Positions 1 to 64,000 of a DNA stretch of 64,000 nt are shown piece by piece. Every line of letters starts with the position of its first letter. Position 1 is the stretch's first letter. The stretch is from Phyllobates terribilis (taxonomy: Eukaryota): assembly GCF_046119375.1 (NCBI RefSeq), contig NW_027362762.1, positions 354,516,001-354,580,000 on the forward strand, in the 5' to 3' direction. The notes under the pieces were generated by a model. The model was not told where the DNA came from, did not search any database, and saw only the letters and a program-made list of their open reading frames with translations. Made by a program: the position numbers and the translations under genes.

Positions 1-168
1 CTGAGGCCCTCGATGTCTCCCTCCCCAAATCCATATAGGATTCCATCCAGTCCAGCTTTCCCTTTGCCTGGCCCTCACAGGGTATCAAATACTTAGGAAT
101 TCCTATTCATAGAGACCTCTCCCATCTATGTTATCTTAATTTTGGGCCCTTTACTGAACAACTCCATA
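1..168 (+). pseudogene. L1-clade LINE reverse-transcriptase fragment carried inside the hAT
   Basis: Same sequence as 28866-29033 and 21166-21335, which lie in the ORF ...AKSEALGVSLP...GIKYLGIRIHRDL of the L1-like RT (FADD motif upstream in those copies). Confidence 0.8.
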
Positions 169-243
169 CAGACCACGGTTGGCAAGTTAGAACTGTAAGA
201 TTCACTACGTGAACCACTGGTGTTTTGTGGAAAAGCACATGTA

Positions 244-1617
244 CACTGTGTTCCAAATTATTATGCAAAAAGTGTTTAGGAGTGATAAGGGAAGAATTTG
301 TTTGTTTGTCAGTTAAACTCATTGATGGTGATGTGTGTCAGGGCTCTTTATATCACTGTAAGCAATTGCAGACACCTGTGCTAATTAGTTTGGCAGGTGT
401 GTCCAATGAAAGGCAAGACTACTTAAGAAGGCTGTCTCACATTATTAAGCAGCCTACATTTTCTGCCAAAATGGGAAAGAAAAAGGATGTGTCGGCTGCT
501 GAGAAGCAACAAATTGTGGAGTGTTTAGGTCAAGGCATGACTACAATCAACATTGTGCGATGATCAGGATGAAGTGTCTTGGCAATCAAGAAGTATGTAG
601 CTGATTCACAGTACACACGTGTGCGTGCTGATAAGGGCAAATTGAGGACTCTTTCCTACAGGCAATTACATCAGGTTGAAAGAGCAGGGGCAAAAAAGCC
701 TTGTCATAGCAGCAGACAAGTTTTTGAAGCTGCTGGTGCCTCCAACGTCCCCCGAACAACAAGATGCAGGGTCCTTAAGAGGTTTGCAGCTGTGCATACG
801 CCATCCTGTCGACCTCCTCTATCCACTTCACACAAGCAGAAATGGCTCCAGTGGGCCAAACATTACATGAAGACTGATTTCAAAACTGTTTTGTTCACGG
901 ATGAGTGCCGTGCAGCGCTCGATGGTCCAGATGGATGGAGTGGAGGATGGCTGGTTGATGGACACCCCACGCAAACACGGCTACAGCGCCAACAAGGAGG
1001 AGGTGGAGTATTGTTTTGGGCTGGAATCATGGGGAGAGAGATTGTCGGCCCCTTTAGGATCCCTGAAGGCGCTAAAGATGAACTCCATAATGTATGTGGA
1101 TTTTCTCAAACAGCACTTCCTGCCATGGTTCAAGAAGAAGAACCGTGTATTTCACAGCAAGATCATTTTTTTGCATGATAATGCACCATCTCATGCTGCA
1201 CATAAAACATCTGCATCTCTGGCTGATATGGGCATAAAAGGGGACAAACTTATGGTGTGACCCCCATGCTCCCCTGACCTCTACCCCATTCAGAACCTTT
1301 GGAGCATCATTAAAAGGAGTGTCTATGATGGCGGGAGGCAGTTCACATCTAAGCAACAGCTCTGGGAGGGTATTCTGTCCTCATGCAAAACAATTGAAGC
1401 AGAAACCATCCAAAACCTGACAAATTCAATGGACGAGAGAGTTCAGAAGCTCCTTTCGAACAAGGGGTCCTATGTGAAAATGTAACATCACCTAGAATAA
1501 AGTTTTGAGTTGAAAACTGTTTGATTTCAGTTTCTAACAATCTGCTAATGCTTATAATTTCAAAAATGACCATTTTTTTGGTCTTTATTAAAATGAAAAG
1601 GTTGATCGAAAAGTTTG
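244..1617 (+). mobile_element. Dead Tc1-like element of DD37E (TRT) type, right end deleted, inside hAT copy 1
   Basis: Starts TA|CACTGTGTTCCAAATTATTATGCA; disrupted transposase 471-1485 (MGKKKDVSAAEK..., TDECRAALDGPDGW, FLHDNAPSH); 37 residues between the second D and the E position (here Q) with an internal TGA; no right TIR. Confidence 0.85.
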
Positions 1618-1943
1618 GGGGATCTAAGAGTGTGGCAACCCAGTAGTCATGATTACTTCGAATTCTGACAATATGAGGGTCATGCTGCAGGTAGTGCAGC
1701 AAGAAGGCACTTATGTGTCTTGCACATCTCGGAGCCCCAAAATTATTTTCCGGGCTAGATGCAGCTAAAAATTATTATTAATTTTAAATCTGGTGAAGCT
1801 TTAGTATAGATGGCCTAATAGGATCAGTGCTGCACACTGCTACAAAGCCCAAATTATTTTCCAGTCAAGATACAGATAAACATGATTAGTAATTTGAAAG
1901 CTTAAAACGGTTGGTAGGGTGATTTTAACCAATCATCAAGCTT

Positions 1944-4900
1944 TTACTCTCCCCAGGATGACACAGGGGTAGAAAAGTCATTTCGGATCCATGATTTGTT
2001 CATCTTTATGAACGTGAGTCTGTCTACATTATCAGTGGAGAGCCGCGTGCGCTTATCTGTCAGCACACCACCAGCAGCGCTGAACACACGTTCAGACAGA
2101 ACGCTGGCTGCGGGGCATGACAAGATCTCCAAGGCATAAGTGGCTAGCTCCGGCCATTTATCCAGATTGGAAGCCCAAAAAGAGCAAGGGTCCAGTGACA
2201 CAGTCATGGCTTCAATGTTTACTTGGAGATACTCCTGTACCATCGCCTCTAGGCGTTGACTATGTGTCAGACTTCTTGTCTCCTGTGGCCTTGCAAAGGA
2301 TGGGCTAAAAAAGTGGTGAAATGATTCCGCAAAATTGATGTCACCAGCAGATACTGTGGTTCTGTTACGGTTTGATTGCTGAACACTTGACGGTCCCACG
2401 GTTGGCAAGTTGGAACTGTGAGATTCACTACGTGCACCACTGGTATTTTGTGGAAAAGCACATGTAAGATTCTGCAACAGTCTCTGCTGATACTCCTGCA
2501 TGCGTGCATCCCTTTCTATGGCAGGAATAATTTCTGCAAATTTACTTTTGTACCGGGGATCTAACAGTGTGGCAACCCAGTAGTCAGGATTATTTCTAAT
2601 TCTCACAATTCGAAGGTCATGTTGCAGGTAGTGCAGCAAGAAGGCACTCATGTGTGTTGCGCATCCAGGAGCACCAAGTCCCTGTTGTGTTGGTGGCGAG
2701 GAAACAATCATGCTTCCTTCCTCTGTCCTCTCCCCCCAACCTCGCACAACAGAAATGTGATCAAGGTCTCCCTCATCTGATGAGTCTTCCATCAGTTCGT
2801 CCTCCACTTCTTCCTGGGCTCCTGCACCTTCCTCACTAGTTTGGCTGCTACCATGCGCCCTGGTAAAACCATCTCCCCCACCCTCACATGCCTGCCGCCT
2901 TGGTGCTGCCGACCGTCTGGACCTTGCAGATGTTAGCCCTTCCGCATACAACTCCTCCTCCTCTGCTTCCTCCACCTCCTCTTGTGCCACCACCTGACTC
3001 CGAATTCTGTTTAACATGTGCTCCAGCATGTAAATCACCGGAATAGTCATGCTGATAATGGCATCGTCAGCACTAAACATCTTCGTCGCCATTTCAAAAC
3101 TGTGCAGAAGGGTGCATAGGTCCCTGATCTGAGACCACTCCTCCAGCGTGATTTGCCCCACCTCTGAATCTCGTTGGCCCAGGCTATACGTCAGAACGTA
3201 TTGCACCAGGGCTTGTCGGTGCTGCCACAGTCGCTGCAACATGTGCAGAGTTGAATTCCACCGGGTAGGCACATCGCATTTTAGCCGGTGAAGTTGCAGG
3301 CCAACGACTTCTGTAGAGATGTAAGTCGCTGAGCTGCGGGATGTGAATGGCGGAAGTGAGCACACAGCGACCGTGCCCTCTGCAGAAGGCCATCTAGTCT
3401 GGGATAGTGGGCTAAAAATTGCTGGACAACCAGGTTCAACACGTGAGCCATACAAGGCACGTGTGTGACATTCCCCGGCGAAGGGCCGCACCCAGGTTTG
3501 CAGCATTGTCGCACACGGCCTTCCCTGGTTTCAGGTCCAGTGGAGACAACCATTCATGAAATTGGTTCTCCAGAGCTGACCACAACTCCTCAGCTGTGTG
3601 ACTCACATTTCCCAGACATTTCAATGTAAAAACCGCCTGATGACGTTGAGCCCTACTGCCAGCATAGTAAGGAGGTGTGCAGGATCCCTTCTGCGCAGTT
3701 AGAAAGCTTGTGGCATGACCAGACAGGCTTTGGATGCAGGTGGAAGACCGAGAGGAGGTTGAGGAGGCAGAAGCAGTGGAGGAACTTTGACATAAAGAGG
3801 ATTGACGCACAACTCGTGGGGACGGCAAGACTTGGACAGCAGCCCCTTGTCCTGCTGTCACCATAGTTACCCAGTGCCCAGTCAGCGACATGTAACGCCC
3901 CTGTCCATACCTACTCGTCCAAGTGTCTGTGCTGAAATGCACCCTGTCACACACAGAGTTTCTCAAAGAAGCGGTGATGTTGTGTGCGACATGCTGGTGG
4001 AGCGCAGGCACACCTTTCTTTGAGAAGTAGTGCCGACTGGGCATCTGGTACTGGGGCACTGCGACGGACATATGGTCTCGAAAATCCTCTGTGTCCACCA
4101 GGCAGAAAGGCAGCATTTCTGTAGCCAAGAGCTTGCAGATGGTGAAATTCAACCTCTTAGCTTTCTCATGACTAGGAGGAAATCGTCTTTTACTTGTCCA
4201 CATCTGAGGGACCGAGGGCTGGCTATTGTGCTTAGATGGGGTTGATAAGGGTGTCCCCGGCAAACTGCCGGTCTGTGAGGAAGATGCAGGCGGACATGTT
4301 AGGTTGCCTTGATCCAAAGGTGGTGCTATCGATGTCGGACAGCGCTCAACACCAGCTGGTGTTACCACCTCCAAAGAAAATGATGACCTGCCAATCACGC
4401 TGGCTGTTGCGGGTAAAGAGGTGGCAGGTCTGCGCCCCAAAACAGGTGTGACTGCTGTCCCCCCAGTCACAGAGGATGAAGAGGCCGCGGATGCACAAGC
4501 TATGGCAGACGGTGGTTGGCCCGGCTGGCTAGGCCGCATTGTAGCACGCTGAGCTTCCCACTGCAACTTATGCTTCATGTCCATGTGCCGGTTCATGCAT
4601 GAAGTACTCAAACTATGTATTTTTTGGCCTCTACTTAGCTTTTGCTGACAAATGTTACAGATAACACGAGTTGGGTCATCTTTATCGATCTGAAAAAATG
4701 CCCAGGCTATGCAAGGCTTAGCACCCATGCGACCTGAAGAGCCACCACGACTTGTGGTGAGAGGCAGAGTTGTGTTTGAGGATGCAGTTGTTGACGTGCT
4801 TCCAGTACTACGTCTCTGTCCAGGAAGGCGCAACCTGACCTCGTCGTCACTAGCATCTTCCTCCACCTCCTCTGCTGACCTCATCTCTTGGCTGACTGTG

Positions 4901-5642
4901 GGTTGACAGTAAGTGGGATCTCCAACCTCATCATCATCACCCTGTGCGTTATCACACCCGTCGTCCTCAGAGCCAACCTGTTCCTTCCCTGACAAAAAAC
5001 TAAAGTTGTCGCTCCAATCAGGTATTTGAGTCTTATCATCGTCTTCCTCATTGTCTCCACCAACAGGAGTTACAGTTTGGGAATGAGGGTCTACATTATG
5101 GTCAGAACCTTCTGCGTCTGGTCCTGGATCCGACTCATAAAGATTCTGGGCATCAGTGCAGATCATTTCCTCGTCTGGATTCACAGAAGCGCTGGAGTCG
5201 ACCTCTGATTCCCAGGCTATAGTATGAGTAAACAGCTCTGCAGACTCAACCATCTGTTCTACCTCATACTCAGACGGGCAGCTGGAGATTTGGGAGCTGT
5301 GAGGAAGCAAGTGCGATTGGGGTGACACTTTGAGGACTGGAGTATTTGTGATGTTGAAGTTGATGTGGAGGAGAGCCCACTTAAAGGAGCACTTGATATC
5401 TGTTGAAGCACCTGCTGTTTTTGTGCCTCATCTGGAATTTGTAGCGATTGGCGTGGCCATAAGAAAGGGATCTTATCACATTGTCCGCTAAAAGAAGTAG
5501 ACATTTTAGTTTGGCTGGAAGATGGTCTTTCTTCTGCAGATGTTACTGTTGCTTTAACACCTACCCCACGGATACAACCTTTTTTCCCCTTCCCAACACG
5601 CCTATTCCCCTTTCCACCAGCAGCAGGCCTTTTTCCATTCAT
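1944..5642 (-). pseudogene. hAT (Ac-like) transposase with BED zinc finger, three 1-bp frameshifts
   Basis: ORF pieces 5259-5642, 3436-5328, 3281-3553, 1944-3506. BED finger AWAFF...CNIC...HMDMKH; catalytic STDTW, VCDNAA, CxxH (PCMAH), TRWNS, SERVFS; hATC dimerisation domain. 1-bp deletions near 5330, 3470 and 3300 relative to the 30808-34507 copy. Confidence 0.93.
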
Positions 5643-5759
5643 TTTGGTGGTTAACTAATTCACAACTCTGGAGTTGTTTGCACAAAAAAACAATGGATGG
5701 GAACCGAGCAGAGCTGAGTGGCCAAACTGTGGTATTAGGCCAAAACTATTGGCTGGGTT

Positions 5760-8245
5760 AGATGCAGAAAAAAATTATATTCAATTTGCAACCTGATGGA
5801 GGTCAGTATAGATGGACTAATAGAACAAGTCCCACACACAGCTAGAAGCCCAAATATTTTTTCAGAGGTAGATGCAGAAATTTTTTTTATTCAGTTTGCA
5901 ACCTGATGGAGGTCTGTATAGATGGATTAATAGAACAAGTCCCACACACAGCTACAAGCCCAATATTTTTTCAGAGGTAGATGCAGAAAAAAAATATATT
6001 CAGTTTGCAACCTGATGGAGGTCAGTATAGATGGACTAATAGAAAAAGTCCCACACACTGCTAGAAGGCCAAATATTTTTTCAGAGCTAGATGCAGACAA
6101 AAAATTATTTTGAATTTGCAACCTGATGGAGGTCAGTATAGGTGGACTAATAGAACAAGTCCCACACACTGCTAGAAGGCCAAAAATTTTTTCAGAGCTA
6201 GATGCAGAAAAAAATTATATTCAGTTTGCAACCTGATGGAGGTCTGTATAGATGGATTAATAGAACAAGTCCCACACACAGCTAGAAGCCCAAATATTTT
6301 TTCAGAGGTAGATGCAGATAAAAATTATTTTTAATTTGCAACCTGATGGAGGTCAGTATAGATGGACTAATACAACAAGTCCCACACACAGCTAGAAGCC
6401 CAATATTTTTTCAGAAGTAGATGCAGAAAAAAATATATTCAGTTTGCAACCTGATGGAGGTCAGTATAGATGGAGTAATAGAACAAGTCCCACACACAGC
6501 TAGAAGCCCAAATATTTTTTCAGAGGTAGATGCAGAAAAATTTTTTATTCAGTTTGCAACCTGATGGAGGTCTGTATAGATGGATTAATAGAACAAGTCC
6601 CACACACAGCTACAAGCCCAATTTTTTTTCAGAGGTAGATGCAGAAAAAAAATATATTCAGTTTGCAACATGATGGAGGTCAGAATAGATGGACTAATAG
6701 AGAAAGTCCCACACACTGCTAGAAGGCCAAATATTTTTTCAGAGCTAGATGCAGAAAAAAAATTATTTTGAATTTGCAACCTGATGGAGGTCAGTATAGG
6801 TGGACTAATAGAACAAGTCCCACACACAGCTAGAAGCCCAAATATTTTTTCAGAGGTAGATGCAGAAAAATTTTTTATTCAGTTTGCAACCTGATGGAGG
6901 TCTGTATAGATGGATTAATAGAACAAGTCCCACACACAGCTACAAGCCCAATTTTTTTTCAGAGGTAGATGCAGAAAAAAAATATATTCAGTTTGCAACA
7001 TGATGGAGGTAAGAATAGATGGACTAATAGAGAAAGTCCCACACACTGCTAGAAGGCCAAATATTTTTTCAGAGCTAGATGCAGACAAAAAATTATTTTG
7101 AATTTGCAACCTGATGGAGGTCAGTATAGGTGGACTAATAGAACAAGTCCCACACACTGCTAGAAGGCCAAATATTTTTTCAGAGCTAGATGCAGAAAAA
7201 AATTATATTCAGTTTGCAACCTGATGGAGGTCTGTATAGATGGATTAATAGAACAAGTCCCACACACAGCTAGAAGCCCAAATATTTTTTCAGAGGTAGA
7301 TGCAGATAAAAATTATTTTTAATTTGCAACCTGATGGAGGTCAGTATAGATGGACTAATAGAGAAAGTCCCACACACTGCTAGAAGGCCAAATATTTTTT
7401 CAGAGCTAGATGCAGATAAAAATTATTTTTAATTTGCAACCTGATGTTGGTCAGTATGGATGGACTAATAGAGAAAGTCCCACACACTGCTAGAAGGCCA
7501 AATATTTTTTCAGAGCTAGATGCAGATAAAAATTATCTTCAATTTGCAACCTGATGGAGGTCAGTATAGATGGACTAATAGAGAAAGTCCCACACACTGC
7601 TAGAAGGCCAAATATTTTTTCAGAGCTAGATGCAGATAAAAATTATTTTCAATTTGCAACCTGATGGAGGTCAGTATAGATGGACTAATAGAACAAGTCC
7701 CACACACAGCTAGAAGCCCAAATATTTTTTCAGAGGTACTGTAGATGCAGTTAAAAATTATTTTTAATTTGCAACCTGATGGAGGTCAGTATAGATGGAC
7801 TAATAGAGAAAGTCCCACACACTGCTAGAAGGCCAAATATTTTTTCAGAGATAGATGCAGAAAAAAATTATATTCAGTTTGCAACCTGATGGAGGTCAGT
7901 ATAGATGGACTAATAGAGAAAGTCCCACACACTGCTAGAAGGCCACATATTTTTTCAGAGGTAGATGCAGAAAAAAATATATTCAGTTTGCAACCTGATG
8001 GAGGTCTGTATAGATGGATTAATAGAACAAGTCCCACACACAGCTAGAAGCCCAATATTTTTTCAGAGGTAGATGCAGAAAAAAATATATTCAGTTTGCA
8101 ACCTGATGGAGGTCAGTATGGATGGACTAATACAACAAGTCCCACACACAGCTAGAAGCCCAATATTTTTTTCAGAGCTAGATGCAGAAAAAAATTATAT
8201 TCAATTTGCAACCTGATGGAGGTCAGTATAGATGGACTAATAGAA
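5760..8245. repeat. Tandem satellite, about 109-bp monomer, about 23 copies, inside the hAT upstream of the transposase ATG
   Basis: Repeating AGATGCAGAAAAAAATTATATTCAGTTTGCAACCTGATGGAGGTCAGTATAGATGGACTAATAGAACAAGTCCCACACACAGCTAGAAGCCCAAATATTTTTTCAGAGGT. Confidence 0.97.
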
Positions 8246-10475
8246 TGATGCTATGCCCAAAAGATTTTACTTCACTAGGTGCAGTAAAAAAATTGGTATT
8301 CTATACACAGGTGGTATATCTTGCAACACAGATAGGCTACTCCACTGACTAACACACTCTGCAATAGGCCAAAAAGGATTAGCTTTGCTAGATTCAGCCA
8401 AATGCTGTGAAAAAAACTTGCACAGCACTGGCACAGACCTGCCTGGCAAAAACTGATAGGAACTGATGTAACCTAGTCCTGAAAAGGACTCCAATTACAA
8501 TTAGTCTTTACTCCCACAATCTATCTATTTAAGAGCACAGACCTGCCTGATAAAAGTCGTAGGAAATGCTGTAACCTAGTCCTTAAAAGGACTGCAATCA
8601 CAACTATTCCCTACTCCCAAGCTATCTGTAGATTTGTGCGAAAATTGGCTTGAAATTAACAAGGTATAGCGCACACAGCAACAGCGGTGCCGTCTAACAC
8701 GCAGCTGCAGCAGTGAGAAAATGGTGGCGATGGGGAAAATGGCTTGGTCTTATAGGGCAAGGACATGTGACATACACTGCCAATGACACATGCCCTTGCT
8801 TGTGTGAAAAAAAGCACTTCACTCCGTGTGTGCGCTGCTGATAGGCTGACAGATTGCACCTCCCCACTGTAAATGCGGGAAAGAGAAAAAAAAAATGGAG
8901 ATCTTCATTGTTCCTGCAGAGATCCATCCCCTGCCCCTCCCCCCACCCCACTGTACACTCAAACTGCGTATTAACATTAATTTTCATCATTACTGAGAAA
9001 AAATCCAGTTATGATTTTGGTGCACGAACAGTTATCGAACATAACCTCGAACAGCCGAATTTTTCTCAAATGTTCGTGTTCGCCGAACGGCTCGAACACC
9101 GCCCAAAACAGCTCGAATTTGAGATTGGCGAACAGTTCGAGTAGAATAACGCTCATCTCTACTGACAGACTCCATAAATGGAAGGCTTATGACTGTTATT
9201 GAAAGTATTGAAAGAGGTTTCTCTTTATAGATTTGGCTCACAAATACTAATGAAAAATGCAGACCAACTAGAATATTGCATTTGTGAATGAGATTAAAGT
9301 CTGTTTTTACATACAGTTTTTAATGCGTTTCAGCAATATTTCACTATTCTTTTTTTTGTAAAAACATTGCAACTAAATGTTAAGGTGCCCATACATACTA
9401 GACTGAAGTTAATTATAATGGTTGATGTCAACCATAACAAATGAAATTTAGCAGCATATGATTATTTTAGCTAGCTTTTTGGGTTATACGGCTGATGCAC
9501 GAATGATTATTTAGTGAAAAGTGATTCATTCACTTGAAAGATCCTTCATCCTTTTACATCAATTATTATTTCCAGCAATACATTGACAATAACTTGAGCA
9601 ACATAGTCGGACATGTATGACCACTTTAACAACTGTAATGGTCAACGTCAGCTATAGTTCAACATTACATTACCATTAATCAACTTTAACTAATGTCTAT
9701 GGCCAATTTTTGTGCCAACTATCATTTTCAGTAATATATAATGTCTTTGTCCACCTTTATTTTAAAGTCTGTAATGAAAGATGAGATAGTCTACATCCAA
9801 ATTGTTTTAGTTTTTTAGACATTTTTAGGTCAGTGGTGTTTTGGGTACAAATGTGTTAGGAACACAGTGTTGTAGCACTTACTAATTTATAAGTATTACA
9901 GGTTGGTAGAGGTAATTGACAAGTTTCTATGAGAGCGAGAGACCTGTCAATCACCAACAATGGTGTTGAAAAAAGCCAGCCAGGGTTGGGCTGGACAAGT
10001 CTTGTCTCCAGCTATGATCTTCATCTAGATCTTCCAACTATATTTTCTCTGAAATGCCAGAGTACTTCAGAGAAATACATTTCTGGCTGCAATCATGTAA
10101 GAAGTGTCCAAGGTTTGGGCACCATGAATCAGCTGACAGGTTCACTTGAAAAAGAATAAAGTTGTCTGAGGCCAATATAAATGAAGGCCACAATTGTGGA
10201 CAGTACTTTGTTTGTGTGCTTGCTACTATGTCTCCACTTAACAAAGAGATAGCAATATCAATTCCTAATACGTATATACAGTATATAAGCATGCATAACA
10301 AATATGATGAAAATACTTATTTTTTATGCAAACAATTGCGCATTTGTTTTTTTTCTCAATTGACACTGAAAATTAATTTAAAAAAAATATATTTTTTGGT
10401 ACCAACCTATAGTAATAAGTGTTTATCAATAAAAACATAGCAGGATTCACAATATTATGTAAAGTGTTTCCTTAC

Positions 10476-10573
10476 TTTTGTGTTAAGTTGGTTGCCCTTA
10501 CTTCTACATAGACTGTAGTGTTTATTTTGATTCCTGTTGGAGGAATGACAAGAGGTCTGCTATACAATTCATC
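10476..10573 (-). CDS. ZPLD1-like (zona pellucida-like domain) gene, coding exon of 98 bp
   Basis: ctttcag|GAT...AA|gtaagg; translates DELYSRPLVIPPTGIKINTTVYVEVRATNLTQ, resembling the ZP-C segment of ZPLD1 (as recalled: [30 protein letters not shown]); phase 0 matches the previous exon. Confidence 0.9.
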
Positions 10574-11007
10574 CTGAAAGAAATATACATGAATGAAACT
10601 GAAATCTATTATAGGACAATATACATTTCTAATATTGATGCATTACAGTGACAATGTGTTTAGTTCCATTTCTTTACAATGGCTTGCAGTCGATAATGTA
10701 GCTTATAAGTAGCCACGTTTCAAGTGACTAATTGGTAACCAGATTTTTTTTTTGTCAGGACATGTAATGAAATATTTTATTTAGGCATTCTTATTCTATA
10801 CAAGCAAGAAAAAAAAATTGAATCACAATGATTAAATAAAAATGGCAACATGATTTATCTTCAGAGGTGTATAATAATGTCAAGGAAATAAATTAATACA
10901 ATTGCAAACAATGGCAAAACCTGTAAGCCTGTGAGCATATCAAAGATACATTCCTCATTCACATTAATAATTGTACTAATTGAGATAAAATGATAATAAT
11001 ATATTAA

Positions 11008-11486
11008 AGGGAATCTGTCAGTAGAATCAACGTTCCTGAGCCGCCTATATTGGCATGATGGTTATAGAAAGCTGAATAAAATGCTACCTTGATATTTGCC
11101 ATCCAATGCCTTATTCCAGAGAAATCCACAATTTTTTTTTAAATATGTTTATGAGCTGTTAAGAATCTACCTCCAGAGCTTATTTTAAATGAAAGGGGGC
11201 ATTACTAATGTACTATATAATGACTGACAGTCTGCTCTTCTGGTCTGCATGTCTCACTATGGAAATGCCCCTTGTCATTTAAAATAAGATTTGGAGTTAG
11301 ACTCTTCAGGACATCTGTGTCCCGCCCATAGATCTTATCAACTCATTTACATATAAAGAAAAAGGTGGATATCTCAAGAATAACACATTGGATTGCAGAT
11401 ATCAAGATAACCTTTTATTCAGTTTTCCATGACCTGGATGCCCATATAGACAGATTAGGGGGGTTAATCCAACTGACAGATTCCCT
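11008..11486. mobile_element. TTAA-target MITE (T2/Kolobok-like)
   Basis: TTAA|AGGGAATCTGTCAGT ... ACTGACAGATTCCCT|TTAA: perfect 15-bp TIR, TTAA TSD, 479 bp, no ORF. Confidence 0.88.
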
Positions 11487-11561
11487 TTAATATTGACCAT
11501 AAAAATTCAGAGAATTCTAGTATAGAAAACAATACTCCAGCCTTAGGTGAGAAATACTTAC

Positions 11562-11634
11562 TACATATAGCTGCATAGAGAGCGTGCTAATGAAGCTTCC
11601 ATTATTGGTAATGACAGCTATATTATTCCCAGCC
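11562..11634 (-). CDS. ZPLD1-like gene, coding exon of 73 bp
   Basis: tctctttatag|G GCT GGG AAT...TAT GTA|gtaagt; translates (V)AGNNIAVITNNGSFISTLSMQLYV, matching the ZPLD1 interdomain motif NNGTFVSTLNLLLY; its first base completes the split GT+G codon of the previous exon. Confidence 0.92.
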
Positions 11635-12029
11635 CTATAAAGAGAAATATTTGTCATTGCTACTCAGAAAAATATAAAATATGATATAAAGAGCATTTAG
11701 CTGAGTTAAATTCTACTGTAAGACAATCCCATTCCATGTCTTCTAATATGTTTCATGGACATCACCGAAACGGGTCCCCTATTCTTTATGATCTTCTAAG
11801 AGGAGCCAATTACAGCTGAAAAAAAACAGATGATGGATATGGCTTGGCTGTGTATTACAATGTTAACTCTATATTTAAATGGTTGGCATGTAATACTAAA
11901 TGTACACTAGTCAAAGGTAGGATCCCTTAACTTACTGAGTTTAGAAATTTCTGCATCATGTATCACAGTCAGGTGCATAAACATGCACAGCTATGCAGTT
12001 TCCATATACAAACATTGGTAGCAAATAAT

Positions 12030-12090
12030 TGCTCCATGGAAGCACCAAGGTATCAATGGCGCTATATAAATAAATAATAATAATAATAAT
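12030..12090 (+). mobile_element. Short L2/CR1-type LINE 3' tail remnant
   Basis: ...AATGGCGCTATATAAATAAATAATAATAATAATAAT, resembling the L2 3' end and the inverted copy at 15244-15426. Confidence 0.5.
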
Positions 12091-13539
12091 TTGGGTTGAA
12101 CTGAAGATCTCAGCATGGCACTGTCATAGAGTGCTACTTTTTTTTCTAGTCAGTTTATATTATTTCTGATCTGCCCTGGGTAATTTTATGCACTAATATT
12201 AGAAAGTGAAAATGTCAAGGAGTAAGAACAGCTCAGTCATGAAACAGTAAAACATGTAAAATCACCAAGTACTAAAACTTTTAAAGAAAAAAAATCATCT
12301 ATTTCCTATTGCATCACTTATTACAAAGTCCAAAACAGCCTTTGGAAGTGATATAAGAAGTAAACCACAGATCCAGTGGACTCTTCAACAATCTTGCAAT
12401 ATAGATTAAGCAGAAGCCTATAGAATCTACCCTACCAGAATATATAGTGCCTATTTTAAAATATGGTTTGTGTTACTTTATTCAGGGCAAAGTTCTTTGT
12501 TTCTAGTGATGGATAATGGTAATGCTACAACATATTAAAACTTTTAGGCAGTCATATAATTCCAACCAAAAAGTACACAGTTGTCTACAGTTTGACAATA
12601 ACTTAGAGATAACCAATTCTATTTCCAGCATGACTGTGGTACTGTCAACAAAGTTAGGCCCATAGTTAAATTAATAGATATACTGTGCATAAATTCAAGT
12701 GATTAGCACACAGCCTTAACATCATCCAACCCTTTTGGCAAGAGTTGGAATTGCCAACATTATTTCCAGTGTTAGCATCAGCATCCAGCAAGAAGAGGGA
12801 AATGCCAAGGTTTACTGGAGGAAAAAGAGAGAGGACACCTCAGCATTGTGAGAGGGCTCATGGGATATTTGACTCTTAGTCAACCTCTACTTGTACCTCG
12901 GCTCTGCCATGTCCCAAATTCAGGATGATAACTAAGGGAAACAGAACACTGAGCCACAGGCTACAGGTCTTTGAGTGAGTTATCTATGCCTAAGAAGCTC
13001 AATAATATTCTTCTTCACAATTACCAAGTGCTGGTAGATATCAATATTTCTCTAAATGACAGCACAATATAGGAAGGAACAAAGATCAAAAGTAAGAATG
13101 AATGTGGAAAGGTAAAAAAAAAAAACTTCTAGCTAACCGAAAAGTACAGTAGCTACATTTTTCAGCAGTAAAAGAGTAAAATAATTAATTTAAATTTTCA
13201 GTATACAGATATAGCTTCTCTCCTTCTTATGGATTTACATCTTTGTTAAAAATTAAAGGAAATGACAGGAAAACATTATTGTATCACTTAAGGGCCCACC
13301 TAAACCTTGATCTGATCCTAATTAGTGCTGACATCACAAATGGTCTATTGGCTGAAAAGGCACGAATTCTCACAAACACCAGAAAATTTTGTGGTTGCCT
13401 TTCTGAAGGAACTCAGACTGTTATATTCATAAAAGGGACCTAATTTTATAATAGCGATTACAGGTTTTGGAATGTTATAACTAACACATATGATGTGAAG
13501 ATCATGTGTCTACATACTTTCAGTAACATGGTGTATGCA

Positions 13540-13960
13540 AGATCAAACTGGCCCACTAAGGAACAGCAGAATACCCAATGGTTCCATGTGCAGGAGTGGG
13601 CCCCGCACCTCCTAATATGCGCTAGGCCCCTATATATAGCAGGTGTGTGACAGGTATCATTACCCCTTGAGAAAGGCAAAGCGCCGAAACGCGCGTTGGG
13701 GACGGCCTCAGCGTGGTGGTCTGGTATATAACGCTCTGGGAAGTATATAATAGGCTTATTTGATCCATGGTGACATATGTCCAAATATGAGCTATACTCA
13801 TATCCAATTTTTGGCATTTATTCCCAATATGTATGTAGAGTGCAATAATTGAAATACTATGTGCCACCATACTTGATGGCCGTTGAGTGTTTTTATAATA
13901 TGTATCCTTTTTGTATCATGTCCTGTTTATACGATGCATGTGTAATAAAGCATTTTTAAA
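13540..13960 (+). mobile_element. Probable solo Penelope-like terminal repeat / retrozyme-like remnant around the hammerhead
   Basis: TATATATA box-like motif (13631), hammerhead motif and downstream AATAAA (13945); this layout is typical of PLE terminal repeats. Boundaries approximate. Confidence 0.45.
13663..13701 (+). ncRNA. Minimal type I hammerhead ribozyme motif (U3-A8 core variant)
   Basis: CCCC-TTGAGAA-A-GGC-AAAGC-GCC-GAAAC-GCGC-GT-T-GGGG: stem I CCCC/GGGG, stem II GGC/GCC, GAAAC core, palindromic stem III ACGCGCGT, GUU cleavage triplet. Confidence 0.75.
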
Positions 13961-14932
13961 GTGACAACATCACCATCTTTGTCGTCCATTTTGGCTTTGG
14001 CCACTCCCCCACATATCATATGCATGACGACTGGTGTATTATCAGTGCTCTCTTTTGAGCAGCAACATTGTTTATCAATGTACTATGCTTTGCTGCTGTG
14101 GTGTTCTTTCAGCCATATTTTTATTCTCCTAATATGTGCAGTAGTTAGCACAATACACTTGATTCACTGTGAACAGACAAAAGCAGCATCACATCAATCA
14201 ATTAACAAACTACCCAGTTTCCTATTGCAAAGAAAAATAGATACATTTGTAAATGAGGGTAGTGTAATATTAGCATGCAAATGAACTGTGGACCCCCAGC
14301 GTCAATATCACTGGTAGAACTGTGACAGGCTAGTCCTACACTGTGTATGTACAACTGGATGAGCATTCCTTTCAAACCCTTAGGGATTGTTTTTTTCATT
14401 TGTGTGCTTTTGTTTGTTTTCTCCTCCCTTTCTTCCAAGAGCTATAACTTTAATATTTTATCCATCAGCACAGCCATACAAAGGACTGATTTTTGCTCGA
14501 TAATTTGTACTATTCATTTTTCCATACAATGTACTGAAAAACATAAATTCCAGTTTGGACAAAATGGTGGAACAAAATGCAATCCTACCATTGTATTTTT
14601 GGGTTTTGTTTTTACGCATTCATTATATGGTAAAAATTACCAGGTAATATGATTCTTTAGGTTAGCATGAATAAGACAACACCAAACTTTTATGGTTTCT
14701 TTATTATATTACTTGCTAATAAAAAAAAATCCAGAACTTTGAAAAACAAAGCACAGTTACGTCCATTTGTGCAAAGGGGTAAATTATACCTAGACAGACT
14801 TGCAATGTAATAATGCTGGATGAAAATCTCTATTAATGTTGTACAAACAAAATATATTAAACTCAATAATTTATAATTAGTGGTGTATATGAAGTTAAAT
14901 AAAACTTGTTTGTGTTCTCCTTTGCAACTTAC

Positions 14933-15117
14933 ACATCCAGCCGCGTGTTGTTCATAAGGTATTCCAGTGGATAACTGCAGGAATACAAATACTTCAGTTC
15001 TGGACTCCGGGTGATGACTCCCACAGTTGGATCTTTTGACTTTATTATGCCACTGATATTAACAGTTTGTATTGAGGAAAAGGTACTGAAAATGCCGTCA
15101 CCATTTACATCAGTTAT
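14933..15117 (-). CDS. ZPLD1-like gene, coding exon of 185 bp
   Basis: ttttcattttcctag|ATA...GAT GT|gtaagt; translates ITDVNGDGIFSTFSSIQTVNISGIIKSKDPTVGVITRSPELKYLYSCSYPLEYLMNNTRLD; SCSYPLEYL.NNT is characteristic of ZPLD1-family ZP-N domains. Confidence 0.95.
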
Positions 15118-15241
15118 CTAGGAAAATGAAAAAAATGTAATTGCTTGGTAATATGTATATCTAATGTATAATTTCAAATATACTACTGGATAGCAAGCCA
15201 ATGATTTTCTAAAACACTTCTGTGCCAAAGACAGAAACATG

Positions 15242-15243
<2 letters not shown>

Positions 15244-15272
<29 letters not shown>

Positions 15273-15426
15273 TATTTATTTATTGTTATAGCGCCATTTA
15301 TTCCATGGCGCTTTACATGTGAAAAGGGGTATTCATAGCAAAAACAAGTACAATAATATTGAACACAATGTGACAGCGACTGGTACAGAAGGAGCGAGGA
15401 CCCTGCCCGCGAGGGCTCACAATCTA
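15244..15426 (-). mobile_element. L2-type LINE 3' end with (TTA)n tail
   Basis: Minus strand TAGATTGTGAGCCCTCGCGGGCAGGGTCC ... TGTAAAGCGCCATGGAATAAATGGCGCTATAACAATAAATAAATAATAATAA, the typical L2 3' terminus. Confidence 0.75.
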
Positions 15427-15467
15427 TGCATGTACTGTATGTGTGTGTATATGTATATGTATATATA

Positions 15468-16833
15468 CAGGGTGGTCCAAAAGTAGGTGGCCAGAAAATA
15501 ATAACATTTATTTTGATTTATATATAAAATTATATTTACTAACACAAGTATAACATTGACAATTAAATTTTATTCTGAACAATAATGCAAAAGCCCTTAA
15601 ATTTTATCAACGCAGGTGCTCAAACTGTTTTCCATTACAATTTGCACAGCTTTGAAGTCTGCTTCTTACGCTTCGACAAACTTTGGGTATTAATTTCTTG
15701 AAATGCGTCTCTTATGTAATTTTTCAAATCACTGACACTTTTTGGTTTTCGACTATAAACTTTGTCCTTGAGTACTCCCCAAAAGAAAAAATCCATTGGG
15801 GACAAGTCTGGTGAACGTGCCAGCCAATTAAGTGGGCCTCTTTGGCCAATCCATTTATTAGGAAATGTTTCATCAAGATACTCGCGGACTACTCTTGAAT
15901 AATGTGGAGGGGCCCCATCTTGTTGGAAATAAAGGTCATTTGAATTAGGCTGTTGCTGTAACTGGGGAACAACTTGATTCATTAGCATTTCGAGATACTT
16001 ATCTCCTGTGACTGTTCCATCAAAAAATACTGGTCCTAAAACACCAAAACTTGAAATACCACTCCAAACATTGACATCAGGCTGATTTAGTTGTTGCTCT
16101 AATGTTAAATGCATGTTCTCATTATACCAGTAAATACAATTATCTCTGTTAATATGGCCGGATAATTTGAAAGAAGCTTCATCACTCCACATAATGTTAT
16201 TTAAAATTACTGGATTTTCTTCAATTTTGTTAAGCATAAGCTCACTTAATTGCAGCTGCCTGTCTGGATCATCCTCCAATAAACCATGAATTAGACGTGG
16301 ACGATAATCTTTAAACCCAATAGATTTCAGGATTCGCATGATAGAAGCTTGTGAAATTTCCAATTCCAAAGAGACTCTTCTGGTGGACTTTTTTGGACTC
16401 TGAAAAAATGTTTCAGCAACAAGTTGTTTATTATCTTCTGTACAGACTGTTTTGGGTCGACCAGTTTTTGGAGCATTAAGGATTGAGCCAGTGGTATTGA
16501 ATTTGTCACGAATGCGGTAAATGGTTTGTCTCTTTGGGGCTTGAGTACCAAATGTTTCAACCCAATTTGCTCTAACGGTTTCAGCATTTTGAGATTTTCA
16601 ATACTCTGTTAAAATCCATTTTCTTTGATCTGTATTTAAATTATTTGCCATTATGTGTTATCTGAATTATCTGAAAAGAAAACAGATTTGGGGGAGATCT
16701 ATCTGTGAAAACTAGATCTGTGAAACTGGCTCAGTTGCCCTTAGCAATCAATCAGATTCCACCTTTCCACCATGTTTGATATATCTCCCCCTTCATAACC
16801 TTATTTCTGTTCACCTACTTTTGGACCACCATG
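15468..16833 (-). mobile_element. Tc1/mariner-superfamily element of DD41D (rosa/Visitor) type, decayed
   Basis: TA|CAGGGTGGTCCAAAAGTAGGTG ... CACCTACTTTTGGACCACCATG|TA (22-bp TIR, 1 mismatch); ORF 15635-16369 with WSDE, FQQDGAPPH, RSPDLSPMD; 41 residues counted between the second and third D. Confidence 0.88.
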
Positions 16834-16834
16834 T

Positions 16835-16837
<3 letters not shown>

Positions 16838-16886
<49 letters not shown>
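16838..16886. repeat. (TA)n microsatellite
   Basis: Directly visible AT dinucleotide run at the end of the DD41D element. Confidence 0.95.
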
Positions 16887-16890
<4 letters not shown>

Positions 16891-17079
16891 GCACTGTAAA
16901 GTGGAGAAATATGTATGCATATATGTATATATTGGTCAAAACGCTCACTTACCTAATAATCGTGCACACAATGTACTGTATATATAAATATATGGTTGGA
17001 GGCTGGATCAGTAATGTGCACAGACCTCCACTTTGACTCAGACGCCAGCAAGGTGGAGCACTGCTTTAGGCTGGTATTA

Positions 17080-17560
17080 TTACAGATAAGATAGTTGGAC
17101 TTTTTTGGGTTGATGATCGACTCAAAATCAACCCCAAACTCTCCTGACAGTTTTTATAAAACACTTTCTTCAACAAATGGTACAGGAAAAGTCTGCATCT
17201 TTCAAAAATACCATGATTTTTATTCAGTAAAATGCTCCATGGCATACATCAAAGTAGTGCAGTCCTTGGCTAGCCAGTAAAGGCCTTAAAGATGAAAGAT
17301 TAATTACATGGCCCCTTCCTCACCTGACTTAAACCCTATTGAGAACTCCTGGGTACTTCATTAAATTGGAGATTTAGAGTGAAAGAAAACAATACACCTA
17401 TCTGAACAGTGTCAAGGAGGCTGTGGTTGGTGCTGTCCAAACAGTTGATCAACAGATTACAAAATTTACAGACTGCATGAATGGAAGTGCTATGACTGTT
17501 ATTGAAAAGATGGTTGGCTATATTGGTAAGTGATATTTTTTTTTTAGAAATGTCAGAAGT
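17080..17560 (+). mobile_element. Highly degraded Tc1-like (TRT-like) transposase C-terminal fragment
   Basis: Near 17280-17350 the sequence resembles GLKDERLITWPPSSPDLNPIEN (with indel decay); no open ORF or clear TIRs. Confidence 0.6.
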
Positions 17561-17635
17561 TTATATTTGCACAGTTTAATTTGTTTGGTTATTATATATA
17601 GTAAGCATAGATTCATATATAATATATATAATATA

Positions 17636-19242
17636 CACACGTGGTCAAAATTGTTGGCAGCCCTCATTTAATGAAAGAAAAACCCACAATGGTAACAGAA
17701 ATGACTTGAATCTGACAAAAGTAATAAATTAGAAATCTATGAAAATGAACAAATGAAAGTCAGACATTGCTTTTTAACACTGCTTCCACAGAATTTAAAA
17801 AAAAAATAAACTCATGAAATAAGCCTGGACCGAAATGATGGTACCCCTGAAAATAATGTGACAAAAGGGACATGTTAAATCAAGTTGTGTCCACTAAATA
17901 GCATCACAGGTGTCTACAATCTTGTAATCAGTCAGTGGGCCTGTATATAGGGCTACAGATACTCACTGTGCTGTTTGGTGGCATGGTGTATACCACACTC
18001 AACATTGACCAGAGGAAGCAAAGGAAAGAGGTGTCTCAGGAGATAAGAAAGAAAATTATAGACAAGCATGTTAAAGGTAAAGGTTATAAGACCATCTGCA
18101 AGCAGCTTGATGTTCCTGTGACTAGAGTTGCACATATTATTCAGAAATTTAAGATCCATTGGACTGTAGCCAACCTCCCTGGACGTAGCCGCAAGAGGAA
18201 AATTGATGACAAATCAAAGAGACGGATAATATGAATGGTAACAAAAGAGCCCAGGAAAACTTCTAAAGAGATTAAAGGTGAACTTCAAGCTCAAGGAACA
18301 TCAGTGTCAGATAGCACCATCCGTCATTGCCTGATCCAAAGTGGACTTCGTGGGAGACGACCATTGTTGAAAAAAAATCATAAAAAAGCCAGACTGGAAT
18401 TTGCCAAACTACATGTTGACAAGCCACAAAGCTTCTGGGAGAATGTACTATGGACAGATGAGACAAAAATGGAAGTTTTTGGCTAGGCACATTAGCTCTA
18501 TGTTCACAGAGGGAAAAATGAAGCATATCAAAAAAAGAACACGGTCCCTACTGTGAAACAAGGAGAAGTCTCTTATGTTCTGGGGCTGCTTTGCTGCATC
18601 TGGCACAGGTTGTCTTGAATATGTGTAGGGTACAATGAAATCTCAAGACTTTCAAGGGATTCTAGAGAGAAATGTGGTGCCCAGTGTCAGAAAGCTTGGT
18701 CTCAGTCACAGGTCATGGGTCTTGCAACAGGACAGTGACCCAAAACACACAGCTAGAAACACCCAAGAATGGCTAAGACTAAAACATTGGACTATTCTGA
18801 AGTGGCCTTCTATGAGCCCTGACCTAAATCTTATTGAGCACCTTTGGAAAGAGCTGAAACATGCTGTCTGGAAAGGCAACCTTCAAGCACGAGACAACAG
18901 GAGCAGTTTGCTCATGAGGAGTGGGCCAAAACACCTGTCGAGAGGTGCAGAAGTCTCATTGACAGTTACAGGAATTGTTTGATTGCAGTGATTGCCTCAA
19001 AAGGTTGTTCAACAAAATATTAAGTTAAGGGTACCATCATTTCTGTCCAGGCTTATTTCATGAGTTAAATTTTCTTTTAAATTCTATCGAAGCAGGGTTG
19101 AAAAGCAATGTCTGACTTTCATTTGTTCATTTTCATAGATTTTTAATTTATTATTACTTTTGTCAGATTCAAGTTATTTCTGTGACCATTGTGGGTATTT
19201 CTTTCATTAAAAGAGGGGCACCAACAATTTTGACCACATCTG
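17636..19242 (+). mobile_element. Full-length decayed Tc1 element (DD34E)
   Basis: TA|CACACGTGGTCAAAATTGTTGG ... CCAACAATTTTGACCACATCTG|TA with about 200-bp TIRs; ORF pieces 17935-18234, 18235-18486, 18635-18982 (WTDE, QQDSDPKH, SPDLNLIE; 34-residue spacing). Confidence 0.92.
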
Positions 19243-19245
19243 TAT

Positions 19246-19247
<2 letters not shown>

Positions 19248-19284
<37 letters not shown>
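19248..19284. repeat. (TA)n microsatellite between two Tc1 elements
   Basis: Directly visible; supplies the TA target of the element starting at 19285. Confidence 0.95.
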
Positions 19285-19287
<3 letters not shown>

Positions 19288-20257
19288 TACAGACCAAAGG
19301 TTTGGACACACCTTCTCATTTAAAGATTTTTCTATATTTTCATGACTATGAGAATTGTACATTCACAATGAAGGCATCAAAACTATGAATTAACACATGT
19401 GGAATTATATACTTAACAAAAAAGTGTGAAACAACTGAAAATATGTCTTATATTCTAGGTTCTTCAAAGTAGCCACCTTTTGCTTTGATGACTGCTTTGC
19501 TCACTCTTGGCATTCTCTTGATGAGCTTCAAGAGGTAGTCACCGGAAATGGTTTTCACTTCACAGGTGTGCCCTGTCAGGTTTAATAAGTGGGATTTCTT
19601 GCCTTATGAATGGGGTTGGGACCATCAGTTGTGTTGTGCAGAAGTCTGGTGGATACACAGCTGATAGTCCTACTGAATAGACTATTAGAATTTGTATTAT
19701 GGCAAGAAAAAAGCAGCTAAGTAAAGAAAAACGAGTGGCCATCAATACTAGAGTTTAGCCACCCCGTAGTGTTCGAGTTCTGTTCGGTTCGTCGAACACC
19801 CTTATGTTCGCCGAACTGTTCGTCGAGCTGTTCGTCGAACACAGTCGAACACCATTAAAACCAATGGCAGGCAAACAAAAACACATAGAAACACATAGAA
19901 AACACCTTCAAAGGTGTCCAAAACCTGACAAACTGCTCAGAAGACACAACTAACACATGGAAAAGTGACAAGTACATATAGTCATGCGAAAAGAAAAGAG
20001 GTGGAGGAGTAAAAGGAGGGGGAGACACAGATATAGGCATGTCATGCCCTTCTAAAACCAAAAAAGAAAAAAGTGCGAAGCTGACACGGCCAGTCCGTTC
20101 CTGCCCGTGTGACCACCATGTCGCCGGGTTTGTGCCAGAGCTGTGGTGGACCCTGATGGCCAGCCCCCCTCTCCCAATACTGGTGCCTGTCCACTGGTGG
20201 GTCGAGCAAGCCCCCCTGCGGTGGAGGCAGGTCTAAGATTTTTAATTTAAATTGTCT

Positions 20258-20535
20258 CTGTAATTTGAAAGAGTACACTTTAAATCCTTTTACAAGGATC
20301 TATTGGAGGGCAAGTCTGATTCCATCAGCCGCGGGAATTCCAGCTCCAGTAGCGTCCACTAAAGCTGCTGCAGTTAAAAAGCTTTTATAAGGATCGAGCT
20401 TGGCGGTCCTCCGCAAGGCGTCCTACCGCCAGTCCCAGCCCCTGTGCCTTGGGGTGCCTCCCCGATGCTCTTTATTGAGTGTCCCGGGGGCCCGAAGCAT
20501 TTCCTTTGGAAAAATGAAGGGTCCAAACTACAGGT
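20258..20535 (+). pseudogene. Degenerate 18S rRNA fragment captured in hAT-A
   Basis: CACTTTAAATCCTTT..AGGATC.ATTGGAGGGCAAGTCTG..CAGCCGCGG.AATTCCAGCTCCA.TAGCGT...TAAAG.TGCTGCAGTTAAAAAGCT follows the conserved vertebrate 18S sequence around the 530-loop equivalent and continues into V4/ES6. Confidence 0.92.
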
Positions 20536-20734
20536 GGTGTAGCTTGCTTAACAGGTGGGATAATCGGCTGAGGAGCAAACACTGCTACTAGGTCCAAAGT
20601 ATTTCCTGGGCTAGATGCAGTTAAAAATTTGTAATTAGATCTACAGGCGGTGGCTGCTCCGCTGACTAGCAGACACTACTACAAGGTCCAAAGTATTGCC
20701 TGGGCTAGATGCAGTTAAAAATTTGTAATTAGAT

Positions 20735-21480
20735 ACTCTCCTTGGATGCTGAGAAAGCATTCCATAGAGTCTCCTGGCATGCCATATATTACTCTCTTAA
20801 AAAGCTTGGGGTAGGGGTCTAGGGGACCCCTTTATAGCCAAAATAATGGCCCTGTATCGCAATCCGTCAGGTAGGCTGAAGATAAATGGAATATTTTCAT
20901 CTCCTTTCATAATCACCAATGGGACAAGGCAGTGATGTCCTCTGTCCCCTCTCTTATACATCCTAGTGATGGAGCACCTGCTCTCATCCATTCGCGATAA
21001 CCCCAATATTAGGTGGATTGAGGTGGGAGGCACCGAGTACAAGTGCTCTGCATTTGCTGATGATGTCCTAGTATATATCACTCAATCACAAATATCCATC
21101 CCTGCTGTTATGCCTGAAATAGATCACTTTGTTACATGGTCAAATTTTAAAATCAATGCAGCGAAGTCTGAGGCCCTTGGTGTCTCCCTCCCCCAATCCA
21201 TACAGGATTCCATCCAGTCCAACTTTCCCTTTGCCTGGCCCTCACAGGGTATCAAATACTTAGGAATTCGTATTCATAGAGACCTCTCCCGTCTATTTTA
21301 TCTTAATTTTGGGCCCTTTATTGAACAACTCCATAAAGATCTTACTTCTTGGACGGTGAAGGATTTTTCCTGATTCGGCAGAATAAGTATACTAAAAATG
21401 AAAATCCAACCTAAACTCTTATACCTCTTCCAAACCATTCCCGTGGTAATTCCCTCAAATTTTTGGAAAAGACTACGCAG
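20735..21480 (+). pseudogene. L1-clade LINE ORF2 reverse-transcriptase fragment inside hAT-A
   Basis: LDAEKAFHRVSW, GTRQ.CPLSPLL, ORF 20966-21373 with FADDVLVY and IKYLGI, followed by R-ISILKMKIQPKLLYLFQTIP. Confidence 0.9.
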
Positions 21481-21486
21481 TAGCTT

Positions 21487-21738
21487 TTAGTCTCCCCAGG
21501 ATGACACAGGTGGGGCAGATGGTGGTTGTCCCGGCCCGCTAGGCCGCATTGTAGCACAGTGAGCTTCGCACTGCAACTTATGCTTCATATCCATGTGACG
21601 GTTCATGCATGAAGTACTCAAACTATGTATTTTTTGGCCTCTACTTAGCTTTTGGTGACAAATGTTACAGATAACACGAGTTGGGTCATCCTTAGCGATC
21701 TGAAAAAATGCACAGGCTATGCAAGGTTTAGAGCCCAT
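21487..21738 (-). pseudogene. Internally deleted hAT transposase relic: BED finger joined in frame to the C-terminal PVSSWG
   Basis: 83-aa ORF MGSKPCIACAFF...CNIC...HMDMKH...PPSAP|PVSSWGD; both parts match the family transposase. Confidence 0.75.
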
Positions 21739-21911
21739 GCGACTCTGCTACTAGCAATACTATCAAATGATTGGCTGGGTTAGATGCAGAGCGTCTGGGT
21801 TTGGTTGGGGGTCCCCACAGTCTGCCTAGACTAGATGCAGTTAAAAATTCGCATTAGATACACAGGCGGTGCAGCTAGCTTCGCAGCTGGGCTAATACGC
21901 CCAAAGTATTG

Positions 21912-22110
21912 GTAGACTCTATACTAAATAAGGAAGGATTCACTGACTGTGGTGGCCCCTCCATGGGCCGTGGCGATTGGTGGAGATTTGGTGGATGATT
22001 ATAGGAGAAAGCTCCTTAATAGAGAAAGTTGGTGGATTTATACTTTAAATACACGTGTACCAGCGGGTTTAAACGTCAGCCATGATTTGATGTATCATTA
22101 TGAGTGATCA
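21912..22110 (+). pseudogene. C-terminal fragment of a Penelope-like GIY-YIG endonuclease ORF
   Basis: Translates ...RRKLLNRESWWIYTLNTRVPAGLNVSHDLMYHYE*, parallel to the PLE C-terminus at 61760-61867 (LLLMESRGIFTLCSVAPLGLNKEL). Confidence 0.7.
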
Positions 22111-22294
22111 TTTATAGATTATTGTTATATATATATGTTCATTTTTTCTTCTTTTCTTTTTCTTTTTGATTATTTACATTTATATGCATTGCTTCTATGC
22201 TATATGATTTTAACATGGTATGTGTGTTTACATTTCTGATTAACTCAGCCTTGAACAGGTGCATAGCAGGACATGACATATAAATACCACTTCC

Positions 22295-23136
22295 TTGCTG
22301 TTTTTTTGCTATGCAATGATTAAGAACTCGTATATATATTGTGCAGAAAGAAGGGTGAAAGTCCGCCCAGGCGGGAGGAAATTGGAGTTTCATAACACAT
22401 ATTTGAACTGGAGAGGTATTAGAGGCCTGCAATGGCCACAGGTACTAATGGAGGTAATCAAGGTAGGGAGAGAGGCTAGAGGTCCGGTCATCTTAGTTAT
22501 ACAGGCTGGGGGAAACGACATAGCTTATCACAAGAGCGCATAACGAATGGCAATAATGAAACTAGACCCTGAGCGCTTCAGAGAATTTTTCACAAAACTA
22601 ACTATAGTATGGTCAGAGATTGTGCCGAGAGCGGAATGGCAAGATGCGTGAGACATCACGGCCATCGAATGGACATGGCAGGTAATAAATATTCGGATGG
22701 CAATATTTATAAGAGACAGAGGCTGTGTAGTGATACGACACCGACAACTGGAAGGAGATAAAGCAGGCCTCATACGGCCCGACGGTGTTCACTTAATGGA
22801 TATTGGACTGGAAATATTACTGTCAGGACTCCAGGATGGAGTGGAACAAGCGTTAAGAGTGATGGATGGGGGTCGGAGTCCTGCATATAAGTAAGCAGGA
22901 TCCTCCGTTGCCTGGAAATAGAAAGGACATGTTGGAGAGTTACACTTGTTGGCCAACTTGCCGTTGTGGAGACTGGAGACACAGGGCATGTTGCAACAAG
23001 CTGAATTATTTTAGAAATAAAATGCATTTCTAATGGAATGAGTATAAACAGTTAATAAAGCTGTGAACGATCTTCACCCATCCAGTTGTAAGAGTTACAT
23101 GATTGTATTGTCAATGAAAGGGGGCGTTAGGGGGCT
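22295..23136 (+). pseudogene. SGNH-hydrolase ORF fragment and 3' end, probably from a DIRS/Ngaro-type tyrosine-recombinase retrotransposon
   Basis: ORFs 22295-22543 (WRGIRGLQW...LVIQAGGNDI, SGNH block III GxND) and 22697-22894 (PDGVHL, block V DxxH); followed by AATAAAGCTGTG. Confidence 0.65.
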
Positions 23137-23519
23137 GAGCGTCTGGGTTTGGTTAGGGGTCCCCACAGTCTGCCTAGGCTAGATGCAGTTAAAAATCATT
23201 ATTAGATACACAGGCGGTACAGCTTGCTTCGCAGCTGGGTTTCTACGCTGACTAGCAGACACTGAAGCTTTGGAGCAGACCTCTGAGTAAACAGCTCTTC
23301 AGACTCAACCATCTGTGTTACCCCAAGCCATAGTGTGTGTATTTTCTTACGGTTTAAAGGGGGGGGGGACCCAACCCACCTCTAATTGATGATGGCAACG
23401 TCACGTAAAACAAAGCAAGGGGACTCCAAAAAGAGTCTCCATTTTTTCCAAAAATTTGTGGCACAGACACCACTTAAGTGGCATCAATTGCCCCAGAGTT
23501 GCTTAAAACGGTGGGTTAG

Positions 23520-23930
23520 AATGAGTACCACACACTGGTACTATGCTCAAAATTATTTTCCAGACAAGATGCAGCTAAAAATTATTAGTAATTTGCAAGC
23601 TGGTGGAGCTTAGTATAGATGGCATAATAGAGTGAGTACCGCACTCTGCTACAGGCCCAAAATTATTTTCCAGACAAGATGCAGCTAAAAATTACTAGTA
23701 ATTTGCAAGCTGGTGGAGCTTAGTATAGATGGCATAATAGAATGAGTACCGCACACTGCTATTGGCCCAAAATTAATTTCCAGACAAGATGCAGCTAAAA
23801 ATCACTAGTAATTTGCAAGCTTGTGGAGCTTAGTATAGATGGCATAATAGAATGAGTACCGCACACTGCTACAGGCCCAAAATTATTTTCCAGACAAGAT
23901 GCAGCTAAAAATTATTAGTAATTTGAAAGC
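23520..23930. repeat. About 3.5 copies of a 110-bp repeat downstream of the hAT-A transposase, homologous to the satellite monomer
   Basis: CAGACAAGATGCAGCTAAAAAT recurs at 23561, 23671, 23781, 23891; shares AGATGCAG, TTTGCAA.CTG.TGGAG, AGTATAGATGG with the 109-bp monomer. Confidence 0.9.
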
Positions 23931-23972
23931 TTAAAACGGTTGGTGAGGTGATTTTACGAAATCCTCAAGCTT

Positions 23973-26341
23973 TTACTCTCCCCAGGATGACACAGGGGTA
24001 GAAAAGTCCTTGCGGATCCATGATTTGCTCATCTTTATGAACGTGAGTCTGTCTACATTCTCAGCGGACAGCCGCGTGCGCTTATCTGTCAGCACACCAC
24101 CAGCAGCGCTGAACACACGTTCTGAGAGAATGGTGGCTGCGGGGCATGACAAGATCTCCAAGGCGTAAGTGGCGAGCTCCGGCCATTTATCCAGATTGGA
24201 AGCCCAAAAAGAGCATGGGTCCAGTGACACAGTCATGGCTTCGATGTTTACTTGGAGATACTCCTGTACCATCGTCTCTAGGCGTTGACTATGTGTCAGA
24301 CTTCTTGTCTCCTGTGGCCTTGCAAAGGATGGGCTAAAAAAGCTGTGAAATGATTCCGCAAAATTGCTGTTACCAGCAGATACTGTGTTTCTGTTACGGT
24401 TTGAGTGCTGAACACTCGACAGTCCCACGGTTGGCAAGTTGGAACTGTGAGAATCACTACGTGCACCACTGGTGTTTTGTGGAAAAGCACATGTAAGATT
24501 CTGCAACAGTCTCTGCTGATACTCCTGCATGCGTGAATCCCTTTCTATGGCAGGAATGATTTCGGCAAAATTACTTTTGTACCGGGGATCTAAGAGTGTG
24601 GCAACCCAGTAGTCAGGATTATTTCGAATTCTGACAATTCGAGGGTCATGTTGCAGGTAGTGCAGCAAGAAGGCACTCATGTGTCTTGCGCATCCAGGAG
24701 CACCAAGTCCCTGTTGTGTTGGTGGCGAGGTAACAATCATGCTTCCTTCCTCTGCCCTCTCCCCCCAACCTCGCACAACAGAAATGTGATCAAGGTCTCC
24801 CTCATCTGATGGGTCTTCCATTACTTCGTCCTCCACTTATTCCTGTGCTCCTGCACCTTCCTCACTAGTTTGGCTGCTCCATGCGCCCTGGTAAATCCAT
24901 CTCCCCCACCCTCACATGCCTGCCGCCTTGGTGCTGCCGACCGTCTGGACCTTGCAGATGTTAGCCCTTCCGCATACAACTCCTCCTCCTCTACTTCCTC
25001 CACCTCCACCCCTTCTTGTCGCACCACCTGACTCCGAATTCTGTTAAACATGTGCTCCAGCATGTAAATCACCGGAATAGTCATGCTGATAATGGCATCG
25101 TCAGCACTAAACATCTTCGTCGCCATTTCAAAACTGTGCAGAAGGGTGCATAGGTCCCTGATCTGAGACCACTCCTCCAGCGTGATTTGCCCCACCTCTG
25201 GATCCCGTTGGCTCAGGCTATATGCCAGAACGTATTGCACCAGGGCTTCTTGGTGCTGCCACAGTCGCTGCAACATGTGCAGAGTTGAATTCCACCGGGT
25301 AGGCACATCGCATTTTAGCCGGTGAAGTGGCAGGCCCAACGACTTCGGTAGAGATGTAAGTCGCTGAGCTGCGGGATGCGAACGGCGGAAGTGAGCACAC
25401 AGCGACTGTGCACTCTGCAGAAAGCCATCTAGTCCGGCATAGTGGCCTAAAAATTGCTGGACAACCAGGTTCAACATGTGAGCCGTACAAGGCACGTGTG
25501 TGACATTGCCCCGGTGAAGCGCCGCACCGAGGTTTGCAGCATTGTCGCACACGGCCTTTCCTGGTTTCAGGTCCAGTGGAGACAACCATTCATGAAACTG
25601 GTTCTCCAGAGCTGACCACAACTCCTCAGCTGTGTGACTCACATTTCCCAGACATTTCAAAGTAAAAACCGCCTGATGACGTTGAGCCCTGCTGCCAGCA
25701 TAGTAAGGAGGTGTGCAGGATCCCTTCTGCGCAGTTAGAAAGCGTGTGGCATGACCAGACAGGCTTTGGGTGCAGGTGGAGGACCGAGAGGAGGTTGAGG
25801 AGGCAGAAGCAGTGGAGGAACTTTGAGATAAAGAGGATTGACGCACAACTCGTGGGGACGGCAAGACTTGGACAGCAGCCAGTTGTCCTGCTGTCACCAT
25901 AGTTACCCAGTGCCCAGTCAGCGACATGTAACGCCCCTGTCCATGCCTACTCGTCCAAGTGTCTGTGGTGAAATGCACCCTGTCACACACAGAGTTTCTC
26001 AAAGAAGCGGTGATGTTGTGTGCGACATGCTGGTGGAGCGCAGGCACACCTTTCTTTGAGAAGTAGTGCCGACTGGGCATCTGGTTCTGGGGCACTGCGA
26101 CGGACATAAGGTCTCGAAAATCTTCTGTGTCCACCAGGCAGAAAGGCAGCATTTCTGTAGCCAAGAGCTTGCAGATGGTGAAATTCAACCTCTTAGCTTT
26201 CTCATGCCTAGGAGGAAATGGTCTTTTACTTGTACACATCTGAGGGACCGAGGGCTGGCTATGGTGCTTAGACGGGGTTGAGTAGGGTGTCCCCGGCAAA
26301 CTGACGGTCTGTGAGGAAGATGCAGGCTGACATGTTAGGTT
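23973..26341 (-). pseudogene. hAT-A transposase, catalytic core and C-terminus (3' part, split by hAT-B)
   Basis: ORFs 23973-24836 and 24821-26341: TTDTW, VCDNAA, PCTAH, TRWNS, SERVFS, hATC domain. Confidence 0.92.
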
Positions 26342-26832
26342 TAGTGTTGAGCCACCCCCGTAGTGTTCGAGTTCGGTTCGGTTCGTCGAACACCCGTGTG
26401 TTCGCCGAACTGTTCGTCGAACACCTTCGAACACCGTTAAAACCAATGGCAGGCAAACAAAAACACATAGAAACACATAGAAAACACCTTCAAAGGTGTC
26501 CAAAAGCTGACAAACTGCTCAGAAGACATAACTAACACATGGAAAAGTGACAAGTACATATAGTCATGCGAAAATAAAAGAGGTGGAGGAGTAAAAGGAG
26601 GGGGAGACACAGATATAGGCATGTCATGCCCTTCTAAAATCCAAAAAGTGAGAAGCCGACACGGCCAGTCCGCTCCTGCCCGTGCCACCTCCGTGTCGCC
26701 GGGTTTGTGCCAGAGCCGCGGTGAACCCTAATGGCCAGCCCCCCTCTCCCAATACTGGTGCCTGTCCGCTGGTGGGTCGAGCGAGCCCCCCTGTGGTGGA
26801 GGCAGCTCTAAGCTTTTTAATTTAAATTGTCT

Positions 26833-27108
26833 CTCTAATTTGAATGAATACACTTTAAATCCATTTACAAGGATCTATTTTTAGGGCAAGTCTCATGCCA
26901 GCAGCCGCGTAATTCCAGCTCCAGTAGCGTCCACTAAAGCTGCTGCAGTTAAAAAGCTTTTATAAGGATCGAGCTCGGCTGTCCACCGCAAGGCATCCTA
27001 CTGCCAGTCCCAGCCCCTATGCCTTGGGGTGCCTCCTGATGCTCTTCACTGAGGATCCCATGGTCCCGAAGCATTTCCTTTGAAAAAATTAAGTGTCTAA
27101 ACTACAGG
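26833..27108 (+). pseudogene. Degenerate 18S rRNA fragment captured in hAT-B
   Basis: GGCAAGTCTCATGCCAGCAGCCGCGTAATTCCAGCTCCAGTAGCGTCCACTAAAGCTGCTGCAGTTAAAAAGCT; homologous to 20258-20535 at the same position relative to the element end. Confidence 0.92.
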
Positions 27109-27212
27109 TGGTGTAGCTTGCTTAACAGCCGGGATAATCCGCTGACTAGCAGACACTGCTACTAGGCACAAAGTATTTCCTGGGCTAGATGCAGTTAAAA
27201 ATTTGTAATTAG

Positions 27213-29033
27213 ATACTCTCGTTGGATGCTGAGAAAGCATTCCATAGAGTCTCCTGGCACGCCATATATGATTCTCTTAAAAAGCTTGGGGTAGGGGTCT
27301 AGGGGACCCTTTTATAGCCAAAATCACGGCCCTGTATCACAATACGTCACCTAGGCTGAAGATAAATGGAACTGTAGCACAGTGAGGGCTCGGTTGCTAC
27401 AGAGGTATTGCACCTCACTCAGAGGTGTGATATCTCACTCTCAGGTAAGGATGGAGTGTGGATCAAGACCCGACACCTGCATGCATTACACCACATTGCC
27501 GTGGGGCAGGGCGACCAATATGCCTCTGAGATGGGCACGACAGTCCCTGTCCCTGGCTGGAGTGGGGGGAGGGAACACTGAGGAAGGGGAACCCTGTAGT
27601 GCAGGAGCAGGGAGGAAGCAGTTCCTGGGTGCATTGAGAAGGGAGTATAAAAGGTGGGCACCATCTTAGTTCAGTGCAGAGAAGTCTGAGCAGAAGTGGC
27701 AGGGAGCAGGGGCTCTGCATGAGCTCTGCTCCGGAGGCGGGCCTAGTAACAGAGGCCCAGGCCTGGAAGAGGGAGAAGGAAGGAAGAGGAGCGGAGAAGG
27801 CTCCAGGAACGAGGAATGAAGGGATCCCAGGGGTGCGGACGGTCGTGTCGCCACCGCACGCCCGAATCCACCTGCGTGGAGGGGTCAGGCCAAAGGGGCA
27901 AACCGGTCCCCGAAACTAGTGGAGGCAGGAAACGACCCTCAGCTAGAAACCGGAGGCTGTGACATTTTATGTGGCGCAGCCCCTCGCTACACCCGCTAGG
28001 AAGGCACCACATAGGGTCAGGGAAACTGGCGCCAAGTTTACCAAGAGGAGGCCCGAGGCAGCCGGACAGAAGGGTTGGTAAGAAAGGCCAGACAAAGGAC
28101 ACACAAAGGGGGTCCTGTGAAGCGCTCCAAAGTTATCTGGGAGTTGTCTGAGCCCCTCACCTGGTGAGCACAGTACGACGTGAGCAGCCGTTACCTGCAG
28201 ACGTGGTCTGGATAATAAGAACTGTGAGTAAAGGCCCTGGACTGCATCACTGACTCCGTGTCGTTACTGCTGCTGCCCTGCACCATCACCCCCATCCTCC
28301 GCATACACTGCCCTGAGGCTATACTCCTCCTGTGGGGAGTTATGCTACGCTCTGCTGCACCCACAACACCAGCCTCAGCGGTCTGCCCTGCAGCGGCGGC
28401 TCACTCTGACCGCAATCCACGGGTGGCGTAGTCGGACATTTAAACATCAAAACCACATAAATAGTTCCGCCACTGGTTTGACCACCCTGAGCCACAGAAC
28501 CGGGTCGCCGCCACGAAGACTACAACCACCAGCATCCACCAAAAAGGGTCCGGCTCCGGGTGTCCCAAGGCCCAGGGGGTGCATCAGAAAATTTTCATCA
28601 CCTTTCACAATCACCAATGGGACAAGGCAGGGATGTCCTCTGTCCCCTCTCTTATACATCCTAGTGACGGAGCACCTGCTCTAATCAATTCGCCATAACC
28701 CCAATATTAGGTGGATTGAGGTGGGAGGCACCGAGTACAAGTGCTCTCTCTTTGCTGATGATGTCCTAGTATATATCACTCAATCACATATATCCATCCA
28801 TGCTGTTATGGCTGAAATAGATCACTTTGTTACATGGTCAAATTTTAAAATCAATGCAGCGAAGTCTGAGGCCCTCGATGTCTCCCTCCCCAAATCCATA
28901 TAGGATTCCATCCAGTCCAACTTTCCCTTTGCCTGGCCCTCACAGGGTATCAAATACTTAGGAATTCCTATTCATAGAGACCTCTCCCATCTATGTTATC
29001 TTAATTTTGGGCCCTTTATTCAACAACTCCATA
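27213..29033 (+). pseudogene. L1 RT fragment in hAT-B (27213-27372 plus 28587-29033), split by a solo LTR
   Basis: Collinear with 20735-21335; DAEKAFHRVSW before the insertion and FADDVLVY after it. Confidence 0.88.
27373..28586 (+). mobile_element. Probable solo LTR (Gypsy/ERV-like), 1,214 bp
   Basis: Absent from the homologous site in hAT-A (20890); begins TG(TAGCA) and ends CA; flanked by GAAC/GAAA (imperfect 4-bp TSD); TATAAAA at about 27646; tRNA-Ser PBS-like TGGCGTAGTCGG at 28424-28435. Confidence 0.75.
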
Positions 29034-29108
29034 CAGACCACGGTTGGCAAGTTAGAACTGTAAGATTCACTACGTGAACCACTGGTGTTTTGTGGAAAAG
29101 CACATGTA

Positions 29109-30482
29109 CACTGTGTTCCAAATTATTATGCAAAAAGTGTTTAGGAGTGATAAGGGAAGAATTTGTTTGTTTGTCAGTTAAACTCATTGATGGTGATGTG
29201 TGTCAGGGCTCTTTATATCACTGTAAGCAATTGCAGACACCAGTGCTAATTAGTTTGTCAGGTGTGTCCAATGAAAGGCAAGACTACTTAAGAAGGCTTT
29301 CTCACATTATTCAGCAGCCTACATTTTCTGCCAAAATGGGAAAGAAAAAGGATGTGTCGGCTGCTGAGAAGCAACAAATTGTGGAGTATTTAGGTCAAGG
29401 CATGACTACAATCAACATTGTGCGATGATCAGGATGAAGTGTCTTGGCAATCAAGAAGTATGTAGCTGATTCACAGTACACACGTGTGCGTGCTGATAAG
29501 GGCAAATTGAGGACTCTTTCCTACAGGCAATTACGTCAGGTTGAAAGAGCAGCGGCAAAAAAGACTTGTCATAGCAGCAGACAAGTTTTTGAAGCTGCTT
29601 GTGCCTCCAACGTCCCCCGAACAACAAAATGCAGGGTCCTTCAGAGGTTTGCAGCTGTGCATACGCCATCCTGTCGACCTCCTCTATCCACTTCCCACAA
29701 GCAGAAACGGCTCCAGTGGGCCAAACATTACATGAAGACTGATTTCAAAACTGTTTTGTTGACGGATGAGTGCCGTGCAGCGCTCGATGGTCCAGATGGA
29801 TGGAGTGGAGGATGGCTGGTTGATAGACACCCCACGCAAACACGGCTACAGCGCCAACAAGGAGGAGGTGGAGTAATGTTTTGGGCTGGAATCATGGGGA
29901 GAGAGATTGTCGGCCCCTTTAGGATCCCTGAAGGCGCTAAAGATGAACTCCATAATGTATGTGGATTTTCTCAAACAGCACTTCCTGCCATGGTTCAAGA
30001 AGAAGAACCGTGTATTTCACAGCAAGATCATTTTTCTGCATGATAATGCACCATCTCATGCTGCACATAAAACATCTGCATCTCTGGCTGATATGGGCAT
30101 AAAAGGGGACAAACTTATGGTGTGACCCCCATGCTCCCCTGACCTCTACCCCATTCAGAACCTTTGGAGCATCATTAAAAGGAGTGTCTATGATGGCGGG
30201 AGGCAGTTCACATCTAAGCAACAGCTCTGGGAGGGTATTCTGTCCTCATGCAAAACAATTGAAGCAGAAACCATCCAAAACCTGACAAATTCAATGGACG
30301 AGAGAGTTCAGAAGCTCCTTTCGAACAAGGGTTCCTATGTGAAAATGTAACATCACCTAGAATAAAGTTTTGAGATGAAAACTGTTTGATTTCAGTTTCT
30401 AACAACCTGCTAATGCTTATAATTTCAAAAATGACCATTTTTTTGGTCTTTATTAAAATGAAAAGGTTGATCGAAAAGTTTG
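29109..30482 (+). mobile_element. Dead DD37E (TRT) Tc1-like element inside hAT-B
   Basis: Collinear with 244-1617; disrupted ORF 29336-30350 with the same TGA and E-to-Q lesions and the same right-end truncation. Confidence 0.87.
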
Positions 30483-30807
30483 GGGGATCTAAGAGTGTGG
30501 CAACCCAGTAGTCATGATTACTTCGAATTCTGACAATATGAGGGTCATGCTGCAGGTAGTGCAGCAAGAAGGCACTTATGTGTCTTGCGCATCTCGGAGC
30601 CCCAAAATTATTTTCCGGGCTAGATGCAGCTAAAAATTATTTTTAATTTTAAATCTGGTGGAGCTTATTATAGATGGCCTAATAGGATCAGTGCTGCACA
30701 CTGCTACAAAGCCCAAATTATTTTCCAGTCAAGATACAGATAAACATGATTAGTAATTTGAAAGCTTAAAACGGTTGGTAGGGTGATTTTAAACAATCAT
30801 CAAGCTT

Positions 30808-33800
30808 TTACTCTCCCCAGGATGACACAGGGGTAGAAAAGTCGTTTCGGATCCATGATTTGTTCATCTTTATGAACGTGAGTCTGTCTACATTATCAGT
30901 GGAGAGCCGCGTGCGCTTATCTGTCAGCATACCACCAGCAGCGCTGAACACACGTTCAGACAGAACGCTGGCTGCGGGGCATGACAAGATCTCCAAGGCG
31001 TAAGTGGCTAGCTCCGGCCATTTATCCAGATTGGAAGCCCAAAAAGAGCAAGGGTCCAGTGACACAGTCGTGCCTTCAATGTTTACTTGGAGATACTCCT
31101 GTACCATCGTCTCTAGGCGTTGACTATGTGTCAGACTTCTTGTCTCCTGTGGCCTTGCAAAGGATGGGCTAAAAAAGTGGTGAAATGATTCCGCAAAATT
31201 GATGTTACCACCAGATACTGTGGTTCTGTTACGGTTTGAGTGCTGAACACTTGACGGTCCCACGGTTGGCAAGTTCTAACTGTGAGATTCACTACGTGCA
31301 CCACTGGTATTTTGTGGAAAAGCACATGTAAGATTCTGCAACAGTCTCTGCTGATACTCCTGCATGCGTGAATCCCTTTCTATGGCAGGAATAATTTCTA
31401 CAAATTTACTTTTGTACCGGGGATCTAACAGTGCGGCAAACCAGTAGTCAGGATTATTTCTAATTCTCACAATTCGAGGGTCATGTTGCAGGTAGTGCAG
31501 CAAGAAGGCACTCATGTGTGTTGCGCATCCAGGAGCACCAAGTCCCTGTTGTGTTGGTGGCGAGGTAACAATCATGCTTCCTTCCTCTGTCCTCTCCCCC
31601 CAACCTCGCACAACAGAAATGTGATCAAGGTCTCCCTCATCTGATGAGTCTTCCATCAGTTCGTCCTCCACTTCTTCCTGGGCTCCTGCACCTTCCTCAC
31701 TAGTTTGGCTGCTACCATGCGCCCTGGTAAAACCATCTCCCGCACCCTCACATGCCTGCCGCCTTGGTGCTGCCGACCGTCTGGACCTTGCAGATGTTAG
31801 CCCTTCCGCATACAACTCCTGCTCCTCTACTTCATCCACCTCCTCTTGTGCCACCACCTGACTCCGAATTCTGTTTAACATGTGCTCCAGCATGTAAATC
31901 ACCGGAATAGTCATGCTGATAATGGCATCGTCAGCACTAAACATCTTCGTCGCCATTTCAAAACTGTGCAGAAGGGTGCATAGGTCCCTGATCTGAGACC
32001 ACTCCTCCAGCGTGATTTGCCCCACCTCTGAATCTCGTTGGCCCAGGCTATACGTGAGAACGTATTGCACCAGGGCTTGTCGGTGCTGCCACAGTCGCTG
32101 CAACATGTGCAGAGTTGAATTCCACCGGGTAGGCACATCGCATTTTAGCCGGTGAAGTGGCAGGCCCAACGACTTCTGTAGAGATGTAAGTCGCTGAGCT
32201 GCGGGATGCGAACGGCGGAAGTGAGCACACAGCGACCGTGCCCTCTGCAGAAGGCCATCTAGTCTGGGATAGTGGGCTAAAAATTGCTGGACAACCAGGT
32301 TCAACACGTGAGCCATACAAGGCACGTGTGTGACATTGCCCCGGCGAAGGGCCGCACCCAGGTCTGCAGCATTGTCGCACACGGCCTTCCCTGGTTTCAG
32401 GTCCAGTGGAGACAACCATTCATGAAATTGGTTCTCCAGAGCTGACCACAACTCCTCAGCTGTGTGACTCACATTTCCCAGACATTTCAATGTAAAAACC
32501 GCCTGATGACGTTGAGCCCTACTGCCAGCATAGTAAGGAGGTGTGCAGGATCCCTTCTGCGCAGTTAGAAAGCTTGTGGCATGACCAGACAGGCTTTGGG
32601 TGCAGGTGGAAGACCGAGAGGAGTTTGAGGAGGCAGAAGCAGTGGAGGAACTTTGACATAAAGAGGATTGACGCACAACTCGTGGGGACGGCAAGACTTG
32701 GACAGCAGCCCCTTGTCCTGCTGTCACCATAGTTACCCAGTGCCCAGTCAGCGACATGTAACGCCCCTGTCCATGCCTACTCGTCCAAGTGTCTGTGGTG
32801 AAATGCACCCTGTCACACACAGAGTTTCTCAAAGAAGCGGTGATGTTGTGTGCGACATGCTGGTGGAGCGCAGGCACACCTTTCTTTGAGAAGTAGTGCC
32901 GACTGGGCATCTGGTACTGGGGCACTGCGACGGACATAAGGTCTCGAAAATCCTCTGTGTCCACCAGGCGGAAAGGCAGCATTTCTGTAGCCAAGAGCTT
33001 GCAGATGGTGAAATTCAACCTCTTAGCTTTCTCATGGCTAGGAGGAAATGGTCTTTTACTTGTCCACATCTGAGGGACCGAGGGCTGGCTATTGTGCTTA
33101 GACGGGGTTGATAAGGGTGTCCCCGGCAAACTGCCGGTCTGTGAGGAAGATGCAGGCGGACATGTTAGGTTGCCTTGATCCAAAGGTGGTGCTATCGATG
33201 TCGGACAGCGCTCAACACCAGCTACTGTTACCACCTCCAAAGAAAATGATGACCTGCCAATCACGCTGGCTGTTGCGGGTAAAGAGGTGGCAGGTCTGCG
33301 CCCCAAAACAGGTGTGACTGCTGTCCCCCCAGTCACAGAGGATGAAGAGGCCGCGGATGCACAAGATATGGCAGACGGTGGTTGGCCCGGCCGGCTAGGC
33401 CGCATTGTAGCACACTGAGCTTCCCACTGCAACTTATGCTTCATGTCCATGTGCCGGTTCATGCATGAAGTACTCAAACTATGTATTTTTTGGCCTCTAC
33501 TTAGCTTTTGCTGACAAATGTTACAGATAACACGAGTTGGGTCATCTTTATCGATCTGAAAAAATGCCCAGGCTATGCAAGGCTTAGCACCCATGCGACC
33601 TGAAGAGCCACCACGACTTGTGGTGAGAGGCAGAGTTGTGTTTGAGGATGCAGTTGTTGACGTGCTTCCAGTACTACGTCTCTGTCCAGGAAGGCGCAAC
33701 CTGACCTCGTCGTCACTAGCATCTTCCTCCACCTCCTCTGCTGACCTCATCTCTTGGCTGACTGTGGGTTGACAGTAAGTGGGATCTCCAACCTCATCAT

Positions 33801-34507
33801 CATCACCCTGTGTGTTATCACACCCGTCGTCCTCAGAGCCAACCTGTTCCTGCCCTGACAAAAAACTAAAGTTGTCGCTCCAATCAGGTATGAGTCTTAT
33901 CATCGTCTTCCTCATTGTCTCCACCAACAGGAGTTACAGTTTGGGAATTAGGGTCTACATTATGGTCAGAACCTTCTGCGTCTGGTCCTGGATCCGACTC
34001 ATAAAGATTCTGGGCATCAGTGCAGATCATTTCCTCGTCTGGATTCACAGAAGCGCTGGAGTCGACCTCTGATTCCCAGGCTATAGTATGAGTAAACAGC
34101 TCTGCAGACTCAACCATCTGTTCTACCTCATACTCAGACGGGCAGCTGGAGATTTGGGAGCTGTGAGGAGGCAAGTGCGATTTGGGTGACACCTTTGAGG
34201 ACTGGAGTATTTGTGATGTTGAAGTTGATGTGGAGGAGAGCCCACTTAAAGGAGCACTTGATATCCGTTGAAGCACCTGCTGTTTTTGTGCCTCATCTGG
34301 AATTTGTAGCGATTGGCGTGGCCGTAAGAAAGGGATCTTATCACATTGTCCGCTAAAAGAAGTAGACATTTTAGTTTGGCTGGAAGATGGTCTTTCTTCT
34401 GCAGATGTTACTGTTGCTTTAACACCTACCCCATGGACACAACCTTTTTTCCCCTTCCCAACACGCCTATTCCCCTTTCCACCAGCAGCAGGCCTTTTTC
34501 CACTCAT
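30808..34507 (-). pseudogene. hAT-B transposase, nearly intact (one 2-bp deletion near 33890, one TAG at 31273-31275)
   Basis: ORFs 33884-34507, 31276-33927 (883 aa), 30808-31272; BED finger, TTDTW, VCDNAA, PCMAH, TRWNS, SERVFS, hATC all present; ATG in ACCACCAAAATG context. Confidence 0.95.
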
Positions 34508-34624
34508 TTTGGTGGTTAACTAATTCACAACTCTGGAGTTGTTTGCACAAAAAAACAATGGATGGTAACCGAGCAGAGCTGAGTGGCCAAACTGTGGTAT
34601 TAGGCCAAAACTATTGGCTGGGTT

Positions 34625-37600
34625 AGATGCAGAAAAAAATATATTCAGTTTGCAACCTGATGGAGGTCAGTATAGATGGACTAATAGAGAAAGTCCGACA
34701 CACTGCTACAAGGCCAAATATTTTTTCAGAGGTAGATGCAGAAAAAAATTATATTCAGTTTGCAACCTGATGGAGGTCTGTATAGATGGATTAATAGAAC
34801 AAGACCCACACACAGCTAGAAGCCCAATATTTTTTCAGAGGTAGATGCAGAAAAACATATATTCAGTTTGCAACCTGATGGAGGTCAGTATAGATGGACT
34901 AATACAACAAGTCCCACACACAGCTAGAAGCCCAAATATTTTTTCAGAGGTACTGTAGATGCAGATAAAAATTATTTTTAATTTGCAACCTGATGGAGGT
35001 CAGTATAGATGGACTAATACAACAAGTCCCACACACAGCTAGAAGCCCAAATATTTTTTCAGAGGTACTGTAGATGCAGATACAAATTATTTTTAATTTG
35101 CAACCTGATGGAGGTCAGTATAGATGGACTAATACAACAAGTCCCACACACAGCTAGAAGCCCAAATATTTTTTCAGAGGTACTGTAGATGCAGATAAAA
35201 ATTATTTTTAATTTGCAACCTGATGGAGGTCAGTATAGATGGACTAATAGAGAAAGTCCGACACACTGCTAGAAGGCCAAATATTTTTTCAGAGCTAGAT
35301 GCAGAAAAAAATTATATTCAGTTTGCAACCTGATGGAGGTCAGTATAGATGGATTAATAGAACAAGACCCACACACAGCTAGAAGCCCAATATTTTTTCA
35401 GAGGTAGATGCAGAAAAAAATATATTCAGTTTGCAACCTGATGGAGGTCAGTATAGATGGACTAATACAACAAGTCCCACACACAGCTAGGAGCCCAAAT
35501 ATTTTTTCAGAGGTACTGTAGATGCAGATAAAAATTATTTTTAATTTGCAACCTGATGGAGGTCAGTATAGATGGACTAATACAACAAGTCCCACACACA
35601 GCTAGAAGCCCAAATATTTTTTCAGAGGTACTGTAGATGCAGATACAAATTATTTTTAATTTGCAACCTGATGGAGGTCAGTATAGATGGACTAATACAA
35701 CAAGTCCCACACACAGCTAGAAGCCCAAATATTTTTTCAGAGGTAGATGTAGAAAAAAATATATTCAGTTTGCAACCTGATGGAGGTCAGTATAGATGGA
35801 CTAATACAACAAGTCCCACACACAGCTAGAAGCCCAAATATTTTTTCAGAGGTACTGTAGATGCAGATACAAATTATTTTTAATTTGCAACCTGATGGAG
35901 GTCAGTATAGATGGACTAATACAACAAGTCCCACACACAGCTAGAAGCCCAAATATTTTTTCAGAGGTACTGTAGATGCAGATAAAAATTATTTTTAATT
36001 TGCAACCTGATGGAGGTCAGTATAGATGGACTAATACAACAAGTCCCACACACAGCTAGAAGCCCAAATATTTTTTCAGAGGTACTGTAGATGCAGATAC
36101 AAATTATTTTTAATTTGCAACCTGATGGAGGTCAGTATAGATGGACTAATACAACAAGTCCCACACACAGCTAGAAGCCCAAATATTTTTTCAGAGGTAG
36201 ATGCAGAAAAAAATATATTCAGTTTGCAACCTGATGGAGGTCAGTATAGATGGACTAATACAACAAGTCCCACACACAGCTAGAAGCCCAAATATTTTTT
36301 CAGAGGTACTGTAGATGCAGATACAAATTATTTTTAATTTGCAACCTGATGGAGGTCAGTATAGATGGACTAATACAACAAGTCCCACACACAGCTAGAA
36401 GCCCAAATATTTTTTCAGAGGTACTGTAGATGCAGATAAAAATTATTTTTAATTTGCAACCTGATGGAGGTCAGTATAGATGGACTAATAGAGAAAGTCC
36501 GACACACTGCTAGAAGGCCAAATATTTTTTCAGAGCTAGATGCAGAAAAAAATTATATTCAGTTTGCAACCTGATGGAGGTCAGTATAGATGGATTCATA
36601 GAACAAGACCCACACACAGCTAGAAGCCCAATATTTTTTCAGAGGTAGATGCAGAAAAAAATATATTCAGTTTTCAACCTGATGGAGGTCAGTATAGATG
36701 GACTAATACAACAAGTCCCACACACAGCTAGAAGCCCAAATATTTTTTCAGAGGTACTGTAGATGCAGATAAAAATTATTTTTAATTTGCAACCTGATGG
36801 AGGTCAGTATAGATGGACTAATACAACAAGTCCCACACACAGCTAGAAGCCCAAATATTTTTTCAGAGGTACTGTAGATGCAGATACAAATTATTTTTAA
36901 TTTGCAACCTGATGGAGGTCAGTATAGATGGACTAATACAACAAGTCCCACACACAGCTAGAAGCCCAAATATTTTTTCAGAGGTAGATGCAGAAAAAAA
37001 TATATTCAGTTTGCAACCTGATGGAGGTCAGTATAGATGGACTAATACAACAAGTCCCACACACAGCTAGAAGCCCAAATATTTTTTCAGAGGTACTGTA
37101 GATGCAGATAAAAATTATTTTTCATTTGCAACCTGATGGAGGTCAGTATAGATGGACTAATACAACAAGTCCCACACACAGCTAGAAGCCCAAATATTTT
37201 TTTCAGAGGTACTGTAGATGCAGATACAAATTATTTTTAATTTGCAACCTGATGGAGGTCAGTATAGATGGACTAATAGAGAAAGTCCGACACACTGCTA
37301 GAAGGCCAAATATTTTTTCAGAGCTAGATGCAGAAAAAAATTATATTCAGTGTGCAACCTGATGGAGGTCAGTATAGATGGATTAATAGAACAAGTCCCA
37401 CACACAGCTAGAAGCCCAAATATTTTTTCAGAGGTACTGTAGATGCAGATACAAATTATTTTTAATTTGCAACCTGATGGAGGTCAGTATAGATGGACTA
37501 ATACAACAAGTCCCACACACAGCTAGAAGCCCAAATATTTTTTCAGAGGTAGATGCAGAAAAAAATATATTCAGTTTGCAACCTGATGGAGGTCAGTATA

Positions 37601-40600
37601 GATGGACTAATACAACAAGTCCCACACACAGCTAGAAGCCCAAATATTTTTTCAGAGGTACTGTAGATGCAGATACAAATTATTTTTAATTTGCAACCTG
37701 ATGGAGGTCAGTATAGATGGACTAATACAACAAGTCCCACACACAGCTAGAAGCCCAAATATTTTTTCAGAGGTACTGTAGATGCAGATAAAAATTATTT
37801 TTAATTTGCAACCTGATGGAGGTCAGTATAGATGGACTAATAGAGAAAGTCCGACACACTGCTAGAAGGCCAAATATTTTTTCAGAGCTAGATGCAGAAA
37901 AAAATTATATTCAGTTTGCAACCTGATGGAGGTCAGTATAGATGGATTAATAGAACAAGACCCACACACAGCTAGAAGCCCAATATTTTTTCAGAGGTAG
38001 ATGCAGAAAAAAATATATTCAGTTTGCAACCTGATGGAGGTCAGTATAGATGGACTAATACAACAAGTCCCACACACAGCTAGAAGCCCAAATATTTTTT
38101 CAGAGGTACTGTAGATGCAGATAAAAATTATTTTTAATTTGCAACCTGATGGAGGTCAGTATAGATGGACTAATACAACAAGTCCCACACACAGCTAGAA
38201 GCCCAAATATTTTTTCAGAGGTACTGTAGATGCAGATACAAATTATTTTTAATTTGCAACCTGATGGAGGTCAGTATAGATGGACTAATACAACAAGTCC
38301 CACACACAGCTAGAAGCCCAAATATTTTTTCAGAGGTAGATGCAGAAAAAAATATATTCAGTTTGCAACCTGATGGAGGTCAGTATAGATGGACTAATAC
38401 AACAAGTCCCACACACAGCTAGAAGCCCAAATATTTTTTCAGAGGTACTGTAGATGCAGATAAAAATTATTTTTAATTTGCAACCTGATGGAGGTCAGTA
38501 TAGATGGACTAATACAACAAGTCCCACACACAGCTAGAAGCCCAAATATTTTTTCAGAGGTACTGTAGATGCAGATAAAAATTATTTTTAATTTGCAACC
38601 TGATGGAGGTCAGTATAGATGGACTAATACAACAAGTCCCACACACAGCTAGAAGCCCAAATATTTTTTCAGAGGTACTGTAGATGCAGATACAAATTAT
38701 TTTTAATTTGCAACCTGATGGAGGTCAGTATAGATGGACTAATACAACAAGTCCCACACACAGCTAGAAGCCCAAATATTTTTTCAGAGGTAGATGCAGA
38801 AAAAAATATATTCAGTTTGCAACCTGATGGAGGTCAGTATAGATGGACTAATACAACAAGTCCCACACACAGCTAGAAGCCCAAATATTTTTTCAGAGGT
38901 ACTGTAGATGCAGATACAAATTATTTTTAATTTGCAACCTGATGGAGGTCAGTATAGATGGACTAATACAACAAGTCCCACACACAGCTAGAAGCCCAAA
39001 TATTTTTTCAGAGGTACTGTAGATGCAGATAAAAATTATTTTTAATTTGCAACCTGATGGAGGTCAGTATAGATGGACTAATAGAGCAAGTCCGACACAC
39101 TGCTAGAAGGCCAAATATTTTTTCAGAGCTAGATGCAGAAAAAAATTATATTCAGTTTGCAACCTGATGGAGGTCAGTATAGATGGATTCATAGAACAAG
39201 ACCCACACACAGCTAGAAGCCCAATATTTTTTCAGAGGTAGATGCAGAAAAAAATATATTCAGTTTGCAACCTGATGGAGGTCAGTATAGATGGACTAAT
39301 ACAACAAGTCCCACACACAGCTAGAAGCCCAAATATTTTTTCAGAGGTACTGTAGATGCAGATAAAAATTATTTTTAATTTGCAACCTGATGGAGGTCAG
39401 TATAGATGGACTAATACAACAAGTCCCACACACAGCTAGAAGCCCAAATATTTTTTCAGAGGTACTGTAGATGCAGATACAAATTATTTTTAATTTGCAA
39501 CCTGATGGAGGTCAGTATAGATGGACTAATACAACAAGTCCCACACACAGCTAGAAGCCCAAATATTTTTTCAGAGGTAGATGCAGAAAAAAATATATTC
39601 AGTTTGCAACCTGATGGAGGTCAGTATAGATGGACTAATACAACAAGTCCCACACACAGCTAGAAGCCCAAATATTTTTTCAGAGGTACTGTAGATGCAG
39701 ATAAAAATTATTTTTAATTTGCAACCTGATGGAGGTCAGTATAGATGGACTAATACAACAAGTCCCACACACAGCTAGAAGCCCAAATATTTTTTTCAGA
39801 GGTACTGTAGATGCAGATACAAATTATTTTTAATTTGCAACCTGATGGAGGTCAGTATAGATGGACTAATAGAGAAAGTCCGACACACTGCTAGAAGGCC
39901 AAATATTTTTTCAGAGCTAGATGCAGAAAAAAATTATATTCAGTTTGCAACCTGATGGAGGTCAGTATAGATGGATTAATAGAACAAGTCCCACACACAG
40001 CTAGAAGCCCAAATATTTTTTCAGAGGTACTGTAGATGCAGATACAAATTATTTTTAATTTGCAACCTGATGGAGGTCAGTATAGATGGACTAATACAAC
40101 AAGTCCCACACACAGCTAGAAGCCCAAATATTTTTTCAGAGGTAGATGCAGAAAAAAATATATTCAGTTTGCAACCTGATGGAGGTCAGTATAGATGGAC
40201 TAATAGAGAAAGTCCGACACACTGCTAGAAGGCCAAATATTTTTTCAGAGCTAGATGCAGAAAAAAATTATATTCAGTTTGCAACCTGATGGAGGTCAGT
40301 ATAGATGGATTAATAGAACAAGACCCACACACAGCTAGAAGCCCAATATTTTTTCAGAGGTACATGCAGAAAAAAATATATTCAGTTTGCAACCTGATGG
40401 AGGTCAGTATAGATGGACTAATACAACAAGTCCCACACACAGCTAGAAGCCCAAATATTTTTTCAGAGGTACTGTAGATGCAGATAAAAATTATTTTTAA
40501 TTTGCAACCTGATGGAGGTCAGTATAGATGGACTAATACAACAAGTCCCACACACAGCTAGAAGCCCAAATATTTTTTCAGAGGTACTGTAGATGCAGAT

Positions 40601-41892
40601 ACAAATTATTTTTAATTTGCAACCTGATGGAGGTCAGTATAGATGGACTAATACAACAAGTCCCACACACAGCTAGAAGCCCAAATATTTTTTCAGAGGT
40701 AGATGCAGAAAAAAATATATTCAGTTTGCAACCTGATGGAGGTCAGTATAGATGGACTAATACAACAAGTCCCACACACAGCTAGAAGCCCAAATATTTT
40801 TTCAGAGGTACTGTAGATGCAGATAAAAATTATTTTTAATTTGCAACCTGATGGAGGTCAGTATAGATGGACTAATACAACAAGTCCCACACACAGCTAG
40901 AAGCCCAAATATTTTTTTCAGAGGTACTGTAGATGCAGATACAAATTATTTTTAATTTGCAACCTGATGGAGGTCAGTATAGATGGACTAATAGAGAAAG
41001 TCCGACACACTGCTAGAAGGCCAAATATTTTTTCAGAGCTAGATGCAGAAAAAAATTATATTCAGTTTGCAACCTGATGGAGGTCAGAATAGATGGATTA
41101 ATAGAACAAGTCCCACACACAGCTAGAAGCCCAAATATTTTTTCAGAGGTACTGTAGATGCAGATACAAATTATTTTTAATTTGCAACCTGATGGAGGTC
41201 AGTATAGATGGACTAATACAACAAGTCCCACACACAGCTAGAAGCCCAAATATTTTTTCAGAGGTAGATGCAGAAAAAAATATATTCAGTTTGCAACCTG
41301 ATGGAGGTCAGTATAGATGGACTAATACAACAAGTCCCACACACAGCTAGAAGCCCAAATATTTTTTCAGAGGTACTGTAGATGCAGATAAAAATTATTT
41401 TTAATTTGCAACCTGATGGAGGTCAGTATAGATGGACTAATACAACAAGTCCCACACACAGCTAGAAGCCCAAATATTTTTTCAGAGGTACTGTAGATGC
41501 AGATACAAATTATTTTTAATTTGCAACCTGATGGAGGTCAGTATAGATGGACTAATAGAGAAAGTCCGACACACTGCTAGAAGGCCAAATATTTTTTCAG
41601 AGCTAGATGCAGAAAAAAATTATATTCAGTTTGCAACCTGATGGAGGTCAGTATAGATGGATTAATAGAACAAGACCCACACACAGCTAGAAGCCCAAAT
41701 ATTTTTTCAGAGGTAGATGCAGAAAAAAATATATTCAGTTTGCAACCTCATGGAGGTCAGTATAGATGGACTAATACAACAAGTCCCACACACAGCTAGA
41801 AGCCCAAATATTTTTTCAGAGGTACTGTAGATGCAGATAAAAATTAGTTTTAATTTGCAACCTGATGGAGGTCAGTATAGATGGACTAATAT
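34625..41892. repeat. Tandem satellite of 109-115 bp monomers (about 65 copies, 7.3 kb) with higher-order structure
   Basis: Same monomer as 5760-8245 plus an ACTGT-insertion variant; the marker variant GAGAAAGTCCGACAC recurs at spacings 563, 1241, 788, 564, 1241, 788, 334, 788, 564. Confidence 0.97.
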
Positions 41893-42810
41893 AATGATGC
41901 TATGCCCAAAAGATTTTACTTCACTAGGTGCAGTAAAAAAATTGGTATTCTATACACAGGTGGTATATCTTGCAGCACAGATAGGCTACTCCACTGACTA
42001 ACACACTCTGCAATAGGCCAAAAAGGATTAGCTTTGCTAGATTCAGCCAAATGCTGTGAAAAAAACTTGCACAGCACTGGCACAGACCTGCCTAGCAAAA
42101 ACTGATAGGAACTGATGTAACCTAGTCCTGAAAAGGACTCCAATTACAATTAGTCTTTACTCCCACAACCTATCTATTTAAGAGCACAGACCTCCATGAT
42201 AAAAGTCGTAGGAAATGCTGTAACCTAGTCCTTAAAAGGACTGCAATCACAACTATTCCCTACTCCCAAGCTATCGGTATATTTGTGCGAAAATTGGCTT
42301 GAAAATAACAAGGTATAGCGCACACAGCAACAGCGGTGCCGTCTAACATGCAGCTGCAGCAGTGAGAAAATGGTGGCGACGGGGAAAATGGCTTGGTCTT
42401 ATAGGGCAAGGACATGTGACATACACTGCCAATGACACATGCCCTTGCTTGTGTGAAAAAAAGCACTTCGCTCCGTGTGTGCGCTGCTGATAGGCTGACA
42501 GATTGCACCTCCCCACTGCAAATGCGGGAAAGAGAAAAAAAAATGGAGATCTTCATTGTTCCTGCAGAGATCCATCCCCTGCCCCTCCCCCCACCCCGCT
42601 GTACACTCAAACTGCGTATTAACATTAATTTTCATCATTACTGAGAAAAAATCCAGTTATAATTTTGGTGCACGAACAGTTATCGAACATAACCTCGAAC
42701 AGCCGAATTTTTATCAAATTGTTCGTGTTCGCCGAACGGCTCGAACACCGCACAAAACAGCTCGAATTTGAGATTGGCGAACAGTTCGAGTAGAACAACG
42801 CTCATCTCTA

Positions 42811-44155
42811 GTTAGGTTGCCTTGATCCAAAGGTGGTGCTCTCGATGTCGGAGAGCGCTCAACACCAGCTGGTGTTTCCACCTCCAAATAAAATGATGAC
42901 CTGCCAATCAAGCTGGCTGTTGCGGGTAAAGAGGTGGCAGGTCTGCGTCCCAAAACAGGTGTGACTGCTGTCCCCCAGTCACAGAGGATGAAGAGGCCGT
43001 GGATGCACAAGATGGGGCAGACGGTGGTTGGCCCGGCCCGCTAGGCCGCATTGTAGCACAGTGAGCTTCCCACTGCAACTTATGCTTCATATACATGTGA
43101 CGGTTCATGCATGAAGTACTCAAACTATGGGTTTTTTGGCCTCTTCTTAGCTTTTGGTGACAAATGTTACAGATAACACAATTTGGGTCATCCTTATCGA
43201 TATGAAAAAATGCCCAGGCTATGGAAGGCTTAGCACCCATGCGACCTTAAGAGCCACCACGACTTGTGGTCAGAGGCAGAGTTGTGTTTGAGGATACAGT
43301 TGTTGACGTGCTTCCAGTACTGTGTCTCTGTCCAGGAAGGCACAACCTGACTTCGTCGTCACTAGCATACTCCTCCACCTCCTCTGCTGACCTCATCGAC
43401 TGGCTGACTGTGGGTTGACAGTAAGTGGGTTCTGCAACTTCTTCATCATCACCCTGTGTGTTCTCACACCCATCGTCCTCAGAGCCAACCTCTTCCTGCC
43501 CTGACAAAAAACTCAAGTTGTCGCTCCAATCAGGTATTTGAGTCTCATCATCGTCTTCCTCATTGTCTCCACCAACAGGAGTTACAGTATGGGAACGAGG
43601 GTCTACATTATGGTCAGAACCTTCTGCATCTGGTCCTGGATCCGACTCATAAAGATTCTGGGCATCAGTGCAGATCATTTCCTCGTCTGGATTCACAGAA
43701 GCTCTGGAGCCGACCTCTGATACCCAGGCTATAGTATGAGTAAACAGCTCTGCAGACTCAACCATCTGTTCTACCCCATACTCAGATGGGCAGCTGGAGA
43801 CTTGGGAGCTGTGAGGAAGCAAGTGCGATTGGGGTGACACCTCTGAGGACTGGAGTATTTGTGATGTTGAAGTTGAGGTGGAGGAGAGCCCACTTAAAGG
43901 AGCACTTGATATCCGTTGAAGCACCTGCTGTTTTTGTGCCTCATCTGAAATTTGTAGTGATTGGCTTGGCCGTAAGAAAGGGATCGTATCACATTGTCCG
44001 CTAAAAGAAGTAGACTTCTTAGTTTGGCTGGAAGATGGTCTTTCTTCTGTAGATGTTACTGTTGCTTTAACACCTACCCCACGGACACAACCTTTTTTTC
44101 CCTTCCCAACACGCCTATTCCCCTTTCCACCAGCAGCAGGCCTTTTTCCATTAAT
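42811..44155 (-). pseudogene. hAT-A transposase N-terminal part (acidic region and BED finger); start codon mutated ATG to ATT
   Basis: ORFs 43247-43924, 42908-43240, 42714-43010; collinear with 33165-34507. Confidence 0.9.
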
Positions 44156-46700
44156 TTTGGTGGTTAACTAATTGACAACTCTGGAGTTGTTTGCACAGAA
44201 AACGATGGATGGCAACCGAGCAGAGCTGAGTGGCCAAACTGTGGTATTAGCCCAAAAGGATTGGCTGCGTTAGATGCAGTAAAACAATTTTATTACATAC
44301 ACAGGTGGTGGAGCTTAGTTTAGATGGACTAATAGAATGAGTCCCACACACTGCTACAAGCCCAAAACTATTTTCCGAGCTAGATGCAGATAAAAATTAT
44401 TTGTAATTTGCAAGCTGGTGGAGCTTAGTATAGATGGCCTAATAGAATGATGCTATGCCCAAAAGGTTTTACTTGGCTAGGTGCAGTAAAAAAAAATTTA
44501 TTCTATACACAGGTGGTGTAGCTTGCAACACAGATACGCTACTCCACTGACTAACACACACTGCAAGAGGCCAAAAAGGATTTGCTTAGCTAGATTTAGC
44601 CAAATGCTGTGAAAAATACTTGCACAGCACTGGCACAGACCTGCCTGGCAAAAAGTCCTAGGAAATGCTGTAACCTAGTCCTCAAAAGGACTGCAATTAC
44701 AACTAGTCCCTACTCCCAAGCTGTCTATTTAAGAGCACAGACCTGCCTGCTAAAAGTCGCAGGAAATGCTGTAACCTAGTCCTCAAAAGGACTTCAATTA
44801 TAAGTAGACCCTACTCCCAACCTATCTATTTAAGAGCACAGACCTGCCTTCTAAAAGTCGTGGGAAATGCTGTAACCTAGTCCTCAAAAGGACTGCAATC
44901 ACAACTATTTCCTACTCCCAAGCTATCTGTATATTTCTGAGAAAATTGGCTTGAAATTAACACTGAAAGTATAGCGCACACAGCAACAGCGGTGCCGTCT
45001 AACACGCAGCTGCAGCGGTGAGAAAATGGTGGCGACGGGGAAAATGGCTGGGTCTTATAGGGCAAGGACATGTGACATACATAGCCAATGACACATGCCC
45101 TTGCATGTGTGGAAAAAAAGCAGTTCACTCCATGTGTGCGCTTCTGATAGGCTGACAGATTGCACCTCCCCACTGTAAATGCGGGAAAGAGAAAATAAAA
45201 TGGAGATCTTCATTATTTATGCAGAGATCCATCCCCTGCCCTTCCCCCTGCCCCGCTGTACACTCAAACTGCGTATTAACATTGATTATCAGCATTACTG
45301 TGAAAAAATCCAGTTATGATTTTGGTGCACGAACAGTTATCGAACATAACCTCGAACAGCCGGATTTTTTTCAAATCGTTCGTGTTCGCCGAACGGCTCG
45401 AACACAGCTCAAAACAGCTCGAATTTGAGATTGGCGAACAGTTCGAGTCGAACACCGCTCATCTCTAATCATTACTTTAAGAAATGAAGGTCAGTCAGTC
45501 CGAAAAATTGGGAAAACTTTGAAAGTGTCCCCAAGTGGAGTTGCAAAAACCATCAAGCGCTACAAAGAAACTGGCTCACATGTGGACCGCCCCAGGAAAG
45601 GAAGACCAAGAGTCACCTCTGCTTCTGAGGATAAGTTTATCCGAGTCACCAGCCTCAGAAATCACAGGTTAACAGCAGCTCAGATTAGAGACCAGGTCAA
45701 TGCCACACAGAGTTCTAGCAGCAGACACATCTCTCCAACAACTGTTAAGAGGAGACTTTGTGCTGCAGGCCTTCATGGTAAAATAGCTGCTAGGAAACCA
45801 CTGCTAAGGACAGGCAACAAGCAGAAGAGACTTGTTTGGGCTAAAGAACACAAGGAATGGACATTAGACCAGTGGAAATCTGTGCTTTGGTCTGATGAGT
45901 CCAAATTTGAGATCTTTGGTTCCAACCAACGTGTCTTTGTGTGACGCAGAAAACGTGAACGGATGGACTCTACATGCCTGGTTCCCACCGTGAAGCATGG
46001 AGAAGGAGGTGTGCTGGTGTGGGGGGGCTTTGCTGGTGACACTGTTGCGGATTTATTCAAAATTGAAGGCATACTGAACCAGCATGGCTACCACAGCATC
46101 TTGCAGCGGCATGCTATTCCATCAGGTTTGCGTTTAGTAGGACCATCATTTATTTTTCAACAGGACAATGACCCCAAACACTCCTCCAGGCTGTGTAAGT
46201 GCTATTTGACCAAGAAGGAGAGTGATGGGGTGCTACGCCAGATGACCTGGCCTCCACAGTCACCAGACCTGAACCCAATCGAAATGGTTTGGGGTGAGCT
46301 GGACCGCAGAGTGAAGGCAAAAGGGCCAACAAGTGCTAAGCATCTCTCGGAACTCCTTCAAGATTGTTGGAAGACCATTTCTGGCGACTACCTCTTGAAG
46401 CTCATCAAGAGTAGAGATGAGCGGTGTTCGACTAGAACTGTTCGCCAATCTCAAATTCGAGCTGTTTTGGGCGGTGTTGTTCGACGAACCCGAACGATTT
46501 GCAAAAAATTCGGCTGTTCGAGGTTATGTTCGATAACTGTTCGTGCACCAAAAGCGTGTTCTGCATGTCTGGCGCTATTTAGAGCACCAATCATGCAGGG
46601 ATTGTCTGCCACTCACTGTAATGCCACAGCCATGGTGGTTGTGGCATTACAGTGATTGCCCAAATCGATGGGAACAGTGCCAACAGTGAAACATGAAAAG

Positions 46701-49700
46701 CCGGCAATTCAGCAGCGGCATACACCGGTACCCGACAATTTAGAACCGAAAGAATAGAGCTTCACACATAGATTAGATAGATAGAAACATGTCAGCCACA
46801 TATATACGAAGTACAGTGAAAGTGCTGCTTACTGTACTTGTCATTTAGCGTAAAGGATTTATCAAAAAAAATAATAGTGTTTTCATGCACCGTCTCTTTA
46901 AAAAAGCCGGCCGGCAATTCAGCAGTGGTACCCGACAATTTAGAAAAGAAGGAATAGAGAATCACACATAGATTAGATAGATAGAAACATGTCAGTCACA
47001 TATATATGAAGTACAGTGACAGTGTTGATTACTGTACTTGTCATTTAGTGTAAAGGATTTATTAAAAAAAATAATAGTGTTTTCATGCACCGTCTCTTTA
47101 AAAAATCCGGCCGGCAATTCAGCATCTGTACCCAACAATTTAGAATAGAAGGAATAGAGAATCACACATAGATTAGATAGATAGAAACATGTCAGTCACA
47201 TATATATGGAGTACAGTGACAGTGTTGCTTACTGTACTTGTCATTTAGTGTAAAGGATTTATTAAAAAAAATAATAGTGTTTTCATGCACCGTCTCTTTA
47301 AGAAAGCCGGCCGGCAATTCAGCATCTGTACCCGACAATTTATAACAGACAGAATAGAGCTTCACACATAGATTAGATAGATAGAAACATGTCAGTCACA
47401 TATATATGAAGTACAGTGATAGTGTTGGTTACTGTACTTGTCATTTAGCATTAAAATAAAGGATTTATTATTAAAAAAATTGTCGTGGGGTTCCCCTTAA
47501 TTTTAGGCTCTAGCGGAGGTTAAGCAGATGGCTGGGGCAGATGTTTGAAGCCTGGGAAGGGGGTAATACCCACGGAGCTTCCCAGGCTACTAATATCAGC
47601 CCCCAGCTGAATACATAGCCTTTACTAGCTATTAAAATGGGGGACCCCCCAAAAAAAATGACGTGGGGTCCCCCCTAATTTAAGAGCTAGCAAAGGCTAG
47701 GCAGACAGCTGGGGGCTGATATTAATAGCCCAGGAAGGGAGCCATGAATATTGGCCCCCTCCCAGGCTAGAAACACCAGCCGTCAGCCGCCCCAGAAATG
47801 GCGCATTCATAGGATGCGCCAATTCTGGCACTTAGCCTCGCTCTTCCACGCTGCCCTGGTGCGGTGGCAGGGGGTAATAGGGTTGGGGTTGATGTCAGCT
47901 TATAATGCCAGCTGACATCAAGCCCAGGTTAGTAATGGAGAGGCGTCTATAAGACACCCCCATTACTAACCCCATAGTCAAAGTTAAAAAAAACACAAAC
48001 ACCCAGAATAAAGTCCTTTAATTGAAATAAAGACACAATCCTTTATTGTTCTAAATTAAACCATACTTACCGTCACGCCCATTCCAGCTGAAGCCAACGA
48101 TCTCCTGCAATAAAAGAAAAATAATAAAGCAACATCATCCTTACCTTTCCATGGTTCCCACGACAGCTTCAGCTCTGCTACATCGAGATGACAGGCTGGA
48201 CGGCAGCAGAACGCTGCCATCCAGCCTGTCATCCCGCAGACACTGAGAAGCGCAGGCATGCTTGCGCTCTGCAGTGTCTGGCTGTGACGGCATCCAGATG
48301 AGCCGAGTTCATGTCCAATGAACTCGGCGCACCTCATGCATGTCACTGACAGCGTGGGAGAATTCTCCTGCACTCAGCACTTCAGCGTGAGAATTCTCCC
48401 ACGCTGTCAGTGACGTACATGAGGTCAGCTGAGTTCATTGGACATGAATGAGCTCACCTCATGCACTTCACTGACAGCCGCAACCAATCACCGATCTTGG
48501 CTCCACATTTAAACACCGCTGAGCTGATTGGTCGCCGACGCTGGGCGCGACCAATCACCGATTTTGGCGCCACATTTAAATAGCGTCCGCGACCAATCAG
48601 TACAGCGGTGTTTAAATGTGGAGCCAAGATGGGTGATTGGTCGCGGCCGATATTTAAATTTGGCGCCCAAATCGGTGATTGGTCGCGGGCAGCGCCCGCG
48701 ACCAATCAGCGATTTTTAACACAAATGTCCAGACCTTTGTAACACCATGCGGATACTGTGGGGAGATCAGCAGCTAGGGTGTGAAGGGAGGACCGGGGAG
48801 CGGCGCTGCTGGTCGGGATACTTCTGCTGCGAGTACCCGCTCATGTCCCGGGTTCTCGGAGCGGAAGTATCCAACCAGGCAGCGCCGCTGACATCCATGC
48901 GGCTAGGGTGTGAAGGGAGGACCGGGGAGCGGCGCTGACATCCAATTGGTCGCGGCCGCTATTTAAATGTGCTGCACAAATCGGTGATTGGTCGCCGTCT
49001 TGACCGCGACCAATCACTGATCTTGCCGCCAAAGTTAAACACTACTGTGCTGATTGGTCGCGGACGCTGCCCGCGACCAATCACCGATTTGTGCGCCAAA
49101 TTTAAAAATCAGCCTCATGCACGTCACTGACAGCGTGGGAAAATTCTCCTGCACTCAGCGCGAGAATTCTCCCACGCTGTCAGTGACGTACATGAGGTGA
49201 GCCGAGTTCATTGTCGGCTCATCTTTATGCCGTCACAGTCAGACACTGCAGAGCGCAAGCATGCCTGCGCTTCTCAGTGTCTGCGGGATGACAGGCTGGA
49301 TGGCAGCGTTCTGCTGCGGTCCAGCCTGTCATCTCGATGTAGCAGAGCTGAAGCTGTCGTGGGAACCATGGAAAGGTAAGGATGATGTTGCTTTATTATT
49401 TTTCATTTATTGCAGGAGATCGTTGGCTTCAGCTGGAATGGGCGTGGTGGTAAGTATGGTTTAATTTAGAACAATAAAGGATTGTGTCTTTATTTCAATT
49501 AAAGGACTTTATTCTGGGTGTTTGTGTTTTCTTTTAACTTTGACTATGGGGTTAGTAATGGGGGTGTCTTATAGACGCCTCTCCATTACAAACCTGGGCT
49601 TGATGTCAGCTGGCATTATAAGCTGACATCAACCCCAGCCCTATTACCCCACTGCCACCTCTACAGGGCAGTGGGAAGAGCGAGACTACGTGCCAGAATT

Positions 49701-50432
49701 GGCGCATCCTATGAATGCGCCATTTCTGGGGCGGCTGACGGCTGGTGTTTCTAGCCTGGGAGGGGGCCAATATTCATGGCTCCCTTCCTGGGCTATTAAT
49801 ATCAGCCCCCAGCTGTCTGCCTAGCCTTTGCTAGCTATTAAATTAGGGGGGACCCCACGTCATTTTTTTGGGGGGGTCCCCCATTTTAATAGCTAGTAAA
49901 GGCTATGTATTCAGCTGGGGGCTCATATTAGTAGCCTGGGAAGCTCCGTGGGTATTACCCCCTTCCCAGGCTTCAAACATCTGCCCCAGCTGTCTGCTTA
50001 ACCTCCGCTAGAGACTAAAATTAAGGGGAACCCCACGCCAATTTTTTTTAATAATAAATCCTTTATTTTAATACTAAATGACAAGTACAGTAACCAACAC
50101 TATCACTGTACTTCATATATATGTGACTGACATGTTTCTATCTATCTAATCTATGTGTGAAGCTCTATTCTGTCTGTTATAAATTGTCGGGTACAGATGC
50201 TGAATTGCCGGCCGGCTTTTTTTAAAGAGACAGTGCATGAAAACACTATTATATTTTTTAATAAATCCTTTACACTAAATGACAAGTACAGTAAGCAACA
50301 CTGTCACTGTACTTCATATATATGTGACTGACATGTTTCTATCTATCTAATCTATGTGTGAGGCTCTATTTCTTCTTGTCTAAATTGTCGGGTACCGGTG
50401 TATGCCGCTGCTGAATTGCCGGCCGGCTTTTT
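46701..50432. repeat. Long imperfect inverted repeat (arms about 46701-48450 and 49100-50432) with 200-bp tandem units at the outer ends
   Basis: CCGGCAATTCAGCA at 46701, 46911, 47111, 47311 (about 4 units) and inverted at about 50200 and 50415 (2 units); 47470-48450 is the reverse complement of about 49100-50060. Confidence 0.9.
48480..49095. promoter_or_regulatory. Cluster of about 12 GCGACCAATCA (CCAAT-box-like) motifs in alternating orientation at the palindrome centre
   Basis: Motif visible at about 48483, 48527, 48548, 48589, 48634, 48676, 48698, 48944, 48985, 49007, 49051, 49073; function not shown. Confidence 0.35.
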
Positions 50433-50904
50433 TAAAGAAAGCGTCTTCTGAGCAGTTTGTCAGCTTTTGGACACCTTTGAAGGTGTTTTCTATGTGTTTC
50501 TATGTGTTTTTGTTTGCCTGCCATTGGTTTTAACGGTGTTCGACGGTGTTCTAAGGTGTTCGACGAACAGTTCGACGAACAGTTCCTCGAACATCCCGGT
50601 GTTCGACGAACCGAACCGAACCCGAACACTACGGGGGTGGCTCAACACTAATCAAGAGAATGCCAAGAGTGTGCAAAGCAGTCATCAAAGCAAAAGGTGG
50701 CTACTTTGAAGAACCTAGAATATAAGACATATTTTCAGTTGTTTCACACTTTTTTGTTAAGTATATAATTCCACATGTGTTAATTCATAGTTTTGATGCC
50801 TTCAGTATGAATGTACAATTTTCATAGTAAAGAAAATACAGAAAAATCTTTAAATGAGAAGGTGTGTCCAAACTTTTGGTCTGTACTGTATATACATATA
50901 TATA

Positions 50905-50933
50905 CTAGCTATTGAGCCCGCTCTACGCCTGGG
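50905..50933 (-). mobile_element. Helitron-like 3' terminus (short GC hairpin followed by CTAG|T)
   Basis: Minus strand CCCAGGCGTAGAGCGGG-CTCAATAG-CTAG|T; 5' end not identified. Confidence 0.45.
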
Positions 50934-51039
50934 TGGTGAGAATTTTTATTGGTATATGATCTCCCATGCTGGTTTGTGCTGCCCGATCCTGGTATTTGTG
51001 CTCCCCAATCCTGTTCTCCCATCCTGTTATGTGCTGCCC

Positions 51040-52130
51040 TTTTCTCTATCCTGGTACGCATGGCACCCCTCACCCCCAATCCTGGTACCCATGGCACCCC
51101 TCAGCCTCTATCCGGGTATGCATGGCACCCCTCACCCTCAATACTGGTACGCATGGCACCCCTCACCCTCAATCCTGGTATGCATGGTACCCCTCATCCC
51201 TATCCTGGTATACACGGTACTCCTCATCCCTATCCTGGTATGCATGGCCCCTCATCTGAATCCTGGTATGCATGGCACCCCTCATCCCAAATTTGATATA
51301 CATGGCACCCCTCATCCAAATCCTGGTATGTATGGCACCCCTCATCCCCCAATCCTGGAATGCATGGCACCCCCATCCCCCAATCCTTGTATGTATGGTA
51401 CTCAATCTCTCATCCTGGTATGCATGTCTTTCTCATCCCCCAATCCTGGTATGCATGGCACTCCTCATCCCTCAATCCTGGTATGCATGGTACCCCTCAT
51501 CTCCCAATCCTTGTATGCATGGTACCCCTCATTCCCCAATCCTGGTATGAATGGCCCCCATCATCCCCCTATCCTGGTATGCATGGCCCCCCTCATCCCC
51601 CAATACTGGTATGTATGGTACCCCTCATCCCTCAATCCTGGTGTGCGTGGCCCCCTCATCCCACAATCCTGGTATATATGGTCCCCTCACCCCCCAATCC
51701 TTGTATGCATGGTCCCCTCACCCCCAATCCTTGAATGCATGGTCCCCTCACCCCTCAATCCTGGTATGCATGGTCCCCTCACCCCTCAATCCTGGTATGT
51801 ATGGTACCCCTCATCCCCCAATCCTGGCATGTATGGTACCCCTCATCCCCCAATCCTGGCATGTATGGTACCCTTCATCCCCCAATCCTGGTATGCATGG
51901 TCCCCTCATCCCCCAATCCTGATATTCATGGTCACCTCATCCCCCCAATCCTGGTATGTGTGGCCCCCTCATCCCTCAATTTTGGTATGCATGGTACCCC
52001 TCATCCCCCAATCCTGGTATGTGTGGCCCCTCATCCCCCAATACTGGTATGTGTGGCCCCCTCATCCCTTAATCCTGGCATGTGTGGCCCCCTCATCCCC
52101 TAATCCTGATATGTATGGCACCCCTCATCC
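51040..52130. repeat. Minisatellite, about 29-30 bp unit, more than 30 degenerate copies
   Basis: Consensus close to TCCTGGTATGCATGGCACCCCTCATCCCCAA. Confidence 0.95.
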
Positions 52131-52608
52131 CTTTCACACTGCGCACATACAAAAAAATAAACACTTATACTCACCTTTCTTCCCTGTGCTCCAGCGCTGC
52201 GGTGTCCTGTTCTGTCGGAGGCTGGGGAGAGAGTACATTGCCGGAGCACCGCGCTGTCCGGCGCCATTTTGCTGAAGACGCACTGCAAATGTGTCTTCAG
52301 TAAAATGGTGCCGGATAGCGCTATGCACATGCACCGATTGCGACGCCTTTACTCCGTCCCTGGTCTCCTGCGAGAAGAGAGACACTGCGGCAATGCTCCA
52401 CCCGGTCAGGTAAGTATGTAAGTATGGCGCTGGAGATCGCGGTATGCGTTCAGTGTCTACGAATACCGCGATCTCCGGCGCCATACACTCCTCTTACCTG
52501 TAACGGCTCCATGCGTTCTTCTGTCTGGAGCCAGACTGCGCATCGCGCATGCACAGTCTATAGAGGCTTCAGACAGAGGGATGCTTGGACGATTTTATTA
52601 TAGATGTA

Positions 52609-52990
52609 CAGGCAGCTCTTGACTTATGTACATCTGACATACATAAAACACCTAGTTACGAGCATCAGATGTTAAAAAAAAAAATTCTCACCTTACTGCT
52701 CCCCTCTGTGGCTGCCTGCTGTCCGGTCCTCTTTTTTACAACTCTGCTTGCTGGATCTCTGGCCAATTCTTCATAGGCCAGAATTTCTGGCCACATCCAG
52801 GTGCCAGAGGTCACTGTGTGTCATAAGGTCGCAAAGTTGACGTTGTGAACTTATGACGTTCAGTAACATCTGAGGCTTGAATGTGGCAAAAAGTTCAGAA
52901 TTAAAGGGTATAAAGCAGGACAATCTACGTGCTATGGCAGTAAAAGAAGAACCAGATGGCATGGTTACTGCATATCATAAGGTTGCAATG
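52609..52990. mobile_element. Tigger/pogo-like MITE fragment (inverted relative of 54396-54766)
   Basis: TA|CAGGCAGCTCTTGACTTATG start; 52609-52910 is the reverse complement of about 54556-54766. Right boundary approximate. Confidence 0.6.
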
Positions 52991-53049
52991 TCAACTTTCC
53001 GACCTTATGACACGCTGTGACCTGAATGTGGTAAGAAGATCTGATCTAT

Positions 53050-53651
53050 ACTGATGATGCCAAAGATGCAGCATCAGTATAGGTACGTGCCCAACTCTCG
53101 GCAGGCAAGGTCATGCTCACAGTATTTTGGGATCAGCACAGAGTAGTATTGATGGACTTCCTTGCAAAGGGTACCATGATCACTGAGGCATATTATGCTT
53201 CACTGCTGTGGAAATTGCGGAAGGCCATAAAAACCAAGAGACGTGGCATGCTCACCAAAGGTGTCCACCTTCTGCAAGACATTGCACCAGTTCACAACTC
53301 ACATGTTGCCCAAATTGAAGCATGCTCCTGTGACATTGAAATTTTACCGCATCATCCTTATTTACCCGACCTCGCACCATCGAACTTTCACCTCTTTCCA
53401 AAAATGAAGTAATTTTTGAAGGCCAAGCATTTTCCAGATGATGAGACTCTGATTTCTGAAGTCACAACGTGGCTTTTGGATCAACCTGTCGACTTCTACA
53501 AGCAAGGTATTTTACAGTTGCTTAAAGAGATGGAAGAAGTGTGTGTCCCTAGGTGGCACCTATGTAGAGAAGAACTAATAACTGTGCCAAGTTTCATTGC
53601 TCTCAGTCCACAGAAAGTGGGTCAGGGGAAATCTTTAATGAATGCTCCTCG
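53050..53651 (+). mobile_element. 5'-truncated mariner (DD34D) transposase relic with right TIR
   Basis: ORF 53113-53412 MLTVFWD...LLQDIAPVH...PYLPDLAPSNFHLFP (34-residue spacing, third D mutated to N); ends TTTAATGAATGCTCCTCG|TA. Confidence 0.85.
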
Positions 53652-54395
53652 TAAGATCCCTGTGGGAGGAGAGTCAGCACAGCTGTGTTTAGCTGTGTCA
53701 CATCACAAACCCTTCTACCAGCTCTCCTAGCATTGTTAGCTCTGCTATACTGATCTTCTACCACACTGCCTGTCCAGAGATGAGAGCTCAAAAAGGGTCA
53801 GTATTACACGTTTGTTGTGCTCAACTTGTAATCATTCTGCATTGAGATCAAAGCAGGGTATCATAATTTATCACGCAGTAGTAGTCCAGACCAGGTAGAT
53901 TACGACTCATGCAGGAGGTTAGATCAGGAGATCAGAGCTATATAATTACATTATCATTACATATCACACACTGAGAAAGCTATGGTGAGTGTGTTTTTCT
54001 TTCCTTTGAGTGTTTCTGCATGTTTATGATTGGTCATCATAACATAGGGAGAAAAAGTACACGCCCGTGGTGAAAATTGTCTAATAATGCAGACTTAGAC
54101 AACAAAAAGGTAATTCATTAGGTGCCAAATACTATGAATTCAAATGTCTCCATAGCAGAGAGGTAAAATTAAACAAAAAAAAATATTTTAATCCACTTTC
54201 TCGGCCACTATTGCATCTAGTGTCCAATTGAAGCTGAGAAATTTAGTGAAAGGTCCTATTTAATGGTTGTAAAAGTTTTGAAATGATTCTTTTTAGCTTG
54301 ATTATTTTAGAAGATAAAAACCTGGCATTTATAACAGTTGTATATAGAGTTTATATATCCACTTTATAGAAATATTAGAAATATAAAAATATACA

Positions 54396-54766
54396 CAGGC
54401 AGTTACTAAGTTACGAACTAAGTTCTGTAGGTTTATTCTTAAATTTAATTTGTATATAGGTTGGAATAGGACCAGCAAAAAAAAAGAAAAAATATTGCTA
54501 ATTCACCGCTGACCTTTCTTTTACCGCCATAGCACATAGAATATCCAGTCTCTTCACTTTAATTCTGAACTTTTTGCCACATTCAAGCCTCAGATGTTAC
54601 TGAACGTCATAAGTTCACAACGTCAACTTTGTGACATTATAACACACAGTGACCTCTGGCACAGAGGGGAGCAGTAAGGTGAGAATTTTTTTTTTCTTTT
54701 TGACATCTGACATTCGTAACTAGGGGTTTTACGTATGTCAGATGTACATAAGTTGAGAACTGTCTG
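54396..54766. mobile_element. Tigger/pogo-like MITE
   Basis: Degenerate TIRs CAGGCAGTTACTAAGTTACG ... CATAAGTTGAGAACTGTCTG|TA. Confidence 0.6.
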
Positions 54767-55018
54767 TACATATATATATATAAATATATATTTACTATAT
54801 ATCTGCCGTGAATCCTGAGTGATGCAATCATATTACTGCTATGGATTTTTATAAAACATATAGTCAGGATTTTTTCCCCCTACAATGCCTTTCTACATGT
54901 CTACAAATTACATATTTGAAAGGTTGAAAAATGACTTGAAAATATGAAATGATAATCTGAATATTCAAGCAAATTGTTAGCATATATAATACAAAATATG
55001 TCAAAATTGAGGCCTTAC

Positions 55019-55248
55019 CTGGAATGAACTTCTACAAGTTGAACTGTCATTGATTGAAAAAACAAACTTCAAGAACGGTACTGAATCCATTACACCAGAT
55101 AAATCAATTGCACCCTGACAACTTGGGTCAGAAAAAACGTCATTCATATAAAGTTGGCTTTCATTATACCCAGCATAGTAAACGGGGCACAAGTAAATGT
55201 AGAGTTCAATTTGCTGTGGACCGCACGTCACTAAGATGTCATTATAGT
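55019..55248 (-). CDS. ZPLD1-like gene, coding exon of 230 bp (start of ZP-N domain)
   Basis: tttttcttgcag|AC TAT AAT GAC...TTC CAG|gtaagg; translates (D)YNDILVTCGPQQIELYIYLCPVYYAGYNESQLYMNDVFSDPSCQGAIDLSGVMDSVPFLKFVFSINDSSTCRSSFQ with the four ZP-N cysteines; the phase-0 end joins the 14933-15117 exon. Confidence 0.93.
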
Positions 55249-56249
55249 CTGCAAGAAAAATGAAAAATATATATATTGAAAATAAAATTCTACCAATGTT
55301 TTGTCAAATAAATTTATGGAAAATATTTTATAATCATAACATAATTTGCCCTATTAAACATTAAAAAAAATCTAATTAACCAAATAAACTACAAAGTCTT
55401 ACCAAGGAATATGTTAGCAGATTTTGCACTGACTTTAAGGCACTATGTTCCTGAAGGTTCTTTAAACTTAAAGGGAATATATCACCAGGTTTTTGCTATG
55501 TAAGCTGAAGCACCATGATGTAATGGAAGATAGCCTGATTACAGTGATATGTCACTTACTGGGCTGTGTTTTACTGTTGCAATAGAATCAGTTTTTTTAT
55601 CGGCAGGATATACAGGTCAATTTGCCTTGGGTCCCCTAGTACATCCATGCCGCCAGCACTGATTAGCAGTTTTCTCTAACTATACATTGTACACAGAAAG
55701 CTGTCAATCAGTGAAGTGGACGGGGTTATACAAAGCTAAATCTGCAACAGAGAAAAGTGTGATTCTGTCTTAATTGCTGCACCCAATAAACTAAGTGATA
55801 CATCTTTAGAATTAGGGTCTCTGTCCCTACCTCCTGCTGCTGTCAGATTACATAGTAAAAAGCAAAAAAGGAAGAAAGAGACAATGTAATATGGAAATGC
55901 ACACGTATGAGTCAATAGTGTTAAATCAAAAAAATTCCAAAATTTATTAATGTACACTGACACAAACATGCTAAAACCAATTTAAAAAAAACATACAAAA
56001 AGACCATGTCCACAAGTAATCAATAACCTGAAAGTACAGATAATGACATAGATCAATTGCTAGGTACACTCTTCCATAAGAACATGTTACAAATAACCGC
56101 CATACATCAGATACTCCAGTTTGGTTAAACAAAATGGCAGGTATAGAGGATCATATAGGCAGAAACATGTAGGTATATAGTATAATAAAGATATAGAACT
56201 CAAGACCAGACGTCCCTGGAGAGAATATTAAACCTCAGTATAACACCTA

Positions 56250-57868
56250 CAGTACAGACCAAAAGTTTGGACACACCTTCTCATTTAAAGATTTTTCTTT
56301 ATTTTCATGACTATGAAAATTGAACATTCACACTGAAGGCATCAAAACTATGAATTAACACATGTGGAATTATATACTTAACAAAAAAGTGTGAAACAAC
56401 TGAAAATATGTCTTATATTCTAGGTTCTTCAAAGTAGCCACCTTTTGCTTTGATGACTGCTTTGCACACTCTTGGCATTCTCTTGATGAGCTTCAAGAGG
56501 TAGTCACCGGAAATGATTTTCACTTCACAGGTGTGCCCTGTCAGGTTTAATAAGTGGGATTTCTTGCCTTATAAATGGGGTTGGGACCATCAGTTGTGTT
56601 GTGCAGAAGTCTGGTGGATATACAGCTGATAGTCCTACTGAATAGACTGTTCGAATTTGTATTATGGCAAGAAAAAAGCAGCTAAATAAAGAAAAACGAG
56701 TGGCCATCATTACTGTAAGAAATGAAGGTCAGTCAGTCCGAAATATTGGGAAAACTTTGAAAGTGTCCCCAAGTGCATTTGCAAAAACCATCAAGCGCTA
56801 CAAAGAAACTGGCTCACATGAGGAAAGGAAGACCAGGACTCACCTCTATTTCTGAGGATAAGTTTATCCGAGTCACCAGCCTTAGAAATCGCAGGTTAAC
56901 AGCAGCTCAGATTAGAGACCAGGTCAATGCCACACAGAGTTCTAGCAGCAGACACATCTCTACAAGAACTGTTAAGAGGAGACTTTGTGCTGCAGGCCTT
57001 CATGGTAAAATAGCTGCTAGGAAACCACTGCTAAGGACAGGCAACAAGCAGAAGAGACTTGTTTGGGCTAAAGAACACAAGGAATGGACATTAGACCAGT
57101 GGAAATATGTGCTTTGGTCTGATGAGTCCAAATCTGAGATCTTTGGTTCCAACCACCGTGTCTTTGTGCGATGCAGAAAAGGTGAACGGATGGACTCTAC
57201 ATGCCTGGTTCCCACCGTAAAGCATTGAGGAGGAGGTGTGATGGTGTGGGGGGGCTTTGCTGGTGACACTGTTGGGGATTTATTCAAAATTGAAGGCATA
57301 CTGAACCAGCATGGCTACCACAGCATCTTGCAGCGGCATGCTATTCCATCCGGTTTGCGTTTAGTTGGACCATCATTTATTTTTCAACAGGACAATGACC
57401 CCAAACACACCTCCAGCCTGTGTAAGGGCTATTTGACCAAGAAGGAGAGTGATGGGGGGCTACGCCAGATGACCTGGCCTCCACAGTCACCAGATCTGAA
57501 CCCTATCGAGATGGTTTGGGGTGAGCTGGACCGCAGAGTGAAGGCAAAAGGGCCAACAAGTGCTAAGCATCTCAGGGAACTCCTTCAAGATTGTTGGAAG
57601 ACCATTTCTGGTGACTACCTCTTGAAGCTCATCAAGAGAATGCCAAGAGTGTGCAAAGCAGTCATCAAAGCAAAAGGTGGCTACTTTGAAGAACCTAGAA
57701 TATAAGACATATTTTCAGTTGTTTCACACTTTTTTGTTAAGTATATAATTCCACATGTGTTAATTCATAGTTTTGATGCCTTCAGTGTGAATGTACAATT
57801 TTCATAGTCAAGAAAATACAGAAAAATCTTTAAATGAGAAGGTGTGTCCAAACTTTTGGTCTGTACTG
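56250..57868 (+). mobile_element. Full-length decayed DD38E (Intruder-type) Tc1-like element inserted in the PLE inverted repeat
   Basis: TA|CAGTACAGACCAAAAGTTTGGACACACC ... GGTGTGTCCAAACTTTTGGTCTGTACTG|TT; disrupted ORF 56664-57705; 38 residues between D (QQDNDPKH) and E (PDLNPIE); empty site visible at about 63245. Confidence 0.93.
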
Positions 57869-58065
57869 TTTATAATGGCTCATATAGCACATATATAACT
57901 ATATAAATCCATTGTGCGGGCAAAAAAACTGAAATGCAGACTAATATAGCCACTCCAACCTGTCAGAGGCAGTGTTATTCATATAGATCCCCATGTGGTG
58001 GGATGAAGAGGAATGCATGTGGATATGGCAGGGAAAATGGGAGAGGGACCATAGGAGTGAGCGAA

Positions 58066-58103
58066 GCCCACACGTATCGCCGTCAATACGGCTTCATCAG
58101 GGC
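58066..58103 (-). ncRNA. Degenerate hammerhead-ribozyme-like motif in the inverted PLE repeat
   Basis: Reverse complement of the 63016-63053 motif, identical in sequence. Confidence 0.55.
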
Positions 58104-58744
58104 AGGTCCTGATGCTTGAGTGTCAATGCACATATATACACAATGTGATTACCTGGTTCCACAATCTGGTGTGCGGGGTGCACTATCCCCGAAGCAGGAA
58201 AAGGAAGTAAGTGAAAGAACAAGTCACATGACACCTACCCATAAGGCAAAGCGCTGTCAGCGCCTACACAGACCAATGGAAAAACAAGTGTGGGCAAAAA
58301 CGCCCACACACAATATGGAACGTCGGTGAACAAGGGACTGAATGCATATGTCAATGCGAGCATGGATTCTCCTGCAGGATGGTAAAGGTTACATGCAAAC
58401 CAACAGATGTGAAAGTATGCATAATAAGTAAAGTAGGAAAAGGAAGGGAAAGAAAGAACGATCTGAGATAACTAATATATAGCCCAATAAGATATGGGAT
58501 ATTTAACCCAAATAGTCATCATTGAAGATCCATATATTGAAGGGGAAAAAAAAGGAAATAATGAATATGAGGAGAAAGATGTGCGCGTCCAGGTGCACAT
58601 GGACGTGCACATCAGAGAATGTAACATGCAACATGCACAGCGGCAAATTTGTATACATTATCTGGTATATACTCTCTTTATCCACTTTCCTTGGTCAGGG
58701 GAGCCTATTCTTGGTGCCACTGTGTGTTATATATTATTTCTTGG

Positions 58745-61700
58745 ATTGGGACTTGCGAGAATCGGCCTGGCGGGCTCAGACCACAAATGTGTTCCAGGTG
58801 AATGAAGTTCCCACTGCCAATTCAGCCTTTGAGGACCTATCGGTCAAACTTACTAGAGCTCATAAGACTGTGATTAGATTGCATTTGAATATCCGTAGCT
58901 TAGAGGACTACCTAAGGGTTAACATCGTACCGTGAGGTCTGAGAGTTTCTATCTTCCCGTCATGGAAGCCTTCCCCTACATTCAAACAAACATGGGTGAA
59001 TGTTCCAATATCATTATTAATATGTTGTTGGAACACAACAGAGCACTATTTATAGCTACTAAGACATCTATCAAGGAATTAGAAGCTAAACTCTTGGGAT
59101 TCAACAGTGAACAAGCTACCCCCTTTAAATTTAAGCTTAAAGAAATCCTGGACAAATATGAACAGGAGGTGATCAATAAAAAAGAAAGCAAGTTTTTCCA
59201 TGATCGTACTGACTTTGACAAGCAGACAGTCTTTAAATGGAGACATCTTGGTAATAGACGCCAGATCAGGGGATCTAGATCTATGTCTACCTCTTCAGAC
59301 AATGAGCCGCTGTCGGCTCCCCCCAGTTCTAGTGAAGGTTTTTTATCCTCAAGCGACTCAGACGCCGCACTAGACGTGGACGCAAACATAGGACAGCGAC
59401 CCGTGCGAATAACCAGAAACAAAGGTCACACATCTCCATTCCAGTACAACCGGAATCAGAATTTCAAACGCAACTGAATGATCGACGCTCCTCCTCCCTT
59501 ATTCAGGATGATACTATTATTGACACCCACTATGAGAACATCGAACAGGTAAATACTCCAACAATACTTATCAACCTGTATAACTACACTTTGTCTGCAT
59601 GTGAAATATCATTATTGGAAAGGGGACTTACCTTTTCACCCACACAAGGGCTTGATAAATTTTCACTTACTAAAGACTTGTATCTATTCTGTAGAAAATT
59701 GATCCTTCAAGTGATCCGCAGAAAACCTGATATCACCCTGAAATTACCGGAGGACGAGAGCCAGACCTTCAGAGACCTATTGGACCTTCTTAATGAGAAT
59801 CAATCAGCTATAGGTAGGCGGATGTTTCCACAAAAGGCTAAATCTGCGGTTAGTCTCTCTTTTGCCTTAGTACCTGCTGTAAAAATCTTTTTTGACCTCG
59901 TTAGGAGGGATATCATGAAAATGTCAGTACATACATCTTCTCCCTCTAACATTACACCAACCGAGAGGAAGGCATTGCTTGGACTTAAAAATAACAATAG
60001 TTTACTAATCAAGGAGGCAGACAAGGGGGGCAACGTTGTCATCTGGCACATACACCTCTATCTGGAGGAGGCTTCGAGACAACTCAGCAACCCCCGGTTC
60101 TACCAGAGATTGCCCTCAGATCCAACACAGGTATGTCTTAAACGATTCCGAGGGCTACTAAATCAAGCCTGTGATCTTGGAGTCATCTCCCCAAATGAAA
60201 AGAAAGTTATTGAGGTAGAAAATCCTGTAACACCTAAGGTGCATAAGGATATCGAGCGGCCACCAGGTATACCCATCGTTTCTAGCATAGGGAGCCTCTG
60301 TGAACATGCTGGTTTTATGTGGATTTCTTCTTACAGCCTTTGGCTATTTCTTTACCCTCGTATATCAGGGACTCTTCCCACTTTATCTAAATATGCCGTA
60401 ACATCACCCTTCCAGACAAATCATTAATCGCTACTTGCGATATAGAATGATTATACTCCAATATTGCTCATAAGGATGGTGTTACAGCTCTCACCTTCTT
60501 TATTGATCGAATGGACGATCAAAATCACATGCATAACTCTTTTATTATTGATTTACTAAACTTCATACTCTGTCATAACTATTTCTTGTTAGATAGACAA
60601 TACTACCATCAAATCTCAGGCGTGGCAATGGGCGCACAGTGTGCGCCTGAGTATGCAAATACCTTCTTAGGATGGTGGGAGGAAACGGTGGTGTCTCAGA
60701 TGACGGCCTTCCAACAATGGGTATCCCACTGGCACAGTTACATAGACGATGTCTTCTTTGTTTGGTTGGGCACAGTGGAAGATTGCTCACAATTCATCTG
60801 TGACTTGAACCATAGCACCCATAACATCTTAACCCACTCTATTTCGTCTAGTACCGCCACGTTTCTGGACCTAAGGATTACCATCTCGGAAAGGAGACTG
60901 ATTACGGATCTTTTTCGCAAACCCACCTCCACCAACAGCTTGCTCCTCTATAACAACTTCCATCCATCACATACTTGGAAAGGGATTCCTGTCGGTCAGT
61001 TCCTGCGTATCCAACGGAATAATCCAAGACGCTGACTTCTATAAACAGACGAGGGAGCTAGCAGAGAGTCTCAAGCAAAGGGGATACCCCAAAAATATCA
61101 TATTGAGGGCTTTCCAAAGGGCAAAGATTCAAAACCTGGAATCCCTCTTGCCCCCACGTCATCAACCATCGGACACTGCGCCCAGGTTCATTACCAGTTA
61201 CTGTATGGGTTGAAATCAGGTGAGGAATATTTTAAATCAACATTGGTATTTACTCACCTTTGATACACAAACTTCTTTTATTGTTAGTCCTAAACCCCTG
61301 ATGGCTTCCAGGAGGGACCCCAATCTTTGTGATTTGCTCATGTCCAGCCATTTTGTTAGACCTACTGTCAGGCTGAACCGTGGTTTCTCCTTGAGAGGTT
61401 CCTTTCCTTGTGGTGATTGCAACATCTGCCCCTACATGTGTCCCACAATAAATTATTTTTGTAATCATTTGGACAATCAGCATCATCCACTTAGATCGTA
61501 CATTAAGTGCAAGACGAAAAATGTCATCTATGCAATTATTTGCTCCTGCCCTAAAGTATATGTAGGCCAAACATCCCAAGAACTGAGGAGGCGGGCTCAG
61601 AAACATCTATCTACTATACATTTAGCATCTTCGGATTTTAGGAAAGAAAAAACACTTACCCCTATAGCCTCACACTTCTTGACAGAACATCGTGACAAAC

Positions 61701-61867
61701 CTCATAATGTTTCTATCTTTGGCTCACAGAAAATCCACAACAACAACATAGGTGGTAGTAACCATAAATTATTATTACTCATGGAATCCAGGGGAATATT
61801 TACACTATGCTCGGTTGCTCCATTGGGACTCAACAAAGAACTCATCTACACTGGCTTTCTGGGTTAA
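58745..61867 (+). pseudogene. Penelope-like polyprotein (RT plus GIY-YIG endonuclease), multiple stops and frameshifts
   Basis: IKEADKGGNVVIW, PKVHKD..RPPGIPIVS, GVAMGAQCAPEYAN, YIDDVFFVW, FLDL, linker CGDCNIC, VIYAIICSCPKVYVGQT (GIY-YIG), ..GLNKE C-terminus. Confidence 0.93.
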
Positions 61868-63015
61868 CCTGGATCAAGACTATGGATCCGCCTCCTCATT
61901 CATCTTTGTTGTCTTCTTGCTCTTTTCTTTGGATTTCTCTCTGGATAGGACTACCTTATTCTATAAAGGACAGGAATCAAACTCCTAAAAAATTGTTGCA
62001 ACATCCCAGTAATGCCTTATCTGACTGGCATGAATTATCTTTGGGGTCCTTAATCAATTTGCATTGCATATATGAACTGGGTAATGGACTCTATTAATAA
62101 AGACATTCCTGGAAGATTATATCATGTCGCTAGAGCTTCTCCTATCTTGATCTGTTGCTACATAGAATTGACAGGAAGTCAATCTCATTACATCAAAAAA
62201 TATATATTCCCTTTATCCTACTTATTTATCATTTGGTTTATTTTATATTGCTCATGCGGTACCCCTTTGGTACCCTTTTCTCTTGGGGACATACCGCCCC
62301 CAACCAATTATGGGCCGTGATATGTGGCCCTGAATAAATCTTAGAATCTCTATATACAGTATACATTACTAAACATATTTGTCCCATTATGTTTTATTGG
62401 TGACTTTTTGTCCTCAGGGATTTGAACATGCACATGTATATAATAATGTCGCTGTGCATGTTGCATGTTACATTCTCTGATGTGCGCATCCATGTGCACC
62501 TGGACGCGCACATCTTTCTCCTCATATTCATTATTTCCTTTTGTTTTCCCCTTGAATACATGGATCTTCAATGATGACTATTTGGGTTAAATATCCCATA
62601 TCTTATTGGGCTATGTATTAGTTATCTCTGATCGTTCTTTCTTCCCCTTCCTTTTCCTTCTTTACTCATTATGCATACTTTCACATCTGTTGGTTTGTAT
62701 TTAATCTTTACCATCCTGCACGAGAATCCATGCTCGCATTGACATATGCATTCAGTCCCTTGTTCACCGACGCTCCATATTGTTTGTGGGCGTTTTTGCC
62801 CACACTTGTTTTTCCATTGGTCTGTGCAGGCGCTGACAGTGCATTGCCTTATGGGTAGGTGTCATGTGATATCTCACATGTGACTTGTTCTTTCACTTAC
62901 TTCCTCTTCCTGCTCCGAAGATAGTGCACCCTGCACACCGGATTGTGGAACCAGGTAATCACATTGTGTATATATATATGTATATATGTGCATTGACCCT
63001 CAAGCATCAGGACCT

Positions 63016-63053
63016 GCCCTGATGAAGCCGTATTGACGGCGATACGTGTGGGC
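63016..63053 (+). ncRNA. Degenerate hammerhead-ribozyme-like motif in the PLE 3' terminal repeat
   Basis: GCC-CTGATGA-A-GCCG-TATTGA-CGGC-GATAC-GTGT-G-GGC: CTGATGA core and 4-bp stem II intact, but GATAC instead of GAAAC and G at the cleavage position. Confidence 0.55.
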
Positions 63054-64000
63054 TTCGCTCACTCCTATGGTCCCTCTCCCATTTTCCCTGCTATATCCAC
63101 ATGCATTCCTCTTCATCCCACCACATAGGTATCTATGAATAATACTGCATTTGACAGGTTGAAGTGGCTACACTAGTCTGCATTTCAGGTTTTTTGCCCG
63201 CACAATGGATTTGTATAGTTATATGTGTGTTATATGAGCCATTATATAGGTGTTATACTGAGGTTAAATATTCTCTCCAGGGACTCCTGGTCTTGAGTTC
63301 TATATCTTTATTATTCTATCTACCTACATGTTTCTGCCTATATGATCCTCTATACCTGCCATTTTGTTTAACCAAACTGCAGTATTTGATGTATGGCGGT
63401 TATTTGTAATATGTTCTTATGGGAGAGTGTACCTAGCAATTGATCTATGTCATTATCTGTACTTTCAGGTTATAGATTACTTGTGGACATGGTCTTTTTG
63501 CATGGTTTCTGTTTTTAATTGGTTTTAGCATGTTTGTGTCAGTGTACATTAATACATTTTGGAATTTTTTGATTTAACACTATTGACTCATAGGTGTGCA
63601 TTTCCATATTACATTGTCTCTTTCTTCTTTTTTTGCTTCATATTATCTTGTCAATGTAGGTATTTTGCACCTGGTCATTTTTTGCTCTATGATTGGCACT
63701 GGTGCACTCCATTTACATATATTTATCGTAGATTACATAGTAAAAACCCGCTGATCGATTCCCTTTAAATATGTGGTCATTTCTTAATTTAGAACACTGA
63801 ATTTACCTATCCGGTCCAGTTGATTTAATTTTCAACATGTTGTTGGTGGCTTGATGTTGCCTGCATATCAAATCATTTCACCATGTTAGAAAAGTTGATT
63901 TGTAAACCTCAGCCAGTTTATAGCTTGTCTAATGTCTGACAGTCTGCTTTTTGTCAGTAGCAGTATTTTACCAGCTCTTAGAATGGTTCTCTGTTTTTGC

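Follow-up and report, generated by a model that had tools for sequence, protein, structure and literature searches.

The window, a stretch of 64,000 nucleotides of the Phyllobates terribilis genome, contains four members of one hAT transposon family: hAT-A, hAT-B nested within it, a copy cut by the left edge of the window, and a non-autonomous element. The first three carry pieces of unrelated sequence, here called cargo, between the transposase stop codon and the element end. The features are the following, with the strand given where assigned.

1..9161: right 9.2 kb of the left-edge copy, a B-type element of 11,696 bp when complete, TSD CTGACAGA
19741..19748, plus: left TSD of hAT-A, ATCAATAC; right copy ATCATTAC at 45468-45475, with 1 mismatch
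19749-45467: hAT-A, 9,242 bp net of hAT-B, delimited by its ends and TSD
19749..26341: left arm of hAT-A (terminus, cargo region, 3' two-thirds of the transposase gene)
20133..20530, plus: degenerate 18S rRNA fragment in A (Rfam match 20133-20399)
20735..21488, plus: internal LINE (L1-type) RT fragment in A with both ends missing
21490..21743, minus: embedded stretch of the family's own transposase gene in A, with an internal deletion, about 91% to the main gene
21905..22300, plus: Penelope-like 3' fragment in A (weak match, over 21 residues, to the GIY-YIG element of the window)
22330..23130, plus: SGNH/GDSL hydrolase fragment in A (weak GDSL match, E 0.049), common to subfamily D
23517..23931: 110-bp repeat units immediately 3' of the A transposase, with degenerate units also between cargo pieces
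23973..26341, minus: 3' part of the A transposase gene, continuing at 42819-44155; broken, interrupted by B
26342..42810: hAT-B, 16,469 bp, nested in the A transposase gene; exact TSD GTTAGGTT at 26334-26341 and 42811-42818
26832..27100, plus: 18S fragment in B (model positions about 500-780)
27215..29037, plus: L1-type fragment in B, interrupted by the solo LTR
27372..28586, plus: solo LTR in B, with a 4-bp TSD that most copies have as GAAC; A and B' show the empty site
29038..29108, minus: embedded transposase-gene fragment left of Tc1
29109..30482, plus: dead DD37E Tc1; TA and left TIR kept, right end lost; micro-inversion, frameshift
30483..30605, minus: embedded transposase-gene fragment right of Tc1, 89-93% to the main genes
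30808..34507, minus: B transposase gene, in three frames here, open (1233 aa) in other copies
34624..41891: tandem array of 110/115-bp units, 7,268 bp, upstream of the B transposase gene
42811..45467: right arm of hAT-A (5' part of the transposase gene, short repeat tract, terminus)
46412..50650, minus: subfamily C, a non-autonomous palindromic element with the family ends, TSD ATCAAGAG

The ends, TSDs and cargo of A and B lie where the first-pass annotation placed them, except that the left terminus of A reads TAGAGTTTAGC and differs from the motif quoted there; the empty site of A is preserved in a paralogous, uninterrupted Tc1 at 56697, which carries the TSD sequence once. The same annotation described mobile composites of 9-16 kb, and the mobility of the whole unit stands, as judged by the TSDs and unrelated flanks discussed below, but the upper size reflects an overlooked satellite expansion. 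The 7.3-kb array, the longest of 45 measured (median 1,276 bp), makes up 44% of B and accounts for its 16.5 kb, an outlier for a type that is typically about 11 kb long. The left-edge copy indeed shares the ends and the dead Tc1, but its recorded cargo was incomplete, given that the 18S, L1 and solo LTR pieces are present there too. Subfamily C, the fourth family member, is free of cargo and comprised 15 of 40 fetched copies.

Two broader interpretations of the nested arrangement were rejected. A moving 25.7-kb A(B) super-composite is contradicted by other loci with an insertion at this site, where the inner (B, C) and outer (B, B') elements vary in type and both orientations occur; general self-homing fails because a control 31-bp window contained 5 nested ends (4 loci) against a rough expectation of about 5.

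The cargo labels proposed from the letters alone were corroborated for 18S (Rfam RF01960, 67.5 bits), for the LINE RT fragment (Pfam RVT_1, 8.6e-13), which we take to be L1 on the basis of its motifs, and for Tc1 (Pfam HTH_Tnp_Tc3_2 and DDE_3). In the Tc1 passenger, 37 residues separate the second D from the E position; the element has a TA target and a TIR, and a free copy with both TIRs exists at locus L193. The Penelope and SGNH matches are weak, and the latter piece is not confined to A, as had been thought, but occurs in subfamily D as well. Since it adjoins there a tyrosine recombinase (Pfam PF00589, 3e-6), it is, on this domain evidence, a piece of a Ngaro/DIRS-type element. Embedded pieces of transposase, collinear with the gene and 87-94% alike, are located at cargo junctions. 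In B-type elements, the cargo amounts to ~3.6 kb alongside a full transposase gene.

Transposase and dispersal of whole composites

The transposase, a BED/DDE protein of 1233 aa, matches Pfam zf-BED and Dimer_Tnp_hAT as well as Hermes structures (E 2e-19), and combines a BED finger, a DDE core with CxxH and a C-terminal dimerisation domain; 9 of 14 open frames have every one of the motifs that we take to be characteristic of hATs. Plant Ac/RICESLEEPER-type proteins are among the distant matches in the hit list. The TIR is an imperfect 12 bp (9/12 match) and is accompanied by repeated subterminal motifs, and 42 of 44 end pairs are flanked by 8-bp TSDs (38 exact, 4 with one mismatch), the remaining 2 being unmatched. 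The duplicated sites have T at position 2 in 36/40 and A at position 7 in 37/40, in agreement with nTnnnnAn, presumably the target consensus of the Ac family of hAT. A frame of 1226-1233 aa is open at 14 loci and in 5 of 40 copies of an unselected sample, so that many copies appear to keep a full-length, putatively autonomous transposase.

Among cargo-bearing end pairs, 25 of 27 have an 8-bp TSD outside the cargo, dispersed copies contain the identical cargo set between the same ends, and the flanks of 17 complete copies, compared as a check for duplication extending beyond the ends, are mutually unrelated. Given the distinct TSDs, transposition took place after the gain of the cargo. Thus, the proposal that the composite moves as a whole, with its own transposase and subfamily-specific cargo 3' of the gene, is borne out in dispersed copies. 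Moreover, a search for copies lacking the cargo found none: 0 of 90 classified left ends (50 classed by position, plus 40 fetched of another 50) lead into a cargo-free, transposase-bearing copy that could represent the autonomous ancestor. Neither of the two outcomes that the first-pass annotation had named as refuting its proposal was thus observed.

The scale of the family goes well beyond what the window alone implied, and the first-pass annotation had put it much too low. By exact-pattern counts, for which the patterns read backwards gave 0 matches in all cases, the assembly contains 84,022 left ends, 68,568 right ends, 40,634 cargo junctions of B (B/B') and 514 of A, so A-type elements are rare. 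For the dead Tc1, a 20-mer gave 62,450 matches; of the first 100, 98 sit within the hAT, the sampled loci coming from the first 13-25 Mb of contig C1. The element of about 11 kb is therefore present in at least 40,000, and probably ~60,000, copies, counted in an assembly that may include duplicate haplotypes (loci L035 and L036 have a common flank). From the junctions, the 20-mers and the 98/100 fraction, we estimate that the family occupies 0.46-0.69 Gb, or 4-6.5% of the assembly. The B copies are young (1.1% pairwise divergence), and the similar divergence of their transposase (1.1%), L1 (1.3%), Tc1 (1.3%) and LTR (1.9%) indicates that all four were amplified together. In a quick tree, with most forks open, B and B' form a single clade (SH-aLRT 99), and A and D fall outside with longer tips.

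Accumulation of the cargo

We assign a probability of roughly 0.7 to the following reading: hAT transposons of ~9-12 kb, all of one family, have reached tens of thousands of sites by moving as whole composites, and their cargo was likely gained stepwise by insertion of other elements 3' of the transposase gene, trimmed by deletion and likely recombined onto intact copies. The cargo states nest, with 18S and L1 followed by Tc1, then by the LTR and then by the Tc1 micro-inversion; 45 copies have both LTR and inversion, 8 have neither, 1 has the LTR only and 0 the inversion only, leaving out 8 rows without left junction or view. New, unshared LTR-type insertions are also seen in individual copies, often in the transposase gene. 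On this reading, the apparent bay would be a survivor effect, because an insert between the stop codon and the element end harms neither the transposase gene nor the termini. Dead copies would have passed their left arms to intact genes through template switching or ectopic recombination, in which the 110-bp repeats probably assisted. Pieces of 18S, L1, Penelope and Ngaro origin would have entered likewise or by gap filling, and the cargo, regarded as neutral baggage, would owe its multiplication to the latest burst (B).

An unlikely but substantive alternative is true Pack-type capture, in which break repair at a fragile or recombinogenic 3' repeat tract would copy in abundant templates (rDNA, retroelement DNA or cDNA). 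Neither ends nor insertion marks of their own are left on the 18S, L1 and Penelope pieces, which are internal fragments; direct gap-filling capture fits these equally well, and gap filling is the accepted route for animal Pack-TIRs in the available part of PMC8277862. Degenerate 110-bp units, lying between 18S and L1 and on either side of the Penelope-SGNH block, flank several pieces and could mean an active rather than a passive site, and some junctions have short shared letters. Nevertheless, only ~5 gains are seen across the family history, each fixed in an entire subfamily, rather than many one-offs; two pieces, Tc1 (TA and left TIR) and the solo LTR (4-bp TSD), have ordinary insertion marks; and deletion after insertion also yields internal fragments, as with the lost right end of Tc1. 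Pack-TIRs and Pack-MULEs are defined by gene-fragment cargo without a transposase, by captured host sequence that is not TE-derived and can be traced to a parent copy, and by distinct TSDs after cargo gain. The last of these is found here, but the cargo is TE debris beside a retained transposase gene, with no exon among the loci read, and of the five pieces only the 18S is host-derived, a pattern search of the genome for its rDNA parent giving no match. Capture of genomic fragments as the main process, as the first-pass annotation proposed, is accordingly not supported.

A bolder version seems to us quite improbable, namely, that the lineage evolved an active 3'-tract capture bay and became a bulk carrier, such that one burst of the 11-kb composite added more than 0.5 Gb and made 98% of the copies of a Tc1 family without Tc1 activity, the load aiding the burst. 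That the cargo helps the element in itself, for example, by a change in silencing or transcription, with the LTR gain triggering the B burst, is very doubtful. The heaviest load does belong to the subfamily that is youngest and much the largest, and derivatives without Tc1 are rare (2/40 fetched). These derivatives, however, also lack the transposase C-terminus, which accounts for their rarity; the cargo-free C elements have spread well, every reading frame of the cargo is broken, and a single lineage cannot separate cause from coincidence. Finally, sharing of the cargo through segmental duplication or assembly error is hardly conceivable: L035 and L036 share a flank and one locus (C1:777.03 Mb) contains a tandem duplication, but the copies lie on many large contigs, homology ends at the element ends, each copy has its own TSD, one empty site was seen and public runs of the same organism, which may include the source sample, contain up to 92% of the words, and the TSD and flank results have already refuted the duplication reading.

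Related elements and implications

A mostly open-access literature search found no description of this family, for which Repbase or Dfam may contain a consensus. The transposase has 35-50% identity to 'ZBED4/6-like' frog proteins from several families, and a related hAT (69-75%), with no recognisable ends found, lies at locus L026. The 1723 element of Xenopus laevis is 6-10 kb long, with hAT-like ends, an 8-bp TSD and internal tandem repeats that vary in number; to our knowledge, it carries no foreign cargo. Literature searches returned nothing on 1723. With such an element, large frog hATs that bear satellites are no novelty in themselves.

The Ac-type hAT-10 of Xenopus, with a single BED-finger transposase of 1033 aa, short TIRs and a long non-coding part, resembles the present family in these three features, but the available part of that report mentions no other elements as cargo (PMC9250109). 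Among animal Pack-TIRs (Tan et al. 2021, PMC8277862, in part), hATs are the commonest carriers, and the rare multicopy cases (4, or 1.4%, with about 3-5 copies) include frog hATs with distinct TSDs. These likewise have foreign DNA between TIR ends, but the median insert is 224 bp and the carriers are short relics, whereas here at least 40,000 copies combine a full transposase gene with ~3.6 kb of mostly transposon-derived cargo. In maize Ds2/Ds-like elements, hAT ends enclose filler DNA as well as nested LTR elements, with sizes of up to 12.7-24 kb; unlike this family, they are non-autonomous and of low copy number, the large ones resulting mostly from single later insertions (extracts of PMC3260210). 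In MER6, a small and non-autonomous derivative of Mariner, part of one element was spread by riding a DNA transposon (PMC6887750, in part), and the TEs carried on Starships and the 14-kb ToxhAT, in which an element or cargo gene rides a DNA transposon, are fungal and carry live cargo (PMC13004909 and PMC12506042, both in part). Horizontal transfer was considered and rejected: 70% of the words occur in runs of other organisms (B-E), but at flat, low depth in the two examined (X9 and X11), and an RNA run from the X9 sample gave 5 weak reads, a pattern that looks like carry-over DNA. No RNA run stands among those listed as containing the words.

According to the accessible portion of a review, transposition efficiency drops above about 6 kb of cargo (PMC6431247), and cargo-bearing TIR elements are almost always single-copy in a survey of 100 animal genomes, as far as its available text goes (PMC8277862). 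A cut-and-paste element of ~11 kb has nevertheless reached at least 40,000 copies, making, by our estimate, a direct contribution of one family to a genome of 10.6 Gb. Repeat landscapes would be biased by it, with the passenger Tc1, LINE, LTR and Ngaro pieces scoring as recent bursts of their own classes. This would bear on studies that link anuran genome size to recent retrotransposon activity (PMC12822217, in part). The many open-frame copies offer a candidate vertebrate hAT that naturally moves large loads and is available for testing.

Transposition of the complete element

The window contains four members of the hAT family, large transposons with shared ends, three of which carry cargo between the transposase stop and the element end.

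Members of the hAT family in the window
Left-edge copy: ends at 9161
A: 19749-45467
B: 26342-42810, nested inside the transposase gene of A
C: 46412-50650, non-autonomous

The 8-bp TSD is exact for B and C and has one mismatch for A. The insertions of A and C struck one DD34E-like Tc1 (segments 19244-19748, 45468-46411 and 50651-50904), and both empty sites are visible at 56697-57640 in a nearby uninterrupted paralog (56248-57912), which itself splits another repeat (55852-56249 and 57871-58658, matching 62434-63646). The cargo pieces described by the first-pass annotation in A, B and the left-edge copy were found in place, and their labels are borne out overall, those of the Penelope and SGNH pieces only weakly. 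A GC-rich stretch ahead of the 18S match (26700-26750) may be a further rDNA-derived piece; contig depth there is very high in run X17, a public run of another organism.

When the B left end and the A cargo block were used as queries, each yielded at least 40 matches at 95-99%, spread over many contigs, and 20 loci were fetched for each. In the B set, the L1 piece, barely included in the query, and the solo LTR, absent from it, follow in all 20 loci, and the Tc1 in 19. Across all loci, 38 of 44 matchable end pairs have exact TSDs, four have one mismatch and two are unmatched, both of the latter being outer elements of nests, one of which is explained by tandem duplication; for cargo-bearing pairs alone, 25 of 27 have a TSD. 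The flanks of 17 complete copies are mutually unrelated, in agreement with the proposal that the composites moved by transposition, and, together with the TSDs, this excludes segmental duplication as the general cause.

Abundance, length and transposase

Exact patterns were counted in the 10.57-Gb assembly, namely, 84,022 left ends, 68,568 right ends of the non-C type, 40,634 B/B' cargo junctions, 514 A junctions and 62,450 matches to a 20-mer of the passenger Tc1; reversed control patterns gave none. Among the first 100 Tc1 matches on contig C1, 71 lay at a set distance from a junction and 13 from a left end, and the remaining 16, when fetched, comprised 14 embedded in hAT and two free copies, i.e., about 98% are passengers (95% interval of the free share in this sample, 0.2-7%). 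At 11.2 kb per copy, and assuming that copies are mostly full-length and that the first 25 Mb of C1 is typical, the family totals between 0.46 Gb, from the junction count, and 0.69 Gb, from the Tc1 count, or 4.3-6.5% of the assembly. Position assigns half of the first 100 left ends to B or B'. From the remaining 50, a set of 40 was fetched and comprised 15 C, 11 B, 6 D, 4 B'-like, 2 Tc1-deleted B and 2 unclear. The first-pass annotation had named copies lacking the cargo as counterevidence, and no cargo-free copy with a transposase gene was found among these 40. A-type copies were absent from 40 unselected right ends.

The upper size of 16.5 kb proposed previously is an outlier because the array of 110/115-bp units in B, overlooked in that description, reaches 7,268 bp; of 45 arrays measured, with one copy counted twice, none is longer, and the median is 1,276 bp. 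The median B length, from pairing of listed end positions (37 of 46 B-classed left ends had a partner), is 11.2 kb; mispairing or nesting probably accounts for the longest values. The satellite spans 0.3-7.3 kb, with higher-order periods of 224 and 339 bp (34624-41891 and 5759-8245 in the window), and, since the hAT element carries it, the element seeds satellite arrays genome-wide.

An open frame of 1226-1233 aa is present at 14 loci, every one B-type, including five within the 40 unselected; the 20 A-selected loci all lack a long frame of their own. The transposase contains zf-BED and hAT dimerisation domains, matches Hermes structures and is most similar to frog 'ZBED4/6-like' proteins (35-50%) and one newt protein; the target-site consensus is nTnnnnAn, and all features tested identify the element as a hAT. 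Nine intact B copies show a pN/pS of 0.84 at a pairwise distance of 1.1%, as expected under neutral decay following a recent burst. Under a borrowed Xenopus rate of ~3e-9 substitutions per site per year, taken from the consulted part of PMC9250109, the uncorrected ages are ~2 million years for B, ~5 for B' and ~6-7 for A. One B copy is inserted in a related hAT with 69-75% DNA identity (L026/L202, C3:299.66-299.68M); therefore sister families exist in the P. terribilis genome.

Nested insertions of the family concentrate in a single 31-bp interval of the transposase gene (13 ends, 12 loci). Eight of these loci share the site GTTAGGTT, where insertions occur in either orientation and the inner and outer types vary, and three more are filled 2 bp from this site.

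Hot-spot loci
In the window: 26334-26341
Elsewhere in the same genome (G000): C11:449.36M, C1:777.03M, C5:625.36M, C2:354.27M, C2:172.15M, C3:455.82M, C5:583.84M

This site matches the target consensus only by half, and a complete match 14 bp off is left unused. The single control interval has five nested ends at four loci, with at most two per site, matching the rough expectation of five per interval and 0.17 per site; GTTAGGTT is a local hot spot, and general self-homing of the family is ruled out on this one control. The C elements (46412-50650; also L118, L121, L123 and L128-L134), about a fifth of left ends, are non-autonomous, 3.8-6.7 kb long and largely palindromic; they contain 200-bp repeats and share their ends with the rest of the family.

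Origin of the cargo

The 18S and L1 pieces are common to A, B' and B; B' additionally has the Tc1, and B has the solo LTR, which lies within the L1 piece, has a 4-bp TSD and leaves empty sites in A and B'. Most B copies share a micro-inversion in the Tc1, and the two states are nested (LTR+/inversion+, 45; LTR-/inversion-, 8; LTR+/inversion-, 1; LTR-/inversion+, 0; 8 rows unclassed). A quick tree places B and B' in one clade (SH-aLRT 99) and D in another (99), with A outside and most other forks unsettled; within B, all modules are equally divergent. One contig of run X17 runs uninterrupted through the LTR site and has an uninverted Tc1, consistent with a relative in the pre-LTR state, although contigs attest presence only. 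D carries a longer, 2-kb Ngaro/DIRS-type piece with a tyrosine recombinase and SGNH, and its transposase gene is inverted and 5'-truncated; A retains the SGNH part only, behind the Penelope-like piece. D copies (L125, L140, L144 and L152) make up ~7% of left ends, and some share further LTR insertions.

The TA at which the Tc1 lies is within a family-derived fragment of the transposase gene; the Tc1 has lost its right end along with flanking letters. An embedded, internally deleted fragment of this gene is also present in A. The embedded fragments and the main gene are collinear, with 87-94% similarity. We infer that intact transposase genes were joined to left arms from copies that were dead and carried deletions. 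A recurring B derivative (L145, L154 and L043) lacks the Tc1 and the transposase C-terminus, through a deletion running from the embedded fragment to the transposase gene, and palindromic derivatives of the 3' half of the DD37E Tc1 are found at L075 and L200 (left of the window; C1:22.67M).

We favor, with a probability of roughly 0.7, a scenario in which cargo would accrete in the element, be seen through a survivor effect and then hitchhike. Degenerate 110-bp units occur at several cargo borders, and active gap-filling capture at the repeat tract, the main rival to accretion, fits the 18S, L1 and Penelope pieces; we consider it rather unlikely. That the cargo benefits the element is possible, if unsupported, and seems quite improbable.

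Relatives and neighboring repeats

The X. laevis 1723 element is large and contains internal repeats, which suggests that big frog hATs were already known. The family acts as a multicopy Pack-TIR but falls outside the definition, as the transposase is retained and the cargo is mainly TE debris. The part of Tan et al. (PMC8277862) consulted gives 370 Pack-TIRs across 100 animals, four of them multicopy. Maize Ds2 (PMC3260210), MER6 (PMC6887750), ToxhAT and Starship passengers are, in the sections consulted, precedents for filler or hitchhiking. 'hAT' does not occur in the consulted text of the giant-transposon review PMC6431247, nor is such an element described in that of PMC10946416, PMC10794172 and PMC12822217; a search of the literature, outside Repbase and Dfam, found no report of the P. 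terribilis family. The family is real, and what sets it apart is size times copy number with autonomy, predicted from the open frames, retained, together with the effect that the passengers would have on repeat annotation.

Other repeats in the window
58923-61867: Penelope-like element, broken, with a GIY-YIG domain (Pfam 1.3e-4) and frames resembling RT
15635-16597, minus strand: another Tc1/mariner-type transposase frame, 320 aa
51048-52131: 31-bp minisatellite, ~35 units

Follow-up and report, generated by a model that had tools for sequence, protein, structure and literature searches.

The tandem array at positions 34625..41892 of the window (the whole stretch of 64,000 nucleotides from Phyllobates terribilis that was analyzed) most probably grew inside a hAT (BED-finger) transposon, starting from an old 110-bp repeat native to the element; it would later have been reshuffled and is now carried along as a neutral passenger. 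We put the probability of this reading at roughly 0.8. It agrees with the original prediction that the array grew within the element and that a multi-monomer periodicity was formed there by duplication: both points are supported, and the repeat involved belongs to the element itself.

The array and its nested carriers

The window is repeat-rich DNA of vertebrate type without any N. Self-comparison and analysis of the ends place a Tc1 copy outermost. It is split by hAT-A (19749..45467, minus strand; about 9.2 kb when hAT-B is left out; TSD ATCAATAC/ATCATTAC, 7 of 8 positions), and the transposase gene of hAT-A is in turn host to hAT-B (26342..42810, minus strand), a composite of 16,469 bp with a perfect 8-bp TSD (GTTAGGTT) and imperfect 11-bp TIRs. 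At 45468, public contigs of two sequencing runs (X1 and X9) pass into unbroken Tc1 sequence, as expected if hAT-A inserted into Tc1. A further element, copy 1 (1..9161, minus strand; its other end lies beyond the window), is a sister of hAT-B with 98.5% identity over 5,761 bp. In three segments the two sisters differ by 1.1%, 1.5% and 1.9% substitutions, and either differs from hAT-A by 3.9-5.5%. The nesting of hAT-B within hAT-A had been missed by the original prediction, as had the repeat units downstream of the genes (see below). Self-comparison also reveals foreign fragments that were captured by these hAT elements.

Assignment to the hAT superfamily follows from three features: the 8-bp TSD (8/8 for hAT-B, 7/8 for hAT-A and 8/8 for a fourth element), the short, imperfect 11-bp TIRs (seen at 7 ends) and a transposase with a BED domain (PF02892, E 9.5e-10) and a hAT C-terminal dimerization domain (PF05699, E 4.3e-16). 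Full-length relatives of this protein measure 1135-1144 aa at 42-45% identity; the named relatives are short pieces in Ranitomeya imitator proteins (73-75% identity). The intact reading frame of an autonomous element is found in none of the three copies. In hAT-B the gene (30808..34507, minus strand) has a frameshift near 33891, due to a 2-bp deletion, and a stop near 31278; copy 1 has three 1-bp deletions, and the two copies have no lesion in common.

The hAT-B array (36.6% GC, CpG o/e 0.04) consists of 65 monomers, 25 of them distinct, and the array of copy 1 (5760..8245) of 23 monomers, 21 of them distinct. These counts were obtained by anchor splitting, which yields monomers of 108-116 bp (109-116 bp in hAT-B) with the last one of each array partial; TRF reports 64.6 copies at 34624-41891 and 22.6 copies at 5759-8245. 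At the homologous site of hAT-A (44272..44578) there is one full unit (44272-44380), a 68-nt part of a second (44382-44449) and a weak, decayed third (44480-44578, E 0.15). One and the same site thus holds about 1.6, 23 and 65 units in hAT-A, copy 1 and hAT-B, close to the predicted numbers of about 2, 23 and 65. This is a tandem array internal to a transposable element of the Tetris/miDNA4 kind, i.e. a structural repeat with a copy number that varies between copies. A second, unrelated repeat of 101 bp is located in the leader of hAT-A (44633..44928, 2.9 copies) and occurs in about 1.8 copies in copy 1 and in hAT-B.

As predicted, the array lies just 5' of the ATG, with about 117 bp in between. 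About 500 bp past its other end there is a promoter-like stretch (42290..42610, minus strand; 50.5% GC, CpG o/e 0.49), which we take to be a putative promoter given a TATA-like motif at 42397-42406 and a CCAAT-like motif at 42429. With this layout the array might regulate the transposase: it would lengthen the leader and offer possible poly(A) signals, so that a longer array would yield less transposase. Read along the gene's sense strand, the hAT-B array indeed contains 36 ATTAAA motifs (copy 1 array: 4 ATTAAA and 3 AATAAA), and the interval that separates the array from the promoter-like stretch has no GTRAG splice donor. However, ATTAAA is frequent in AT-rich DNA, and the short hAT-A site also holds 2 AATAAA. 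Moreover, the parent of hAT-B and copy 1 evidently transposed with the array present, and with a CpG o/e of 0.04 in hAT-B and 0 in copy 1 there is little to methylate. Given this near-absence of CpG and the transposase genes broken in all three copies, the predicted tuning or silencing of the transposase is not supported, and we regard it as very unlikely; the array most likely rides along neutrally, without present function. No Rfam matches were obtained in 33000-46500.

Layered duplications within the array

Self-matches of the hAT-B array show that it was built by layered, nested duplications. The best ungapped match is found at a lag of 2,593 bp (23 monomers) and pairs 34982-37612 with 37575-40205, with 7 substitutions in 2,631 bp and no indel. 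The first copy of the block spans 34982..37574 and the second, including 38 bp of overlap, 37575..40205. Of the 7 differences, five (35491, 35750, 36674, 37123 and 37352) are peculiar to the first copy and one (39087) to the second; the seventh is a variant common in the array. Since the match breaks off abruptly on both sides (beyond 37612 and 40205), there are two copies only. None of 100 shuffles of the monomer order attained the lag score of 2449 (maximum 774), and one of 100 first-order Markov strings did (maximum 2492). A coarser periodicity test on ten monomer classes gave a longest run of 14, which was equaled by 308 of 2000 Markov strings and is not significant.

Variants within the monomers follow the same pattern. 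A 13-mer marker is carried by hAT-B monomers 1, 6, 17, 24, 29, 40, 47, 50, 57 and 62, so the predicted spacing of 5, 11, 7, 5, 11, 7, 3, 7 and 5 monomers is right; the corresponding distances of 563, 1241, 788, 564, 1241, 788, 334, 788 and 564 bp hold when one mismatch is allowed but not for exact matches, as the marker is exact at 9 of the 10 sites and has C for A at 39084. The variant GGATTCATAG does recur at a distance of 2,593 bp and is found exactly twice in the window (36592 and 39185). The 7-T run was claimed to be private to the same pair of blocks, which does not hold: next to 37193 and 39786 there is a third site in hAT-B (40908, 1,122 bp further on) and one in copy 1 (8162).

A tandem duplication of 10 monomers (1,122 bp; 39046..41327) is also present, in which 39046-40205 matches 40168-41327 with 4 substitutions. 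Further lags in hAT-B are 1,122, 1,241 and 1,352 bp (10, 11 and 12 monomers). By greedy removal of tandem blocks of 23, 10, 4 and 7 monomers the array is reduced from 65 to 21 monomers, a route that represents one possible history and not a unique one. Within this nested series the 2,593-bp block is the latest, i.e. the youngest large duplication in hAT-B. The array of copy 1 has duplications of its own, of 9 monomers (988 bp) and 3 monomers (330 bp), which are older and more diverged than the 2,593-bp block.

Whether the block deserves to be called a higher-order repeat (HOR) depends on the definition used. In the sense of a local HOR, described for maize as at least 3 monomers occurring at least 2 times (PMC13011684), it qualifies: the 23-mer occurs twice and shorter patterns occur several times. 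An HOR of the alpha-satellite type is an amplified block of monomers with about 70% identity, whereas here there are two copies, and the monomers within hAT-B differ by 4.8% substitutions on average (12.8% at most), an average likeness of about 95%. The predicted duplication of the block is thus confirmed, but the term HOR was an overstatement; the block is a local two-copy HOR and not an amplified one.

The length of the array and the 23-monomer block are both read from the assembly. Provided that the assembly is correct here, we are highly confident that the array exists. An assembly artefact, for instance two alleles or paralogous arrays joined in tandem, would also produce a block that is found exactly twice, and the 7 differences in 2,631 bp (0.27%) fall within the range of allelic difference. 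Even so, all differences are substitutions, without a single homopolymer indel despite the A and T runs present in every monomer. Like duplications also exist at other sizes, both in hAT-B (10, 11 and 12 monomers) and, more diverged, in copy 1 (9 and 3 monomers), and no N interrupts the window. We consider an artefact very improbable.

As for the mechanism, out-of-register recombination or repair most likely reshuffled the array of each copy separately. Candidate processes are unequal sister exchange and template slippage during the repair of breaks or gaps, while conversion between copies would fit the pattern equally well. The outcome would be duplicated blocks with breakpoints within monomers; the boundaries of the duplication matches indeed fall within monomers, and individual monomers combine different head, middle and tail types in mosaic fashion. 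A hairpin at the monomer junctions was considered as the driver of slippage, but its folding is not above chance (z = -1.58; 14 of 200 shuffles fold as well) and this candidate is unsupported.

Origin of the repeat and ancestry of the two arrays

In each of the three copies the transposase gene has short runs of the repeat both upstream and downstream. Downstream of the gene, older units are located at 30622..30766 in hAT-B (E 2.5e-17) and at 23517..23931 in hAT-A (3.8 units, E 4e-19 to 1e-17). Outside the arrays a profile of the array monomers matches at 23567, 23677, 23787, 30622, 1757, 44272 and 44382 (all E 5e-13 or better); eleven extra matches are weak (E 0.03 to 9). All seven strong matches lie within elements and in one orientation: two belong to the upstream site of hAT-A, and the other five are downstream of transposase genes, spread over hAT-A, hAT-B and copy 1.

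Array monomers differ by 18-28% from the units outside the arrays (18-26% from those of hAT-A), and in a tree a branch with 99/97 support separates the 44 distinct array monomers from the 7 other units. Ten columns separate the arrays from the hAT-A upstream units. At four of these the upstream state is common to all 5 downstream units, which together with the 99/97 branch indicates that the array form is the derived one; the remaining six columns are mixed, without a clean pattern. Based on these alignments, which cover three element copies in one 64-kb window, the 110-bp repeat appears to be an old and native part of this hAT family, and the array form a derived version of it.

Two other origins can be weighed against these observations. 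The monomer could stem from a satellite of separate origin that entered the element: miDNA4 is proposed to have captured a repeat that existed beforehand (PMC12628747), and the elements in the window do take up foreign fragments. Yet all seven strong non-array matches in the window lie within elements, and the array grades into the decayed units common to the hAT-A site and has the same tail as the hAT-A unit. The original prediction had named insertion of a pre-existing satellite as one of its refuting cases. A recent insertion is excluded by these shared decayed units and element-only matches; a very old capture would still agree with them, and overall we hold the capture of a satellite to be extremely unlikely.

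Alternatively, the monomers could act as extra transposase-binding sites that aid mobility, as proposed for the internal repeats of Tetris and Galileo. Such a role would suit the finding that each of the three copies has units upstream as well as downstream of its gene, and the scenario is suggested for TIR-220 (PMC4079207). The subterminal region (42611..42810) is dense in GTTCG/CGAAC (9 in 200 bp), and the same crowding is seen at all 7 element ends examined (8-11 per 200 bp), which makes this the likely transposase-binding region. Neither array contains a single such motif. In addition, about 0.9 kb lies between the nearest element end and the start of the array, and the units inside and outside the arrays have drifted 18-28% apart. 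A binding function therefore seems remote.

Turning to the growth of the element-native repeat, the two arrays have much in common. At 14 columns they are polymorphic for the same two bases, they also share a 5-bp insertion, and in the tree monomers of the two arrays are interspersed (8-9 label changes). Combined with the absence of a common gene-breaking lesion, these shared variants suggest a parent whose gene was intact and whose array already held several units. The coding-competent parent of hAT-B and copy 1 probably already carried an array, although some of the shared variants could stem from conversion between the two, which lie 29 kb apart. In the lineage of copy 1 and hAT-B the derived upstream unit would thus have become a multi-unit array while the element was still coding, and transposition would have taken the array to new sites.

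After their separation the arrays evidently went their own way. No monomer is identical between the two, and three frequent variants are exclusive to hAT-B (19, 10 and 7 of 64 monomers against none of 22 in copy 1). Singleton substitutions number 8 in 7,204 bp for hAT-B (0.11%) and 13 in 2,420 bp for copy 1 (0.54%). Set against the flank divergence of 1.1-1.9%, the 0.11% indicates that the hAT-B array is much younger than the split of the copies, and we infer that it was homogenized several times more recently than that split. Growth may have taken place at the present locus or in a donor copy. The series of 2, 23 and 65 units should not be read as successive points in time, and in this respect the original prediction went too far: copy 1 and hAT-B are sisters that were reshuffled separately, and hAT-A is a relative diverged by 4-5.5%.

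Public sequence sets were searched for the same structures. The 24 matching sequencing runs all consist of contigs, and four of them (X1, X9, X11 and X12) were compared with the hAT-A site at 80% likeness. The junction type confined to the arrays of hAT-B and copy 1 was recovered as a loose end, from 118 X1 contigs and a single X11 contig. A neighboring unit of 112 bp has a tandem (go-back) joint in three of the four runs, namely in 5 contigs of X1 (short side 35 letters), 1 of X12 (25) and 1 of X11 (21), where the latter two are weak because a short side below 30 letters at 80% likeness counts for little; no such joint was seen in X9. This supports the existence of expandable units in other members of the hAT family, with the proviso that X1 may be the sample of the assembly itself. 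The four compared runs contain no intron-like joints and, not being on record as RNA, are silent on splicing; 6 of the 24 runs are on record as RNA and hold 9-10% of the query words. As many as 96,599 contigs of X1 fall on a 2-kb stretch (about one eighth of which is Tc1), so the hAT family is abundant. In X1 the summed contig depth is highest at the monomer site (7.6 and 6.3 million against 0.4-2.8 million elsewhere), and X12 likewise has its peak there; a depth of this kind cannot be equated with copy number and carries no weight here. Among metagenome contigs there were 33 pattern matches, none with a transposase relative, and no matches to the 25-base core of the monomer.

Comparison with known systems and significance

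Growth of arrays within transposons is already known in frogs and flies, and no new mechanism is involved here. In Tetris of Drosophila virilis, internal 220-bp repeats (TIR-220) are described as amplified to arrays of up to 66 copies, with single-unit duplication ascribed to unequal crossing-over (PMC4079207). As in our case, the repeat was already part of a DNA transposon and was amplified inside it. According to the same description Tetris is a non-autonomous foldback element with repeats within its TIRs, whereas here a hAT with a transposase gene carries the array between a putative promoter and the gene, and multi-monomer blocks are present.

Frog DNA transposons with internal arrays include miDNA4 and Xstir in Xenopus (PMC12628747, PMC9659126) and FEDoR in Rana temporaria (PMC12054243). 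Their arrays are reported in these sources to vary in copy number and are proposed to spread repeats and to seed satellites (PMC12628747, PMC9659126, PMC12054243). They are described as non-coding (MITE-like; Tc1/mariner, T2 or unassigned) and measure 0.3-3.5 kb where sized, against a hAT of 9-16 kb with an apparently intact parent gene in our case. Arrays that descend from transposons are on record as well: the subtelomeric arrays of X. tropicalis are stated to derive from transposon parts (PMC10794172), and the satellite ENSAT1 of Arabidopsis from the 5' region of the autonomous Atenspm (PMC9659126, PMC6947457). In those accounts ENSAT1 belongs to plant En/Spm and exists as free arrays, while every confident unit in our window lies within an element.

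With respect to the multi-monomer patterns, small, low-frequency and irregular local HORs are reported as widespread in maize satellites and are ascribed there to out-of-register break repair and short-range tandem duplications (PMC13011684). The patterns found here are similarly small and irregular, though the maize examples described reside in large centromere and knob arrays and ours in a 7-kb array within a single transposon. Primate alpha-satellite HORs are described as amplified, homogenized blocks of about 70%-identical monomers (PMC8122249). The likeness is that a block resembles the next block more than neighboring monomers resemble each other; as set out above, the difference from the alpha satellite as characterized in that source lies in the two block copies and the roughly 95%-identical monomers.

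Our literature search, for which subscription and older papers, supplements and repeat databases were largely outside the scope, returned no description of this element or monomer. The closest precedent may be the 1723 element of Xenopus laevis. This is a high-copy, Ac-like element of 6-10 kb with 8-bp target duplications, and its length varies through internal tandem-repeat regions. By this description it may be of a similar kind, though with a different unit length; the same search found no relevant paper on it. From most published cases the present one differs by its hAT carrier with an apparently coding parent and by its fine record of nested duplications.

A bolder reading would be that a coding-competent hAT subfamily spread with an expandable array in its 5' leader, so that every copy would amount to a separate, dated trial of how arrays grow and HORs form. 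Array length would then feed back on mobility (e.g. by premature poly(A) addition at ATTAAA), and the longest arrays would silence their carrier and be released as new satellites. We give this reading as a whole very little credence. Its first half, in which a coding parent carried the array, is likely; the other half, the feedback of array length on mobility, would be novel and is unsupported. If array length did set transposase output, it would provide a DNA transposon with a self-limiting mechanism.

Apart from this, the hAT-B array is a clear-cut example of how satellites and HORs first take shape, in which the sister copies and their flanks serve as a built-in relative clock. As the family is abundant, a genome-wide survey could measure the rates and sizes of block duplications at many matched loci, which is hard to achieve in centromeric arrays.

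Nested insertions into a Tc1 family

Self-comparison and the analysis of element ends show that copies of one Tc1 family (19283-19749, 45468-46411 and 56248-57869) were hit by both hAT-A, the more diverged relative of the other two hAT copies, and a fourth element, for which a Tc1 piece is the insertion site. Since hAT-A in turn is the landing site of hAT-B, the nested insertions within 30 kb amount to three. The fourth element (46412-50650) lies in the opposite orientation to the hAT copies, shares their terminal repeats and has an 8/8 target duplication. It contains a 200-bp repeat (3.6 copies) and long internal inverted repeats (47095-48424 against 50438-49113, 94%); no long ORF was found in 46412-50650.

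Cargo of the hAT copies

According to the window self-comparison and domain search, hAT-B (27215-30605) and its sister, copy 1 (1-1740), have identical sets of captured sequence downstream of the transposase gene: parts of LINE reverse transcriptases, a fragment of Tc1 and short pieces of hAT elements. The LINE fragments are also present in hAT-A (20658-21339, 93-95%), and the capture is therefore older than the split of these elements. A GC-rich 1.2-kb stretch of hAT-B (27372-28586) has no match elsewhere within the window.

Other repeats in the window

A 31-bp minisatellite (35 copies, 314-bp period; 51048-52131) is without link to the hAT copies. Broken reverse-transcriptase-like frames (58900-61900) resemble, as judged by eye, a Penelope-type retroelement, and a self-inverted 490-bp stretch (11001-11493, 67% identity) is MITE-like.

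Varying repeats within the putative hAT leader

The putative leader preceding the transposase start codon, which holds the 110-bp array, contains a second repeat of variable copy number: a 101-bp unit with 2.9 copies in hAT-A (44633-44928) against approximately 1.8 in copy 1 (8431-8619) and hAT-B (42080-42275). At the decayed third unit of the 110-bp repeat in hAT-A (44453-44564) a tandem junction is found in contigs from three of the four sequencing runs compared; hence, it may be a different unit that was amplified in other members of the family.
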